From: a virus
Virus record (IMG/VR): IMGVR_UViG_3300042731_007874
Strand: one strand, 5' to 3'
DNA length: 64,000 nt
The notes under the pieces were generated by a model that saw nothing but the letters and a program-made list of their open reading frames with translations, searched no databases and was not told the origin of the DNA. Positions 1-64,000 of the stretch are shown here, one piece after another. The position numbers and the translations under genes are program-made. Numbering within the stretch: position 1 is the first letter of the stretch; the number at the start of each line of letters is the position of its first letter.

Positions 1-141
1 CTCCTTGAAATTGTTTTTATAGTGCTATGTAACCAAATAGAACATATTATTATATCTCCTACCTCTATGTTTTTAAAACCACTTGCTTTTGTTGGTTTTA
101 TTATTTTTTCTACTCTGTAAACAGAAGACTCAAAAAGCATT

Positions 142-672
142 TTAGGCTCCTTTTTGATGTTGTTTAAAGATTTTTGAATCCGTAACAAATTCTAATACAT
201 CAGCAGGAGATGTTTCTGAGGGAATCGTTTTCCATCCAATTGCTTCTTTAATAATGGTAGAAACCATTTCTGAACAGAACATTCTACCTTTACTATGAAT
301 AGACTTAAATAGGTTTTTACCGGTGACCCGCCAAATAAGAAGCCTTATTAGACCTGAAAACAAGCCAACCCAATCATAAGCATTTCCTAATCTCCATCTA
401 TAAGTTATCATAGCTCTTGTCAGAGTGTCTCTAGTCTCTTTTGACGCCGGAACATATCTTACTATATCTCCATTTCTTTTCTGGCTTAGAATAGGCATTA
501 CGCCTCTTGGAGTAATATCTAAATCCCATAGAGATATATCTTTAGGATTTGTTTTCCAATCTTCAGATTCATACTGAATATATACATGGTTATATTTACA
601 TCTTGTTAGTTTTCTTATTAACCATCCATACCAAGTATTACTTCTTTCAAAACAAACTGCCTTAAATCTCAT
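142..672 (-). CDS. Permuted papain-like (YiiX/NlpC-P60 superfamily) amidase/peptidase
   Basis: His before Cys order: KYNHVYI ... YDW ... MFCSEMV ... SPAD. Confidence 0.65.
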   Translation of the reverse strand: MRFKAVCFERSNTWYGWLIRKLTRCKYNHVYIQYESEDWKTNPKDISLWDLDITPRGVMPILSQKRNGDIVRYVPASKETRDTLTRAMITYRWRLGNAYDWVGLFSGLIRLLIWRVTGKNLFKSIHSKGRMFCSEMVSTIIKEAIGWKTIPSETSPADVLEFVTDSKIFKQHQKGA

Positions 673-1636
673 TATTACCTCTTATAAATTTTGTTTGTAG
701 AATATCTAATAAAAGTTCTTCTGCTTTGTTGAAATTACCAATTTTTGGTAAGTCTGTCTTACAAAGGGCAATTTCTTTTTCTAACTCTTCGGCTAAATTA
801 ATTACTTCTTTAGGTTTATATTTTCCTTCTTTAATATCAAGAATTAAAGATCTTTCTTTTAATGGAAATGTAATTTTCCCATCTTCTAGAAGTTCTTTAC
901 ATTCATAAAGTAGTCTAATTAGGTGAGATCCAAACTTATTGTCCATTCCGTGCTTTAAAATTCCTTCAGATCTCCAAGAAGCTTGTTGAAGTCTATCTCT
1001 TATTATTCTTTTGGCTTTCTTTACATATAAATTTCGTTCAAAACAAACATCTCCACATTTTATGTGAGAACTTGAATGGTTTATAAACGGTAATGGTTGA
1101 TAATCAAGTGGATCTTGAAAGAGTTCTATTTCTTTATTAAGAACCTCAGATAGAGTTGCTTTATCAGGAAAAAGACTTAAAAATCCTAGTCCATTTTCTA
1201 AAGCAATTAAGTTATCTGCTTTTATAATCATTTTATGTTTTTGAGAAGAAGCATATCCAAGAAAGGATTTCTTACAGAGTTGGCTTGTAAATAAATCTCT
1301 ATTGTCTAAGATAGATTGTCCCATTTTGTCAACATAGATTATTTTATCTTTTGGCGCGAAAAGTAATTCCAATATGTTAGGATTGGAATTTAGTGCTAGT
1401 TTGAAATATTTTTTAATTTCATAGAATTTTCTATCAATTGCATTTAAGGTATTTCTTCCGTTCTTGTGTTTTGAGACAATTGAACAATCTTGTTCTTCTA
1501 TTTTATGGAGACCAAGATAATATTCAATTGGAGGAATAAAAATTCCAACATAATCTTTATCGGAAGAAGGAGTTGCAGTTCCATATAAATTGGAACCAGT
1601 AATAATCTCTAATACTTTTAGTTTTTCAATATTCAT
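662..1636 (-). CDS. DNA polymerase beta-superfamily nucleotidyltransferase (phage type)
   Basis: GSNLYGTATPSSDKDYVG (GS...DxD) motif, NPNILELLF, HLIRLL. Confidence 0.8.
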   Translation of the reverse strand: MNIEKLKVLEIITGSNLYGTATPSSDKDYVGIFIPPIEYYLGLHKIEEQDCSIVSKHKNGRNTLNAIDRKFYEIKKYFKLALNSNPNILELLFAPKDKIIYVDKMGQSILDNRDLFTSQLCKKSFLGYASSQKHKMIIKADNLIALENGLGFLSLFPDKATLSEVLNKEIELFQDPLDYQPLPFINHSSSHIKCGDVCFERNLYVKKAKRIIRDRLQQASWRSEGILKHGMDNKFGSHLIRLLYECKELLEDGKITFPLKERSLILDIKEGKYKPKEVINLAEELEKEIALCKTDLPKIGNFNKAEELLLDILQTKFIRGNNEI

Positions 1637-1712
1637 TGTTAGAAAATCCTTTTGCTTTAGTTTTCTTTAAAATATTTATAACTCTATATCTTTTTGATTG
1701 AAATTTCATTTT

Positions 1713-2741
1713 TTATATAGCTTTCAAAAGAGAAACTGTTTTTTCTAACATTTCTGGCTGCTTCGGACTAAGAATTTTCTCAAGCCTTCTATTTGACTTA
1801 TTACTTCCTCTAACGACAGCTTCATAATTAAGATATTGTGTTACTGCGTTATAAAGAGCCCAGCCAGTCCCGGCGACTCCAGGAAGATCTTGTCCGATTC
1901 CATTCTCAAAAAGCTCAATAACCTTATTTCTCTTGTTCTTTGTTTTTGTTGATACTTCCTCTACAAATCCAAAAGCTTGTTCTTCTTTTGCTTGTTTGGC
2001 TGGATTTGGAATAATTTCTTTAACTAGTTCTTCTACTTTATTATTATTTAGCTGAACAGTTGCAATAAACTTAGTAAAATCCCTATATTCCTTATATACT
2101 TCATTAGAAATTCCAAGAAGATCTTGTGCTTGTTTGATTTTCTCCATCATATTGGAGGTATGTCGAAAACGAACTCCGTCTCTTTCTCCTGCCTGTAAAG
2201 CTGCTCTTGCTGTATTGGCACAAACAACTCTAATAGGGGTAAATAAAACTCTAAGAGATCCTGAGCCATCATGAACATTATAAAGGAAAAGATATTGATC
2301 TACTTTGTCATTAGGAACAACATCATATGATCCGAGTTTTCCAAGAAGCCAGACTCTTTCTCCTTCTCCAAGCGCCCCAGTGACCTCATATCTAAGAGAA
2401 CCATCTTTAACCAAAGAATCTGCAAACTTGAAAGCATCAGCATTCTGAAGAAGATAATAGTTTTTTCCTACAGTTCCTAAAGGAATGTTTTTATCAGTTC
2501 TAATAACAGAACGACAACGAGGGATATGTATTTTTATAGGAGAAAGACCTGGTTCTTTTGGAAAAATATCACTATATACTTCATTTAATTCCACTTGCCA
2601 GTTTAATCCACCTGCAATAATTGCTTCTTGAGACTCAACTGGCTCTGAGAGGTAGGTTCCCATCCCTCTCCAGGGAGTATCTGCAATTTCCCACCATGGT
2701 TTTTCTCCAGTATAAAAAATTGAATCTATTTCTGCTGACAT
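1713..2741 (-). CDS. DUF932/DUF945-like phage/plasmid protein
   Basis: LNWQV, LQNADAFKF, GALGEGERVW, HDGSGS, TPIRVVCANT, RHT, GTGWALYNAVTQY motifs. Confidence 0.8.
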   Translation of the reverse strand: MSAEIDSIFYTGEKPWWEIADTPWRGMGTYLSEPVESQEAIIAGGLNWQVELNEVYSDIFPKEPGLSPIKIHIPRCRSVIRTDKNIPLGTVGKNYYLLQNADAFKFADSLVKDGSLRYEVTGALGEGERVWLLGKLGSYDVVPNDKVDQYLFLYNVHDGSGSLRVLFTPIRVVCANTARAALQAGERDGVRFRHTSNMMEKIKQAQDLLGISNEVYKEYRDFTKFIATVQLNNNKVEELVKEIIPNPAKQAKEEQAFGFVEEVSTKTKNKRNKVIELFENGIGQDLPGVAGTGWALYNAVTQYLNYEAVVRGSNKSNRRLEKILSPKQPEMLEKTVSLLKAI

Positions 2742-3005
2742 TTTTCTTTCTCCTTTTTGAAAGTTTTTATTTTTCTATAATCTTAACAAATGTTAATTTT
2801 CGACAAGCGGCTTCTTTAAAATTCTGATTTTCCCAATAACATCCATTTTGGGTAGCGACAATATCTTTTTATTCTTCCCTCTCTACTAATTGAAAAAATG
2901 CGCAATTTTCAAAAGTTATTTCTGAGACATTGGGGATTTTTAATATGCACCATCTATTATAAAAGTAAATACAACAATTACATTCACTTGCTTCAAGTTC
3001 CATTA

Positions 3006-3332
3006 TTATCCTTCTTTTGGTTTCCAATAATCACAACCTCTAACAAATGTTTTGGTGAAATATCCTTTTTCGTCACATGGAAATTTCTCTATTTCACAAC
3101 ACCAGATTGGATATTCATAGTCAATTGGTTCTCCAAAACGATGACATTCATAATGGGTTTCCCATTCTTTATAATTGTGTTTACATGTTGGACAACATTT
3201 AGTGGCGGGATTTAAAATACAACGTTTTTCATGATCTACAATACGGTTTTTAACTGTTTGAACCTTAGCGCCACATTTAAACTTACATGACCATGCTGTT
3301 ACTTTTATTGGCATTTCTAGAGAAAACTCCAA
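3006..3332 (-). CDS. Cys-rich hypothetical protein
   Basis: 108-aa ORF with several Cys pairs, co-oriented and overlapping its neighbour. Confidence 0.5.
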   Translation of the reverse strand: MEFSLEMPIKVTAWSCKFKCGAKVQTVKNRIVDHEKRCILNPATKCCPTCKHNYKEWETHYECHRFGEPIDYEYPIWCCEIEKFPCDEKGYFTKTFVRGCDYWKPKEG

Positions 3333-3600
3333 GAATTATTATATGGATTATATATTTGACCTTTATGATCTTCTTCTTGTGTTTCTTCTTCAAAATTTTT
3401 CTCTACTAGTTTTAAATGAGAGAGTAACCAATCAATATAAGATCCATAACAATATTTTTTTAAATTTTCTTTAGAGGAAGGGTCAAGTTTTATTTGTGCA
3501 ACAGTATATAGAATACTTTCTACTTGACCGCACCCACGTACTTTTCCAGATTTATCTATAAGTTTAACTTTATCTCCAATCTTAAATTCCATTTTTTCTC

Positions 3601-4914
3601 CTAAATTTCAATATTTGCAAAATAAATTTCGGTCCACAAATTTTGTAGTTCATCGCTAAAAGCTTTTTCTCCATCTTTCGATCCAGATCTTAGATGGGCT
3701 TCTTCATGGATAAGAACCTTTAATACTTCTTTTACATTTGGAAGTATTTTCTTAGCTATTTTTATTTTTCCATTACCAGCGGCTCCAAGAAGACTAGGTT
3801 TATGAAAATCTACAATAGTAGTATGATCTAATATATTTATTCCTTCAATTTTGTTTATTTGTTCTGCAGATTTAAGAAGATTATCTTGTTCTTCTTTTTC
3901 AAGTTCTTCCCAGTTATATATATGGCTAGTAGCAAACTCTATTTCATCTTTAAGTTTTGTTGGGTTTTCTATTTTACTAGAAGAATCCAATATTCTTTTT
4001 AGAGAATCGTTTACCAAAATCCCGCTTCTACCAATATGTTGGATATTAATAGAATCTTGAATAGAAGTAACAGGAACAGCTTTCTCTCCATGTTCTTGTT
4101 TAAAATGTTCTGCTACTTTATCTTTAAAACTAGATTCTTCACCAAAATGTTGTTCTGGATATTCAATCTCCTTAGAATTTCCTTCTAGTAGTTTATATAC
4201 TTTTTCAAAGATCTTTGGGTCTCTTGCTGCGGCTTCCTTAAGAATTTTAGATGTTTCCCATCTTAGGTTAAAATCTCTTATCATGCTGCGGTCTCTATCT
4301 AGATCAGCATGTTTAAGATCATATCCAAAAGAGAAAGAATTCTCTGTCATTACATAAATGCCTTTGGAGAAGATCTGTCCTTTGTAATCTGGATTTAAGA
4401 TAAGAGATCCTCTCTCACATTTAACAATATCTTTGTCTGACAGTGAAGAGAAGTCCATAAATAACTTTCTAGTTTTGTTCCAAGTCTTTTTATCAATCTT
4501 TATTTGGACTTCTACTCCATCCCGATCTTGTCTTAGTTTTCTTGTCTTTACTAAAAGAATATTATCTTGGTAATTATCTGACCAACCAAGAGAAGGAGTC
4601 CATACTTCTGTTTGTGTAAGAACTTTAATATCTATTTTATTTCTGGCGGCGGTCAATAGAGAAAGAGTTAGTCCTTCTCCATGCTGGCCTCTTAACTCAG
4701 AACCTCTTTTGTTTGTCTTTCCAAGAATAAGAGCTTGAGAAGAAATGTCAGCTCCTTGATTAAAGATATTTAATGTCCCGTTCTTGTGAGAAACTTTTAA
4801 TGGAAATCCTCTTTCGTTTTCATCGAGACCGTTTTGAACAGCCTCTCTAATGGCTTCCCAAGTTCCCCAAGTTGGAACATAGTCTTTGCTAATTGGAATT
4901 TCAAGTCTAGCCAT
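3601..4914 (-). CDS. GHKL (HATPase)-domain protein with C-terminal HExxH
   Basis: EAIREAVQNGLD (N-box), GQHGEGL (G-box), HEEAH near the C-terminus. Confidence 0.7.
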   Translation of the reverse strand: MARLEIPISKDYVPTWGTWEAIREAVQNGLDENERGFPLKVSHKNGTLNIFNQGADISSQALILGKTNKRGSELRGQHGEGLTLSLLTAARNKIDIKVLTQTEVWTPSLGWSDNYQDNILLVKTRKLRQDRDGVEVQIKIDKKTWNKTRKLFMDFSSLSDKDIVKCERGSLILNPDYKGQIFSKGIYVMTENSFSFGYDLKHADLDRDRSMIRDFNLRWETSKILKEAAARDPKIFEKVYKLLEGNSKEIEYPEQHFGEESSFKDKVAEHFKQEHGEKAVPVTSIQDSINIQHIGRSGILVNDSLKRILDSSSKIENPTKLKDEIEFATSHIYNWEELEKEEQDNLLKSAEQINKIEGINILDHTTIVDFHKPSLLGAAGNGKIKIAKKILPNVKEVLKVLIHEEAHLRSGSKDGEKAFSDELQNLWTEIYFANIEI

Positions 4915-6178
4915 TATTTAGTCCTTATCTTCTGAGTCAATCCATTTTTCTATTGTTGCATGGCAGTATTCTTTTCCATCTTTTTCAAAGAAACTGTCTT
5001 GAGAACTAAAATAATTTCTTACAATCCAATCTTTCCCATAAAACTCTTTACAATATTCTTTTGCTGTTTGATAAGCGGTTTCTTTTCTGTTGTCAAAGTC
5101 TGCTTTTGGCATTAAACAAGTTATTGTTTTTATAATATGAGTTCTCCCTACTTTATCTAAATTCTTTACTTCACAAAAATCAACGGGGGTTCTAATCAGT
5201 CTACCAAAAGCATCAATTAGGTTTTCTGGCTTTAGGAATAAGTTTACAAATTCAACATTAGCGGTGTCATCATAGATTCTTATTTGCAGTCCGATCCCAT
5301 GTGGGCTTTCATTGTTTTTGCAAAACAAAATATCAATTTTTGCATCTATTTCCATTTTTTAGTCCTCAACTGGTTTAAATATTCTTTGAAAATATTCATC
5401 ACTATAAACGCGAAATCCGGAACTATCTCGAACGATCCAACTACCTTTTTTAACTTCACGTTTTCCATGTATTGTTTCAATATAGAGGTTTTTCATAATG
5501 AAATCACATTCTTTATCGTTATATATAGTAGAGGTGCAGCAACTTATAATAGGAGCTTTTATTTCAACAAAAGTATCTCCAAGTTCATCCCATTGCCAAG
5601 CATCAACAAATTTGCTTTCCTGATATCTCATTACAGATCTCCATTTTCTTCTATCTTTTTATCTTCATATTTTGAAACATATCTTCTATAGAGTTCTAAC
5701 TTTGCACATTCTAAAACTCCTATTATAGAGTTATATCTTTTATAAGATTCTCCTTTTTTGTTAAGATAATGTAAACATAGAGAAGTAATTAGATAATTTA
5801 GTTCTCCTTCATTTGTACAACGAGAAGCAAGTTCAAGAATTAGATTAGAATAGGAAGTTGGACAGTCTTTAAATTTCTTTCTATCTTCTTCTTTAATATA
5901 TGGCATTTAGTCTCCTGCATAGTTTGATTTTATTAACATTATCATTCCATTAGCATCATTTTTTGGATCTATTTTTATTTGTTTGATTTTTAATCTCATA
6001 TGTTCATACATTGGAGTAATATTGTCTTTTTCTAATAGTTCTGCCGCTCTTATAATTATTTCTTCAATTAATCCTTCTAGAGTAATAATTGAATAAGGCC
6101 TTCTATATCTAGAGTATTCCTTGATTTTGAAATTTTCTTTGTTGTAAGTTTTCATTTAAATATATTCTCCTATGTTTG

Positions 6179-6254
6179 TGGATTGGCCAGGACTTGAACC
6201 CGGACTAATACACCACAGTCTACGGATGTATACGTCTATTTGCACCACCGATCT
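6179..6254 (-). ncRNA. Degenerate tRNA-like element
   Basis: Intact T-arm CCGGG-TTCAAGT-CCTGG; acceptor stem has 2 mismatches; anticodon loop about 10 nt; intergenic. Confidence 0.4.
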
Positions 6255-6265
6255 AGGTTATTGTT

Positions 6266-6601
6266 TTAAATATAACGACTAAAAGACTTCCGAGTCTCAT
6301 TTGGGAAGGTCTTTTCTATTTGACATATATCACACCTATAGAGACCTTTTAGTAATATTTCGCCATCGTCAAACTCTATTGCTTGACTCCTCCACTGGTG
6401 AGGTGCATCACCATTAGCACAAGAACACTGACGGGTTGTGTAAGATACATCGATCTGACGATAGTAATAGAATTCTTTTTCGCATCTATCACATGTTACT
6501 AATCCTTCATCATAACGATATTCTTGTGAATCAATATTCTCGTGTCCGCAATATGGACAGACCATCTCATTGGTAAGTTCATGATCGATTTTAGTATTCA
6601 T
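6266..6601 (-). CDS. Zn-finger-like hypothetical protein
   Basis: CPYC, CDRC, CSC, CDIC motifs. Confidence 0.5.
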   Translation of the reverse strand: MNTKIDHELTNEMVCPYCGHENIDSQEYRYDEGLVTCDRCEKEFYYYRQIDVSYTTRQCSCANGDAPHQWRSQAIEFDDGEILLKGLYRCDICQIEKTFPNETRKSFSRYI

Positions 6602-7105
6602 CTATCTTTTTCCTATATTTAGCTCTTCTATTTCTATTGGTTTATAATTAATTGCCTCAACACTTACATTTATATGTTGGTTAGTTGAGTCAAAAGGTCT
6701 ATGGTTTCCTGCATGTGTATGGCCATGAATATTTATAAAGTCTCCAATGTTATAAGTTATAGGTTCATGAGAAAGAAGATATTTTTTACGAATTAATATC
6801 GGGTTTCCAGAGACAATATCAAAACCAACTCTTCTCCAATAAGTTCTACTACTTCTTCTATCATGATTTCCTAATATAAGATGTTTAATTCCATTTAGTT
6901 GATCAAAGATTCTCTTTGTGTTATCAAACTTCTCAAATGAAAAATCCCCTAGATGATAAGCTGTGTCATTTTTTCCAACAACAGAATTCCAGTTAGAGAT
7001 CAATTTTTCTTCCATTTCTTTTAGATCTTCAAATGGGCGCTCGGCAAAAGAAAGAATATTCTTATGACCAAAATGAGTATCTGAAATTAAAAATATCTTT
7101 TTCAT
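6602..7105 (-). CDS. Calcineurin-like metallophosphoesterase
   Basis: DTHFGH, HLGDF, GNHD, SHEP, HGHTH motifs. Confidence 0.9.
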   Translation of the reverse strand: MKKIFLISDTHFGHKNILSFAERPFEDLKEMEEKLISNWNSVVGKNDTAYHLGDFSFEKFDNTKRIFDQLNGIKHLILGNHDRRSSRTYWRRVGFDIVSGNPILIRKKYLLSHEPITYNIGDFINIHGHTHAGNHRPFDSTNQHINVSVEAINYKPIEIEELNIGKR

Positions 7106-7116
7106 GATCTTAACTT

Positions 7117-7359
7117 TTAAAATGGAGTTTTTGATAGATCTGGAATCTCTTTACCAGTTTCCCAAAAGTGCTGAATTATATCTTTTTTTACAAGTTCTAA
7201 TTCTTGAAGTGCTTCTTCTATTGTGTCTCCTGTTGCACTACAGGCACAATAACCAAAATCAAGAAGATATGCAAAATAGTATCCTGAACTATTCTCTTCT
7301 TCTATCCAATATATAACCATTGGATATTTACGATTAAAATATTCTTCTAATAGTGTCAT
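7117..7359 (-). CDS. HicB-family antitoxin-like protein (orphan)
   Basis: YFAYLLDF...CSATGDTIEEAL...GKEIP pattern; no HicA-like neighbour. Confidence 0.7.
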   Translation of the reverse strand: MTLLEEYFNRKYPMVIYWIEEENSSGYYFAYLLDFGYCACSATGDTIEEALQELELVKKDIIQHFWETGKEIPDLSKTPF

Positions 7360-7376
7360 TTATTTTCTTTCTATAT

Positions 7377-8456
7377 TTAAAAAAGTTTATCTATGATAGA
7401 AGTTACATATTCTTGAGTAATGTCAAAATTCTGATCTTTCTCTTGTTTTGTCTTTAGGGCGTTAATTAAAGATAGAAAGTAGAGACTATCTACTCCAACA
7501 AGTTGTTCTTCAAGTACATCTATATTGGTAAGATCCAGTTCAGATATTTGCCAAGCAATTTTTAATATCTGGCCCGCGTTTATATTCCATCCTCTCTTAA
7601 TGAACTTTCTAAGTCTAAATAGTGAACAGATGGGATAAAGGCTTCCAGTATACTTAAGAGTTTTGTTAATAATTGCTTCATATACTTCAGCAGAGATATT
7701 AACTTTTCCTTCTTTGGAATCCCAATATGCCTTACAATGAGTAAAATCATAGTTTTTATGTATTTCATCCGGCTCTCCCCAAAATCTAATTACTAGTTGT
7801 ACTTTATTCGATAAGGAAATTGCATTCGAAGTAAGCACAACGGGTTTATATTTTTCTGGTTTTTCTAATTCTTTACTATCTAAATTATCAAGATCTTCTA
7901 GTATTTTATCCGGCTCTGGTAAAAGATCTTCTTCTTCATAATAGTTTTCGTCAACAGAATTTATATCAGAAACAACTCCATCAGAAGGAATCCAAATCTT
8001 AATGCGGTCTTTTCCAACAATTGAAATTACATTTCTTGTTTGGCCAGAAAATTTATTTTCTTCATAATCTCCGTCAATTAAAATATCTTGTCCATTGAAG
8101 AATTCTATTAGATCTTTTTTAGAACTATCTATCTTAACTTTATTTTCTCCAACTCGGCTAAATTCTTTACCATCTAATACAAAAGCTTTAAAAGGAATGC
8201 CGATCTTGTTTGTTTGGCCTTGATGAGACTTATTCCATTTATCACAATAATATTGTGCAATCTTCTTTACTGTATCTCTATCTCTAAAATACAAATCATA
8301 GTCATTTGGAGTCTCATTATTAACTAGAGATACAATAGCTCCACCAGTTAGAATAATATTCTTTTCAATTTCTGTTACTAATTTTTTGTCTTCGATAGAC
8401 TCTAGCCAGTCATTTATTTTCTTCTTAATAACTATTTTCATTGTCTTTTCTAGCAT
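7377..8456 (-). CDS. Pol-beta-superfamily nucleotidyltransferase (tRNA-nucleotidyltransferase-like)
   Basis: LTGGAIVS...NDYDLYF (GG...DxD), YDFTHC, RLRKFIKRGW. Confidence 0.65.
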   Translation of the reverse strand: MLEKTMKIVIKKKINDWLESIEDKKLVTEIEKNIILTGGAIVSLVNNETPNDYDLYFRDRDTVKKIAQYYCDKWNKSHQGQTNKIGIPFKAFVLDGKEFSRVGENKVKIDSSKKDLIEFFNGQDILIDGDYEENKFSGQTRNVISIVGKDRIKIWIPSDGVVSDINSVDENYYEEEDLLPEPDKILEDLDNLDSKELEKPEKYKPVVLTSNAISLSNKVQLVIRFWGEPDEIHKNYDFTHCKAYWDSKEGKVNISAEVYEAIINKTLKYTGSLYPICSLFRLRKFIKRGWNINAGQILKIAWQISELDLTNIDVLEEQLVGVDSLYFLSLINALKTKQEKDQNFDITQEYVTSIIDKLF

Positions 8457-8465
8457 TTTTTCACC

Positions 8466-8894
8466 TTAGTTTTCTTTTAAAACTTTAACGAATTCTAATC
8501 TTCTACAAACAGCTTGTGTAAGATTATATTTTTTATTTACTCTATTATTATCGACAGCAACAATATCTTCTCTTCTAACCCGAAATTTTACAATTACATC
8601 GCAAGCACAAATTTTATATATTTTGGCTGCTTTTAAGGAAGTATAGACATGGAGGCCTTTATTTATTGCTTGCTTTTCTAATTCTATTTGAGTTGGCTTA
8701 GAAGGTCTATCCACTTGATATACTTTCTGTTTGTTAAAATCCCAAGCAAAATTACGCCTAAATACAGATATATAATGACCTAAACACTCTTTCTCTAAGA
8801 TTTTATAAACATAAGCGAACTTCTTCCTATTACCAAACCATTTCTTTAGATCTTTTTTATTTTGTTTTTGATCTAATTTAATTTTTAAACACAT
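8466..8894 (-). CDS. MCL-family paralog 1 (subfamily A)
   Basis: MCL..KWFGNRKKFAYVYK..GLHVYT..KFRV..DIVA..QAVC.RLEF. Confidence 0.9.
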   Translation of the reverse strand: MCLKIKLDQKQNKKDLKKWFGNRKKFAYVYKILEKECLGHYISVFRRNFAWDFNKQKVYQVDRPSKPTQIELEKQAINKGLHVYTSLKAAKIYKICACDVIVKFRVRREDIVAVDNNRVNKKYNLTQAVCRRLEFVKVLKEN

Positions 8895-8909
8895 TAGTTT
8901 CTCCTTGTC

Positions 8910-9305
8910 TTAGACAACTTTTACGAATTCTAATCTTCTACAAACCGCTTCTTTGTGAATGTTGTTTATGGCCACTATGTCTTCTGCTTTTACTCGAAAC
9001 TTGACAATTTTATCAGATTCTTCTCTCCAGTTTTTAGCTTTTTCTAGATTAATAAAGACATGAATTCCAATATCTATCTGACCATATTCTAGTTCTTCTT
9101 TAGTTGGTTGGTTAGGTCTGTCTGCTTCAAAAGTCTTCTGGTTATCGAAGTCCCAGGTAAAAGAATAATGAATCCAAGATCTATAGAAATCTTCATCTTC
9201 CCATTTCTGAAGAATTTTATAAACAAAGATCTCTTTTCGATTTTTGATAAAAGTTTTAAGTTCTTTTTTATTATCTTTTTGGCTATAATGGATATCTAAA
9301 CACAT
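8910..9305 (-). CDS. MCL-family paralog 2 (subfamily B)
   Basis: MCL..EIFVYK..YRS..PTKEEL..GIHVF..EAVC. Confidence 0.9.
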   Translation of the reverse strand: MCLDIHYSQKDNKKELKTFIKNRKEIFVYKILQKWEDEDFYRSWIHYSFTWDFDNQKTFEADRPNQPTKEELEYGQIDIGIHVFINLEKAKNWREESDKIVKFRVKAEDIVAINNIHKEAVCRRLEFVKVV

Positions 9306-9533
9306 TTTATTTCCTTTTATTCTTCTTATTAACCAATAATTATATTGAAATCGCCAAAATAAAATTCATTTTCCATATCACAATTAATTGGTACTGATAA
9401 TTCATCTCGGACACCAGCTAAGACAGATTCTTCATCAAGCTTAACTTCTCTACGTTCGTAATATTTATTTGTGATCTTGTTTATGATCCAATATTCTAGT
9501 TTTAAAGTTCCATTAATTTCCATATTAGCTCCT

Positions 9534-9944
9534 TTAATCTTCAATAATTTTGACAAAGGTTAGCTTAGTACAAACAGCTTCACGATGACTATTATTTACA
9601 GCAACTATATCTTCTTTGTTTGCGCGAAATTTCACAATTGCCTCACCAAAATATATTTGATGTCTTTTGGCTTCTTTGAAAGAAGTATAAACATGAAGAC
9701 CTTTATTTATCTTTTTAAAACTCAATTCATATTCAGTAGGAGTATTAGGTCTGTTTTCTTGATATATTTTCTGTTCTTTAAAATGCCAAGTAAAATAATC
9801 AGGAAACCAGATAGATCTATAAAAAGACTCACCTGAATAATTTCGCAAAATCTTATAGACATAGGCGAACTTTTTTCTAGACCCGAACCATTTCTTTAGA
9901 TTTTTTTCGTTTTGGATTTGATCTGGCTTAATACGCAAACACAT
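9534..9944 (-). CDS. MCL-family paralog 3 (subfamily A)
   Basis: KWFGSRKKFAYVYK, YRS, GLHVYT, EAVC. Confidence 0.9.
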   Translation of the reverse strand: MCLRIKPDQIQNEKNLKKWFGSRKKFAYVYKILRNYSGESFYRSIWFPDYFTWHFKEQKIYQENRPNTPTEYELSFKKINKGLHVYTSFKEAKRHQIYFGEAIVKFRANKEDIVAVNNSHREAVCTKLTFVKIIED

Positions 9945-9959
9945 TGTTTTTTCTCTTTC

Positions 9960-11099
9960 TTAAGGAAGTCTAATATTTAGTTCTTTTAAACATTTATTAA
10001 TTTCTTCACTTGGGCCAAGATATTTTCCTGATGAATCTGAAATTTTTATAGTCTTTTTGTTATTAACTTTGGTTAATTTAATTACAATATTAAGAGGTTC
10101 TACTCCTTCAATATCGTTAGTAAGGTTAGTGCCAATTCCAAACTTTGGTGTAATCCAAGGCTTGTCTTTTAGATAACCTAGAATTTTACTAATTTTATTT
10201 ATATTTAGCGCGTCTGAAAAAATAATTTCTACGGGTTTCTTATTAAAAGTATTAGTAACTAGATCTATATATTCGAAAGGAGATCCAGAGTCTTGTCTAA
10301 ATGAAAGATTTTCTCCTAAAATAGGATCATTTTTAGACATACGAAAGAAAGAAGCTGAAGAGAAAGTATCTGTCAAGATTGTATTACTATGTTTGAAGGT
10401 TTCTTTCCATCTATCAATTGCAATATTATATGCTTTCTTATATCCATTTTTAGCCGCCTCGTACATATATAGTTCATGAGGCTGAGTTCCTACAATGGGT
10501 TTATTAAAGGTCATTCCCATTAAAAGATTACTTGTTGGACAATTATAAATTTGGTTAATTTGTTTTTGTACTTCTTTCGAATATCGGCGTCTCGTGCCAA
10601 ACTCAGAAAAAGAAATTGAATTTTCAAGAAAAACTTTTTTATTTAGTGCTTTTCTACTAGCCTTTATTAAAACCTTATCTAAACTTTCTGTAGAATTATG
10701 TTTATTGTAAACTTCTGATATGATTGCCATTAGTGGAACTTCTAGAAGAGTACAGTCATGCCAATATCCTTTTATGGATAAAGAAAGATTTCCAGAAATA
10801 TTTGTAATATTTATATCTACAGAAGAATTTTTAAAGTTAAAGTATTTAAGATAGGTTAAATATTGACTTGGGAAAAGATTTAGAAATCTTAGATAAGATA
10901 GTTCACAAGAGTCTAATCTCATAAATTTAATAAAATCATGAATTTCTTGCTTTATTTCTGTATACATCTCACTTGTAAATTTAGTTTTTCCTCTATTGAT
11001 AAAATTAAATTCTACAATGTCATTTTCTCCATATTTAATTGCATACCAATGGATAAAAAATTTATATAGATCATTATCTAGTAAAGATGTAATAATCAT
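9960..11099 (-). CDS. pncB: Nicotinate phosphoribosyltransferase
   Basis: SLLDNDLYKF, EFGTRRR, GTQPHE, RQDSG, FSDAL, FGIGTNLTND, NIVIKL, KISD. Confidence 0.92.
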   Translation of the reverse strand: MIITSLLDNDLYKFFIHWYAIKYGENDIVEFNFINRGKTKFTSEMYTEIKQEIHDFIKFMRLDSCELSYLRFLNLFPSQYLTYLKYFNFKNSSVDINITNISGNLSLSIKGYWHDCTLLEVPLMAIISEVYNKHNSTESLDKVLIKASRKALNKKVFLENSISFSEFGTRRRYSKEVQKQINQIYNCPTSNLLMGMTFNKPIVGTQPHELYMYEAAKNGYKKAYNIAIDRWKETFKHSNTILTDTFSSASFFRMSKNDPILGENLSFRQDSGSPFEYIDLVTNTFNKKPVEIIFSDALNINKISKILGYLKDKPWITPKFGIGTNLTNDIEGVEPLNIVIKLTKVNNKKTIKISDSSGKYLGPSEEINKCLKELNIRLP

Positions 11100-11110
11100 T
11101 TCATTACCTT

Positions 11111-12040
11111 TTAAAAGTCAGTTGTTTTTGCTAGCTGCATCCCTTTTGCGGTTAATTCTTCAATAAAATCTTCTCCAAGACTTTCATAACCAGCAACAGA
11201 AGAGCTTGCATCTGTGAGTAGGACTATTTTCTTGATATGATCCTTCGTAAATTCATTAGAAAGATCTCGAACAGTGTTTGCTAAACAATGACTAAGAGCT
11301 TCTCCTGCCAATAAAATTAAATCTGCTTCTTTTAAAGCTCGGATTAGTCTTGTATTTAGTTGAGTTGTAGGATCAGATAGATCTTCTACTTCTGCCTTTA
11401 TGGCACTATAGTGTTCAACAAAAGGATTTAATCCTTTATTAATAAAGTTTATGTTATTCTTTGTTTTTAAGATCCATTCATTTAAAGATTCGTTTATGCA
11501 ATCTGTGATTGTTGCTCCAGAAGTTCCATGAAGGCAATGTTCTGGCCAGATACAAAGAGGGTATCTACCTTTTCTTTCTAGTTCTTTTGCATACTGAAGC
11601 ATTATTGATCGTAAAGAGGATATTGTAGGAGTCCAAATTCCTTCTTCTATGTTTGAAGAAGTAATAATAGTAGAAGGATCTGGATTTTTTCCTTCAGAAT
11701 TTTTCCACCAGATAGGATGACTTATATCCATTTTATGGTGTTGGTCTAGAGTAACAGAGATATCTGAAAGATCTTTTCCCATTCTTTTAATCATTTCAGA
11801 AAGTCTTTTCATATCTTCATCCGCGCCGCCAACATAAAGACTTCCGGTTGGATCACAAAAATCTCTTTGTGGATCAATTAATAATAGATGAATCTTTTCC
11901 ATTGTTTTTTCTTTGTTTTTGTTTTTGTTGTCTGGATCTTCAGAACAATATGAACACTCATGAGCCCAACCACATCTTCCACCATTTGAAAGCCAAGTAG
12001 ATGACTTAGGACATGATTCTAAATTATATTTATAGGGCAT
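11111..12040 (-). CDS. pncA: Nicotinamidase (isochorismatase/cysteine hydrolase family); real start may be MEKIHLL at 11902
   Basis: LLIDPQRDFC, WPEHC..G, KG, AGEALSHC; adjacent to pncB. Confidence 0.85.
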   Translation of the reverse strand: MPYKYNLESCPKSSTWLSNGGRCGWAHECSYCSEDPDNKNKNKEKTMEKIHLLLIDPQRDFCDPTGSLYVGGADEDMKRLSEMIKRMGKDLSDISVTLDQHHKMDISHPIWWKNSEGKNPDPSTIITSSNIEEGIWTPTISSLRSIMLQYAKELERKGRYPLCIWPEHCLHGTSGATITDCINESLNEWILKTKNNINFINKGLNPFVEHYSAIKAEVEDLSDPTTQLNTRLIRALKEADLILLAGEALSHCLANTVRDLSNEFTKDHIKKIVLLTDASSSVAGYESLGEDFIEELTAKGMQLAKTTDF

Positions 12041-12041
12041 C

Positions 12042-12458
12042 TTAATTTTTTACTATTTCAACAAATTCTAATCTAGTACAAACTAGTTCTTCAGAACTAA
12101 ACTGATGATAGAGCTTATTCTCAACAGCAACAATATCTTCATCAGAAACCTTGAATTTTGCAATTTCTTCACCTCTCATATAATCTGTAAAAATTTTGGC
12201 AACTCTAAAAGAAGTAAAAACATGAAGTCCCTTCCATTTTAGTTCTTCTTTAGTGGGTTTAGAAGATCTATTGACTTTAAATATTTTCTGTTTATTAAAG
12301 TCCCAAATAAAGTTTGGGAAATGAATAGATCTATAAAAACTTTCGTCTTGTTTTTTCCCTAAGACTTTATAAACGTATGCGAATTTAGTTCTTCGCCCGA
12401 ACCATTTTTTGAGATCTTTGTTGTTTTCTTTTTGATCTTGTTTGATATATAAACACAT
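12042..12458 (-). CDS. MCL-family paralog 4 (subfamily A)
   Basis: KWFGRRTKFAYVYK, YRS, GLHVFT, EELVC. Confidence 0.9.
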   Translation of the reverse strand: MCLYIKQDQKENNKDLKKWFGRRTKFAYVYKVLGKKQDESFYRSIHFPNFIWDFNKQKIFKVNRSSKPTKEELKWKGLHVFTSFRVAKIFTDYMRGEEIAKFKVSDEDIVAVENKLYHQFSSEELVCTRLEFVEIVKN

Positions 12459-12692
12459 ATTTTTTAACTTTCTAGATTTTTTCTTGGGATACTAATGTTG
12501 AGGATCACAAATATAGACTCTTTGTGTATTATTTTTAAAATTAAATTCTATTAGTTTAGTTTTACAATTAGGACAGAACTTTTTCTCTTTTGAAGCTTCT
12601 TCTTGAAGTTCTTCTTCTTCATAATTACACTTTGGACATCTATAATTTATGATCCTTAACATTAGATCCTCTCAGAATGCTCAGAATGCGTT

Positions 12693-13688
12693 TTAACCCC
12701 TCTTGTTCCTCTGCCGGGTGATAGCAGCCTTAACTCCTGCAATTGCCATAGGACGAACCCTGAAGGCTCTGGCAAGGTCATCTGTTCCATAGCCCAGACG
12801 AACAAGATCGGCGATCATATCTTGGGTCGCCAAAGGAAGTACTCGGACAGTTGTTGCTTGGTTAGTTGTCTTCATTTCATTCTCTCCTTTTGTTAGGACC
12901 ATTTGCCATGTTAGCATTGGTCTTGTATCTCTATAAGTTATAATGTCTTCTTTTTCAAGCTTAATATTATTTTCCAAAACCGACCTTTTTATTTCATCTA
13001 TTCTCCTTTCTGTTTCTTCTTTGTTATGATTAACTACTAAAGAATTGGTCGTACGAACCCAAACTTTCTTAAATCTAGTATTTTTTAATAAAGCATTTAT
13101 GCTTTTTATAGTTATCTTTTGTATTTCATTATCTAATGATTTACAAAAATCTAAATCTAATCCAACTGTATAATGTAAAACATTCTTAAATCTTGGCAAA
13201 TATTTAATATCTCCATACTTTACGGAAATATTATTTTCTATAAGAAGTGTTGTATGAAAACCAAATAAATGTTGCCAGTCAAAGGAATGTTTATATCTTT
13301 GGTAAGTTGGTTCTGAGATATTTATTTCTTTTAAGACTTCTTCTAATGATTTGTCTATTTGACTAATAATATATTTATACAAGACTAGTATTTCAGCTGG
13401 ATTGTAAGAATTAATATTCCTATTATTTTTTCGCATAGAGGTTACTGCTTCAGTAGGGATATTATATCTTACATTACTTCCAAGTTTATGTGCGGCGACA
13501 TTAAAAGTAAATGGATCTTCCTCGAACAAAAGATATTCTGATCCTATTTCTTTTCCTTTATATTGTTCTACTGCTTTTATGGGATTTGGTCCTGAAAGGC
13601 CAACTACAAAACCTTCTGTTTTAAATAATCTATTTGCTAGGTAGGTTTGAGCCCTTCTCTTCTTTGGTCGGAGTCTTTCGACAAACAT
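12693..13688 (-). CDS. Hypothetical protein, possibly with a methyltransferase-like core
   Basis: 331-aa ORF; YGDI...GLDLDFC segment only weakly suggestive. Confidence 0.35.
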   Translation of the reverse strand: MFVERLRPKKRRAQTYLANRLFKTEGFVVGLSGPNPIKAVEQYKGKEIGSEYLLFEEDPFTFNVAAHKLGSNVRYNIPTEAVTSMRKNNRNINSYNPAEILVLYKYIISQIDKSLEEVLKEINISEPTYQRYKHSFDWQHLFGFHTTLLIENNISVKYGDIKYLPRFKNVLHYTVGLDLDFCKSLDNEIQKITIKSINALLKNTRFKKVWVRTTNSLVVNHNKEETERRIDEIKRSVLENNIKLEKEDIITYRDTRPMLTWQMVLTKGENEMKTTNQATTVRVLPLATQDMIADLVRLGYGTDDLARAFRVRPMAIAGVKAAITRQRNKRG

Positions 13689-13763
13689 TTTTTCTTTCTT
13701 TCTTTAGATTCAATGTTTTATATAATAAAAAACTTACAATAAGAATAAAAATTAAGCCTATTG

Positions 13764-14189
13764 TCACTCTTCTATAACCTTAATAAATTCTAGTCTTTTA
13801 CAAACTAGTTCTGTGAAATTATTACTTTTCCAGTAACATCCATTTTGGACTGCAATTATATCTTCTTTTAAGACCCGAAATTTTACAACTACTCGATTAG
13901 TACAATAGTAGCGTTGAGCTATTTCTAGATTAGTATAGACATGAAGACCTTGATTTATTTCTCTAAATGTCAGTTCAAAATGAGTGGGTTCAGAGAGCCG
14001 ATTCACTTGATAAATTTTTTGTTTAGAGAAGTTCCAAATAAAATCATGAAAATTTTCAGATCTATAGAAGTTTTCATCGTCATATTTACGTAAGATTTTA
14101 TAAACATAAGCGAATTTTCGTCTTCGTCCAAGCCATCTCTTTAGATCTTTTTCGTTTTCTTCTTGATTATATGAAATTATCAAACACAT
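13764..14189 (-). CDS. MCL-family paralog 5 (subfamily A)
   Basis: RWLGRRRKFAYVYK, YRS, GLHVYT, TELVC. Confidence 0.9.
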   Translation of the reverse strand: MCLIISYNQEENEKDLKRWLGRRRKFAYVYKILRKYDDENFYRSENFHDFIWNFSKQKIYQVNRLSEPTHFELTFREINQGLHVYTNLEIAQRYYCTNRVVVKFRVLKEDIIAVQNGCYWKSNNFTELVCKRLEFIKVIEE

Positions 14190-14205
14190 TTCTTTTTCCT
14201 TTAAT

Positions 14206-14727
14206 TTATATTAGAAAAACTCCTAATAGCATTCCGATTCCAGCTCCGGCTAAAACTCCTCCACTAGTAAAAAGAATCAATTTAATCTTTTTTCGTCTTT
14301 CTTCTTTGCTTTTTTCTTCTAGTTCTTCTTTGTATAGATCATAAATTTCTTTTCTATCTTCTTGTACTTTATTTAGAATAATCTTACAGCTAGTATTAGA
14401 AAGCCTAAATACACTAATTTCTCTATTTAAAATTTCAACTTCTGATTTATAATTTGTAATTAGATTATTAAACTCTTCTTTTTGCTCTAAGAGATTTATA
14501 TATTGCTGATAAATTTTTGCAATATTAACAGCACCTTGAGGAGAAAAGGCAACAATATATTCTTCTTTTAGGAACTTAGATTTCTCAATCTTATAATTCC
14601 CGCTTGGCTGAATATTTAAAATATATTGTTGAGGAAGCTCAATATTATTTTCGGCGAAGCTGGTCGAAGAGATTGTTGATATCGTTAACATTAGGATTGG
14701 TACTATCAATTTTTTCAAAGAGTTCAT
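14206..14727 (-). CDS. Secreted/membrane coiled-coil protein (possible spanin-like partner)
   Basis: N-terminal signal-like segment and C-terminal TM; overlaps the end of 14645..15028. Confidence 0.4.
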   Translation of the reverse strand: MNSLKKLIVPILMLTISTISSTSFAENNIELPQQYILNIQPSGNYKIEKSKFLKEEYIVAFSPQGAVNIAKIYQQYINLLEQKEEFNNLITNYKSEVEILNREISVFRLSNTSCKIILNKVQEDRKEIYDLYKEELEEKSKEERRKKIKLILFTSGGVLAGAGIGMLLGVFLI

Positions 14728-15028
14728 TGGCTTTTTCTTCTTTCTCAGTAATTCTTTTTTCTATAGTTTTTCGTTCTCTCAGAACCTTTTCTCGTTCGTT
14801 TTCTAATTCTTCTATTTGTTTTATTCTTTCTTCTTCTGAAGAATTAAAGTCTTTAACATCTTTGTCTACTCTATTTTCATTTAGCTCAAGTAGCTTTCTA
14901 TTTAAGCTATCTCTATTTGTAAATAGAAGTAGATAAGCTACTATAATTGCTAATAAAAATGGAATAAAAGCAAGAATTTTTTGCCACCATTTGAGACTTT
15001 TAAATTTATTCCAAATGGTCTTTAACAT
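14645..15028 (-). CDS. Membrane-anchored coiled-coil protein (i-spanin-like)
   Basis: Single N-terminal TM followed by an E/K-rich coiled coil. Confidence 0.4.
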   Translation of the reverse strand: MLKTIWNKFKSLKWWQKILAFIPFLLAIIVAYLLLFTNRDSLNRKLLELNENRVDKDVKDFNSSEEERIKQIEELENEREKVLRERKTIEKRITEKEEKANELFEKIDSTNPNVNDINNLFDQLRRK

Positions 15029-15263
15029 TTCCCGAAATCCCTTTCATTAGCTCTACAAACTTATCTAATGTTCCTTGTGTAGAAACATAAGAGATACATA
15101 AGAAAGCTAGGGCAAGCATTCCCGCACTCATAAACATAACCATTGGCCATGTAAATGATTGAGTAACAAGAGCTGTGATTAAAATACCTGCAAGAACTCC
15201 AATGCTGACAAAAAATGCAGCAAATTTTTTTGAATTGAAGATTGTTTTGTTTTCTTGATTCAT
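15006..15263 (-). CDS. Small 2-TM membrane protein (holin-like)
   Basis: 85 aa, two hydrophobic segments, directly upstream of the spanin-like pair. Confidence 0.4.
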   Translation of the reverse strand: MNQENKTIFNSKKFAAFFVSIGVLAGILITALVTQSFTWPMVMFMSAGMLALAFLCISYVSTQGTLDKFVELMKGISGNVKDHLE

Positions 15264-15325
15264 TTGACCTCCTTATAAATCTAATATTAATATTATCAGT
15301 TTTATAAAGAAAGTATACTCTTTAT

Positions 15326-15730
15326 TTAAATTACAAAAACTTTAACAAATTCCAATTTAGTACAAACAGCTTGTTTAGAATTGTTGTCTATTGCAACAAT
15401 GTTTTCTTTAAGTACTTTAAGTTTTATAATTATCTCATCAGGATATTTATTTTTCTTCGCTTCTCTGGGAGAAATATAGACATGAAGCCCTTTATCGATT
15501 GCCCCATAATCTAATTCGTCTTTAGTTGGTTTTAAAGGTCTATCTACTTGAAATACTTTTTGTTCCTTAAAATTCCAAATGAATTCAGAATGATATGGGG
15601 ATCTCCAATAATTCTCATTTGGTCGGTTATAAAGAAGTTTATAAACATAAGCAGATTTTTTACGAGATTCGAACCATTTCTTAAGATCTCTTTCGTTTTG
15701 TTCTTGATCTGAGCTAATTAATAAACACAT
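15326..15730 (-). CDS. MCL-family paralog 6 (subfamily A)
   Basis: KWFESRKKSAYVYK, WRS, GLHVY, KQAVC. Confidence 0.9.
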   Translation of the reverse strand: MCLLISSDQEQNERDLKKWFESRKKSAYVYKLLYNRPNENYWRSPYHSEFIWNFKEQKVFQVDRPLKPTKDELDYGAIDKGLHVYISPREAKKNKYPDEIIIKLKVLKENIVAIDNNSKQAVCTKLEFVKVFVI

Positions 15731-15748
15731 TTTCTTTCCTTATTCTTC

Positions 15749-16288
15749 TTATTTATATTTTACTGAGTGGATATAGATCTTTCCTCCACATTGAGTACAA
15801 TATTTAATAGCTGATTTTATTGCCATTGTAATTGCCTGACGTCCTTCGGTTTTTTCTTTAGCTAAAACAAAAAGTGCTCCTAGAGCAACTTCACCGCCTT
15901 GTCCCGCTGTACTAAAATTATCTTTACAGTTAATTAAGTATAGAGAATCTGATATTTCAAATATACCAAGAGGACAAATTAATAAAAGAGTAAAAGATTC
16001 TTGTCCTTCACTTATTCCATATGAAACATTTCTCTCTTCTAGTTCTAATTGAAGTAAATCTCTAATATCTTTTAGATCTTCAGTAGATATTATCTTTTTT
16101 GGTAGAAGATCTAGTTCTTCCAATATATTGCCAATTCTATATGAACCTGCATATCCAATTGTATAATTACTCTTCTTTATTAGTTTAGAACCGTAGTCTT
16201 GTTTAGTGGAAAAGTTTGTTCCAACAGAATCAGAACCTATCCAATAGGTTTTTGTTTTTAGGTCTTTATATGTGGCAATTATTGTCAT
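15749..16288 (-). CDS. Proteasome/HslV-like Ntn-hydrolase protease subunit
   Basis: Thr2 nucleophile (MTIIA), GSDS, K, GYAG, AGQGG..ALGAL. Confidence 0.75.
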   Translation of the reverse strand: MTIIATYKDLKTKTYWIGSDSVGTNFSTKQDYGSKLIKKSNYTIGYAGSYRIGNILEELDLLPKKIISTEDLKDIRDLLQLELEERNVSYGISEGQESFTLLLICPLGIFEISDSLYLINCKDNFSTAGQGGEVALGALFVLAKEKTEGRQAITMAIKSAIKYCTQCGGKIYIHSVKYK

Positions 16289-16289
16289 A

Positions 16290-16715
16290 TTAATTTTCTA
16301 GAACTTTAACAAATTCCAATTTAGTACATACCAGTTCATTGAGTTTATATTTGTCATAAATACAATGGTTCTGAATAGCAACGATATCTTCTCTCTTTAC
16401 GCGAAATTTTACAACTACCTCGTCAGGATCTGGATAAACTTTTAGGGTTTCTAGATCAGTATAAACATGAAGTCCAAAGTTTATGTATCTTCTTTTTAGC
16501 TCGTTTTCAGTAGGTTTAAGATCTCTAACTACTTCATATACTTTTTGTTTCTTGAAATTCCAGATAAAGTGTTGATAATGTTTAGATCTATAAAAGTCTT
16601 CATCTGGATACTTTTTTAAAATCTTGTAAACATAGGCAAACTTTTTACGAGATCCAAACCACTTATTTAAGTCTTTTTCATTTTTTTCTTGATCTGATTC
16701 AATCCATAAACACAT
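16290..16715 (-). CDS. MCL-family paralog 7 (subfamily A)
   Basis: KWFGSRKKFAYVYK, YRS, GLHVYT, NELVC. Confidence 0.9.
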   Translation of the reverse strand: MCLWIESDQEKNEKDLNKWFGSRKKFAYVYKILKKYPDEDFYRSKHYQHFIWNFKKQKVYEVVRDLKPTENELKRRYINFGLHVYTDLETLKVYPDPDEVVVKFRVKREDIVAIQNHCIYDKYKLNELVCTKLEFVKVLEN

Positions 16716-16716
16716 T

Positions 16717-17271
16717 TCAGTTTCCTGCTTTTATGATAATATCTCTTTGGTTTCTTATTTCTGCACCAAGAGCGTAACTAATAAGCTCTAGATGTTTCCT
16801 AACTTCTGTTAGACTTTCACAAGTTTTACTCCAGAAATCCTTCGTAACTTTTTGAGTATTAATAGCCTGTTCTAGTTCTTTTACTACCAACAAAGCTGCA
16901 TTTTTACAGCTTTCAGCCGCTAATGGCTTATTATATTTTGCTTCACTTTCTCTTCTTGTTTCATTATAAGCAGTATGGTATTTATCCTGTCTTGATTGTT
17001 CTAGAATTGCAAGAGTTGTTGTTTCTCTTTCTCTAAGATCAGAGGCTTCTTGATATTTATTGGCGGCTTTGGCAGAAAGCTCAACTAACTGCTGTAATGA
17101 GATATGTTCAGGAATTTCAATTTTAAAAAATTTCTTCCATTCCTCTATTGTCTTTATTTGACTGTCCGGCCCCAAGATCCCAAATTGTGTATTTAAATAT
17201 TCTTTTACTGTTTTAATAAACTCTAGTGTTTCTTTTACTGAACCTTTAATTTTTTCAATATCTTCTATCAT
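16717..17271 (-). CDS. Helical coiled-coil hypothetical protein
   Basis: 184-aa ORF, heptad-like composition. Confidence 0.45.
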   Translation of the reverse strand: MIEDIEKIKGSVKETLEFIKTVKEYLNTQFGILGPDSQIKTIEEWKKFFKIEIPEHISLQQLVELSAKAANKYQEASDLRERETTTLAILEQSRQDKYHTAYNETRRESEAKYNKPLAAESCKNAALLVVKELEQAINTQKVTKDFWSKTCESLTEVRKHLELISYALGAEIRNQRDIIIKAGN

Positions 17272-17535
17272 TGAAGCTCCTTAACAACTAGTTAAAGCGA
17301 TAATTATAATAGAAATTACACAAAAAGTAATTATAATCATTAAACCATAAGACATTTTAATTCCTTTATAAAACTTTGATAAATTCTAGTATATCTTTTA
17401 CTGAGTTTTTGATTTTGTTAAGATCTTCTTCCATTAAGGCTTATCCTTTTCTTCTCTTGAAGTTAGTAAAATAATTGTTAGAATTATAGAAAAAGTTGCG
17501 ACAAGTGTTCCTAATGCCAAAAACATTTTAACTCC

Positions 17536-17937
17536 TTATAAAACTCTAACAAACCCTAATCTCTTACAAACAGCTTCTCTTATATAAGACTCAACAGCAA
17601 TAATATCTTCTTTATTAACTCTAAATTTTACAATTACTTCGTCGAGAAAAGAACGGTAAGATTCAGCTTTTTCTAGACTTGTAAACACATGAAGACCTTT
17701 ATTTATTTTTGCAAAATATAGTTCTTTTTCAGTGGGTTTAGAAGATCTATCGACTTCAAATATTTTCTGTTTTCTAAAATCCCATTTAAAATTCTGATAA
17801 AGAGTAGATCTATAAAAGTCTTCATTTGACCGTTTTTGCAAAACCTTATAAACATAGGCGAATTTTTGTCTTCGTCCAAACCATCTCTTTAAAATTTTTT
17901 CATTCTTTTTTTGATCTAGGCAAATATGTAAACACAT
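17536..17937 (-). CDS. MCL-family paralog 8 (subfamily A)
   Basis: RWFGRRQKFAYVYK, YRS, GLHVFT, REAVC. Confidence 0.9.
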   Translation of the reverse strand: MCLHICLDQKKNEKILKRWFGRRQKFAYVYKVLQKRSNEDFYRSTLYQNFKWDFRKQKIFEVDRSSKPTEKELYFAKINKGLHVFTSLEKAESYRSFLDEVIVKFRVNKEDIIAVESYIREAVCKRLGFVRVL

Positions 17938-18266
17938 TTTATCTTCCTTATAGGCTATCTAGCCAATTAACTCCTCCATAAAAAATCGCATCATATTTCG
18001 GCTTGATCTTAATAAATTTCTTTCTCTTCTGTTCTTTTATTTTCTTAAATCTTTCTTGTACTTTTATCTTTAGTTTTAACAGCCTAATTTCTTTCTCTAT
18101 ATCTCTATTGATTTTTTGCAGTCCAAAATACTCAAGTGACTTTTCTAATCCATTAGGAGAAAGCTGCATATAGTGTAAACTTGTCTTAAAATCCCAGCAT
18201 CTACAAGGAAGTCCATTTTTGGTACCACATGCTGGACATTGAAATTTATTATTCATTTATTTCTCC

Positions 18267-18581
18267 TTAATAAAGAGACACTATTTTAATATTAAGTTTT
18301 TCTGCTATTTTTTTACAAGCAGGACATGGATTTATAGGAGATATTTTTCCCCTCTTAGAAGTTCTACATATCAGTATAGTTTTTATTCCTTTTTGCTTCG
18401 CTAGTTTAAATAACTGCATCTCGGCGTGGATCCCACCGCCTTTATGACGAAATCTTGGAATATTCATTGCTCGCGCCACGATTTGACCATCTTTATTTAA
18501 ACCAATTGCAGAAACTCTAAATTTACAAATAGACTGTAAACATTTCTGTTTTCCTATCTCTGTTAGTTCTTTTATTGTCAT
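18267..18581 (-). CDS. Zn-dependent cytidine-deaminase-like protein
   Basis: IHAEMQ and PCPAC motifs. Confidence 0.8.
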   Translation of the reverse strand: MTIKELTEIGKQKCLQSICKFRVSAIGLNKDGQIVARAMNIPRFRHKGGGIHAEMQLFKLAKQKGIKTILICRTSKRGKISPINPCPACKKIAEKLNIKIVSLY

Positions 18582-19006
18582 TACTCGATTACCTTAACAA
18601 ATTCTAGCTTGGTACAAATTAATTCAAGAAAACTATAATTAGGAATAGATCTATTTTCAATAGCAACAATATTTTCTTTATTAACGCGAAATTTTACAAC
18701 TACTTCATCACAATAAATTTTTTCTTTCTTGGCTGTTTCAAGATTAACATAGACGTGAAAACCTTTATGGACTCTTGCTGTTTCTAGTTCCCATTCAGTA
18801 GGCTTATTAGATCTATCTTCTTGATATGTTTTAGTTTTATTAAAATCCCATATGAATTCAAAAACAGGAGATCTAAAAAGCCCCTTCTTATGAGTAGGCC
18901 ATTTACGCAACCTTTTATAAACATATGCGAATTTAGTCCGAGACCCGAACCACCTGTTTAGATCTTTTTCATTTTTTTCTTGATCTCGTTGAATTAATAG
19001 ACACAT
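18581..19006 (-). CDS. MCL-family paralog 9 (subfamily A)
   Basis: RWFGSRTKFAYVYK, FRS, GFHVY, LELIC. Confidence 0.9.
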   Translation of the reverse strand: MCLLIQRDQEKNEKDLNRWFGSRTKFAYVYKRLRKWPTHKKGLFRSPVFEFIWDFNKTKTYQEDRSNKPTEWELETARVHKGFHVYVNLETAKKEKIYCDEVVVKFRVNKENIVAIENRSIPNYSFLELICTKLEFVKVIE

Positions 19007-19021
19007 TTTAGTTTCCTATTT

Positions 19022-20299
19022 TTATGAAATCTCTTCTAGATCCACATATTGATCATCATTTTTTCTGATATTTTCTAATTCGCAGAATTCATCACTTTTC
19101 CACTTAAAGAAGTCTATTAAGAGAGGATGTTCTACTCGAACAACAACTCCTTCAATTGGATGTGTCTTTTCTATTGGATCGGCTCCTGCTGCATATAATC
19201 TACACTTTTCTACAAGATCTATCTTATTTTGCAGAACAAAAGTTTCTAAATGAGGAACAGTTTTAAATCCTAGTTGTCCAGCTCTTCTTACCATTTGTGG
19301 CCAGGACAAATCTATTTCATATCCATCAAGACTAGTATAAGTTATTCGATAGATATAAATATCATATTTCTGTCCTAAATCTCCTCCTTTGTCAGTAGAA
19401 CATCCATATGAGAAAACAATATTTTTTCCATATTGTTTAGTTAAATCTTTATTTTCTGTATTATAGACCCCCATTAAGGGAATATCATTATCTTGATATC
19501 CAACAATCTCATAATATAGGGTTTCTCCTTTATGGAGACCAACTGATTTAATCTTTCGGTGAATGATATCTCTAAAATCTGTTTTTTTGTAATAACTGTC
19601 TTCTATCTTATTAACAAAGGTAACTCTTCTAGAACCGGAAACATATTTCCATTCGGGTTTTTTGAACTTATTAACTAAGTTCCAGAACCAATTTTTTCCT
19701 CTGACAGAAGATAGATGACGACCAGTACGGCCGCTAGTTCCATGAAGCTTTGTAGTTATTATGATAATTGCATCTTCTGGAATTCTTTTAATATTTGTTC
19801 TTAGCTGACTTGTATCAAAGTGTTGCTTAAAGCCAGGGAAATCAATTGAAATCTTAGCTTTTTTCTTCTGCTTTTTATTTCCCATTTGTCGACGGGTAGC
19901 TGGAGTGTAATACTTCTCGCATAACAGATGTCCATTAATATGAGTTATTTCGTCTCCATTTTTAAGTTTATTTGGGCCGCACCAGGCAAAAGATTCTATT
20001 GGTTGCCAAAATCCGTTAGAATATTCTCCTCTTAGTTTAATGGTCTCTACTTTTCTGTTAGGCCGAAAAAATCCTCCCATTGGTTCATTTGTTGAAGGAT
20101 CTTTTCTATAAAGCCGGGTACTCATACAATGTTCATGGCTTAATTGTCCATCAGTAGGAAAGTAAATTCCTAAATCCCCTTCTTGAAATTCTTTGCTAAT
20201 GATAATTTGGTAATTAGCGACCTGGGCTAAATTCAGTTTATCAGCATTTGGATGAGACCGGACATTCTTTAGTTTACATACAACTGCTTTATATGCCAT
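19022..20299 (-). CDS. RNA ligase (Rnl2/DRB0094-like) with N-terminal OB fold
   Basis: HPNADKL, KLRGEYSNG, KLHGTS (motif I), YYEIVG, EGVVVR, KWKS. Confidence 0.88.
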   Translation of the reverse strand: MAYKAVVCKLKNVRSHPNADKLNLAQVANYQIIISKEFQEGDLGIYFPTDGQLSHEHCMSTRLYRKDPSTNEPMGGFFRPNRKVETIKLRGEYSNGFWQPIESFAWCGPNKLKNGDEITHINGHLLCEKYYTPATRRQMGNKKQKKKAKISIDFPGFKQHFDTSQLRTNIKRIPEDAIIIITTKLHGTSGRTGRHLSSVRGKNWFWNLVNKFKKPEWKYVSGSRRVTFVNKIEDSYYKKTDFRDIIHRKIKSVGLHKGETLYYEIVGYQDNDIPLMGVYNTENKDLTKQYGKNIVFSYGCSTDKGGDLGQKYDIYIYRITYTSLDGYEIDLSWPQMVRRAGQLGFKTVPHLETFVLQNKIDLVEKCRLYAAGADPIEKTHPIEGVVVRVEHPLLIDFFKWKSDEFCELENIRKNDDQYVDLEEIS

Positions 20300-20316
20300 T
20301 TTCTAATCCTTTTCAG

Positions 20317-20763
20317 TTATAAAATCTCAACAAATTCTAATTTTCTACAAACTAATCTTTGAAAGTTAGGGGTTGGTTTTCTAAGATCTAGACAATTTAT
20401 TGGATTGTCTGCTCTATTTTCGACAGCAATAATGTCTTGTTTTTTTACTTTAAACTTTACAATACTCATACTAGAATAGTATTGACGTTCTCTAGCTATT
20501 TTAAGATTTGTATAAGTATGAAAGCCAAGATAAACTTCACCCTCTTCTAGATCTCTTTTAGTGGGTTTAGAGTTTACGTTTACACAAAATATTCTCTCTT
20601 TAGAAAAATTCCAAGTAAAGTGGCTATAAACCAAAGATCTATAGAAGTCTTCGTTTGGCCGCTTTTCTAAAATTTTATAAACAAAGATTTTTTCTTGATC
20701 ACCAAGAAACTCTTGAAGATCTCTTTTATTTTCTTTTTGGTCTCTTTTAATATACAAACACAT
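20317..20763 (-). CDS. MCL-family paralog 10 (subfamily B); start corrected to MCLYIK
   Basis: EFLGDQEKIFVYK, YRS, GFHTY, QRLVC. Confidence 0.9.
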   Translation of the reverse strand: MCLYIKRDQKENKRDLQEFLGDQEKIFVYKILEKRPNEDFYRSLVYSHFTWNFSKERIFCVNVNSKPTKRDLEEGEVYLGFHTYTNLKIARERQYYSSMSIVKFKVKKQDIIAVENRADNPINCLDLRKPTPNFQRLVCRKLEFVEIL

Positions 20764-22430
20764 ATTCTTCTTCTTTCTTTTGTGACAAATAAGAAGTAAT
20801 AAGAGAGAATAGAAGAACAACAGGAACAATAAAAAATATAGTTATAAGAAAAGCAAATAGAATTGATAAGATTTTAAAAATCTTAAAACAGAGAGAGAAT
20901 TTTGTTTTAAAAACATTATAGATCTTTTTGACGGGAGTGAATATTTTCATTTTATCCTCGATCTGTTCTAGATTTTAGTTCATTTAGATAGGTGTTATAG
21001 TTCAAGTAGCTTTTTGCTTCTTCGTCGAATAAATGATCTTCGTCATACCACATATCTTCTACATCTGGCCCGCCACCTCCATATCTTAAAACTATCCCTT
21101 CTTTAGCTCTTCTTTCTATATACTTTATGATGTTTTTTAGATGACTTGTCTCTAAGTCTTTAATTAGGGTTTTATTTCCATTTTTATCTGTGTGGTATTT
21201 CATTTTATTCTCAAAATATCTGAGGGATGTTCTCCTGTTTCTTCTCCCCACTGGCTAACTGGAGCTAGTTCTTGACCAGCCCAGTTATACATTCTGCCAC
21301 AATCACAAGAATTTGTGAATCCATCTAAATATATTTCTTCTCCACATTCACATCTACCAATTCTTGGGGTAATACATAAACAGCTATGTTTTTGTACTCC
21401 TTTGTTGATATATCTATCTGGATTATTAATACATTTTTGGTAGTTAAAGTAAGCAGCTGCATTGAGTTCTTCTAGTTCTCCACCCTCGTTACAAGGAAAA
21501 GAATAGCTACATCCTTTTTCTCCTTTTCTTTCAAATTCTAAACAGAAGAAGATAGAAGTTTTACTTTCTCTATGTTGTATAATTTCCATAATCATTGCAG
21601 TGGCTCAACATATACAGAAAAACTATCTTTTTTCAATCCAATTTCTTTCTTTATTGTTGAAAAGATATGGTTATTTGGAAAACTAGATTCTCCTATATAT
21701 GCAACTGCCTCTAAAATAATAGTTGAATTAAAACTCTTTGAAAACCATAAAGATTGATTCTCATAATGATCATATAGTCGGCTATTGATAAGATTTTTGG
21801 CAACTCCGGCCTTAAATTCGTCTTTTTCTGAACAGACCGCAAATGCTATTCGATGACTAGTTAAATCTACTCCCGCAATAATCCTTTTTGACTTATTGCC
21901 AAAATCAATAGTACTAAAATCAATTTCGAAATACTTTACTTTATTCTCTTTTGCTATTTTTCTTAGTTCCTTAATTCTCTTTGATTTCTTCAAAGACTCT
22001 TCTCGATATTTTCTGTACTTCTTTTGGCTTCTATTAATGCTTTCTTGAATATCCATTTCTTCTCCTTTATTTTGATGAAGATTAATTTAGTGTAAATAGC
22101 TTCCTAACTAAGTTGTGTCTTTACCAACTATTATAAAATCTGATAATTTTTATATCTTTAGGCAGATCCTTTATATTTATCTCAAAACCTTGTTCGTTAT
22201 CTGTATTATATGGCTTTTTACAATCTGCAGGAAGATCAACTACTATTCCTGAAGGATCTGGATCTATATAATTAAAGAATTCTAGTACTTCTTTTGGAAC
22301 ATCTACTTCGGCATCAATACAAGCTTTATAAGCCTTGAACATTTTTTTAAAGTCTTCATCAGGCGGTTTAATGCCGAGAATATGTGTACTCGTTCCCATT
22401 TGAATATCTCCTTCTCCTTTTAGAAGTTAG

Positions 22431-22511
22431 AGGATGGTGTGGGGCTCGAACCCACGAAGCTTACGCAGAAGATTAAAAATCTTCTCCCTTTGGCCACTTG
22501 GGTAATCATCC
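22431..22511 (-). tRNA. Class II-type tRNA body with anticodon UUU (nominally Lys)
   Basis: Acceptor GGATGAT/ACCATCC, D-stem CCC/GGG, anticodon arm GAAGA-TTTTTAA-TCTTC, 12-nt variable region, T-arm GTGGG-TTCGAGC-CCCAC; no encoded CCA. Confidence 0.8.
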
Positions 22512-22526
22512 TTAATTATTTTTTAA

Positions 22527-22727
22527 TTACCTTAAAAGTTTATGAACGGTTTTATCAGAACAAAGTACGTAATGGTTCTCATTCTTTTTATAGATTGTTT
22601 CTATTTTCCCGTTGCATATTTGAGTAGCTTGTCCTTTATAAAATATTACATCTGCAAAAGCTGATAATATAAATATAGTTACAATAATCATAAGAAGTAC
22701 AAGAAAAAGTTTTATTATCTTTTCCAT
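22527..22727 (-). CDS. Small membrane-anchored protein (paralog of 30375..30581)
   Basis: TM + FYKGQATQIC...LCSDKTVHKL. Confidence 0.55.
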   Translation of the reverse strand: MEKIIKLFLVLLMIIVTIFILSAFADVIFYKGQATQICNGKIETIYKKNENHYVLCSDKTVHKLLR

Positions 22728-22946
22728 TATTTTTATCCTTCCCGGCCTACTTTTTTAGAAATAAGAACAGTATCAACATTCTTTGATTTCTCAAACATCT
22801 GTTTCTTAAAATAAATGCCGGTTTCACCTATGAATAAAGGATTTCCTAGTTTTGCAAATCGCCATAATCTTAGCATTTCTTCATAGGACATATTGTCAAT
22901 CTTCTTTTTAATATCTAACATTAGATTCATATTGTTTCTCCTTTAG

Positions 22947-23219
22947 TTATGTAATACTTGGAAAATATTTATCTATAATTCTGGCTTGTTCAAATGTACA
23001 TATTCTTATTTCAGAGTCATCACTAAAAATAATTGATCCAGGCTGTTTTCCATGCCCGCAGCATGAAGCTACAGTTATAAGTCCTACAGCATTTAGCGCT
23101 CGGACTAATGGTGCTATACAAGTATCTATATCCGCTAGCTTTGCTGCGTCTTTCCCTGTACGACTAAGCCTTGCCGGAATAAATACCGGAACTAATGTTG
23201 TATTGCCCCATTTACACAT
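22947..23219 (-). CDS. Phage protein with SCCGHG motif
   Basis: IDTCIAPLVRALN...TVASCCGHG. Confidence 0.5.
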   Translation of the reverse strand: MCKWGNTTLVPVFIPARLSRTGKDAAKLADIDTCIAPLVRALNAVGLITVASCCGHGKQPGSIIFSDDSEIRICTFEQARIIDKYFPSIT

Positions 23220-23229
23220 ATCTTTCTCC

Positions 23230-23640
23230 TTAGTTTTCTAAAACTTTTATAAAAGTTAATTTAGTACAAACCGCTTCATGATATCCATTGTTAACAGCAA
23301 CAATATCTTTTCTCTCAACTCTGAATTTTGCAATTGTTTCAGATCCTTCATGAATTTCACGAAAATACCTAGCCATGTTAAGGTGAGTATAGACATGAAG
23401 ACCTTTTTCTATTTGACTATTATAGAGTTCGTCTTTGGTAGGTTTGTTAGGTCTATCTACTTGATATATTTTTTGTTTTCTAAAATCCCACTCAAATTCA
23501 GGACGATAAAAGGATCTATAGAAATTTTCATATAGTCTCCTTATTAGAACTTTATAGACAAATATATTTTTCCTATTACCAAGAAAATCTTGAAGATCTT
23601 CTTCATTTTGTTCTTGATCATACGAAATATGTAAGCACAT
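23230..23640 (-). CDS. MCL-family paralog 11 (subfamily B)
   Basis: DFLGNRKNIFVYK, YRS, GLHVYT, HEAVC. Confidence 0.9.
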   Translation of the reverse strand: MCLHISYDQEQNEEDLQDFLGNRKNIFVYKVLIRRLYENFYRSFYRPEFEWDFRKQKIYQVDRPNKPTKDELYNSQIEKGLHVYTHLNMARYFREIHEGSETIAKFRVERKDIVAVNNGYHEAVCTKLTFIKVLEN

Positions 23641-23641
23641 A

Positions 23642-24142
23642 CTAGTCTCCTATTCTTGTAGACCCATATAAAACTAGTCTTTTACCTGTCATTCTTAAAT
23701 AAGCTTCATTAGCAGTTAAGTTTAATTTAGCTGCAAAGTTTTTAAGATGTTTGATCCAGTTTGTGTAATTATAAGCATTTCTAAATTCAATATTAGAAAC
23801 AGTTGGTTTTACACAACATGGTACTACTGCATACGGGGTTTTTCTTCTCGCGGCCTCGGCAATAATAACATCAGTTGCTTCATCTGGGTGCATTCCTACA
23901 AGAAGATCAAACTCTTCTTCAATGTTCCTATCGAAATATCTATATTGATACTGAAACCTATTTGGTCTATTTCTTCTACCTTTTCTCTTATCAAAGGTTG
24001 TTACATTATAACCATAAGATCTAAGAGCTGTTTGTAAATATCCTTTTCCTCCCGCAATATCTGCGACTTTTGGATATTTCTCTGGGGGAAAGTTATCCTT
24101 AATAAATTTAGCAAACAAGTTAAATCTTCTAGAATCTCCCAT
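23642..24142 (-). CDS. SAM-dependent methyltransferase-like protein
   Basis: VADIAGGKG (motif I), GMHPDEATD, VPCC. Confidence 0.7.
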   Translation of the reverse strand: MGDSRRFNLFAKFIKDNFPPEKYPKVADIAGGKGYLQTALRSYGYNVTTFDKRKGRRNRPNRFQYQYRYFDRNIEEEFDLLVGMHPDEATDVIIAEAARRKTPYAVVPCCVKPTVSNIEFRNAYNYTNWIKHLKNFAAKLNLTANEAYLRMTGKRLVLYGSTRIGD

Positions 24143-24160
24143 TTTAATAACTCTCTGGTT

Positions 24161-24203
24161 TAAAAAATAACCCCACCTGGGGCTTTTGGGCTATCCAGGT
24201 GGG
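24161..24203 (-). terminator. Rho-independent terminator
   Basis: 9-bp stem CCCACCTGG/CCAGGTGGG followed by a U-tract on the minus strand, downstream of the SSB gene. Confidence 0.7.
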
Positions 24204-24278
24204 AAGTAAATTATAGACAGAAACTATATTTTAATTATAGGAGATTTTTAAGCAGAAGGAAAGATTTGGTTATTTGTT

Positions 24279-24851
24279 TTAGTTGTTCTTCTTAGGAACT
24301 CCTTCTTCGTCAAGAATGATTCGTCCATCGTGATACTTTTGAACGGCAAATCGTTCAAGCCTATCACTGAACTCTTTTGTAAAAGACTCTATGTCTAGAA
24401 CATTTTCTCTAATCTTTGCAAACATTTCTACAAAGATATTACTGTTTTCTGCAACCTCCTGAGTAAAAGATCTAATTACTCGATTAAGGGGCCGATCAAG
24501 GAATTCAATTTCTTGTGCTTGAATTTCCAAATTCGCAAAGATATTATCGTTACTAGAACTCCTGGGCTTTGCTTGCAGCGGCCCCTTAACGATAACTCTC
24601 CTTCCTGCTGTCAATTGTTTAAAGACCCTTCGTCCAGCTTCCCCTTGAGGAAGGTAGACTGTTACTGGCTCTTGAGGAAAATATCCATTCTCGTTCTTTC
24701 CGGCCATAGTGTTCTGGCAAAGGAGAACAAAATAATTAATCTTCATTCTGTCTCCTTTTGAGTTAGTAATCCACTTCTCAGTCGGGCGTTGCCATTCCTT
24801 GTTTCCAATGATCCCTTGAACGTCACTCCACAATCCAACTTTCTTCATCAT
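24279..24851 (-). CDS. Single-stranded DNA-binding (OB-fold) protein
   Basis: SSB-like GRRVIVKGPLQAK...EIQAQEIEFL. Confidence 0.6.
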   Translation of the reverse strand: MMKKVGLWSDVQGIIGNKEWQRPTEKWITNSKGDRMKINYFVLLCQNTMAGKNENGYFPQEPVTVYLPQGEAGRRVFKQLTAGRRVIVKGPLQAKPRSSSNDNIFANLEIQAQEIEFLDRPLNRVIRSFTQEVAENSNIFVEMFAKIRENVLDIESFTKEFSDRLERFAVQKYHDGRIILDEEGVPKKNN

Positions 24852-25360
24852 TTTTCTTTCCTTTCTTTGCCAAATTTTGGCAGTTTATAAATATTCTGGA
24901 TATATTACCCAGAAAACATGTGTTAAATATCTAATTTATTTAACTAATTTTATTACTAACTCAATTAACTTTTATACTAAGCCAGCTTATTCATAGAATA
25001 ATCTTCTAAATCTGTAAAAACGGAATCTACAATATCCCATTCAAAACCATTATCAAAACCATTCCATTTTTGTTCGCAGGTAAGAATTACTCTATAAATA
25101 TTTTCCGAAGGCCAACTATCATGGCAAAATTGATATATAAGGTTTTTAACAGATTGAAAATCTGGCCATTCAAAAACTCCTTCTAGAATCTTTAGAATAG
25201 AGATTGCAAAAGTTTCTTCTATTGGAGTATCTTCTTCAACAGAAAACTTGTCTACGAGGATTTGTAGCTTTGAAAAACACTGTTCTTGTTTCTCAATGTC
25301 TTTTTTATATTCTTCAGACATTACTTCAATATTCATTTTGTCTATCTTTTATCCTTCGTC

Positions 25361-25795
25361 TTATACAACTTCAACAAATTCTAGTCTTTTACAGACTAGT
25401 TGTTTAAAGTTAGGCTCTTCGAAAATCCAATCATTTTGAATAGCAACAATGTCTCTTTTATTAACCCGAAACTTTACAATTACTAGATCAGATAGACAAG
25501 AATAAAAATGACGAAAATATTCTTGAGCTATTCTAAAACTGACATAAACATGAAGTCCTTGACTTATTTCTCCAAGATTAAGTTCATACTCTGTAGGTTT
25601 AGAAGATCTATCTATCCAGTAAACTTTTTGTTTCTTAAAATTCCAGATACAATTAGGATAATGAATAGATCTATAAAAGCCTCTATATATGCCTTTTCTT
25701 AAAATTTTATATACGTAAACTTTTTCACAATCCCTTAGAAAATTATTTAGATCTCTTTCATTTTTTTCTTGGTCTTTTTTAATATATAGACACAT
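25361..25795 (-). CDS. MCL-family paralog 12 (subfamily B)
   Basis: NFLRDCEKVYVYK, YRS, GLHVY, KQLVC. Confidence 0.9.
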   Translation of the reverse strand: MCLYIKKDQEKNERDLNNFLRDCEKVYVYKILRKGIYRGFYRSIHYPNCIWNFKKQKVYWIDRSSKPTEYELNLGEISQGLHVYVSFRIAQEYFRHFYSCLSDLVIVKFRVNKRDIVAIQNDWIFEEPNFKQLVCKRLEFVEVV

Positions 25796-26322
25796 TATTC
25801 TTCTTCCTCTATTTCTTGTTTATGTAGATCTTCGTACAAACTAAAGTAGAAACTTTCTTCACAATATTCATCACAAAAGATCTGATTTACTTGTATTGGA
25901 TCTAAATCTTCTCCGCAACTAAGACATTTCATTTATATTTCTCTTCCATTTCTGTAATAAATTTCATTTCACATCCATGATCGCAAAAGAAATCTAATTG
26001 ATCTTTAAGCGGCTCGCCGCAATGAAGACATCTCCTTATAATTCTTGGCTTATTCTTTTTAATTAGATTTTGAATCCAATTTGCTATATTTTCTAGTTCT
26101 TGTTCTTGAGCTTTTGTGTTTGTACATTCGTCCACAAAATCATCTACTTTTAGATAAGAACAGCAATTACTACAACTACTATTTAATGGATTATACTCAC
26201 ATTTTTCGTCAGTTGTATCTGAAAAACTACACTCTTTTCTACAAGTATTGTAGTTACAAATGAAAACGTAATCTTCTTTTGTTTTTTCAATATGACAGTT
26301 TGATTTAGTCATTTACTTCTCT

Positions 26323-26970
26323 CTAGAAAGGAAATTCAACGTCCTCTTCATTATCAGGATAACGTCTAATCTCAATCGGCTTTGAGATAAAAGTAGATTC
26401 TCTCCTTAAAACCTGAAATAGAACTCCTGGATTTTCCTTTGCAAGTCTTTTAGCTTCATCTTCAGCGGAGCCGCGAGATGTATGAACATGCCTTGTATAT
26501 CCTGTAAAAGGATTATGTACATACCAAATATTTCCTGTTTCTTCCATAGAATTTTCCTTTTGTTCATAATTACTGCAGTAATGATTCTTATTCCTATCTA
26601 TTAATAATCGATGGCAGTATCCATTATAATGACCTTGTCCAGAAAAATACTTGCAGCTTTTACATGTTTTTTCTATTTCTTTCTCTTTCTTTGTTTCAAA
26701 CTGAATACAATAATTAGCACTCCATGTAGACTTTCTTTTTTTATTACAATATAGACGGTTTAGATCAAAGTGAATACATGAGTGACAAATCTCTTTCATT
26801 TTGTTCTCCTTGTTTGTTTCTTTTGGACTATAGGAGTCGCAGGTTGTTTTTTTATACAAGTGATAGTCTAGCTTTTTTATAGCGCAAGCTTCTTTAGTAA
26901 AATCCCATAGTCCGTCACTACCAACAGGTATTTTGAAAAAGAATTTACAGTTCTTACAAGCTCGTTTCAT
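26323..26970 (-). CDS. Protein with three tandem CxxC...C...C metal-binding repeats
   Basis: CKNCKFF, CHSCIHF, CKSCKYF units. Confidence 0.5.
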   Translation of the reverse strand: MKRACKNCKFFFKIPVGSDGLWDFTKEACAIKKLDYHLYKKTTCDSYSPKETNKENKMKEICHSCIHFDLNRLYCNKKRKSTWSANYCIQFETKKEKEIEKTCKSCKYFSGQGHYNGYCHRLLIDRNKNHYCSNYEQKENSMEETGNIWYVHNPFTGYTRHVHTSRGSAEDEAKRLAKENPGVLFQVLRRESTFISKPIEIRRYPDNEEDVEFPF

Positions 26971-27496
26971 CAGAATTCTTCTTGAAGAGGTTTTTCAATT
27001 TCGTCCAATATTATTTTTAACTCATATATATTAGCAATTACTGGGTTATATTTGTTGTCAGAATCTTGTAGTTGTCTAGTAATATTTTGAACTTCTAATA
27101 AGACTTGCTGTATTAAACGTACTGTATAACTCTCGAAATCTTTATCTTTAATAAAAGAGTTAATACCATTTAATTCACTAGTCTTACTCTTGATATTGTT
27201 TACAAAAGTCTTAATTGCGGATCTTTGATACTTAGTCATTTAGAAACATCTCCTTACATTTTTCGATAAAGGTTTCTTGAGACACTCTTTCTCCAAATAG
27301 TACATAATCAGGTTCTTGATAGGAGAAAAAAAGTCCTTCCTTAGTTAAAACAAGTGATTTTGCTAATTTCTTTATCCATTCATCTGCGAATGTTGGAGGA
27401 GTTTTAGTGGACCCCCACATAACAAAAGAGTTATCTTCGATCTTCTTTAGTAATCCTTCTGAAAACAATGTTATATACTTTATCATTGAATTCTCC

Positions 27497-27940
27497 TTAA
27501 TCTTCTAAAACTTCTACAAACATTAATTTTCTACATACTAGTTCTTTAAGATATTTTTTAGAAAAGAACCAATTATTGTTTATTGCGACAATGTCTTCTT
27601 TAAGTACTTTAAATTTAACAATTTCTCTACGATAATAACCACAAGTGGCTTTAGCGGTCTCAAGATCAGTATAGACATGAAACCCTTTGTGTATTTCTCC
27701 CCAATTTATTCCATCTTCTCCGTAACTTAATTCTTCTTTCGTAGGCTTTAAAGGTCTATCTATCTTGTAAACTTTTTGTTTCTTGAAATCCCAAAAAAAT
27801 TCATAATATTCAGATCTATAAAAATCTTTGTCTGGATTTTTATACAAAATTTTATAGACATAGATCTCTTGTCGATCCCCAAGAAATTCTTTTAAATCTT
27901 TGTCGTTTTCTTCTTGATTATTTCGGATCCATAAACACAT
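27497..27940 (-). CDS. MCL-family paralog 13 (subfamily B)
   Basis: EFLGDRQEIYVYK, YRS, GFHVYT, KELVC. Confidence 0.9.
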   Translation of the reverse strand: MCLWIRNNQEENDKDLKEFLGDRQEIYVYKILYKNPDKDFYRSEYYEFFWDFKKQKVYKIDRPLKPTKEELSYGEDGINWGEIHKGFHVYTDLETAKATCGYYRREIVKFKVLKEDIVAINNNWFFSKKYLKELVCRKLMFVEVLED

Positions 27941-27954
27941 TTTGTTTTCCTCAA

Positions 27955-28383
27955 TCAGTAATTAATAACTCTTACAGCAAGACCTTTTCCTTTTGCAATA
28001 TTAATCATATGGTTAGTACCTTTTGATTTTCCATCCCAGAAAGCAATAAGAGCATCTCCGTATTTGGCCATTTGGATATTTCGTTCTGGTCCAGCTTTGG
28101 ACCAGTACTTAGTGCCGTCTCTTCGAGTTCTAATTTCTGAAAGAGGCTTATTTGTAATATCGTCCCAATTAGCAGGATAAACCTTTATATAGAATCCTCT
28201 GGCTTCAGCATAGTCTTCTCCAAGTTTATCTGCACCATTAGCTCCGCCGCTAACAATAATAATTTTGTTCTCTTTTCTAATTTGTTCTTTTAAAAGCAAA
28301 TCTGCTTTATGAAAAAGAAGTTTTTTGTTATTAAAATCTCTTCCGCCAGCAATGATAACTTTGAAATTCACTATATCCTCCAA
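27955..28383 (-). CDS. SLOG/YspA-like (DUF2493) protein
   Basis: IIAGGRDF, VSGGANGAD, AGPERN, AFWDGKSKGT. Confidence 0.85.
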   Translation of the reverse strand: MEDIVNFKVIIAGGRDFNNKKLLFHKADLLLKEQIRKENKIIIVSGGANGADKLGEDYAEARGFYIKVYPANWDDITNKPLSEIRTRRDGTKYWSKAGPERNIQMAKYGDALIAFWDGKSKGTNHMINIAKGKGLAVRVINY

Positions 28384-28650
28384 ATACTTGGAAACAATAA
28401 TCTAGAAACCGATCATTGCTTACTGGTTTATAGCCAAAGAATTCTTTATTAAAACCATATTCTAAAGAACAATAAGAAATTCTCCAAAAGTTTAATTTGA
28501 ATTCATCTTTTTCCAATATTAAAAGTTGTATAGCCAGGTCTAGACTAAGTACTATACCTGAATTCTCAATATAGTTTGTATAAATATTTATCTCATCAAC
28601 TAATGATTGGCTTGCCAAAGTAATACATTCTATCATGGGATTTTCTTTCT

Positions 28651-28679
28651 AAAACAACTAAAGCCCTCCAAAGAGGGCT
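28651..28679 (-). terminator. Putative rho-independent terminator
   Basis: AGCCCTC/GAGGGCT hairpin plus a T-rich tail on the minus strand after 28692..29555. Confidence 0.55.
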
Positions 28680-28691
28680 CTAGGGTTCTTA

Positions 28692-29555
28692 TTATGCTAC
28701 TTTTGGAAACGAATGGAAAGAAGTAATTTTTGATTTTCTTGTGGCGATTTCAGGAAGAATCTTTTGGCACTTTCGCCGACTATCAATTGCAGAAATAATA
28801 TCATCTTCAGTGAGATGTCCTTGAGACATAAACTCGTAGAACACCATAGCTGCTTCACGCTTCTGTTTCGCTTTCTCTTGAAGCTTTTGGTACATAGACC
28901 TGAATCTTTTGTATTCGTCCATATATCCAGATTCATAAGGCTTAACTATTTTAATTCCTCTTATAATATATGTTGCCTTATCTTTCATCCTGATAAGCCG
29001 CGCCAAAAGAGCAAAAGAACATTCTACAAAAGTAACATAATCAATCTCTCTATAAAGATTATGTTTCTCGGATTCTGAGAAAAGCACCTCAACAGATTCA
29101 AGGGCATTTTCTAACTCATTAAAACTCATCTTATGAACATTATTCATAAGATATTGTTGAATAGGATCAACCTTCTTGTGTTTTTCAAGAGAATAGTCTT
29201 CTTCTTCGTTTACAAGAGAAAGATCAATTTCTTTCTCAAGCTCACGAATCTTTATCATCTTTTCTTCAATATCTGCTTCTAAACGATTCTTCCATTCAAG
29301 TAAGGGACGATACTTCTCTCGAAGAGCGGCTTTCTTCTTATCTCCGGCGGTCTTTGCCTGCTGCTCGATCTTCTTCATTTGAGACAGACAATAACGAAGA
29401 TCTTCTTCGTTTAGTCCGTTATACATTTCTGTTAATCGATGCTCTTGATCCACTATTTTAAGCTCGACTCCAAGATTCCACCAGAATCCGAACTCTTCAT
29501 TAATAACTGAATTATTTGTTTGGAGAAGATCAGAATATTTTTCTTGTAATGACAT
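28692..29555 (-). CDS. Coiled-coil hypothetical protein
   Basis: 287-aa ORF with RBS and terminator. Confidence 0.55.
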   Translation of the reverse strand: MSLQEKYSDLLQTNNSVINEEFGFWWNLGVELKIVDQEHRLTEMYNGLNEEDLRYCLSQMKKIEQQAKTAGDKKKAALREKYRPLLEWKNRLEADIEEKMIKIRELEKEIDLSLVNEEEDYSLEKHKKVDPIQQYLMNNVHKMSFNELENALESVEVLFSESEKHNLYREIDYVTFVECSFALLARLIRMKDKATYIIRGIKIVKPYESGYMDEYKRFRSMYQKLQEKAKQKREAAMVFYEFMSQGHLTEDDIISAIDSRRKCQKILPEIATRKSKITSFHSFPKVA

Positions 29556-29893
29556 CTTTTACCTCCTTACAGGTAGATTTTAAGATCTAGCTTTACCCAT
29601 CTAGATCTTTCATTGAAATTTATTTTGGATTTTTTGGAGAGAAGTTTATCTAAGGAAGAATTTACTTAAGATTATTTTCTTGATTTTCTGGCCAGGCATC
29701 CTGGTTAAAACATTCTTCTTCGCCAGCAAATACACAATATCTGCAATCTTTGTACAAAATACACTTTTCAGAATAATCGCATTCGTGTATTTTGTCTTTT
29801 TCGGCTAGGCATCTATGCCCACTATCGCTGCATTTAGTTTTCTTCTTGTTATTCATTCTGTGTATTCCCCTGGTCTGTTTTTGGAAGAAGAAT

Positions 29894-30361
29894 TTAGTAT
29901 TTATAAACGAATACTGGAACACTTGTTTTCTCAATAAAACTTTGAATGGTTTTCTCAATCACAACCCAGTCTCCTCCAGCGAGCCCGCAACCAAACATTG
30001 GAGCATAAATATGAGCCTGATTATCTCTTGCCTGCAAAAATACTCGTTCTAGGCAAAAATTCAGATCCATATAGGACAAAGGAATTCTATTATTTCTTCC
30101 TCCAAACCCATCTTGAGCAATCATATTTGCAATAGTAATGTTTTCTTGTGGGATCTTAATAAATTGAGTTTCTCCTAGTACATAGTTATGCAGTTTTCGG
30201 TAGGATTTTTCTGGTTCTGTCCAAGTCTTGCTTATTGCAAGGACGAATCCAGCTCCCCATCCTCCTCTGTTATTACAAACATGAGGAATAATAATTTTGT
30301 TGGTTTTGGCCGCTTCTTGAGCCGCCACGATAACATCACCTTGTCGATAAACTATTGACAT
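29894..30361 (-). CDS. Macro domain (Poa1p-like ADP-ribose hydrolase)
   Basis: GDV, HVCNNRGGWGAGF, PMFGCGLAGGDW. Confidence 0.88.
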   Translation of the reverse strand: MSIVYRQGDVIVAAQEAAKTNKIIIPHVCNNRGGWGAGFVLAISKTWTEPEKSYRKLHNYVLGETQFIKIPQENITIANMIAQDGFGGRNNRIPLSYMDLNFCLERVFLQARDNQAHIYAPMFGCGLAGGDWVVIEKTIQSFIEKTSVPVFVYKY

Positions 30362-30374
30362 TTCTTTTTCCTCT

Positions 30375-30581
30375 CTAGTCTCTCTTAAAAAGTTTATGAA
30401 TAGATCCGTCAGAACAAATTGGATATTGATCTTCTCCTTTCTTATAGTAAGCTTCTACTTGTTGATTATAGATTTGGACCGCTTGTCCTTCATAGAAATT
30501 ATTATCCCTTATAAACACCATAGAGACGAAAACTGCAACAGCTATAATCATTACAATTAATATTCTAGATAGCAATTCCAT
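30375..30581 (-). CDS. Small membrane-anchored protein (paralog of 22527..22727)
   Basis: TM + FYEGQAVQI...ICSDGSIHKL. Confidence 0.55.
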   Translation of the reverse strand: MELLSRILIVMIIAVAVFVSMVFIRDNNFYEGQAVQIYNQQVEAYYKKGEDQYPICSDGSIHKLFKRD

Positions 30582-31545
30582 TACTCCTCCTTATATTCCA
30601 ATCAATATGATGGATCGTTTCAAAGGGTAAAAGATCCCTTTTGACCTGTTTCTCTATTAAAAATCTATGAAACTTTTTGATCTTGTCATCAAGAGCAATA
30701 AGAGCATATCCTTTTTTTCTTCCTTTGCTTGCCGGAGCTGCTGGTAAAAATGGATACTTAATGTCGTCAATTATTTTTGTACTTGTCCATTCTTGTGGTT
30801 TACAAGGATTGTGCTTATACCAAGGATTTCTATTACTCATCTTTTTCCCACTGTAACTCGCCATAACCTTGCTTTAGTTTATCTGTTACTTCTATAACAG
30901 TTAGAGACTCTTCTGAAAACCCATGATGAACCTCTACTGCGAATTTACCAAAATATTGCCTAATCTCATTCAGTCCTTCTAATTTGCAAGAAGAAAGTGA
31001 ATATAGAGGAGTTCTATCACAATCTCTTCCATGTTCAACAACCCATAATCTTGCATGAACTTTTTCACAAGCGCCATCTCCATGCCATCTGTCGAATTTA
31101 ACTTCAACAAGAGTGTCTATTGGAATATTATGCTTTCGCTCCATATTGTTTTGTTTGATGGTTTTCCCATTTTCTTCAACAATATCTCCTATAAAGAAAA
31201 TAGTCTTTTGTTCACTCATTTTTCCAACCCTCTATTACTCGGTAGAAACCACTTTTTATTCTGTCTATTTTACGGACAACCTTTGCTTTAAGAACAACAT
31301 CCTCTCCACAATAATTTTTAATAATATGAAATCCCTTATCTCTTCCAAATGGAATGTTCTCTTCCTTTGTCCATTCTTCATAAGAGCCTTTAAAATAAGT
31401 AAGAGAATTATCTCCATTATATTCAGGGTCTGACCAGATAAAATTACCAACCTCGGTTTCTATGAAGAATTTTGAGGAAAACCCCCAAGTAAAATGTCCT
31501 ACTGTTTTTAGTAATTCTTCTTTTGTCATGATTTATTCTTTTATA

Positions 31546-32005
31546 TTAGGCCCATTTACAGAGGGCTTTTTTAGGATCTCTAATTTCTTCTATTGATTCA
31601 TAGAAGAAGTCTCTCCATGTATTTTCTGGCAACCCAGTAAATAACATTAGATTAAGAGGATATCTTTCACTATCAGGTACATCTTCGAAAGTCATCTCTA
31701 AATAGAAAGGTTAGCTTTCCTAAAGCAATTGCCATTCCTAGTTCAACCATAACTCCTTCATCAGGAGGAGTTCCATTTACAATTGCAAAAATTGCATCAC
31801 TCTTTCGAACATCTTCGTAATCTTTTTGTCCAACTATATAGGCCCATCCTGGCTTGCTAGTTAGATCCTCCTGGTTATTGCGCTCAAATGGTTCCCAAAC
31901 CTCTAAGCCAAGTAGCTCTAGCTCCTCGATGATTGGAGGTAATAGTCTTTCCTTTGCTTGCTTTGAAAAGCTGTAAGGATTAGCTAAATAAATTGTCTTT
32001 TTCAT
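31546..32005 (-). pseudogene. Nucleoside 2-deoxyribosyltransferase-like gene with a +1 frameshift at about 31675
   Basis: MKKTIYLANPY...PPDEGVMVELG...RRCT continues after one extra base as DSERYPLNLMLFTGLPE...KWA*. Confidence 0.75.
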
Positions 32006-32024
32006 AATTTCTCCTTTTGGTTTA

Positions 32025-32651
32025 TTATAGAAATGAATCTCGAATTGAATTGTCAGGCATATAATAGATATTATAATCGCCCGCATCTAAGTAATAAATA
32101 TCTGGATATTTGTCTCTTATCTTTTTGTACATACCTTTGTCGTCATATCCAATTAATTCTTTAATAGTAAATTGGCAGCCTATTTGCTCTTGGAAACCTA
32201 GATAATCTTCAACCATTTTAAAAGTTGTTTTATGGGTAACAAGGTGGGTTATTCTTATTTTTGTTAGGTTTGATAAATATTCTAAGTATTCTTTATTATT
32301 CTCTAGTAAATCACTTGAAAACACACATCTATTTATCTTTTCCCAGAAAGATGAAAGCTTGAACTGTTCTCGTGTATGAACGTCTACTAACATATTGAGG
32401 TTGTTTGTTATTTTAAAGAACTTATTCCACCATTCAATATGATGATGATATTTATAGAGACAATCACCGCCGCCAGATAGAGAAACTTTTCCTTTATTTT
32501 TGTTCTCACTTAAAAAGTTCTCTAGTTTCTTCCAGTTTGTCTTCTCATTAACATATTCAAGTTCATGTCCTTTCCATATACAATACCAACAGTTGGCTCT
32601 ACATCCAAAATTAGTTATTACAGATATATTTGGGCAAGCTGTCCGCAACAC
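32025..32651 (-). CDS. Radical SAM protein
   Basis: CRANCWYC (CxxxCxxC), SLSGGGD. Confidence 0.75.
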   Translation of the reverse strand: MLRTACPNISVITNFGCRANCWYCIWKGHELEYVNEKTNWKKLENFLSENKNKGKVSLSGGGDCLYKYHHHIEWWNKFFKITNNLNMLVDVHTREQFKLSSFWEKINRCVFSSDLLENNKEYLEYLSNLTKIRITHLVTHKTTFKMVEDYLGFQEQIGCQFTIKELIGYDDKGMYKKIRDKYPDIYYLDAGDYNIYYMPDNSIRDSFL

Positions 32652-33574
32652 AATCCAGCCTCTTCACATTTAGCAATTGCATCAATTACAACAGGAACAC
32701 CTGCTTCTCTAAACTGATTGCCGATTTCAATCAGCTTATCATAGTTTGAATAGTTTGCTACTGTCTTTAGCTCATTCCCTTTTGCATTATTTGTACTATT
32801 AAGTGGAATAAGTTTAACAGTAAACTTGTCACCTCGAAGCCCCATTTTCTTTAGCTTTCCTACAGAAACTTCTACTCCTTGCATAACAATAAAATTTAAT
32901 GTAACTGTTCGGCTTGTTATTTTTTGTTTGTTCACCTCTGATACTATTTCAGGCAGAGTTATTACATCCGCGCCGCCAAATAACTCTTTTCTCTTATTCT
33001 CGTCTGTTGAATTACAAGAAATTTGTAAATGAAGTCTTCCATCATAAGTAGATTCTTTAAAATCTATTACTTGGCTTAACACATTTGCTTTTCGGGGAAG
33101 TATTGTATTAAAGCAAGGAAGCCATTTAAAGTCACGTCCTTGATGTTCTGATATTTGAGGTAGAAGTTTCATTGCATCAAGAACATTTTCTACATTCCAT
33201 GCAGGCTCGCCCATTCTAGCAAACCCTATCTTTACTTTGTTGCTTTGAGTAACATAAGGAGTATTTTTAAGTATACTAATAACTTGATCTAGGATTTCAT
33301 CTCGTGTGAGATTTCCCTTAAAAGGTAAAGGGGCAACATCACAAAACTGACAATTATGAATACATCCACGTTGTGTACTTACTGTTAGTAACCATTTTTC
33401 TTTATAGGGAACAAGATGTTTCCATATTACTTGTGGATCTTGAGTCTCTCTTACTATCTTATGAAGCTTGCCGTCTACTGCGACGTCTCTCATTTCAGTA
33501 GATTCAATTATGTAACCGTTCAAGTCACTAATAAAGATTCTACCACTAGGTAGATAGAGTACATCTTTAATCAT
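32618..33574 (-). CDS. RlmN/Cfr-like radical SAM enzyme
   Basis: STQRGCIHNCQFC, ARMGEP, LQIS, KLIPLN, C-terminal CGQL. Confidence 0.8.
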   Translation of the reverse strand: MIKDVLYLPSGRIFISDLNGYIIESTEMRDVAVDGKLHKIVRETQDPQVIWKHLVPYKEKWLLTVSTQRGCIHNCQFCDVAPLPFKGNLTRDEILDQVISILKNTPYVTQSNKVKIGFARMGEPAWNVENVLDAMKLLPQISEHQGRDFKWLPCFNTILPRKANVLSQVIDFKESTYDGRLHLQISCNSTDENKRKELFGGADVITLPEIVSEVNKQKITSRTVTLNFIVMQGVEVSVGKLKKMGLRGDKFTVKLIPLNSTNNAKGNELKTVANYSNYDKLIEIGNQFREAGVPVVIDAIAKCEEAGLCCGQLAQIYL

Positions 33575-34004
33575 TGTTTACCTTCTCCACGTTCTTTATC
33601 CATTTTGGGACTGGTTGCCATTTTCTTGCCATATTATCAATAGTTGATTTAGGAACTCCATGGATATTTCTTTCAACACAGATTTTTGGATCTGCAAAGA
33701 CTTCAATAATTTCACAGCTATATCCCATTGTTTCTGCGATTCTGTAATAAGGAATCCATTCAGTTGTTGTAACATTTGTATTGTCTATTACAATAAGTTT
33801 TTCTTTGAGAGTGGTAATAAAATACAAAAATGTCTGTAAACAATGTATGTGTGCTTCTCCAATAAGACCAGGATCAAATTTGTATTCTCCATGCTTATTT
33901 ATGAAATACTTATCAGCAGAACATATTACTGCATCTGGGTAGTTCTTTTTAACAAAAGTACTTTTCCCAGCGCCTGGCAAACCTCTCATAATTATTACTT
34001 TCAT
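33567..34004 (-). CDS. P-loop kinase (AAA_33/polynucleotide-kinase-like)
   Basis: MRGLPGAGKST Walker A, DNTN, RNIHGVP. Confidence 0.85.
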   Translation of the reverse strand: MKVIIMRGLPGAGKSTFVKKNYPDAVICSADKYFINKHGEYKFDPGLIGEAHIHCLQTFLYFITTLKEKLIVIDNTNVTTTEWIPYYRIAETMGYSCEIIEVFADPKICVERNIHGVPKSTIDNMARKWQPVPKWIKNVEKVNND

Positions 34005-34830
34005 GATTCTTTCCTTTGATAGATCTTTTCTCTATAGATTTCTTCATCTATCTCTCTCCAGAGAGATCCAATACATGATGTAAATTTTGCTTTACGGATA
34101 ATTTCGTTATTTCCTTTCGGCAGGTTAGTTCTAGTAAAGAGTTCACCATTAGAACCCCAGAAACAACCTAATGAAAAATTACAACCACAGATCCAGGTTT
34201 CACGTGGTTCAATTTCATATTCTTCTTCATTAGGATCAAAACAGTGTTCTTCAAGGGTTTGGTACATTTCTAAAGGCCCTTGCCTTAGTTCTTTCTTACA
34301 GAATGGACAGTAATACATTCACTTTACCTAATCCTACCGTAAAATCTTTCAAATCGCTATGCGTTTTATGAATCCACTCAACAAACTCTAGTCTTCTCGG
34401 GTTTGTCTTTGAATACATGGTAAATAAAGCTATAAAACACATCCAACGTAATCTTTCGTCTTCTGACTCGAAAGTATTTCCATCAAGAAGTACAACGAAA
34501 GCCTCTAATTGACGCCATACTCTTTGTGAAAACGAGGCTGAGGTCTTAAGAGTACTTCTTTCTATGCTATTAGAATTGGCCAGCTCTATTAAATCATTTT
34601 CAAGCTCTTTAGAAAAGATAAAACCACCATTCCATTTAAACTTGTATCCCAAGTCTATAATGAAATTCTGGACAAGATAAACTACACAGTGTGGTTCACT
34701 AGACTTATTTAAAATATCTGACGAAAATATTTTTAGTAATTGTTCTAATAAAGATAACTTAGGTTTTAGCCATGTTTTCTCCTTAAATATTGTTATCTTT
34801 TCCTTTCTAGAGCGCCCAGTAATGATCTTA

Positions 34831-35265
34831 TTAGTCTCTTATAATTTCAATAAACTCTAATTTTCTACAAACAAGTTCCTGAAAGTTTCCTTTCCCGAGG
34901 TCGTTTTCAATAGCAACAATATCTTCCACTCTTACTTTAAACTTAATTATTATTAAGGAGAGTAACGAGTAGTTATGCAATTTCTTTTTATCTCTACTTG
35001 CTGCCTCAAGATTAGTATAAGCATGAAAACCTCTATCGATTGATCCCAACTCTAGTTCTTCTTCAGTTGGTTTTGAAGGTCTCTCTATTTCAAAGTCTTT
35101 CTGGTTCTTAAAGTCCCAACTAAATTCATAATATGGAGATCTATAGAAGTCTTCATGCGACCACTTCTTTAAAATTTTATAAACAAACACTTCTTCTTGA
35201 TCTCCGATAAACTCTTGAAGATCTTTTTTGTTCTGTTCTTTATTAGAGTTAATACATAAACACAT
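34831..35265 (-). CDS. MCL-family paralog 14 (subfamily B)
   Basis: EFIGDQEEVFVYK, YRSP, GFHAYT, QELVC. Confidence 0.9.
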   Translation of the reverse strand: MCLCINSNKEQNKKDLQEFIGDQEEVFVYKILKKWSHEDFYRSPYYEFSWDFKNQKDFEIERPSKPTEEELELGSIDRGFHAYTNLEAASRDKKKLHNYSLLSLIIIKFKVRVEDIVAIENDLGKGNFQELVCRKLEFIEIIRD

Positions 35266-35276
35266 GATATCCCTCC

Positions 35277-35534
35277 TTAATCTTCTCTTATAATCTCAAC
35301 GAATTCTAGTTTAGTATAAACTAACCGTTGAAAATTATGTTTTTGTTTAGAACAACCGTTCTCAACAGCAACAATATTTTCTGCCTTGACCTTGAATTTA
35401 ATAATTGGTTCATCCTCTTCTTTCCAATACTTGGCTTCTTCTAAATTAGTGTAGGCATGAAGTCCTTTACAGATGAGGTAATAGCAAAGCTCTTTCTCGT
35501 TTTGCTCTTGATCCTCTAAAATCCATAGACACAT
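35277..35534 (-). CDS. MCL-family paralog 15 with an in-frame internal deletion
   Basis: MCLW...NEKEL joined directly to ...KGLHAYT; about 55 codons shorter than full copies. Confidence 0.85.
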   Translation of the reverse strand: MCLWILEDQEQNEKELCYYLICKGLHAYTNLEEAKYWKEEDEPIIKFKVKAENIVAVENGCSKQKHNFQRLVYTKLEFVEIIRED

Positions 35535-35567
35535 ATCTTTTCTCCTTTCCCTATAAATACTTATATT

Positions 35568-36255
35568 TACGTTGGATCTAGTATTAGATAGTCAAAATAG
35601 ATATTTTTGGTAAGCTCCAGTAATGAATTTATACTTTTTCTCTCATATATTCTGTAATTACAGAGTTACATTCTTTTAGTAACCCAATAAGTTCATGCCA
35701 ACAACTATCAGTAGCAGGAAGACTTTCAAAGGTCCGCCTTAGTTCTGGATAACAAATCCAATTAATAGAAACCTGACAGACCACTGCTGCTCCTATTAGT
35801 TTTGGATTCTGGTGAACATGGCTACTCATTCCTTCTTTACAATAATGACAAGAACATTTTTCTATTTTTTCATATCTTTTTCCTTTTCCGGAGCGCCGGG
35901 TAATGGTCTTGTTAGCTCCTTATAGATTTCCTAACAGGAGACCATTCTTTACTTCTATCTCTCTTACAGAGATAGTACCAGTCATATATCAGTCCTTTTC
36001 TATGGAGGTCGAGAAGAAGTTTCCATTCACCTTTGCCTGCAAATGTAGTCCAGCCTTGTACCAGTCTGCTTATCTTCTTATATATTCTTTTATTCATTAC
36101 ATTGTCTCCTTTCTATATAAATATTTATATAGCTCCAAATACCAAGACTAGAGATCTCTGAGGGCCAAGATCAATACTTGTACATTGGATCTAGTAGTAG
36201 ATGGTCAAAATACACTGAAAACATAACAAATACACTAATTACATTGGATCTAGTA
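35568..36255. repeat. Three copies of the 16-bp motif TAC(A/G)TTGGATCTAGTA at 35568, 36181 and 36240
   Basis: Direct sequence match; copies 1 and 2 extend to about 30 bp of similarity. Confidence 0.7.
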
Positions 36256-38150
36256 AAATATGAACCAAATACACTAGGCAAAGCAAAATTTTCCCTCTTA
36301 TCTCTCTCTCAATCCAATCAACGGAATCTTACAATTGTATTTGGCCGAGGCCCGAAGGGCCGAGGCAGGGGACGCTCTACGGAGATAGAAACGCTCTTGT
36401 CATTATAGGTGATCAACATATGTGGGATACTGGTTAGGAGCTGAAAACGACTGTCCGGATATGTTTTCTTAATAATATTAAACATATAGGCCATCAAGAG
36501 ATGATTATTACATGGGGCTTGGTCTAAAACTAAACTCAACTAATAATGACATTTCAATTCTAAGATACCTAGAAGCTCTTATAATCCATTTCTCTTCTTT
36601 AAGAGTACCGTCTATCCTAAATTTAGTTTTATAGGATTCTAGAGGTATTCTCATTATTCTGATAGAAGATTAGAGTTCTCTTTATGGGCCATCAGGGAAG
36701 AAGTTTCTTTCAAAAGACAAATATACATATTTAGGAGTAGTTTCTTCTTTAGGATCTTATATTCAGGGAATTATATTATTAGGATAGTATAGCTTCTTCA
36801 GGAAATACTATAGTCAAGAAGATCCTTAAGAGCATAACTAACACTTTTTAAACTTACTAACATTGAACATATAATAATATGTATGTTTGTAAATAATAAG
36901 TATAATGTATAATAGGTTAAGCTCTTATAGCTTCTAAATCCGTATATGCGTTTAAATAGATAATAAGTAGTTAGTTAGAACTTTGGGTCTTCTTCTTGGC
37001 GGGTTTCTTGTTCATCAAGATCACTCTTTAGCCAATCAATATATTCTTGTTGGCATTTCTCACTACAAACTACCTGAATATCTTCGTCCAGATATTGAAC
37101 AAATTTCTTTCCACACATACAACATCTACGCAATTCCATGACATTTTCTCCTTGTTTGCTATTTTCCTACAGTAATACTGTACGAATTCTTATTGTTGAC
37201 CAAACCATGACCACAAAAGCCATAAAAGCCACAAAAAATAATATGTAATAATTTCAGGTGTTTGGTTTGGTTTTGCTATATACAGCTATACAGCCGAGAT
37301 ACAGCTTTTTTAAACAAAACCAATTCCACTAATATTAAACACGAATATCGTGTTACGAAATAATATTCTTATGTTTAGGATAGACTATTTTAGCAGTATC
37401 AGGGAACATGTTCTTACATTTCTCTCGAACTAAGCCTAGGTACCAGACATCAGAACATACGCGATGCTTTCCTGTCTCTAGCATTCCAAAGACAAATCTT
37501 TTCCTTCCATATCCTCTTCCTCCACACCCTTGCATCTCTTCTGGATTTGACGGATTAAGAATATAAATCTCACCATCAACTATGACATAATCTTTCTTTT
37601 TAAGAAACTCCAGGTCAAAATTACAACCAAAGCAGAGTTTCTTCTCAAGCAATTCTGGCCCTGAAAGCCAATTCTTAACAACTTCTCTTTTACCACAATA
37701 TTTACAGGTAAATGTTTTCTGCATATCTTTTTCCTTTCTTTAGTGAATCAATTCACCAATAAATTTCATTATTCCAAATATAATAACTACTACTATTACG
37801 GCGGTTGTCATGAATTAATTACCTCCATCATCACCGGCATCAACCTCGTCATCAATCTGAATGACGATAGGATTGTCAGTGTCTTCGATAAGGATATCAA
37901 TATCAATGTCATAACAACCAAGTACGATCAGACTAACAATAATAAAGATTATTGTTTTCATTTTTGTTTTCCTTTCAGTTGAAATCAAACATACGAACGA
38001 ATTCTATTCTTCTGTCCTTGATTTCTTCAAGGACAATATCAGAAGCATGAGTTCTTTCCGGCGCGCCGGACAAAGAATAATACAGCTCTACCAGTTCTTT
38101 ATCGTCTAACTCTTCTAAACCATTGGTATATTCTTCCTGACAGTCCATAA

Positions 38151-38501
38151 CTATTTCCTTTCTTTACAAGCTTTTAAAAGCTCTTGACAAATTACTTTTG
38201 GAGAACAAGGTTTAGATAAAACCTTGACTCCAGGAATAAATACATCTGAATTCCCTGTATGTACAACAACAGGAATATCTGCAGCTTTAACAATCTCAAT
38301 TCCATTACCATAATCTGGACAATCCCAATCCGTTAGAACAACATCAAAGTTATATTCTAACAAAGATCTAAGGCCTTGTTCTACAGAATAAGCCAATCTA
38401 ATGTTGAATTCTTTACTTAATACTCTCTTAAGCATTCTTGCCACAAGAGTATTATCTTCTACAATAAGTAGATTCATCTTACTTCTCACATTTATAGACA
38501 A
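38151..38501 (-). CDS. Stand-alone response-regulator receiver (CheY-like) domain
   Basis: LIVEDN, DVVLTDWD (phospho-Asp), HTG, KP. Confidence 0.85.
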   Translation of the reverse strand: MSINVRSKMNLLIVEDNTLVARMLKRVLSKEFNIRLAYSVEQGLRSLLEYNFDVVLTDWDCPDYGNGIEIVKAADIPVVVHTGNSDVFIPGVKVLSKPCSPKVICQELLKACKERK

Positions 38502-39383
38502 CTAGAGGACGTTCTTGTTTTGCAATGAACGCCGCCAAATGATAATCATCTTGACAAGCAGGATGATCTTTAGGAAGTTTTTCAACAATACAACATTCCC
38601 GCATAAGCAGACAGAATATTGTAATTAAACAAGCAATTACAATAATTTTGTTCATTTTGTTTTTCTTTCTTTACTTTAACTGTTTATACTGTTCAATCCA
38701 ACGAGGCTTAAGTTTTCTATCAAGAATCCAAACACCTCCACTAATTCCAATTGCAGTAAAGACATTAAACACCATAAGGTTAATGCCAACTGCCATTCCA
38801 AGACCAACTAGTCCACCAATTACAATTACAAACGTAACTATAATATCAAATGGAACTAGCATTTTACAGACAACTAATCTTGGGGAATAAGACTTCCCAA
38901 AGATTGTTGACTTTAGCGGCGCATAAGACACCAGCCAGCAAATGCTGAATGCTGCCGCGCCAGCAACTAGAAATAATACAAGAACATCCATTTCTTTTTC
39001 CTTTCTACCTGTTAGTCCAGGGATTTCTAAACACTTCTTCTACTTCATTACTAAGTCTTATATCTTTAATATAAGATTCTATTGTAGGATTTTTATGGGC
39101 CGCCGGTTCTGAATCAGAACACATATAGGCTCCAATTATCCAAATAACTAATACAAATAGTATTAACCTACCCATTTACTTCCTTTCTTTAGTAAGGGAT
39201 TTCCATCTCTTCGTCTAAGAGACGTTGTTCTTCTTCCTTGTGTATCTCCTCTAGCAATGCAAATTCACATTCTTCAGAGCAGCACCGAAGATCCGAACCA
39301 TCTCCAATGTCATAGTAATAGAACTCGCCACACATACAGCAATGGCGACCTTCTTGTTCTTTCATAATACTTTCCTTTCTTTA

Positions 39384-39800
39384 TTAGTTTACGACTCTGA
39401 CAAAAGTCAGCTTACGACAGACAAGACTTTCAAAATTCAGCCCAAAGCAACAATTATTCTCAACAGCAACAACGTCTTTCTTATCCACTTTAAATTTTAC
39501 AATTACTCCGTCACAATAGAATCTCTGAAGCTTGGCAGACTCTAAATTAGTATAGACGCAATATCCTTTATAAATTTCTCCCTTCTTCAATTCTTCTTCA
39601 GTTGGCCTTGAAGATCGATCAATCTGGAATACTTGTTGTTTAGAGAAATCCCAAATACAAGACTGATAAGAAAACCTATAATAATTTTTACTCGAACATT
39701 CTCTTAGAACTTTATAAACATAAACTTCTTGTTGATCTCCAAGAAACTCTTGAAGATCTTCTTTATTGTCTTTTTGACTTGACTTAATTTCTATTGACAT
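39384..39800 (-). CDS. MCL-family paralog 16 (divergent, subfamily B)
   Basis: EFLGDQQEVYVYK, PTEEEL, GYCVYT (His lost), SLVC. Confidence 0.85.
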   Translation of the reverse strand: MSIEIKSSQKDNKEDLQEFLGDQQEVYVYKVLRECSSKNYYRFSYQSCIWDFSKQQVFQIDRSSRPTEEELKKGEIYKGYCVYTNLESAKLQRFYCDGVIVKFKVDKKDVVAVENNCCFGLNFESLVCRKLTFVRVVN

Positions 39801-39827
39801 AATACTTCCCTTTCTACTCTAGGTGCT

Positions 39828-40292
39828 CTAGAGTTCTTTACTGGCCAGAGCCAGTTCTTTAGTCCATTTCTCAACAAGAGCTGTATTAACAACATCTCCT
39901 GTTTGTTTAGTGACAATACAAATAAGATTACGGATTTTACCCATAACCTTATTGATTATTTTGTCAATCTTAGACACTACTTTACTCTTAATTCTTTTTA
40001 CTGCGGCGCGTCGAGCAACTCTCCGCTCCTCAATCTCCTCAATATAAAGCTCTTCCAAGAACAGCTCTATATCTTCAATATTCATATCGTTCATTACGGC
40101 CGAAGCCGCCATGAAGACAATCAACCTATTCATGTCGTTACCTTTTCCCTTCTTGACAATAGCCTTCTTATAAGGCGGTGTCCACTTGGAGAGGTCAAGC
40201 CTCTCCTCTACAATTCGATCTTCTTTAACACCACTTTTTACCAGAGCGCCCGCAAGCGCCCTCATTCCAGAAGCCATTCTTGTGATAAACAT
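39828..40292 (-). CDS. ITRMAS-family hypothetical protein A
   Basis: N-terminal about 45 aa homologous to 41466..41711. Confidence 0.6.
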   Translation of the reverse strand: MFITRMASGMRALAGALVKSGVKEDRIVEERLDLSKWTPPYKKAIVKKGKGNDMNRLIVFMAASAVMNDMNIEDIELFLEELYIEEIEERRVARRAAVKRIKSKVVSKIDKIINKVMGKIRNLICIVTKQTGDVVNTALVEKWTKELALASKEL

Positions 40293-40308
40293 AACGTTTA
40301 CCCTTTCT

Positions 40309-40378
40309 CCTACTAAAGTAGGATAGTTAAACAGAGCAAAATTGCTCTATAGAGCCTACCAATCTAATTGATAGACTC
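40309..40378 (-). ncRNA. Three-hairpin structured element, copy 1
   Basis: Stems at 40352-40378, 40333-40348 and 40309-40322; covaries with copy 2. Confidence 0.6.
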
Positions 40379-40389
40379 AAAGAACACTT

Positions 40390-40893
40390 TTACTTTAGAT
40401 TATTTAGAATGAATTCAATATCAGCATCTGTATAAGATTGAGGAGGAGAGTAAATAATACCCTCAGACATAATATCTCCAGAATGAGACACATGTTCCTC
40501 AACCCCAATATAATGAACTAGCTCATGCATTATATCAAACAGGAATTGTTTCTCAGACTTAATCTTATATGACATCACAAGGATATCGTACTTGGTTGAC
40601 ATACCTAAGGTATTGTCATCACCTCTGTAGGTTGGCGACGACAAACAATACACAACATCCTTGCCGTCGTTTGTTATATCTATATCATCCGGATGTCTAG
40701 CTGGTCTGTCCCAGCCAGCCAAATCCACCTGATAATCAATATACTCGTCACCAAGGACGTTGTTAAGTTTATTAACGGCCTGTTCAACAAGCCCATACTC
40801 TCTCTGAGAACATGAGCTATTGATATACAGGCCACCTTGTTCTTCTTGGCACGCCGCCAATACCAGAATAGTTATAATCACCAATGTTTTCAT
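40390..40893 (-). CDS. Lipoprotein zinc metallopeptidase (matrixin-like)
   Basis: Lipobox LAAC, HELVHYIG..H, IM (Met-turn). Confidence 0.7.
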   Translation of the reverse strand: MKTLVIITILVLAACQEEQGGLYINSSCSQREYGLVEQAVNKLNNVLGDEYIDYQVDLAGWDRPARHPDDIDITNDGKDVVYCLSSPTYRGDDNTLGMSTKYDILVMSYKIKSEKQFLFDIMHELVHYIGVEEHVSHSGDIMSEGIIYSPPQSYTDADIEFILNNLK

Positions 40894-40912
40894 TTTCTTT
40901 TTCCTTTCTTTG

Positions 40913-41314
40913 TTAATTTGAAAACTCTACAAAAGTCAGCTTTTTGCAAACTAATTCTTCGTGAGCCTCATCAACAGCCACAATGTCTTCTCGTTCAACT
41001 TCGAATTTAACAGTTTTTCTACCATAGAAATCCCAACCCATAAAGTCGTCTTTGAAAGAAGCATAGACATGAAGTCCTTCCGCTATCTCTCCAGATTCCC
41101 GCTCTTCTTCAGTCGGTTTAGAAGATCTATTTATTTCAAATATATTGTGTTTATTGAAATCCCAAATAAATTCCCCATGACGTGGAGATCTATAAAAATT
41201 TTCCCATGAACTTTTTACTACAATTTTATAAACAAAGACCTTATCACGATTACCAACAAAATTTTGAAGGATTATATCGTTCTCTTCTTGGCTTTTGTTA
41301 ATGCTTAGAGGCAT
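40913..41314 (-). CDS. MCL-family paralog 17 (divergent, subfamily B); start corrected to MPLSINK
   Basis: NFVGNRDKVFVYK, YRSP, GLHVY, EELVC. Confidence 0.85.
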   Translation of the reverse strand: MPLSINKSQEENDIILQNFVGNRDKVFVYKIVVKSSWENFYRSPRHGEFIWDFNKHNIFEINRSSKPTEEERESGEIAEGLHVYASFKDDFMGWDFYGRKTVKFEVEREDIVAVDEAHEELVCKKLTFVEFSN

Positions 41315-41465
41315 AACTTTTTCCTTTCCCGGCAAACGCCGAATATTGAGACCCTTATGGCCAATCAGATACATATTCCCAGCCTTTCTTAACAGGCTGA
41401 GACTTTACTCTCTTACCTTGTTTCTCTTCTTTCATTTGTTTATTACGTTTCTTCTTTTTAGCCAT

Positions 41466-41711
41466 TTAGATTCCTCCACAATCCGGGCAGCAAAGCCACC
41501 CATTATAGTTACGGACACTAGGCTTAACAGAACCACAGTATCCACATCGGATTACATCATCTTCCAGAAACCTTCTTTGAGGCTTCTTATAAGGAGGAAC
41601 CCACTTACTGAGGTCCAACCTTTCTTCGATGATCCTGTCTCCCTTTACGCCGCTCTTAATAAGAGCACTTGCGAAAGTCCCTTTGTCTGAAGCCATTCTT
41701 GTGATTATCAT
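41466..41711 (-). CDS. ITRMAS-family hypothetical protein B with C-terminal Zn ribbon
   Basis: IITRMAS...EERLDLSKW.PPYKK; CGYC...CPDC. Confidence 0.6.
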   Translation of the reverse strand: MIITRMASDKGTFASALIKSGVKGDRIIEERLDLSKWVPPYKKPQRRFLEDDVIRCGYCGSVKPSVRNYNGWLCCPDCGGI

Positions 41712-41934
41712 AGTAGTTCTCCTTTGTTAGTCCTTAAAAACTGATCTAGCCAAATCCTCAATACCTGCCACAGTAAGCCAACAAAACATTTGATTATTGA
41801 TTTTTCTCATTCTCGCCGCATACTCTTTCTTTGTTAGAGCCTGCCTCTTAAGCTGATCCTTAAGTGAACCACTTGCTACGAATAAATCATACAACTTCTG
41901 ATTGGTCTTCTTTGACATGACGATCTCTCTTTCT

Positions 41935-42004
41935 CCTATAAATATAGGATAGTAAATTAGAGCAAAATTGCTCTACAAGGCCCACCAACCTAGTTGATAA
42001 GCCC
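41935..42004 (-). ncRNA. Three-hairpin structured element, copy 2
   Basis: Stems at 41978-42004, 41959-41974 and 41935-41948. Confidence 0.6.
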
Positions 42005-42015
42005 GAAGAACATTT

Positions 42016-42759
42016 TTACTTTATATGTCCTTCTGGACATATACCCACTCCAAGAAGACTAAGAGCTTGTAAGGCAGGGTTATTTGTTTCTTTTGTCCCG
42101 AGCGTTTCTTTCTCTATCGCGATATTAAGCTGTCGCCTTCGTGCTACAATTTCTTTATGTCCCATGCCAGCCATGTCATAGAACTTTTCTATATTATCCA
42201 TTACTTTGACAAGGCCATCAAGGTGGCCATTATCAATAGCAACTCTGTCTGCTTCCAGTTCTATTTTGATGGTTGACTCCGCACCAAACATCCTCTTGAA
42301 CATATTCAAGGGATTAGGATTATCCAAGTGACCACACTTGATGTGACCTATCTCATGAGCGAGAATTGCTTCTTGTATTTCTTTGTCCGCCGCCATAAAG
42401 GCGTCGTTGACAACAATAACAAACTCACCATTAATTCTCCCAACAAGAGCACTTGGCATATCCTTCTGTCCTTGCAGTACAAATATACCATTGAAGTGCT
42501 TGAGGTAGACCTTCCTACCATTAATAGTCGTTTCTCCAATGTCTCGCATAGAGAGAAGCCCTTCTACTCCTTGTTCCTCTATAAGCGCCTTAGTATCAAC
42601 ATAGACCTTATAGTTCATCTTGACCTGGCCTACCATAAAGTCCTTAACAGGGCTAATCTTCTCTACTACGTCCCTCACTGCATATTTTGTTCTATCCAAC
42701 ATGATACATTCTCCATTTATCCTACATATATATATAGGATAGGTTATGTAGACATACAT
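42016..42759 (-). CDS. M48-like zinc metallopeptidase
   Basis: AILAHEIGH ... ELEAD. Confidence 0.8.
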   Translation of the reverse strand: MYVYITYPIYICRINGECIMLDRTKYAVRDVVEKISPVKDFMVGQVKMNYKVYVDTKALIEEQGVEGLLSMRDIGETTINGRKVYLKHFNGIFVLQGQKDMPSALVGRINGEFVIVVNDAFMAADKEIQEAILAHEIGHIKCGHLDNPNPLNMFKRMFGAESTIKIELEADRVAIDNGHLDGLVKVMDNIEKFYDMAGMGHKEIVARRRQLNIAIEKETLGTKETNNPALQALSLLGVGICPEGHIK

Positions 42760-42802
42760 TATGTATATCTACTACATTACCATTACTTATTGTTTATTTA
42801 GA

Positions 42803-43234
42803 TTAATTAGACTCTACTTTACGTACGACTATCTCTTTCTTCGCGCCGCCGAATAAACCAACAAGAATAGAATCTACTATAGAGATAGTCTTCTTAAATA
42901 CAGTACCTACTATCTTAACAACTGTCTTAACTACTCTATAACGAAGAGTAACACCACTCATCTTCTTCACGACCGGCCTGATAATCTTATTACCAACTCT
43001 CTTCTTGATAGCAACAGTCTTTTCTTTAACTTTAACATTCTTTACTTTCTTAACTGTCTCTACTGGATGCAACATAGCATCCGAGACTTTATCCGAGTAC
43101 TCTTCATACTTAATTATTTCATCCACACTCTTTCCCTTCAGACATTTCCTCTCCGCTTTCTCCAGAGAGGAATCAATCTTCTCCACTACCTCTACTGTTT
43201 TCTTGACTACTGATTTTACTTTGTCCCAAAACAT
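42803..43234 (-). CDS. Lys/Val-rich basic hypothetical protein
   Basis: 143-aa ORF with RBS AAGGA. Confidence 0.5.
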   Translation of the reverse strand: MFWDKVKSVVKKTVEVVEKIDSSLEKAERKCLKGKSVDEIIKYEEYSDKVSDAMLHPVETVKKVKNVKVKEKTVAIKKRVGNKIIRPVVKKMSGVTLRYRVVKTVVKIVGTVFKKTISIVDSILVGLFGGAKKEIVVRKVESN

Positions 43235-43351
43235 GACTCGTTCCTTTCTTGCCTTATCGGCAATATTAACCCCGCCGGCTCCGAACTCTTTGGGGGGTGG
43301 GGCGATTGATTATTACTTACTAGGGTTTAGAAAAATTTTTTGATTTTAGGT

Positions 43352-44026
43352 CTATATAGGTTTTTCTTTATTCTCTGCTCTTTTTCTTCTCATATAGCAC
43401 TTTGCACATAAATTACGACTCAGGTGTTGCTTTTCTTCTCCACAGTCTTCACAGATAATAAGATTCTTCTTTTTTTCTATGTAATCTTTTTTATAACATT
43501 TTTGACAAAGGCCAAGACCTTCATGGTATTTTTCTTCTCCGCAAGATTTACAGACAATTAACCTTCTCTTGTTTGGGTTTTTTCTAGACAGCCTAGAGTA
43601 ACAAGCATTACATAGGTCTTTAGTGAAAGGGTGTTTTTCTTCTCCACATTCTTTACAGATAATAACCTTAGACTCTCGTTGGTGTTTTCTATAGCAAGAG
43701 TCGCATAAACCTCTGCCTTTCGGAGGTCTATCTCTTTTGCATCTTTTGCAATTTATTAATTTTCTATCTGGATGATATTGTGTCTTTATTTTTTGTCGTT
43801 TTATCTCAACATGGATATTTTTATGACACTCCTCGCAAACAACCATGCATTTAGATAGTTCTTCCTCTCTCCTCTCTTGGCTCCACAACCAAACTTCTGA
43901 AGCAACTTTCTGACTGGGGTCTTTGTGATGGATCTGTAAAGACTCGCTAGATCCACAAATTTCACAGGGGCCGTGTTCTTGAAGCCAGTTTGTTTTTCGT
44001 TCGTTTCTTTTTTGTTTAGTATTCAT
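43352..44026 (-). CDS. HNH endonuclease-domain protein with tandem CxxC..LCxxCY zinc fingers
   Basis: CEICGS...IHHKDP...CEECH, then four CxxC...LCxxCY repeats. Confidence 0.8.
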   Translation of the reverse strand: MNTKQKRNERKTNWLQEHGPCEICGSSESLQIHHKDPSQKVASEVWLWSQERREEELSKCMVVCEECHKNIHVEIKRQKIKTQYHPDRKLINCKRCKRDRPPKGRGLCDSCYRKHQRESKVIICKECGEEKHPFTKDLCNACYSRLSRKNPNKRRLIVCKSCGEEKYHEGLGLCQKCYKKDYIEKKKNLIICEDCGEEKQHLSRNLCAKCYMRRKRAENKEKPI

Positions 44027-44351
44027 TAATACCTCCTAAAAAGAGGTTATCAGCTTATTCTCTAAGAGTCAAGGAGGGGGCAGCTAACCCTTGACCCCCA
44101 GGGATGTCCTGAATTACTTGCTAGGTATGTATAAAATTTTTCCCATTTTGCCCCCTATTAAGAAATTTATGTTATAGTATAAGTAACAGAACCCTCTAAG
44201 CCTCTCTTTGAAGCTCAATTCTAGAGGGTCTTTTATTATTCGGCATAATCTCCACCTTAATTCTCTAAAATCAAAGTTTTAAAAAATTTTCTCCTTGAAA
44301 CCGCCATATATAAGAAAAATTATTTTTCTACCAACCCGCCCAATAATAATA

Positions 44352-44380
44352 TTGACAATCATCTCTTGATGGCCTAATTT
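44352..44380 (+). promoter_or_regulatory. Sigma70-like promoter for the rightward genes
   Basis: TTGACA-N17-TAATTT upstream of 44412. Confidence 0.55.
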
Positions 44381-44640
44381 AAGGAAGTGAAGAATCAAGA
44401 AAGGATCACCAATGTTTGATGAAATGTTTGTTTCTCACATCCAACCAAACAAAGACTATATCCAATGTTCTCTTTATTCAGAATCCGGCCAAAACCTAGT
44501 TACCTGGGTTCTGAAAGAAACAGCCCACGAGGGAAAAGAAGTTAGACTAAAAGGATCAGATCAGACTTGGACAGTAAAGGAAGTTTACAAGAGTACTGTA
44601 AAGGGGAGTGTATTAATACAAATGAGGGATCAATATAAGT

Positions 44641-44940
44641 ATGCCAGGAGAACTACTGATGTCTAAATCAGAAGAATTTAAGAAAGAGTTAAAGAAGTTA
44701 TATGATCAAGTAGAAGAAGATTACGTAGGAAAGCCTATTTCTAACTATGAAAGAACAAAAGAAGAAGTAAGAGTAAAGTTTCAAAACTTCTTTGATAAAT
44801 ACTATTACAATTCTTTCTTAAAGAAACAATTTAAGGTAGTTGTTGGTAGTGGTGTAACAGCTTTATCTATTGATACAGTAGATCCTGACACTGGAGTACG
44901 GGTTGAAGACTTAAAACTACAGGAGATATTTAATGACTAA
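44641..44940 (+). CDS. Tandem paralog 1 (DKYYYNSFLKK family)
   Basis: Homologous to 44933..45283. Confidence 0.65.
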   Translation: MPGELLMSKSEEFKKELKKLYDQVEEDYVGKPISNYERTKEEVRVKFQNFFDKYYYNSFLKKQFKVVVGSGVTALSIDTVDPDTGVRVEDLKLQEIFND

Positions 44941-45283
44941 AGCACAAGAATTTATGAAAGAGTTAAATCTGTTATCTCGAGAGACAAACCAAGATTATCG
45001 TGGGACGAAAATTACTAAAAAAATAAAAAACGATCTAAGAGTAAAGACTCAGGCTTTAATTGACAAGTATTATTATAATTCTTTTCTAAAGAAACGATAC
45101 AGAGTAACAATTTCTATTGTTGGAGATGAATTATTCATCAATACCATTGATCCTGATACTGGTTTGTTGGTTAAATATTTAGACCATTCAGAAGAAGAAG
45201 GTAATGATAATGAAATTGATCCTGACACCAGAGATCTAGTTAAGTATCTAGTTAAGCATTTTGACAAGGCCATCAATGACTAA
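44933..45283 (+). CDS. Tandem paralog 2 (DKYYYNSFLKK family)
   Basis: Shares DKYYYNSFLKK and IDPDTG; internal DPDT..LVKYL repeat. Confidence 0.65.
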   Translation: MTKAQEFMKELNLLSRETNQDYRGTKITKKIKNDLRVKTQALIDKYYYNSFLKKRYRVTISIVGDELFINTIDPDTGLLVKYLDHSEEEGNDNEIDPDTRDLVKYLVKHFDKAIND

Positions 45284-45473
45284 GATAGAAACAGAGAGTT
45301 TTACGGAACCGGAACCGAACATCGTCAAACAGCTTGATTGTTTAATTGTAAGTGATAATGAAGTAAACAAAAGTTATCCTTATGTTATTTCTTTGAGAAG
45401 AGACCGTTATAATACTTATCGGTTCTATGTTTTGTGTCGGTCTCGTATATTAATATAGAGGGAGCAAACAACA

Positions 45474-46175
45474 ATGAGAATAGAAACAGTAGAAGATTTC
45501 AAGAGGGCGTTATTAAGACTAGATGATATCTTTGATATCCCTATAGATGACCCCAGGAGGGATGAGAGGGCAGCTCTGATTGATGCAATTGAAGAATACG
45601 AAGACGAGCACTGTAGTATTCAACCTCCGACTGAGGAGGAAGCTAGGGCCTTTAGAAGAGAACAGGAGCTTCTCGTTGAGGATCGAGGTCTTCCTCTACC
45701 TGTTGAGGTTCCTCCAGTGCCATTAGTGTTGCCACCAAGAAAACAACATGAGTTTGATTTTTTTGATAAATCTCCTGATAATTTAAAGGCTGTTGAGGAT
45801 CGTTTAATGAAAGTAATAGAAGAAGCATGTCGAAACCAGAGGGAGTGTTTTATTAATAAAATAAAGGACTCTTTTGAAGAAATTGATAAGTTTGCTAGAG
45901 AAAACCAGGAAGAAATTTTTATTTTAAATGATTATCGGGGCTCTAAGGTCAACTCAGCGGAATATGCTGAATCTTGGATTCATAAAGACACGATTCGGTT
46001 GATTTACGACGAATATGAAAGAGGAGAAGACTATAGTCTTTATCCTTTTGATATTCCTATTAAATATATAAATAATTTAGATGGATGGTTAGAGGATTTA
46101 AGTAAGGAGAAAGAAGAGAGGGATAAAAAGAGAGAGGAAGAGAAGACTGAGGCTTCATTAGGGAGTGGAATATGA
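45474..46175 (+). CDS. Protein with a HigA-antitoxin-like N-terminal region fused to an unknown domain
   Basis: IETVEDFKRALLRLDDIF...ALIDAIEEYEDEH..I.PP resembles the HigA N-terminus; no HTH follows. Confidence 0.5.
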   Translation: MRIETVEDFKRALLRLDDIFDIPIDDPRRDERAALIDAIEEYEDEHCSIQPPTEEEARAFRREQELLVEDRGLPLPVEVPPVPLVLPPRKQHEFDFFDKSPDNLKAVEDRLMKVIEEACRNQRECFINKIKDSFEEIDKFARENQEEIFILNDYRGSKVNSAEYAESWIHKDTIRLIYDEYERGEDYSLYPFDIPIKYINNLDGWLEDLSKEKEERDKKREEEKTEASLGSGI

Positions 46176-46603
46176 AAGATTCAAATGTACCAAAACTAAG
46201 GTTTCCTTTGAGGGATTATTTACAGGATTATAATGAAGATCGTGATGTTGATCTTACATGTCAGACCATAAAGATGGTAAGAACTCGTAAAGAGCATGAT
46301 TGTCATTTTGGTCAAATAGATGGTAAATTACACATTATACCAAAGGGAGAGTTAGCGGTAAAAGACACTGCGTTGGTAGATCATGAATTTTGGGGAACTT
46401 GTTATACCTGTATTCCTTGTTTAGATAAATGGATAGCTGAGTTAAAAAGTGAGACTTGTGAATGTTGTGAATATTGGGATTTTAAGGACGAAGACGATTC
46501 TGATCAGGCTTTGTGTTTAAACCCCAGATCTAAAGAATATAAGAAATTAGTAAATTATGATTTCACTTGTAATTGTTTTAAGGACTGTGAATAAGGAGAA
46601 ATA

Positions 46604-47596
46604 ATGTCAATTGATTTTCCAAGAGCGTGGCAGCTAGCCAAAGAGACTAGTTTTGAAGACCATAATCCTAAGTGTAGTTATGCGCGGACCAAAGGGGGTT
46701 TACTTTGTGATTGTGAAGTTTTAACAAAACACCCAGAATATTTATCTGATGTTTTTTATGGAAAAGATGGTATTATAATAAGAAAGACCAAGAGAATGAT
46801 TAATTGGATTTGCCAAAGCAATTTATGTGACACGACAGGGCTGGAGCAAATTAAAGAAGTTTGCGAAGAAGATGGAGGCTGTTATGTTCCTTATACGGTA
46901 ATTCCTTTTGAGAATAATACTTCTGGATTTCCTGTTGATGGAATTAATGTTTTTTATGGATCGGTAACTTGGATCAACAAGCTTTCTGAAGAGAAGAGGG
47001 CTGGGTTATTCTTTGACAAGGAGAAGTTTACCTATCTTTACTGGGGAGAAAAATATAGGGATCTTTTGGTCAATGATGACTTTAAGGTTATTACTTTAAA
47101 AGAATTTGTAACTTCGAAAGAATATAACAACATAACGAGCCGAATGAACAGAGAAATCTTTTTTGTTAGACCAGCGGCCGATAATAAAGCCTTTGACGGA
47201 CATGTCTATCAATCATTTCAGGTATTAGATTCTATTGGAGGAGATCCCGATTATCTTTCGAGTTTGCCAATAATCATAGCTTCTCCAAAAATTATTCATT
47301 TAGAATATAGGTTGTTTTTTGTAAACGGTAAAGTTTCTTCTGCTTGCCAGTATAAGTACCGGGGAAGTCTGTCTGTAAGTAAGACAATTCCGCCAGATTT
47401 AATTCCTTGGGCAGAAGACCACCTTAAAGATTTTCATGATGTGTTTGTTGCCGATGTCGCCATTATTGAAGATAAAGAAGGGTTTAGTGGTTATCGGTTG
47501 CTTGAATTTGGCTGTGCAAATGCTGCGGGATTTTATGGGGTAGATGTTAAAAAAGTAACAAAAGATATTAATAAGTACTTAGGAGAATTAAGTTGA
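46604..47596 (+). CDS. ATP-grasp domain protein (R2K-like)
   Basis: FVRPA.DNKAFDG, EYRLFFVNG, FVADVA, LLEFG..N.AGFY. Confidence 0.75.
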   Translation: MSIDFPRAWQLAKETSFEDHNPKCSYARTKGGLLCDCEVLTKHPEYLSDVFYGKDGIIIRKTKRMINWICQSNLCDTTGLEQIKEVCEEDGGCYVPYTVIPFENNTSGFPVDGINVFYGSVTWINKLSEEKRAGLFFDKEKFTYLYWGEKYRDLLVNDDFKVITLKEFVTSKEYNNITSRMNREIFFVRPAADNKAFDGHVYQSFQVLDSIGGDPDYLSSLPIIIASPKIIHLEYRLFFVNGKVSSACQYKYRGSLSVSKTIPPDLIPWAEDHLKDFHDVFVADVAIIEDKEGFSGYRLLEFGCANAAGFYGVDVKKVTKDINKYLGELS

Positions 47597-47720
47597 AACA
47601 AGATCTTAAAGAAGAATTTAAAAGAATAGGGTCTATCTTATTAGGAATTTTATTTATATTATTTATGATGATTATATTTTATTCTATTTTTAATACTTTA
47701 ATATAAACAAGGAGAAGAGA

Positions 47721-48146
47721 ATGTGTTTATGGATTAAACAAGATCAAGAAGAAAATAAAAAGAATCTAAACAAATGGTTTGGATCTAGAAAAAGATTTGC
47801 ATATGTTTATAAAATTCTAAGAAAATGGCCAGAGGAAAACTTCTATAGATCTCCTGTTTATGATTTTAAATGGGATTTTAAAAAACAAAAAGTTTTTCAA
47901 GTAGATAGACCTAATAAACCAACCAAAGAAGAACTAAATTATGGAGAAATACATAAAGGACTCCATGTCTATACTTCTCTTAAGAAAGCTAAAGAAAACC
48001 AAAATTTTTCTTGCGATACAATAATTGAATTTAAAGTCTCTAAAGAAAACATCGTTGCGATTGAAATTAATTGGTCTGACAAAGAAGATAACTTTCAAGA
48101 ATTAGTTTGTCGAAAGTTAGAGTTTGTTAAGGTTGTTGAAAATTAA
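47721..48146 (+). CDS. MCL-family paralog 18 (subfamily A, plus strand)
   Basis: KWFGSRKRFAYVYK, YRSP, GLHVYT, QELVC. Confidence 0.9.
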   Translation: MCLWIKQDQEENKKNLNKWFGSRKRFAYVYKILRKWPEENFYRSPVYDFKWDFKKQKVFQVDRPNKPTKEELNYGEIHKGLHVYTSLKKAKENQNFSCDTIIEFKVSKENIVAIEINWSDKEDNFQELVCRKLEFVKVVEN

Positions 48147-48186
48147 CAATATAACATTGTGTAAGTAAACAAAAAAGGAGATAAAA

Positions 48187-48603
48187 ATGTTACAAAATCA
48201 CAATGACAGGTCGAGAGAATATCGGGAGGAAGCAAGATTTGCCATCAAAGAGTCTTTTTGGACGCTCAGAAGAATTGTGCCTTTGTTTTTAGGGGTTCTA
48301 TCGGTATTGGTTCTTGTTGGCTGGGGATTAAGAAGCACCAACATTGTCGACAAAGACATTGACCGCGAAGTAGTTCAATATAGTCAACAGTATACTGAAT
48401 CAAAACAGGCGAAGTTGCAGAACTTGTATACTCAGTATACTAATTTGCAGATAAGGGTTGCTGAGGCTGAAGCTAATGGACAAAACAGTATTGTGGCGGC
48501 TGTTCATGCTCAGCAAAAAGCAATACTTGCTCAGATGAAAAGAGAAACGACAAACATTCCTTCAAGTGAGGTTCCAGAAGAAGTCGAAAGACTAATAAAG
48601 TAA
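48187..48603 (+). CDS. Membrane-anchored coiled-coil protein
   Basis: TM segment followed by a Q-rich coiled coil. Confidence 0.5.
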   Translation: MLQNHNDRSREYREEARFAIKESFWTLRRIVPLFLGVLSVLVLVGWGLRSTNIVDKDIDREVVQYSQQYTESKQAKLQNLYTQYTNLQIRVAEAEANGQNSIVAAVHAQQKAILAQMKRETTNIPSSEVPEEVERLIK

Positions 48604-48615
48604 AGGAGAAGAATA

Positions 48616-49221
48616 ATGAAGAAAAGTATGAAGTTAGTTTTGTTTGTAATTTTTATTTTTTCAATAGTTGTTTTTACGGCATGTGCTACCCAAAACGATT
48701 CGTCTGAGGCCAAGGATGCAGAGATTGTAGCAAGGCAACAGTCTATTTATCAGGACGCTCAGCCGGTGCACATCTATGATTATAGTATTCCTCGGGATAT
48801 CTACCAGCAAGTTTATGATGTTACTACGACACAGGTTGTGGCGACCTATACAATTATCGAGACTATTACCGGAGAGACAAAATACGAAGGTCCTTCTGTT
48901 GGCTATGCTCTTCCTGCTGACGTGAGTCTTACTAATCCTCTTCAGGGTTCTTATAATCGCGACGACCCTGGCGAAGATGAGTTTTCTGTTGTTGTCGAAC
49001 AAGCAGAACCTAATGGCTTGTTTAGTTCAAAGAATACTGACGGAACATGGATAATGTACGTTGATCTGAAAACCGGTGAAGTCTATCCAGTATATACGGA
49101 ACATAAAGTTACAACTTTTCCTTTTATTATGCAGAAAAGCGAAACGGGGCAATGGGTTCGTGCTGATAACAAACCAACTTCTTTCAAAATTGAAATAAAA
49201 GAAAGTCCAATAAGGAAGTAA
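48616..49221 (+). CDS. Lipoprotein
   Basis: Signal peptide with lipobox FTAC. Confidence 0.6.
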   Translation: MKKSMKLVLFVIFIFSIVVFTACATQNDSSEAKDAEIVARQQSIYQDAQPVHIYDYSIPRDIYQQVYDVTTTQVVATYTIIETITGETKYEGPSVGYALPADVSLTNPLQGSYNRDDPGEDEFSVVVEQAEPNGLFSSKNTDGTWIMYVDLKTGEVYPVYTEHKVTTFPFIMQKSETGQWVRADNKPTSFKIEIKESPIRK

Positions 49222-49972
49222 GATGGATATTTCAGAACAGTTTAAAGAGATAAGGCAGAGACATGAGAGGAGATCTCAGGACGCTTATAACTATGTTGGT
49301 TTAGCATGGCTTGAGAAAATGTTTCTTGACAATTACGGTGTTGAATTACCAACACTATATGTTTATGAAACTCTAGACGACAACAGAATACAAGTTGAAT
49401 GGACCATTGGTAAGTGGGAAGTGACATTAGAGGTCGGACTTAACGACAAGCGCGGAGAATATCAAGCGTTACATATTGAGTCAGAAAAGCAAATAGATAA
49501 AGAATTCGATCTTGCTTTGTTGGACTCATGGAAAACAATTAACGAGATTACGGCCGAGTTAGTCAAAGAAGCCAGAGCTTCAATTACAGAGAAGAGGAAG
49601 AAGAATAGAGAGCTTTTAGAAGAATACAGGGAAAAGCTAGAAGAAGAACTTTATGAATATTGTGAGGCGAATGGAGGGCATGATTGGACTAGTTGGGAGC
49701 CAAAAGGAGAGATGTGGGTTGCGGGCTGGACGACCTGGAAACAAAGGGTCTGTATGATCTGCCATAAAGAAGAAACAAAAGATTATGTTTATCCAGGCGG
49801 ACGAGAAGACTATGATTTGTTAGCTTAGATTCTGTTTGACTCAGAAAAAGGCTTATGATATTCTTTAGATAAGATGTTAGATAAGATTCAAAATCTAACC
49901 GTTTCTTTTCCCCATACAAATCCAGTTTGGTAAGAGGACTGTCAAGGCTACATATCCTTTGATGGTCCGTAT

Positions 49973-50045
49973 TCCTCAGTAGCTCAAGCGGTAGAGCAAG
50001 CGGCCGTTAACCGCTAGGTTGTTGGTTCAAGTCCAGCCTGGGGAG
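49973..50045 (+). tRNA. tRNA-Asn(GUU), with C at position 33
   Basis: TCCTCAG/CTGGGGA acceptor, AGCGG-CCGTTAA-CCGCT anticodon arm, GGTTCAAGTCC. Confidence 0.9.
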
Positions 50046-50073
50046 CAGATGTTCTTTTAAAACTTAATATTTA

Positions 50074-50144
50074 CCGGGATATGGTGTAATGGAAACACGG
50101 AGGCTTTGGGAGCCTCAGTCGCCGTTCGAATCGGATATCCCGGA
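50074..50144 (+). tRNA. tRNA-Pro(UGG), weak T-stem
   Basis: GAGGC-TTTGGGA-GCCTC anticodon arm; GTTCGAATC loop; only 3 good T-stem pairs. Confidence 0.75.
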
Positions 50145-50149
50145 CTATT

Positions 50150-50222
50150 GCCAGCGTAGCTCAATTGGTAGAGCAGGGCACTTGTAATGCCTTTGTTGGG
50201 AGTTCAAGTCTTCTCGCTGGCT
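50150..50222 (+). tRNA. tRNA-Thr(UGU)
   Basis: GCCAGCG/CGCTGGC acceptor; GGGCA-CTTGTAA-TGCCT. Confidence 0.92.
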
Positions 50223-50226
50223 CTAT

Positions 50227-50298
50227 CCCAGAGTGGCCTATTTGGAGAGGCGTCTGACTGTGGATCAGAAGAAGATTGTTCGAATCAATCCTCTGGGA
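50227..50298 (+). tRNA. tRNA-His(GUG) without encoded G-1/C73
   Basis: CCCAGAG/CTCTGGG acceptor; TCTGA-CTGTGGA-TCAGA; GATTG-TTCGAAT-CAATC. Confidence 0.9.
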
Positions 50299-50636
50299 CG
50301 ATTATTCCTTGACGACCGGTCATATTTTTGCGATATTGATCCTGGAGGTTTTAATGGAATGTATTAATGAAATAGGTAAAGAGATTATTGAACAGATTTA
50401 TCAAGCAACAGAAGACGCTTTTGAAGAAGTTGTTTTTGATAAATTTCAGTGTTTACCGAGCGAAGAAGAAATATTTAAATCTGTCTCTGTTATACATGAT
50501 TCAGATTTAGGCTTGAAGCCAAATGAATTTTCAGGATATCGTATTTTATATAAAGGAACGCCAGAGTTTAGAATAAGAGTTGTTTTTAATAAAGAAAATA
50601 ACAGACTAAGAATTTCAAAAGAAAGAGTAGTTAAAA

Positions 50637-51278
50637 ATGATTGATTTCTTAGAGAATCTTAAAGAACAATTTATAAGCGGAGAAGAAGTTTTTCCTGAAA
50701 AGCCTAGTGAGAATTGGTTTTGGCGGCTTTTAGATAAAATTAGAAAACCGCCAAGTTATACATTTTTTAAATATAGAGACTTATTTCTTCTTGGTCCGCG
50801 CAGAAGTGGAAAAACAACTTTTATAAGATCTATAATAGATCATTATCTTCAATTTAAAACATCTATTGCCTTAGTTGCTCCAAATAGAGGTTTTCACATT
50901 ACTAGTTCAACAGGAGTAAGAATACCGGTTATTGGAAATTCTTATGAACTAAAAGGTAGGCTCTATGACCTTATTCTCGTAGAAGAAGCCGCCTTTATTA
51001 AGGAGTCTCTTCTTAAAGAAGTTATTAGTCATTCAGAAAGTAGGAAACTTTTTGTTTCTAGTCCAAAAGTAGTTAATTATTGGATTGACAGTAAAGGTCG
51101 GGTAAAAACAGGTTGTTTGTTTTTTGATCTTTGGAATTCTTATCCCGCAAATAAATTTTCTTTAGGAGGAAAATTCTTAATAAAGAATTATAGAGATTTT
51201 GTTACGGACTTAAAAGATGATGTTGTGCAAACTGAAATTTATGGACAGTGGGTTTTACAAGAAAAGGATTGTCAATGA
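50637..51278 (+). CDS. Stand-alone terminase-ATPase-like P-loop protein
   Basis: GPRRSGKTT Walker A, ILVEEAAF Walker B, FVSSP motif III; no nuclease domain. Confidence 0.6.
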   Translation: MIDFLENLKEQFISGEEVFPEKPSENWFWRLLDKIRKPPSYTFFKYRDLFLLGPRRSGKTTFIRSIIDHYLQFKTSIALVAPNRGFHITSSTGVRIPVIGNSYELKGRLYDLILVEEAAFIKESLLKEVISHSESRKLFVSSPKVVNYWIDSKGRVKTGCLFFDLWNSYPANKFSLGGKFLIKNYRDFVTDLKDDVVQTEIYGQWVLQEKDCQ

Positions 51279-52325
51279 ACAAAACAGCTTTAAGTCGTGC
51301 ACTTGAAATGTTAGAAAACCACATGAATTATTTTCATGATGAATTTAAAGAAGAGCTAGAGTGGCCTTCTATTAGTCTTGGGCCAGAAAATGATTCGGTT
51401 GCTGTCTACTGGAAAGAACCGGAATATGAACTTTTGGTTAATGTTCCTGCTGAAGGAGACGCTTCTTATTATGGAAGTTCTATATTTAACAGACAAGAGA
51501 TGAACTTGCTGATTCAGCAGTTGGAAAAAATTTCCCCTAGTCTTTGTGCCTCGCTTGGTGTTTCGTTTGAGATTAGAGGCAGCTTTAACCCAAAAGAGAT
51601 AAATAAAAAGTTTTTAAAACTGTGGATAGATCTTTAAATAAACTTATTCTAAATTCGAGAATATAGAAGGAGAAAGTAATGAATAGCAATATAGATAAGT
51701 TATTTAAGGCAATGAATTATAAAAACAATTATCTTAACGCTCTTAATGGGAACATTGACAAGCAACTGGAAATGGATCCAGAACTAAAAGAATTTGAGTA
51801 TATTTTTAGAGATTTTATGCTAGAATGTGCTGGTTGGGACGAGGTTAAAGGCTTTTTAGAAGATATTTTCTTAAAAAACTTTACAGCTCCTGAGATTAAA
51901 GAACTAACTGACTTTTTTAACTCTTCTCTTGGGAAAAAATATCTAGAAGTTTCTACTCATAGTTCAGCAGAGATATATAATCTTGGTGCAAAAAACATAA
52001 TAGAGAACCAACAAGAACTTAATAAGAAGCTAGAAGTTGCAGAGCTTAGAAGAAAGATTAAATCATTAACTGATTGATCGGAGCGAGGTAATGAATCAAT
52101 CAAGAATAGACGAGATTAGAGAAATTATAAGACAGAACGAGGTTGAACCCAATTATAGTTTGGGGTGGCCGTTCTGCGGGTCAGCATGGTCTGACCTTCA
52201 GCTTGAACCTGGCCGTTATATAGAGGTCATGTCGGACAAAAAGACTGTTGAAATGAGAATAACAACTATCGGTCATCAAAAGCATAACAGACCTAATGTT
52301 GTATCAACAGGAGGTATTTAAGGTA

Positions 52326-52735
52326 ATGAAATACAATACTAAGATTGACGGCTATATGGCGCAGTAAAAGATGTTACACCTGAATTTATAAGAAAAAATA
52401 ATATTAAAGCAACTGTTTCTGTTTGTGAAAAAGACACTCCGGTAATTGGAGATGTCTGTCAATTCAAAGTCAAGATGTCTGATCCACTAGAGACTTTGGC
52501 CTCTGACAATCCAATCAACGAAGCTGTAGAAGTATTTAACATGGCTAAAACTATTGCTGACAACAGATCTGGAAATGTTTTTATCCACTGTGTCCATGGG
52601 CATAATAGATCAAGACTAACAGTTGCTTTGTGGCTAGTAAAATACAAACAATGGTCCTTGAAAGATGCTGCTAAATTTGTTCAGGTTAAAGACAACAAGC
52701 CCTGGATGAAAGATTTTGGTTTTGTTTGGGAATAA
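52326..52735 (+). pseudogene. Dual-specificity/protein tyrosine phosphatase; probable frameshift near 52350 (intact ORF 52475..52735)
   Basis: HCVHGHNRS (HCxxGxxRS); the reading frame extends upstream as RLYGAVKDV..., but the RBS-linked ATG at 52326 is out of frame. Confidence 0.65.
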
Positions 52736-52746
52736 TCTGATTTTTC

Positions 52747-52775
52747 TTGACATCTATGCGTTTATTAAATAAAAT
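52747..52775 (+). promoter_or_regulatory. Sigma70-like promoter
   Basis: TTGACA-N17-TAAAAT. Confidence 0.6.
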
Positions 52776-52789
52776 AGTTATATTGGAAT

Positions 52790-53054
52790 GTGGACGACAA
52801 AGTCAAAAAGCAGCTCGTAGAATATAAAGGCGGCAGTTGCGTACTGTGCGGTTACAAGAAATGCTTAGCTGCTCTCCATTTCCATCATATTAACCCCTTC
52901 GAAAAAAAACTTTGCAATTAGCGAGAAAGCTACCTTTTCTAAAGAAGTCATTGAAGAGCTAGAGGGGTGCGTTTTATTGTGTAATCGGTGTCACGCCGAA
53001 TACCATGCGGGGATGGTAGACTTAGAATTATTAATAGATCTTGCAGAAAATTGA
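52790..53054 (+). pseudogene. HNH endonuclease with a +1 frameshift in an A8 run (missed by the ORF track)
   Basis: KGGSCVLCGY..C.AALHFHH.NP.EK then (+1) FAIS...CVLLCNRCHAEYH. Confidence 0.8.
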
Positions 53055-53078
53055 CAAGGACATTTCTTGTGTTATATT
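53051..53078 (+). promoter_or_regulatory. Sigma70-like promoter upstream of Hsp20
   Basis: TTGACA-N16-TATATT. Confidence 0.5.
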
Positions 53079-53082
53079 TTGA

Positions 53083-53532
53083 TTGCTAGCAATTTTGCTA
53101 GTTAGTGGCGATTATGCCAAAACATTTATGGAGGTGTTTAGAATGGTTAGTTCATCTATCTTAGCAGACAATCTTTACAATTTGTTCTTTTCTTGGCCGA
53201 CAGAAGCAAAACCACCAATTGAGAAGATTCCATTTTATAATGAAGATGGAGAGTTAGAAAAGGTAGAGATTCAAATGGCTTTAGCAGGGTTTAGAAAAGA
53301 AGATATTAATATCGAATGTGATGACAAGCTCTTGTATATTTCTGGATCTAATGCCAATTGCGAAGAAATCTCAAAAAGATTTACTTGTTCGTTTTCTCAT
53401 AAAATTGCATATACGAGTCAATTGAACATGTCTGATTCTGAAATTATTTTTGAGAATGGTTTCTTGAGAATAATTATCCCTGCCATCGAGGTAAAGAAGA
53501 CCAGAATGTCCTTATTTGGAACTCGACACTAA
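53083..53532 (+). CDS. Small heat-shock protein (Hsp20/IbpA-like); true start probably downstream
   Basis: MALAGFRKEDINI...LYISG...FENGFLRIIIP. Confidence 0.85.
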   Translation: MLAILLVSGDYAKTFMEVFRMVSSSILADNLYNLFFSWPTEAKPPIEKIPFYNEDGELEKVEIQMALAGFRKEDINIECDDKLLYISGSNANCEEISKRFTCSFSHKIAYTSQLNMSDSEIIFENGFLRIIIPAIEVKKTRMSLFGTRH

Positions 53533-54263
53533 TTAAGTGATATAATAATCTCTGGCGAATAAGTTTAGGCCATTGCGTCAGAGGTTTCATCTCCTTCCTC
53601 TGGCGTTTTGGTCCGTCATGTGCTAAACTTATTGAGGAATCATTCTCTTTTAATAGGAGATGCATATGGCAAATGGAACTAGCTCTAATTTAGTAAAAAT
53701 TATATCATTTATTGTTTCAATCATTGTTTTAACTGCCGGTGTTGTGCTTTGGGCGGCAAACTCTCATTCTGAAATAAAGGAATGGGCCGCTGACAGAGAT
53801 CATGCTGTAAAAATAGAAATTAAGGAAGATACTTCAGACAAATACGTAAGGAACAAAGACTTCATACAAATAAAGACATTGTTTGAAGAACATACAAAGC
53901 AACATCAGGAAATTCTTGAAAAGATAAATAAAATAGAAGAAAAATTAGATAAACGATCCCAAAGGCGTTAAAATGCGGAACAACAATCTTGTAAATTTAG
54001 GAAAGTTACGGGAATCTCTTAAGCTTTTGATGAACCCGGAACTTCTTGGTAAATTAGCCGATCTGCTTGAGGCTATGGGAAGCGACAAGAACTCATTTTT
54101 AAAACAATTTAATTTTTGGTTAGAGAAGAACGGGGAAGATTGTCGTTACGCAGAAATTGCGAAACAATTTTTTATAGAAGAAGAAGCAGAAGGCATTGCC
54201 AAACAGATTATAACGTTATATCATGATTGGGCGAGATATTACGAAAACAAAAAGGAGATTTAA

Positions 54264-54557
54264 ATGAGTGAGAAGTTTTTTGTTAGAAATGATTACATTC
54301 TGGTAGATATTCCGACGAAGGATGAAAGGAAAACTGAGGGAGGGATAATTGTTCCTCTGACAAAAGAAGAGAAAATCAAGAGAGCGGTTATTCTTCAAAT
54401 GTCACATGACGTTGCGGCTACAATTAATGCGGAAATAGGAGATACTATTCTTATTTATTCTGCCTCTGGCTTGAAGTGTGAGGAGTTTGGTTATTTAATT
54501 CAGGCAAGTAATATTTATGGAGTAGTAAGGAAAGACGAAGACAATGTCGTTAATTAG
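54264..54557 (+). CDS. groES: GroES-like co-chaperonin
   Basis: DYILV, KTEGGIIVP mobile loop, IGDTIL, NIYGVV. Confidence 0.8.
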   Translation: MSEKFFVRNDYILVDIPTKDERKTEGGIIVPLTKEEKIKRAVILQMSHDVAATINAEIGDTILIYSASGLKCEEFGYLIQASNIYGVVRKDEDNVVN

Positions 54558-54877
54558 AGTAAATCCCGCAGAAGAGCCTCCTCTCAAAGGTGAATCTTGG
54601 TGGGTTGTTCACCCTAACAACAAGAGATGTGTCTTTGATGCGCCTATAGGAGCAATAACTATTTGTCAAAAAAGTTATAGAGGGTTTAGAGAAGGAACTG
54701 TTTACCAGATCGCCGGGAATGATACAAATTCCGGATGGATCACAATGGCAAACCAAGAAGAAGTGGTTCAAATGCCATATTATCTTTTTGCTAGATATTT
54801 TGACGCAGAAGCCTTTGTAAGACAAACTTCTGCTTCTTTTTCTAAGAATTCCTATCAAATGCAGCAACTAGAACTGT

Positions 54878-55477
54878 TTGAGGATTAAAATGAGACTTTT
54901 ATCCCATACTCATATTAACGGAAATGGAATAGAGTACAGAGATGAATATGCTCGTATTCTAGCAAGAGCCTGTAGAAAAAGGAACTACTCTCATTGTGTT
55001 GTTGGTTGTCACGGGAGCTATATCGCCTCAAAAGGAACAATGAAAGAAATTAAGAAGTTAGGCGTTACTCCCATCCGATTTGCAGAATTAGATATTTCTG
55101 TTCGTAATGTTTCTAAGTACAAAACCGCACATATTGCCTTTATTAATATTCCTGAAGCGCCGATTGAAGGGTATGTTCATTCAAAAGAAGGAGTAGATAT
55201 AGATAGAGTAATTCCTTATGCGAAAAAAGTAAACTGTAGAGTAGTTCTCTGTCATCCTTATTCAACAGATGAAATTCGTGCTTTTAGTGACTATATAGAC
55301 GGCTATGAACTAACTAACGGACTAGAAACTAGAAGTTTTTCTGACAGAGACGTATCAGAAGAGTTTCTTCATTTGGTTCAGTTTTCAGGAGCAGACTGGC
55401 ATGTTTGGGAAGGAGCAGGAGATCCTAGCTACTTTACCGAGCTACCAGATGATTGGTTTGGTGAACTATATGAATAA
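54878..55477 (+). CDS. PHP-family phosphoesterase-like protein
   Basis: SHTH, HI, HPY, ELTNG, GADWH. Confidence 0.65.
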   Translation: MRIKMRLLSHTHINGNGIEYRDEYARILARACRKRNYSHCVVGCHGSYIASKGTMKEIKKLGVTPIRFAELDISVRNVSKYKTAHIAFINIPEAPIEGYVHSKEGVDIDRVIPYAKKVNCRVVLCHPYSTDEIRAFSDYIDGYELTNGLETRSFSDRDVSEEFLHLVQFSGADWHVWEGAGDPSYFTELPDDWFGELYE

Positions 55478-55720
55478 AGAAAAAGTTTTTTATCCGTCCG
55501 CAGAAGACTACCAAGAATTAGAGAATGACCTAGTTGGATCAGATTGGCAATTGACTGTCAATCCCGGTTGTCCTTATTACGAGGTATGTTCTTATAGACG
55601 ATGGTTTTCAAAGTTCGCAGAATATTCAGATAATAATGTGACTTGGCTTGACGATGCTGGCTATTTTAGGACAGAGTACGGTCAAGGTTGCCATCCAAAT
55701 TATTCTACGTGGGGTAGTTA

Positions 55721-56521
55721 ATGGGAGGAAAAGGATCAGGTTCTCCTCGTGGGGAGATATTAAGACTAAATAATACCATTGAGATAAATGGGAAGATTGA
55801 AAAGACTGATTTCTTTAATTTTCTCAAGATGGACTTGGATGATTATGGCGATTTAGCCATGACCCCAGAAGAAGCCCTTGCTTTTAAGAACACTGTAGTC
55901 CGCATGACTTACGGGACTACCGCAGCAATCCCTCTGCATTGCTATGGAGTTAATTGTCTTAATAAGACTTGTCCTTTTCATAAAATGGGCCGCTATCCAT
56001 TAGGAAAACAATGCTATGTTGAAGTAGAGATGATCAAGCTTTTTACTATAAACTACATTGAAGAGCTTGGTGTAGATGTCGATTCAATGACAGAAATGAG
56101 CCTGGTGAATAAATTAGTAGAATTGGAGCTTATTGACTTTCGAGCTAATTTAGGTCTTTCTGGGAGTACAGATCAAGAAGCTGGATCTCTTTTGAAGAAG
56201 AACATAACAGAGACAGAGCAGATGACATCAGAGACGCTGGTCATTCATCCATTGTTGGACGCAAAAGATAAAATTCAAAGACAACGGAATCAAATATTAG
56301 ATTCATTTGTTGCCACTAGAAGAGAAAAGTACAAGAAGGCCGCAGCCCTTAAAAAAGAAGAAGGATCTGATGCTTCTAAAGAGTTAGCAGAACTTCGAAG
56401 AAGAAGTGAAGAGATGGCTAAAAAACAAGAAAACTTTGAAATAGAAAAGGTTGCTGAAAAAGTTAGAGAAAAGACAAACAATAAGATATTAGAAGGAGAT
56501 TGGGTGAGTGGTGAGTTCTAA
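55721..56521 (+). CDS. Hypothetical protein, possible terminase small subunit
   Basis: Position upstream of TerL, C..N.TCP motif and helical C-terminus; no diagnostic motif. Confidence 0.3.
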   Translation: MGGKGSGSPRGEILRLNNTIEINGKIEKTDFFNFLKMDLDDYGDLAMTPEEALAFKNTVVRMTYGTTAAIPLHCYGVNCLNKTCPFHKMGRYPLGKQCYVEVEMIKLFTINYIEELGVDVDSMTEMSLVNKLVELELIDFRANLGLSGSTDQEAGSLLKKNITETEQMTSETLVIHPLLDAKDKIQRQRNQILDSFVATRREKYKKAAALKKEEGSDASKELAELRRRSEEMAKKQENFEIEKVAEKVREKTNNKILEGDWVSGEF

Positions 56522-56524
56522 CAG

Positions 56525-58558
56525 ATGGGAAAGCTCAAGGAAGTATTTTTACATGACGAACTTCTCCAAGAAAATCTTCGATCTATTAGTTCGTGGGAAA
56601 AGACTCTTCGTGAACCTGCTCCGACTCCTAAAGTCAAAGCTGGCTTTACCCTAACCTATAAAGATTCTCAAAAACTAATAGAAAGCAATGATCTTCCATA
56701 TGGTAGACCAATGCGTTTTGTTGAGCCTTCTGGAGTTACTCCTATTTCTAGGGTTGCTCGAAATGAACCAAAAACGCTCTTAAATAAACTATTAACAAAA
56801 AAGAATATAAAAACAGCTGCTAGATATGCTGGTATCTTTACTGCTACAAATCTATTACTTCCAGGTCAGTTTTGGGCAAACGCCGTATCTTCTGCTGGTT
56901 TTGATGTCGCTAGACATGTCGCCAGCAAGAAAGGCATTACCGGATGGAAATCATTGGCAGTAGGAGTAGGAGGAAGTATTGCGGCTCATGCAATAATGGG
57001 AATTTCCTTTTCTGGGAAAGACGACTACTGGAACTCAATTGAGGGTTTATTTCATGGAGGAATGGCCGAAACACAAAGAAAACAACTAACTGAATTTGGA
57101 TCTGGTTGGGATTCTGCAAGAGCAATGGCTCGTTCTATCTATAAAGGAATGGACGAACAAGCCGCATTTGATAAATTTAGAAGAAGTGATTTGTTTAGAT
57201 CTGGTATCTCTAAAGCTTTACAAGGAGAAGGTAAGCTATTAGGTTCTGGTTTGACAGCAGATGCCTATGCCTATACGGCTTCAATTAAACACGGAATAGA
57301 AGGGGTTTCAGAAGAGCTTCCCTTCGTTGTTAAGAAAACAACAAACGAGAGAATAGAGAAGCAAATACTAGATAGGGCTGCCAGAAATATGAGCGATACT
57401 TCTATGGCGGCGATAAATAACCCAGCAAGAGAAGCAAGTTGGGCAGCGAAAGTTAAAGAAGAAGCTTCTGGATGGATTAATAATTTACAGGAAAAAACTA
57501 TTCAGGCCGAGGAAATGTCCTTGTCTAAAGCCGGGCAATATAATGCTCCTTCTCTTTATGGAACTGGAAAAGAATACGGAATAGGTAATGCAGTTATTAT
57601 GGAAAAGTTTGAAGGAGAAGTTCTTAAGGGTGGGTTATCTCTTAAAGAAGCGAAAGAAGCCTATTCTTCCTTAAAGAAAGTTCATCAAGCAGGAGTTACA
57701 CATACAGACCTTTGGAAAGAGAACTTATTCAGGACTAAAGAAGGCAATATTGGAATTCTTGACTTCGGGATGGCAAACAGATTAGAGGGAGAAGGAATCC
57801 ATGCAAAAGTTTGGAAAGGCAGAGAAGATATTATTCAAGAAGCAGCACAGTCTGTTTTAGGAAGAAAAACTTCGGATAGAGAATTTCAAGAGACTTTAGA
57901 TGTTTCTCGTCTTTACGCACATTATCTTGAAGGCCAGGGAAAGAAAACAGAAGCAGAAAAAATACATCGTTTCTATGGCTCTTTTTTGTCTTCGTCTTCT
58001 ACGTCCGGTTTAATTACAGAATCAGAAACTTTATTTAGAACCAAACTAGCAGCAGATAAAGCTTTGGGGACTGGTATCAAGGAAGAAATAGTCCCATATA
58101 TAAAAGCAACAAGAAAACCAACTGGATCTAATTTGGCTCATGCACAAACAGAATTGTTTGAGAATTCTATGGAGCGAGCGAAAACAAATGCATTTAAAGC
58201 TCCGGTCATACAGACAAAAACATCATCAGGATTAGGAACTTTAGAAGAACATGGTAGAGAAGCTTTTGCAGACACGATTCTGCAGCTTAATAGAGTTCCA
58301 AATGAGATTTTAGCCTCTCCGGTAGATAATGTTGCTTCTACTTTCGCCGCTGCACAACAATATTCTCCAACAAGAATTCAGCAGGATTTACAAATGGGAG
58401 TTAAAGCTCCTTCTGTAATGGCAAGTACAGCAGAGAGAAGAACTCAGGTAAGGAGAATAAAGAAATTTCAATCAGCCTCTATGGCTGCAACAGGACTAGG
58501 TTTTAAATCTGCAAAAAATGCAGGACGAAGACATAATAGGTTTTCAACACTTGGGTGA
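56525..58558 (+). CDS. Multidomain protein with an internal Ser/Thr-kinase-like domain
   Basis: LGSGLTADAY (Gly loop), VVKK, VIMEKF, HTDLWKEN (catalytic loop), LDFG. Confidence 0.8.
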   Translation: MGKLKEVFLHDELLQENLRSISSWEKTLREPAPTPKVKAGFTLTYKDSQKLIESNDLPYGRPMRFVEPSGVTPISRVARNEPKTLLNKLLTKKNIKTAARYAGIFTATNLLLPGQFWANAVSSAGFDVARHVASKKGITGWKSLAVGVGGSIAAHAIMGISFSGKDDYWNSIEGLFHGGMAETQRKQLTEFGSGWDSARAMARSIYKGMDEQAAFDKFRRSDLFRSGISKALQGEGKLLGSGLTADAYAYTASIKHGIEGVSEELPFVVKKTTNERIEKQILDRAARNMSDTSMAAINNPAREASWAAKVKEEASGWINNLQEKTIQAEEMSLSKAGQYNAPSLYGTGKEYGIGNAVIMEKFEGEVLKGGLSLKEAKEAYSSLKKVHQAGVTHTDLWKENLFRTKEGNIGILDFGMANRLEGEGIHAKVWKGREDIIQEAAQSVLGRKTSDREFQETLDVSRLYAHYLEGQGKKTEAEKIHRFYGSFLSSSSTSGLITESETLFRTKLAADKALGTGIKEEIVPYIKATRKPTGSNLAHAQTELFENSMERAKTNAFKAPVIQTKTSSGLGTLEEHGREAFADTILQLNRVPNEILASPVDNVASTFAAAQQYSPTRIQQDLQMGVKAPSVMASTAERRTQVRRIKKFQSASMAATGLGFKSAKNAGRRHNRFSTLG

Positions 58559-58618
58559 TATTAAAAATTATTGTATAATTAAATTGTATAGATCTTTCTA
58601 CTAGGAGGATGATGAGAT

Positions 58619-59050
58619 ATGTCGTTTTTAGGAAGAGCATTAGCTGGTGGATTAGCTGGCGGATTAATGACTGGAAACTGGGGAGGAGCTGCCGGAGGAG
58701 CCGCAATGGGTGGTTTGGGCTGGGGGGCTTTAAATAAGTTTGGAGGAGGATTGGGGGCGGCTGGATATATGAGAAAAGGTCTCAACATGGGAGTTAGAGG
58801 AATGAAGTCAGCAAGGAATTGGGCCATTGGAGGCGCACTAAGGAATGCAGGTGGTAGAGCAGGGGTTGCTTTTGGATTTGGTGCCGATGCTGCTCAACTA
58901 GGAATGAGAGGGCTAGGTACGGCAAGTAGTTTTATAGGTAGAAATGCGTTAAGGACAAATCGAGTTGCTGGTTATGCGGCTGGTGCTCTTGGCGTTGGTT
59001 CTGCTGCCTATATTGGTTCTTCTGTCCTTTCCTCAAATCGCGGATATTAA
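58619..59050 (+). CDS. Gly/Ala-rich hydrophobic protein (probable virion/membrane protein)
   Basis: GxxxG-rich composition. Confidence 0.55.
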   Translation: MSFLGRALAGGLAGGLMTGNWGGAAGGAAMGGLGWGALNKFGGGLGAAGYMRKGLNMGVRGMKSARNWAIGGALRNAGGRAGVAFGFGADAAQLGMRGLGTASSFIGRNALRTNRVAGYAAGALGVGSAAYIGSSVLSSNRGY

Positions 59051-59056
59051 ATTTAA

Positions 59057-59830
59057 ATGAACTGGTTTGATACAAACCCATATGGCTCTAATCCATCTTG
59101 GAGACAAGGAGCCGCATGGAATGCCCATACTTTTGGAAGACAGCAATTTGCTTCTTCCTTTGCCAGACAGGGTTTTGCATCAACTGTTTTTGCACCGACA
59201 CCAAAAGAAGCCTTTCTTAGCCCATTTAGAAAAACTCACAAGTATGGATCTCCAGAACATATAAGCGGGTTAAAAAGAATAGCCGCTGCTTATCCAGACA
59301 ATCCTGGTGTTTTAGATAGTTTAAAGAAAGCTTCTGCTTCAGCTGGCGCTGGAACTAAAACTGGACTTTTGTCTAGGGTTGCAGGGGCTGGCCTTATAAC
59401 TGCTTTTATAGCGATGCCTGCATTTACAACTCCTGGAAGTCCGAAAGAGAAAGCCAGAGCAGTTGTTGGAGGAGCTGCTGGTTTTGTTGGTTGGGAGATA
59501 GGTTCTAAGGTCGGGATGGGTACTGGTGCTGCTATTGGTAGTCTTATCCCTGGTGTTGGAACTGCAATTGGTGCTGGGGTTGGGTATTTAGCAGGAGGGC
59601 TTTTAGGAGCAATTGGAGCTGACGAAGGATTTCAGTCTTTGTCTAGAATTCCGGATAGAATGGTAGAAAGAGAAAGGTCTAGAAGAGGACTAAATTGGGT
59701 TAATAACCAAACTGCCTTTATGACTCAAGGAGCGCACACAATGAGACAACAGTCTCTACAAGCAATGAATAGAGGTCTAATGAATTCTCGTTCTATTCTA
59801 GGAAGAGAAGGAGTAATGCTCCACAAGTAA
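59057..59830 (+). CDS. Glycine-zipper membrane protein
   Basis: GAAIGSLIPGVGTAIGAGVG repeats. Confidence 0.6.
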   Translation: MNWFDTNPYGSNPSWRQGAAWNAHTFGRQQFASSFARQGFASTVFAPTPKEAFLSPFRKTHKYGSPEHISGLKRIAAAYPDNPGVLDSLKKASASAGAGTKTGLLSRVAGAGLITAFIAMPAFTTPGSPKEKARAVVGGAAGFVGWEIGSKVGMGTGAAIGSLIPGVGTAIGAGVGYLAGGLLGAIGADEGFQSLSRIPDRMVERERSRRGLNWVNNQTAFMTQGAHTMRQQSLQAMNRGLMNSRSILGREGVMLHK

Positions 59831-62800
59831 TGCAAGAAGAATTTACCAGTAACGATCTGTCAGATCTGGAATTAATAGATTTACCTTTTGATATTCATAA
59901 AGTTATTCCTCAATGTCATGCTTGTGTTCGGGCACAACTTAAAAAATACGAAAAGGCTGTAGACGAACACGATCAGCCTGTTAAGGGAAAATTTCTTGTT
60001 AATTGTAAGGGAATCCCTAAAGACGTAATTGACCCCGCGCTTAAAGCATCTCTTTCTGATGAAGAGATAGAAGATCTTATATCGGTTAAAGATCCGGTCT
60101 TTTTTGCAAAAAAATACGTAAAAAATGACAAAAGAGAACCTTGGATCGCAAGAAAACACCAAGAAGATGTTCTTCGTTGTACAGCCACAAGACGTGTTTT
60201 ACGAATTTCTAGAAGAACAGGGAAAACAGCAGCTGTTGTAGTCGATATACTATATCAAGCGTTTACGAATTCGAATATTAAAATATTAGTAGTCGGGCCG
60301 TTAAAAAACCATGTTCAAGAAATTTTTAGCCGAATAAAAGATGCTCTTAATGCAAATCAATTTTTAGCAAACAGTGTCAAGCATAGTGTAGCTGCTCCAC
60401 ATCCTAGAATTGAACTTGAAAACGGAACTGAGATAAGAGGTTTTGCTGGAGGCGCAAAAGGCAAGAAAGAAGGTCTTGCTGTTCGCGGGCAGGACGCCGA
60501 TCTAATCTTCATAGAAGAATGCCTGCCTGCGGGGTCTTTGGTCAGTACATCTGAATTTGCAGTACGACCAATTGAGACACTTCAACTAAAGTCTCCGGTT
60601 TTAGGAGGAGACGAGAAGGGTGTTATTAACGGAGAAGTTTCTGCCCTGGGAACTAGGCAATCAGAAACAATAACTTTATCAACTGCTCTTGGGTCTATAA
60701 CATGTACCCCAAGCCATCCTATCTTTGATGGAAAACTTGATGTCCCAGCAGAAAAAGCAGACGAGGTTATATTTTCTCTATATCACAAAAATCTAACTTT
60801 TGATCGATCTGTAATCATTGCTCGTTTAGCAGGGTTTATTTATGGAGACGGATGGTTATCTGGAGAAACAGTTGGGTTTTCTGGACAAGAAATAGACCTA
60901 CAACAAGTAGTAGAAGACTGTGTGCTCTTAGGTGATACTAGACATGAGATAACGATTCAAGAATGTGAAAACAAAGAAAGAGGAATAAAAGGAACTGGTG
61001 CTTCTTTTAATTCTACTTATTTGTATCCTATATTTAAAGATATTTGCCCGCAAGGTAGAAAAGTTTATCAAGAACTGAAACTTCCAGATTATATTAAAAA
61101 TGGAAAACCTTATATAAAAACAGCATTTTTGTCTGGATTGTTTAGCGCTGAAGCGACAGGTATTAGATATCAAAAGAACGAAATTACTCCAAGTCAAATC
61201 CGATTAAAAATGATTAGCTCTAAAGAAGAGTGGAGTAAAAGCTGGTTTAACGAAATTTCTGTTTTGTTAGAAGAGATAGGGATTGAACATTCTCTTAAGT
61301 TTAAAAACTACACAGATCCTTTTTTAAATGAAGAACGATGGACTGGTGAAGTAGTTGTTTTTGGATCCCATACAAATTTATCTAATTTTATAAACAAAAT
61401 TGGCTATTGTTACAATGCAAAGAAGACAGTTTCTGCTAATAAGTTTATTTTATTCAATCATTACAAAAAACTATGGAGTCAAGAGTGTTGGCGAAAAAAC
61501 AGAACAGTAAGAAAATATATTGATAAATTTGAGAATAAAGAGATAAGCCAAATAACAAGAATAAAATTATCTACAATAAAATACCACAAAAACACCTATC
61601 ATCCATTATATTCAGAAAAAATTCTTTCTCCAGAAGAGTATATTAATACAATAAAATGGAAAGAGAATTATGTAAAATTGCCAATTCAAAAAGCGAATAC
61701 AAAACACAACAGTGAATTAGTTGATGTTTATAATCTAACGTCAACAGCGGCAAATAGGTTTTTTGCGGAAGGTATTTTTACTCACAACTGCGCATTCGTT
61801 GATGAAGATGCTTTGCAAGGAGCAATTCTTCCTATTTTACATACTTCTGCCGATGTTCGTTTAACGGCATTTTCTACTCCAACTCCATTTAAAAGTTCTT
61901 TTTATAAGTTTTGTAGAGAAGACCCGAACTACAAAGAATTCCATTACACCTATAAGGTTTTACCTTGGTGGCGTCAAATAGAAAAAGAAAAGATAAATCT
62001 TACTGAAGAACAATGGGATTGCGAATTCCTTGCAAATTTTCTCGACGGGGGTTCTGGTGTATATAAGCCATCTTACGTAGATAGGGCGCTTCATGATTAT
62101 CATTATGAAGAATTTACTTATGATCCGTTATGGGTTTATGCTCTTGGAGCAGACTGGAACGAAGTTCACGGAACTGAATTTGCCGTTATAGGATATAATC
62201 CATTTAGCAAGATGTTCCAGATAGTAGAGACCTTATTGCTTGAGCATGCAGAATATACACAGCTTGCAGGTGTAGAAAAACTGATTGCCTTAAATAAGAA
62301 ATGGCATCCAAGATATGTTTATGCGGATAGTGGCGGCGGGTCTACAAATCTAGAGTTGTTGCACCATACAGCCCATAAACATGCAACTACAAATGGAGAC
62401 CCAGACACAGCTAGACTACTACAGACATTAAGGGCTTATGATTCCGGCGCGTCAATAATAGTAAAAGATCCTATTACCCACAAGGAAGAGAAAAAACCAG
62501 CAAAAAGCTTTATGGTAAACGCCTCTGTTCGTTTATTTGAGCAGAATAAAATTTTAATCTCTTCTCATGACAGGATATTAGAGACACAGCTTCGTAACTA
62601 TAAAGTAGAAAGATATACTTCTACTGGGAATCCAGTCTATGGGCTAGAAGAACCAAAAGTTTTAGACCATCGGCTTGATGCGGTTAACTTAGCAATAGTT
62701 GCATTTATGTTAAACGAGAATGAGCTTTTCTTAACACGGCCTGTATTGAATATAGCGGCAGCGATCCATCCAAAAAAGAAAAAGATAGTTAATAACAAAA

Positions 62801-63021
62801 TAGTAGGTTTAGTAGAAACACCTCCGTCTAGAGATATAGAAGGAGTAGAAAGAAGAAGTCTTAGTTATGCTTCTCTTGCTGGAAAATTAGACGTAGAGAA
62901 TCTTCGTGCTTCTAATAGGCCCGGTTGGGCTACTGACACAGAAGAGATAGAGCACTTAAGATATTTACAAAGAAAACAAAAACGAAGACGGCATTCTCGA
63001 CCATCTAGGACAAACTTTTAG
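59830..63021 (+). CDS. terL: Terminase large subunit containing an intein
   Basis: RRTGKT Walker A, DLIFIEE|C Walker B, FSTP motif III, GADW and RNase H-like nuclease region, HRLDA. Confidence 0.93.
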   Translation: MQEEFTSNDLSDLELIDLPFDIHKVIPQCHACVRAQLKKYEKAVDEHDQPVKGKFLVNCKGIPKDVIDPALKASLSDEEIEDLISVKDPVFFAKKYVKNDKREPWIARKHQEDVLRCTATRRVLRISRRTGKTAAVVVDILYQAFTNSNIKILVVGPLKNHVQEIFSRIKDALNANQFLANSVKHSVAAPHPRIELENGTEIRGFAGGAKGKKEGLAVRGQDADLIFIEECLPAGSLVSTSEFAVRPIETLQLKSPVLGGDEKGVINGEVSALGTRQSETITLSTALGSITCTPSHPIFDGKLDVPAEKADEVIFSLYHKNLTFDRSVIIARLAGFIYGDGWLSGETVGFSGQEIDLQQVVEDCVLLGDTRHEITIQECENKERGIKGTGASFNSTYLYPIFKDICPQGRKVYQELKLPDYIKNGKPYIKTAFLSGLFSAEATGIRYQKNEITPSQIRLKMISSKEEWSKSWFNEISVLLEEIGIEHSLKFKNYTDPFLNEERWTGEVVVFGSHTNLSNFINKIGYCYNAKKTVSANKFILFNHYKKLWSQECWRKNRTVRKYIDKFENKEISQITRIKLSTIKYHKNTYHPLYSEKILSPEEYINTIKWKENYVKLPIQKANTKHNSELVDVYNLTSTAANRFFAEGIFTHNCAFVDEDALQGAILPILHTSADVRLTAFSTPTPFKSSFYKFCREDPNYKEFHYTYKVLPWWRQIEKEKINLTEEQWDCEFLANFLDGGSGVYKPSYVDRALHDYHYEEFTYDPLWVYALGADWNEVHGTEFAVIGYNPFSKMFQIVETLLLEHAEYTQLAGVEKLIALNKKWHPRYVYADSGGGSTNLELLHHTAHKHATTNGDPDTARLLQTLRAYDSGASIIVKDPITHKEEKKPAKSFMVNASVRLFEQNKILISSHDRILETQLRNYKVERYTSTGNPVYGLEEPKVLDHRLDAVNLAIVAFMLNENELFLTRPVLNIAAAIHPKKKKIVNNKIVGLVETPPSRDIEGVERRSLSYASLAGKLDVENLRASNRPGWATDTEEIEHLRYLQRKQKRRRHSRPSRTNF
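60520..61788 (+). mobile_element. Intein (423 aa) with LAGLIDADG homing endonuclease
   Basis: Begins CLPAGSLV; block B TPSHP; LAGFIYGDG and LSGLFSAEA; ends VYNLT...FTHN with Cys at +1. Confidence 0.93.
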
Positions 63022-63029
63022 GAGATATA

Positions 63030-63500
63030 ATGATTAAAGGGTATTATAAAAATAGTTCTGGTTCTTATGTAGAGATTTCAAAAGACTCAGATGTTTCTTC
63101 TCCAGTAACTACTACTCATAATGGGAAGAACGGAACCATTAATAAAGTTTTACTCTATCTTAAAAACGATGATGTTACCAAATGGTATTCGAATATTGTT
63201 GTTACTCCACGAGATCTTGTTGATGCAAACCCTTATGGGGACGTTATTTATTCTGAAACTGGTTGGGGAGTAAAATTAGCCGAAGGCGGCGGTCAAGTAA
63301 CAGAAGCTGAATGGGAAGATATTGATTGGGGTGCAAGTATTTCCCTAGATAATATTGGATCTGAATCAGCAGGAGACATAGCTACATATGTTCCGTTTTG
63401 GTATTATATAAGTTCTCCTCCAAATGCGCCTGCGGAGACAAAATTAGATATTGTTCTTAATGTAGCCTATAAAGAGAACACAGTAGCTGTTGTTGTTTAG
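63030..63500 (+). CDS. Hypothetical (probable virion structural) protein
   Basis: Beta-rich 156-aa ORF directly after TerL. Confidence 0.45.
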   Translation: MIKGYYKNSSGSYVEISKDSDVSSPVTTTHNGKNGTINKVLLYLKNDDVTKWYSNIVVTPRDLVDANPYGDVIYSETGWGVKLAEGGGQVTEAEWEDIDWGASISLDNIGSESAGDIATYVPFWYYISSPPNAPAETKLDIVLNVAYKENTVAVVV

Positions 63501-63502
63501 CC

Positions 63503-63925
63503 ATGAGTGATTTAAAAACATTATTAAATCCGGACGATAAAGACATTCTGAATGCAGCTGGTGCAGTAACCTGGGTTCCAAAAAAACCTAGAGAAGTTTT
63601 ATTACCTTACGTAAAAGAATCTTCAGAAGAAACTGTTGAGCGGAACAGTATTGAAGATCGAAGAAGAAAATCTCAAGAAGTTATCGATGGGTATTCAAAC
63701 ATCATAAATGAATGTTTGAGATTAGAAGCAGAGATTACAGAGAGATGTAAAGATGTTTCTGTTACTTTAGACAAAAAGACAGATTTGCGAGTAATGGAAG
63801 CAATGGTCCGAATTTTTGGACAAGGAGAAGTAATTACTTTCCAACATTATCAAAAGTGCATAGAGGCTCTGGCTGATTTAAATAATTCTGCAGCAACGCC
63901 AATCCCGACAAAGGAGATTGTTTAA
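63503..63925 (+). CDS. Hypothetical protein
   Basis: 140-aa ORF in the late operon. Confidence 0.5.
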   Translation: MSDLKTLLNPDDKDILNAAGAVTWVPKKPREVLLPYVKESSEETVERNSIEDRRRKSQEVIDGYSNIINECLRLEAEITERCKDVSVTLDKKTDLRVMEAMVRIFGQGEVITFQHYQKCIEALADLNNSAATPIPTKEIV

Positions 63926-64000
63926 AATGATGGTTTTTTCAGAAATAGATCTATCTCAAATAGATGAAAGTGACGGAGTGATAATTTACGGGAAGCTTTT

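Follow-up and report, generated by a model that had tools for sequence, protein, structure and literature searches.

A multi-copy phage protein family remotely homologous to the C-terminal domain of T4 RIIB, with a predicted ART-type fold

Two kinds of described protein come closest to the family considered here. RIIB of phage T4, about 300 aa or more, has an N-terminal HTH (matches at residues 7-50 of T4 rIIB), a middle region and a C-terminal domain (PF26926, Phage_T4_rIIB; T4 residues about 205-295), and is present in single copy, paired with rIIA. It is an anti-RexAB factor; other defences sense it, and its expression on its own is toxic (10.1101/2023.05.28.542683; PMC13001434; PMC13716836). 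Homology to RIIB transfers no mechanism. The minimal members of the NAD-using ADP-ribosyltransferase (ART) superfamily (SCOP d.166.1) include BC2332 (PDB 2AUA), a member of the ADP-ribosylation superfamily (PMC3000352, PMC3024214), as well as Arr, the NAD lobe of Tpt1/KptA, TreTu/TreX and the C domain of diphtheria toxin. T4 itself has several diverged ART-fold paralogs (Alt, ModA and ModB), presumably with different host targets (PMC7824862). The present family resembles the latter in being a set of diverged paralogs of predicted ART fold in a large phage, but whereas Alt, ModA and ModB keep R-S-E or related catalytic residues, the family lacks the triad, probably numbers about 25 copies, and carries Cys at its N-terminus.

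The family was found in an uncultured 184-kb wetland phage, in a stretch of 64,000 nt that we refer to as the window. A first-pass annotation had listed 18 homologous ORFs, mostly of 130-148 aa, and sequence comparison across the 64-kb window finds a homologous ORF at all 18 coordinates, each a true paralog (Table 1). With the 47721 copy as query, a search of the 120.5-kb record returns 18 matches (E 9e-96 to 2e-13), all within the window; at least five further copies lie outside it on the 184,481-bp version of the contig, and the phage carries at least 18 and probably about 25 copies. Seventeen of the 18 are full-length (131-148 aa), while the other, of 85 aa, has an in-frame internal deletion (roughly residues 21-76), lacks the K31/S44/R63/E71 region and is probably inactive. 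The N-terminal sequence is MCL in 16 copies, the exceptions being 39384 (MSI) and 40913 (MPL), and in two cases the true start is internal to the listed ORF (20317-20763, MCL; 40913-41314, MPL). A nineteenth element, missed in the first pass, is a C-terminal remnant of 33 codons. All copies are preceded, at a distance of 5-10 nt, by a purine-rich ribosome-binding site, lie on the local coding strand, and are packed tightly against unrelated neighbours; the first-pass annotation had described a similar arrangement for most copies. Its estimate of roughly 7 kb, or more than 10% of the window, agrees with a summed length of 7,413 nt (11.6%). The closest pair of copies in the window is about 59% identical.

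Table 1. Family copies and the remnant in the window, with coordinates, strand and basis of assignment.
Feature	Coordinates	Strand	Basis
Family copy, 142 aa, MCL start	8466..8894	-	homology search
Family copy, 131 aa, MCL start, tandem with 8466 copy	8910..9305	-	weak phrog_13450 match, E 1e-4
Family copy, 136 aa, directly 3' of NAPRTase gene	9534..9944	-	homology
Family copy, 138 aa	12042..12458	-	homology
Family copy, 141 aa	13764..14189	-	homology
Family copy, 134 aa	15326..15730	-	homology
Family copy, 141 aa	16290..16715	-	homology
Family copy, 133 aa	17536..17937	-	homology
Family copy, 141 aa, directly 3' of RNA ligase gene	18581..19006	-	homology
Family copy, 148 aa, true MCL start at 20763, longest loop before ELVC	20317..20763	-	homology
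Family copy, 136 aa	23230..23640	-	homology
Family copy, 144 aa	25361..25795	-	homology
Family copy, 147 aa, directly 3' of YAcAr/SLOG gene, ortholog P0138 in L006	27497..27940	-	homology
Family copy, 144 aa	34831..35265	-	homology
85-aa deletion copy, without K31, S44, R63, E71 region	35277..35534	-	homology
Variant copy, 138 aa, MSI start, Cys2 to Ser, His82 to Cys, 82% ortholog in L007	39384..39800	-	homology
Variant copy, 133 aa, MPL start, without Cys2, 80% ortholog P0004	40913..41314	-	homology
Family copy, 141 aa, sole one on + strand block, source of both structure models	47721..48146	+	homology
Decayed C-terminal remnant, 33 codons, stop codons before it, just upstream of DUF932	2770..2868	-	E 1.4e-8

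The family is a remote homologue of the T4 RIIB C-terminal domain, as judged from both profiles and predicted structures. A profile of 170 family sequences aligns with 120 rIIB C-termini in hhalign with 95.6% probability (E 1.1e-8, 81 columns), pairing YK(V/I)L with AWKVV, the conserved Arg of each, GxHV with GLHV, and DxVA with RDVV. In a six-frame search of the T4 genome, the family profile matches only rIIB (residues about 207-290, E 1.5e-6); conversely, an HMM of the rIIB C-terminus matches three window copies (E 2e-4 to 1e-3), and one family member matches the PHROG annotated "RIIB lysis inhibitor". Several RIIB proteins are among the 12 Foldseek matches to viral models at E<1e-3, and in the ESM Atlas the family has TM values of 0.64-0.68 to rIIB and DUF7666 clusters. 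The motifs common to the family and the RIIB domain are [YW]K in strand 1, a conserved Arg, GxHV with a helix behind it, and K.V..DxV, and both are phage accessory proteins. In other respects they differ: family members are single domains of 131-148 aa, in which a Pfam search finds no HTH or other Pfam domain, they occur in 18-25 copies per genome, and they carry the additional conserved residues S44 and E71. The family Cys is strictly N-terminal, which is not possible in RIIB because its domain is internal. Neither rIIA nor a canonical rIIB was detected in the 120-kb record, which is 63% complete and was searched for rIIA with T4 RIIA as an insensitive single-sequence query.

The first-pass annotation recognised no named family, and this holds as far as Pfam is concerned, where no match was found, but apart from the relationship to rIIB there is overlap with PHROG 13450, which has no annotation. 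It is matched by 36 of 122 members of the wider family at E<=1e-3 (best E 1.1e-8) and by one of four window copies tested (E 1e-4; the other three gave no match); by these matches, some family members already belong to a cluster of a phage protein catalogue. The accessible literature holds no record of multi-copy behaviour for PHROG 13450. DUF7666 (PF24703), which also occurs in viruses, is similar in predicted structure (TM 0.66-0.67). Its Pfam model has no match at E<=10 in a six-frame search of the 120-kb record, and one distant family member scored E 0.097.

Sequence variation is distributed very unevenly along the domain, essentially as a fixed scaffold with variable loops, which is how it was first described. 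Among 69 close family members, the mean column entropy is 1.14 bits in strands versus 2.06 bits in loops, and there are five hypervariable segments, all of them prone to indels: residues 35-40, 45-48 (after YRS), 73-79 (before GxH), 93-98 (3.5 bits; after the A-helix), and 115-126 (2.9 bits; before ELVC). In about 120 clusters at only 20-30% identity, by comparison, G80 is 100% conserved, M1, C2, K31, R63, H82 and V129 are at least 90% conserved, and S44, E71, A90 and D110 are 80-90% conserved. Near-invariance across such diverged clusters suggests a functional site. Cys2 is present in 157 of 170 sequences and is otherwise replaced mostly by small residues (Ser, Gly, Pro); the codons of Cys2 (TGT/TGC) and Leu3 (TTA/TTG/CTA) vary synonymously, which places the constraint at the protein level.

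Ortholog pairs with related phages have omega values of 0.11-0.28 and dS similar to that of flanking genes; the 20317 copy, for example, has an ortholog in L008 with 69% aa identity (omega 0.28). Paralogs have different loops, but orthologs keep theirs: for three ortholog pairs, dN/dS is 0.16 in variable loops versus 0.20 in the scaffold. The family had been proposed to be both retained and diversifying. Intact frames and the low omega values agree with retention, but ongoing positive selection finds no support in the loop values. With these omega values, and with loops no faster in evolution than the scaffold, the copies give the impression of old, specialised genes and not of genes that are diversifying at present, and their diversity, on comparison of the sequences, stems from old duplications together with gain, loss and replacement of copies.

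Two AlphaFold models of the 47721 copy (pLDDT 90.2 and 94.5) were compared with 48,161 chains, and for both the top matches listed are ART-superfamily entries, with 79-103 residues aligned over residues 8-141 and Z values of 3.3-6.5, the tool's own caution line being 8. The top Z values for the two models are those of BC2332 (6.1/6.5), Tpt1-type (5.3-5.5), Arr (5.1-5.3) and diphtheria toxin (4.7-5.3) entries, and further ART entries listed are TreTu, TreX, PARPs, pertussis and cholera-type toxins, ParT and MbcT. Foldseek against the PDB gave no match at E<0.001 for either model, and no sequence match to PDB chains was found. The domain is predicted to adopt an ART-type split beta-sheet fold, in agreement with the minimal ARTs, albeit with weak structural scores. 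Inactive ART-like modules (PARP13, TASOR, IcmQ and the CNFy domain) are also among the matches listed, and the fold therefore does not imply catalysis. Homing endonucleases (HNH, GIY-YIG, LAGLIDADG) were rejected as an identification, with no nuclease match in Pfam or PHROG and structural matches in the ART superfamily. Ntn amidotransferases and SRAP/YedK have a Cys directly behind the initiator Met, as does the phage family, but neither fold is among the structural matches listed for the two models.

The canonical ART triads, H-Y-[EDQ] or R-S-E on strands 1, 2 and 5, are absent from the family. With family residues assigned to ART strands by inference rather than by superposition, Lys takes the place of His/Arg, and His (H82, with Y84) that of Tyr; the Glu position is variable, and D110 is conserved. 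At residue 127, which we equate with the catalytic Glu, 48 of 69 close members (70%) have Glu, versus 23 of 83 distant ones (28%). We take the KG(L/F/I)H motif and the helix behind it to resemble the KGFY/KGIY nicotinamide-stacking strand of diphtheria toxin and the PARPs; from this likeness and the strand order, we infer that K31, H82, D110 and C2 lie in an NAD cleft. A hypervariable family loop occupies the place of the ART target-recognition (ARTT) loop. For the invariant N-terminal Cys, no equivalent is known among the ARTs.

The copies lie in the non-structural block, among genes for NAPRTase, an isochorismatase-like protein, YAcAr SLOG, nucleoside deoxyribosyltransferase, RNA ligase and a Gad2-family protein. 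The accessory genes include NAD-salvage genes, and the region is one of accessory genes in general rather than a particular operon. These neighbours and the RIIB-C homology make an anti-defence or host-takeover role plausible.

Our overall reading, which we hold with moderate confidence, builds on what is directly supported (paralogy, RIIB-C homology, a fold predicted to be ART-like, the pattern of conserved residues, purifying selection, and turnover of copies between related phages) and describes a birth-and-death family of RIIB-C-like, ART-fold proteins with a shared pocket and loop-directed functions. The copies would be expressed from an accessory, probably early, gene block, and each would have one conserved pocket, comprising the free N-terminal Cys2 with K31, S44, R63, E71, H82 and D110, which may bind or process NAD+, ADP-ribose or a related nucleotide. 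Paralog-specific loops would steer each copy to a different host target, chiefly the loop of residues 115-126, ahead of the strand that matches the ART catalytic-Glu strand, and the array would amount to a battery of specialised host-takeover or counter-defence effectors. Constraint on the loops within orthologs is as expected if every paralog has its own fixed specificity.

The same loops fit a second explanation, somewhat unlikely but the best of the alternatives, in which the proteins are non-enzymatic, RIIB-like decoys or inhibitors, the ART-like scaffold presents paralog-specific loops to host defence or membrane proteins, and the conserved residues are needed for folding or for a partner common to the copies, not for a ligand. 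Loop variation on a fixed scaffold, loop conservation within orthologs, the absent triad and the inactive modules among the structural matches are all compatible with it, and RIIB genetically inhibits RexAB and is physically recognised by Tmn (PMC13001434). Against it, seven polar or charged residues and a strictly N-terminal Cys are kept at only 20-30% identity, a pattern to be expected more in an active or ligand-binding site than in a scaffold for binding.

Copy turnover raises the possibility of selfish mobile genes that persist mainly by their own propagation, like the free-standing homing endonuclease genes of T4. Among related phages, copies have been gained, lost, replaced or have decayed at different intergenic sites; presence or absence varies at several such sites even though the genes on either side share 70-94% identity between the phages, and the insertions are precise and ORF-sized. 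Resident copies at shared sites are as diverged synonymously as random paralogs (pS 0.65, versus about 0.45 in the flanks). In the related phage L002, the positional counterpart of the 9534 copy is not orthologous (pS 0.65), and the site of the 2770-2868 remnant has two intact copies. An unrelated metagenomic phage contig has three dispersed copies, and the remnant and the deletion derivative also suit this explanation. We nevertheless regard it as improbable, since the copies contain no nuclease, recombinase or transposase motif in Pfam and PHROG searches, have neither flanking repeats nor conserved DNA beyond the ORFs, and are under purifying selection as retained orthologs, loops included; recent spread would also leave near-identical copies, which the closest window pair is not.

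It is very improbable that the proteins are packaged in the virion and injected with the DNA like T4 Alt, with the N-terminus as a head-targeting or processing signal. The first 20 residues are relatively conserved within the 184-kb phage, but only M-C-L is conserved across unrelated phages (residues 4-25 vary), the N-terminus is modelled within the fold (strand 3-4, helix 9-20; pLDDT 94-95), no LxE-type cleavage motif is present, and the genes lie in the non-structural block, opposite in strand to the terminase block. Decaying junk duplicates without current function are hardly credible: one internally deleted copy and one remnant stand against 17 intact frames, the omega values, and key residues that are invariant in very distant relatives.

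Within the effector reading, a more specific and quite doubtful proposal is that Cys2, placed in an ART-like nucleotide pocket, forms a covalent bond to the ribose of NAD-derived molecules. One such product could be a thiazolidine between Cys2 and ADP-ribose in its open-chain aldehyde form, comparable to the SRAP reaction at abasic sites. If this were true, the family would be a class of its own, made up of proteins that covalently trap, or enzymatically process, immune signals or modifications based on NAD/ADP-ribose, and loop differences would tune each of the roughly 25 paralogs to its own signal or target. As RIIB has the K/R/H/D pocket in common with the family, the answer would extend to the 70-year-old rII puzzle, which would then gain an NAD/ADP-ribose-linked solution.

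All 18 ORFs that the first-pass annotation had assigned to the MCL family are present and homologous, and a search of the 120,530-bp record with the 47721 copy (copies are named here by their start coordinate in the window) returned exactly these 18 places, with E values from 9e-96 to 2e-13. Seventeen of the copies are full length (131-148 aa), the true starts of the 20317 and 40913 copies being internal to the listed ORFs, at 20763 and 41314, respectively. The 35277 copy encodes only 85 aa owing to an internal, in-frame deletion. All copies have a ribosome-binding site of their own, as had been described for most, and lie tightly packed, on the local coding strand, among genes unrelated to them; the share of the window, put earlier at more than 10%, comes to 7,413 nt (11.6%). 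Scanning for repeats, and running an HMM over every stop-to-stop piece, brought up a nineteenth element, a decayed C-terminal remnant that sits directly upstream of a DUF932 gene (see table). Window proteins are also found on a 184,481-bp contig, which carries five MCL proteins absent from the window (P0123, P0134, P0139, P0157 and P0168). We put the number of copies per genome at about 25, or roughly 6% of the 184-kb genome, a lineage-specific expansion that ranks with the larger ones reported in phages.

The loops named from the sequence alone coincide with the hypervariable, indel-prone segments that we measured (residues 35-40, 45-48, 73-79, 93-98 and 115-126), and mean column entropy among 69 close family members is 1.14 bits in the predicted strands versus 2.06 bits in the loops. 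When 1.84 billion representative proteins were searched exhaustively with a profile, the family grew to 117 clusters at E<1e-3. Wide-family proteins are 115-165 aa long, the exceptions being P0018 (275 aa, a tandem duplication) and P0116 (206 aa), and every member whose source was looked up is of metagenomic origin. A search for longer, fused forms found none, which is weak evidence. Multi-copy dispersal is not confined to this phage group, because L004, an unrelated metagenomic phage contig (JGI 3300041085), has three dispersed wide-family members within 3 kb (7648-10799).

Wide-family members are only 20-30% identical to the window copies, and several residues are near-invariant despite this (numbering of the 47721 copy): G80 (100%), K31 (167 of 170 sequences, following Y or W at position 30), H82 (96%), C2 after M1 (157 of 170), V129 (92%; 156 of 170) and R63 (about 90%), with S44, E71, A90 and D110 conserved at 80-90%. 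The Cys2 and Leu3 codons of the window copies vary synonymously, so it is the protein, rather than a signal in DNA or RNA, that is under constraint. This cysteine is the least explained feature of the family; its position strictly after the initiator Met recalls, by analogy, N-terminal-nucleophile chemistry. A coupling between Cys2 and His82 was considered and set aside, since the three sequences in which both are absent represent two independent events, too few to serve as evidence. The 39384 copy is a natural variant with neither residue.

Sequence searches of Pfam, PADLOC and the PDB, with the copies and both alignments, gave nothing significant, and Pfam holds no model that matches the family. 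Of 122 members, 36 match PHROG 13450, whose function is not annotated, and one matches PHROG 36818 (‘RIIB lysis inhibitor’). The relationship to the C-terminal domain of phage T4 RIIB (RIIB-C, PF26926) emerges from both structure and profile comparisons. A predicted-structure search gave 12 viral models at E<1e-3, several of them annotated RIIB, and in the ESM Atlas clusters of rIIB (PF26926) and DUF7666 were matched at TM 0.64-0.68; the DUF7666 Pfam model had no match in the genome. The paralog profile finds the single T4 RIIB sequence at E 0.003, and a 170-sequence family profile aligns with a profile of 120 rIIB C-termini over 81 columns (probability 95.6%, E 1.1e-8). In addition, the rIIB-C HMM matches three window copies directly, and in the reciprocal test, a six-frame search of the complete T4 genome, the family profile matched a single place, rIIB codons about 207-290 (E 1.5e-6). 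A protein-atlas feature search pointed to Phage_T4_Y00F (0.86-0.87, under the 0.9 lead threshold); the T4 whole-genome search matched rIIB only.

The motifs that align are an aromatic-Lys in strand 1, a conserved Arg, G-x-H-V followed by a helix, and K-x-V...D-x-V, and K31, R63, G80, H82 and D110 are common to the family and RIIB. The N-terminal Cys is not shareable by RIIB, because the RIIB domain is internal, and the family has neither the HTH nor the roughly 300-aa architecture of RIIB. Judged by these sequence comparisons, the family is not RIIB itself and stands on its own as a branch within the RIIB C-terminal domain superfamily, and what is new is a greatly expanded variant of a known, functionally unsolved phage domain. 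rIIA was not detectable in the partial 120,530-bp record.

Two AlphaFold2 models of the 47721 copy, one from the 18 paralogs and the other from a 122-sequence alignment, agree in secondary structure and are of high confidence (pLDDT 90.2 and 94.5). Foldseek found nothing in the PDB at E<0.001 with either model. When both were compared with all of 48,161 chains, the matches listed at the top all belonged to the ADP-ribosylation superfamily: BC2332 (Z 6.1/6.5), a Tpt1-type enzyme with ADP-ribose (Z 5.3-5.5), Arr (Z 5.1-5.3) and diphtheria toxin (Z 4.7-5.3), values that fall under the safe level of the search tool, so that the weight rests on the uniformity of the matches listed. Also among these are TreTu, TreX, PARPs, pertussis and cholera-type toxins, ParT, MbcT, Tne2 and CC0527. 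BC2332 has itself been predicted from its structure to be ART-like (ART, ADP-ribosyltransferase; PMC3024214), and SCOP d.166.1 includes BC2332-like and CC0527-like families (PMC3000352). We consider it likely, on the strength of these models, that the fold of the family is of the ART type; a literature search found no description of the RIIB domain in such terms.

Residues were tentatively mapped to ARTs by strand order and by motif resemblance to diphtheria toxin (motifs YHGT, KGFYST and VEYI). In this mapping the strand-1 His/Arg of ARTs would be represented by K31, the nicotinamide-stacking Tyr by H82 (within K-G-(L/F/I)-H) and the catalytic Glu by residue 127, and the hypervariable 115-126 loop would sit where ARTs have their target-recognition loop. 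Canonical ART triads are absent from the family, and Glu occupies position 127 in 70% of close members and in only 28% of distant ones. The main rival explanation is that the proteins are non-catalytic and act as binders or decoys. The best-supported reading, which draws on the modelled fold, is of a battery of specialised effectors on a RIIB-C/ART-like domain, in which a conserved pocket, with the free N-terminal Cys as part of it, would bind or process NAD+, ADP-ribose or a related nucleotide, and target choice would lie in the paralog-specific loops.

The history of the copies can be followed in five contigs of closely related phages (L001, L002, L006, L007 and L008) from two JGI metagenome samples, all syntenic with the window except L006. 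Flanking genes are 70-94% identical between the window and its relatives (dS 0.29-1.04, omega 0.05-0.19). L001 carries two copies between a response-regulator gene and the gene next to it, a site that is empty in the window; one copy at a place taken in the window by a zinc-finger gene; and three tandem copies at a site that in the window holds one full and one deleted copy. L001 is also without the 39384 and 40913 copies, and in L002 the exact site of the window remnant, upstream of DUF932, holds two intact copies. This polymorphism of copy sites among relatives suggests a selfish-gene component, against which stand the lack of a nuclease signature in the copies and the lack of recent ones. 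Homology between copies ends at the ORF boundaries, and the flanks examined hold no repeats or conserved DNA beyond them, which argues against a transposon-like cassette.

The family tree is star-like: its median terminal branch is 0.63, and just four pairs of copies are clear orthologs. Two copies that share a site are often not orthologs; their pS (0.65, versus about 0.45 for the flanks) equals that of random paralog pairs (median 0.62). Omega is 0.28 for the 20317/L008 ortholog pair, 0.15 for 39384/L007 and 0.11 for 27497/L006, and dN/dS over three ortholog pairs, a small sample, is 0.16 in the loops versus 0.20 in the scaffold. The family had been proposed to be retained and diversifying: retention is borne out by the ortholog omegas (0.11-0.28), and ongoing diversification is not, given the loop and scaffold values. 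Among the window paralogs synonymous sites are saturated (median pS 0.62), so that dN/dS between them carries no information on site-wise positive selection. The copies are old and individually constrained, including in their ‘variable’ loops, and are subject to birth, death, replacement and decay.

Seventeen copies, including the deletion copy, lie with the remnant in a minus-strand block (142-44026), which runs divergently from a plus-strand block holding a tRNA cluster and the terminase. The NAPRTase and isochorismatase-like genes, with family copies on both sides, may form an NAD-salvage pair. The YAcAr SLOG and nucleoside 2-deoxyribosyltransferase genes are likewise interspersed with copies. 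The PHROG 4400 gene had no match of its own in the Pfam search; its L002 ortholog is 86% identical and carries Pfam PF26128 (Gad2, an anti-Gabija protein), and the window gene is probably of the anti-Gabija type. A macrodomain at 29894-30361 was unconfirmed by Pfam. Promoter-like sites are not enriched (94 found versus 89.8 expected), so the promoter scan is uninformative on transcription units. Overall, the neighbourhood is a typical accessory/counter-defence region with an NAD flavour and no specific operon.

Features of the window, with coordinates in nt
Feature	Position	Strand	Remarks
Nucleotidyltransferase	662-1636		among copies
Family remnant (19th element)	2770-2868	-	33 codons; E 1.4e-8; stop codons precede
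PHROG 4400 protein	7377-8456	-	359 aa; adjoins family copy
NAPRTase	9960-11099	-	strong match
Isochorismatase-like (nicotinamidase-like) gene	11111-12040	-	weak match
RNA ligase	19022-20299		among copies
tRNA-Lys(UUU)	22430-22511	-	lone; 82 nt
YAcAr SLOG gene	27955-28383	-	
Nucleoside 2-deoxyribosyltransferase	31673-32086	-	
AAA_33 kinase	33567-34004		among copies
Region without convincing long ORF	35550-36950		~1.3 kb; partly conserved in L001; 36-nt motif three times (35568, 36181, 36240), no Rfam match
Protein of repeated zinc-ribbon units	43352-44026	-	224 aa; three DNA repeats about 100 nt apart; borders divergent intergenic region 44027-44640
Four-tRNA cluster	49973-50299	+	Asn, Pro, Thr, His
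677-aa protein	56525-58558	+	short sub-threshold protein-kinase-like stretch, residues 377-423
Large terminase	59830-63021	+	1,063 aa; terminase matches at residues 73-234 and 654-972

RIIB counteracts RexAB and is toxic alone, and both gasdermin-CARD and Tmn systems sense it (10.1101/2023.05.28.542683; PMC13001434; PMC13716836); this record fits a host-directed activity without giving its mechanism. The array had been interpreted earlier as one for anti-defence or host takeover; an anti-defence role is plausible from the RIIB-C homology and from the accessory, counter-defence gene surroundings, and the diversification that formed part of that interpretation found no support.

Within the IMG/VR virus record (CheckV completeness 63%), the window corresponds to bases 56,529-120,528, read on the minus strand. 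Its DNA comes from a wetland metagenome, and a search of sequencing runs placed the stretch in one DNA run only (a wetland metagenome, probably the source sample) and in no RNA run. By sequence comparison, no cultured phage is close to this one: among 50,697 phage records tblastn found no match to the 47721 copy or to two distant members, megablast of the terminase region against cultured phages gave none either, and the best identity of the large terminase is 33%, to that of Moorella phage MTATph1. A scan of IMG/VR viral contigs for relatives returned nothing but the record itself. The terminase matches are split around a LAGLIDADG-like stretch (residues 430-525), and the protein therefore probably contains an intein.

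RIIB is among the oldest genes of molecular genetics, is biochemically still unsolved, and is now seen as an anti-defence factor. The family described here is a large natural panel of minimal proteins, soluble-looking and with one domain each, that are related to its conserved domain, and the ART-like predicted fold, together with a sharp set of conserved residues, makes the question of the RIIB domain testable on 140-aa proteins. The main interest lies in these small, numerous and naturally varied handles on the domain, and in the unusual conserved N-terminal cysteine. In addition, specialised, conserved loops combined with copy turnover among close relatives make the family a tractable model for the building and reshuffling of phage effector repertoires.
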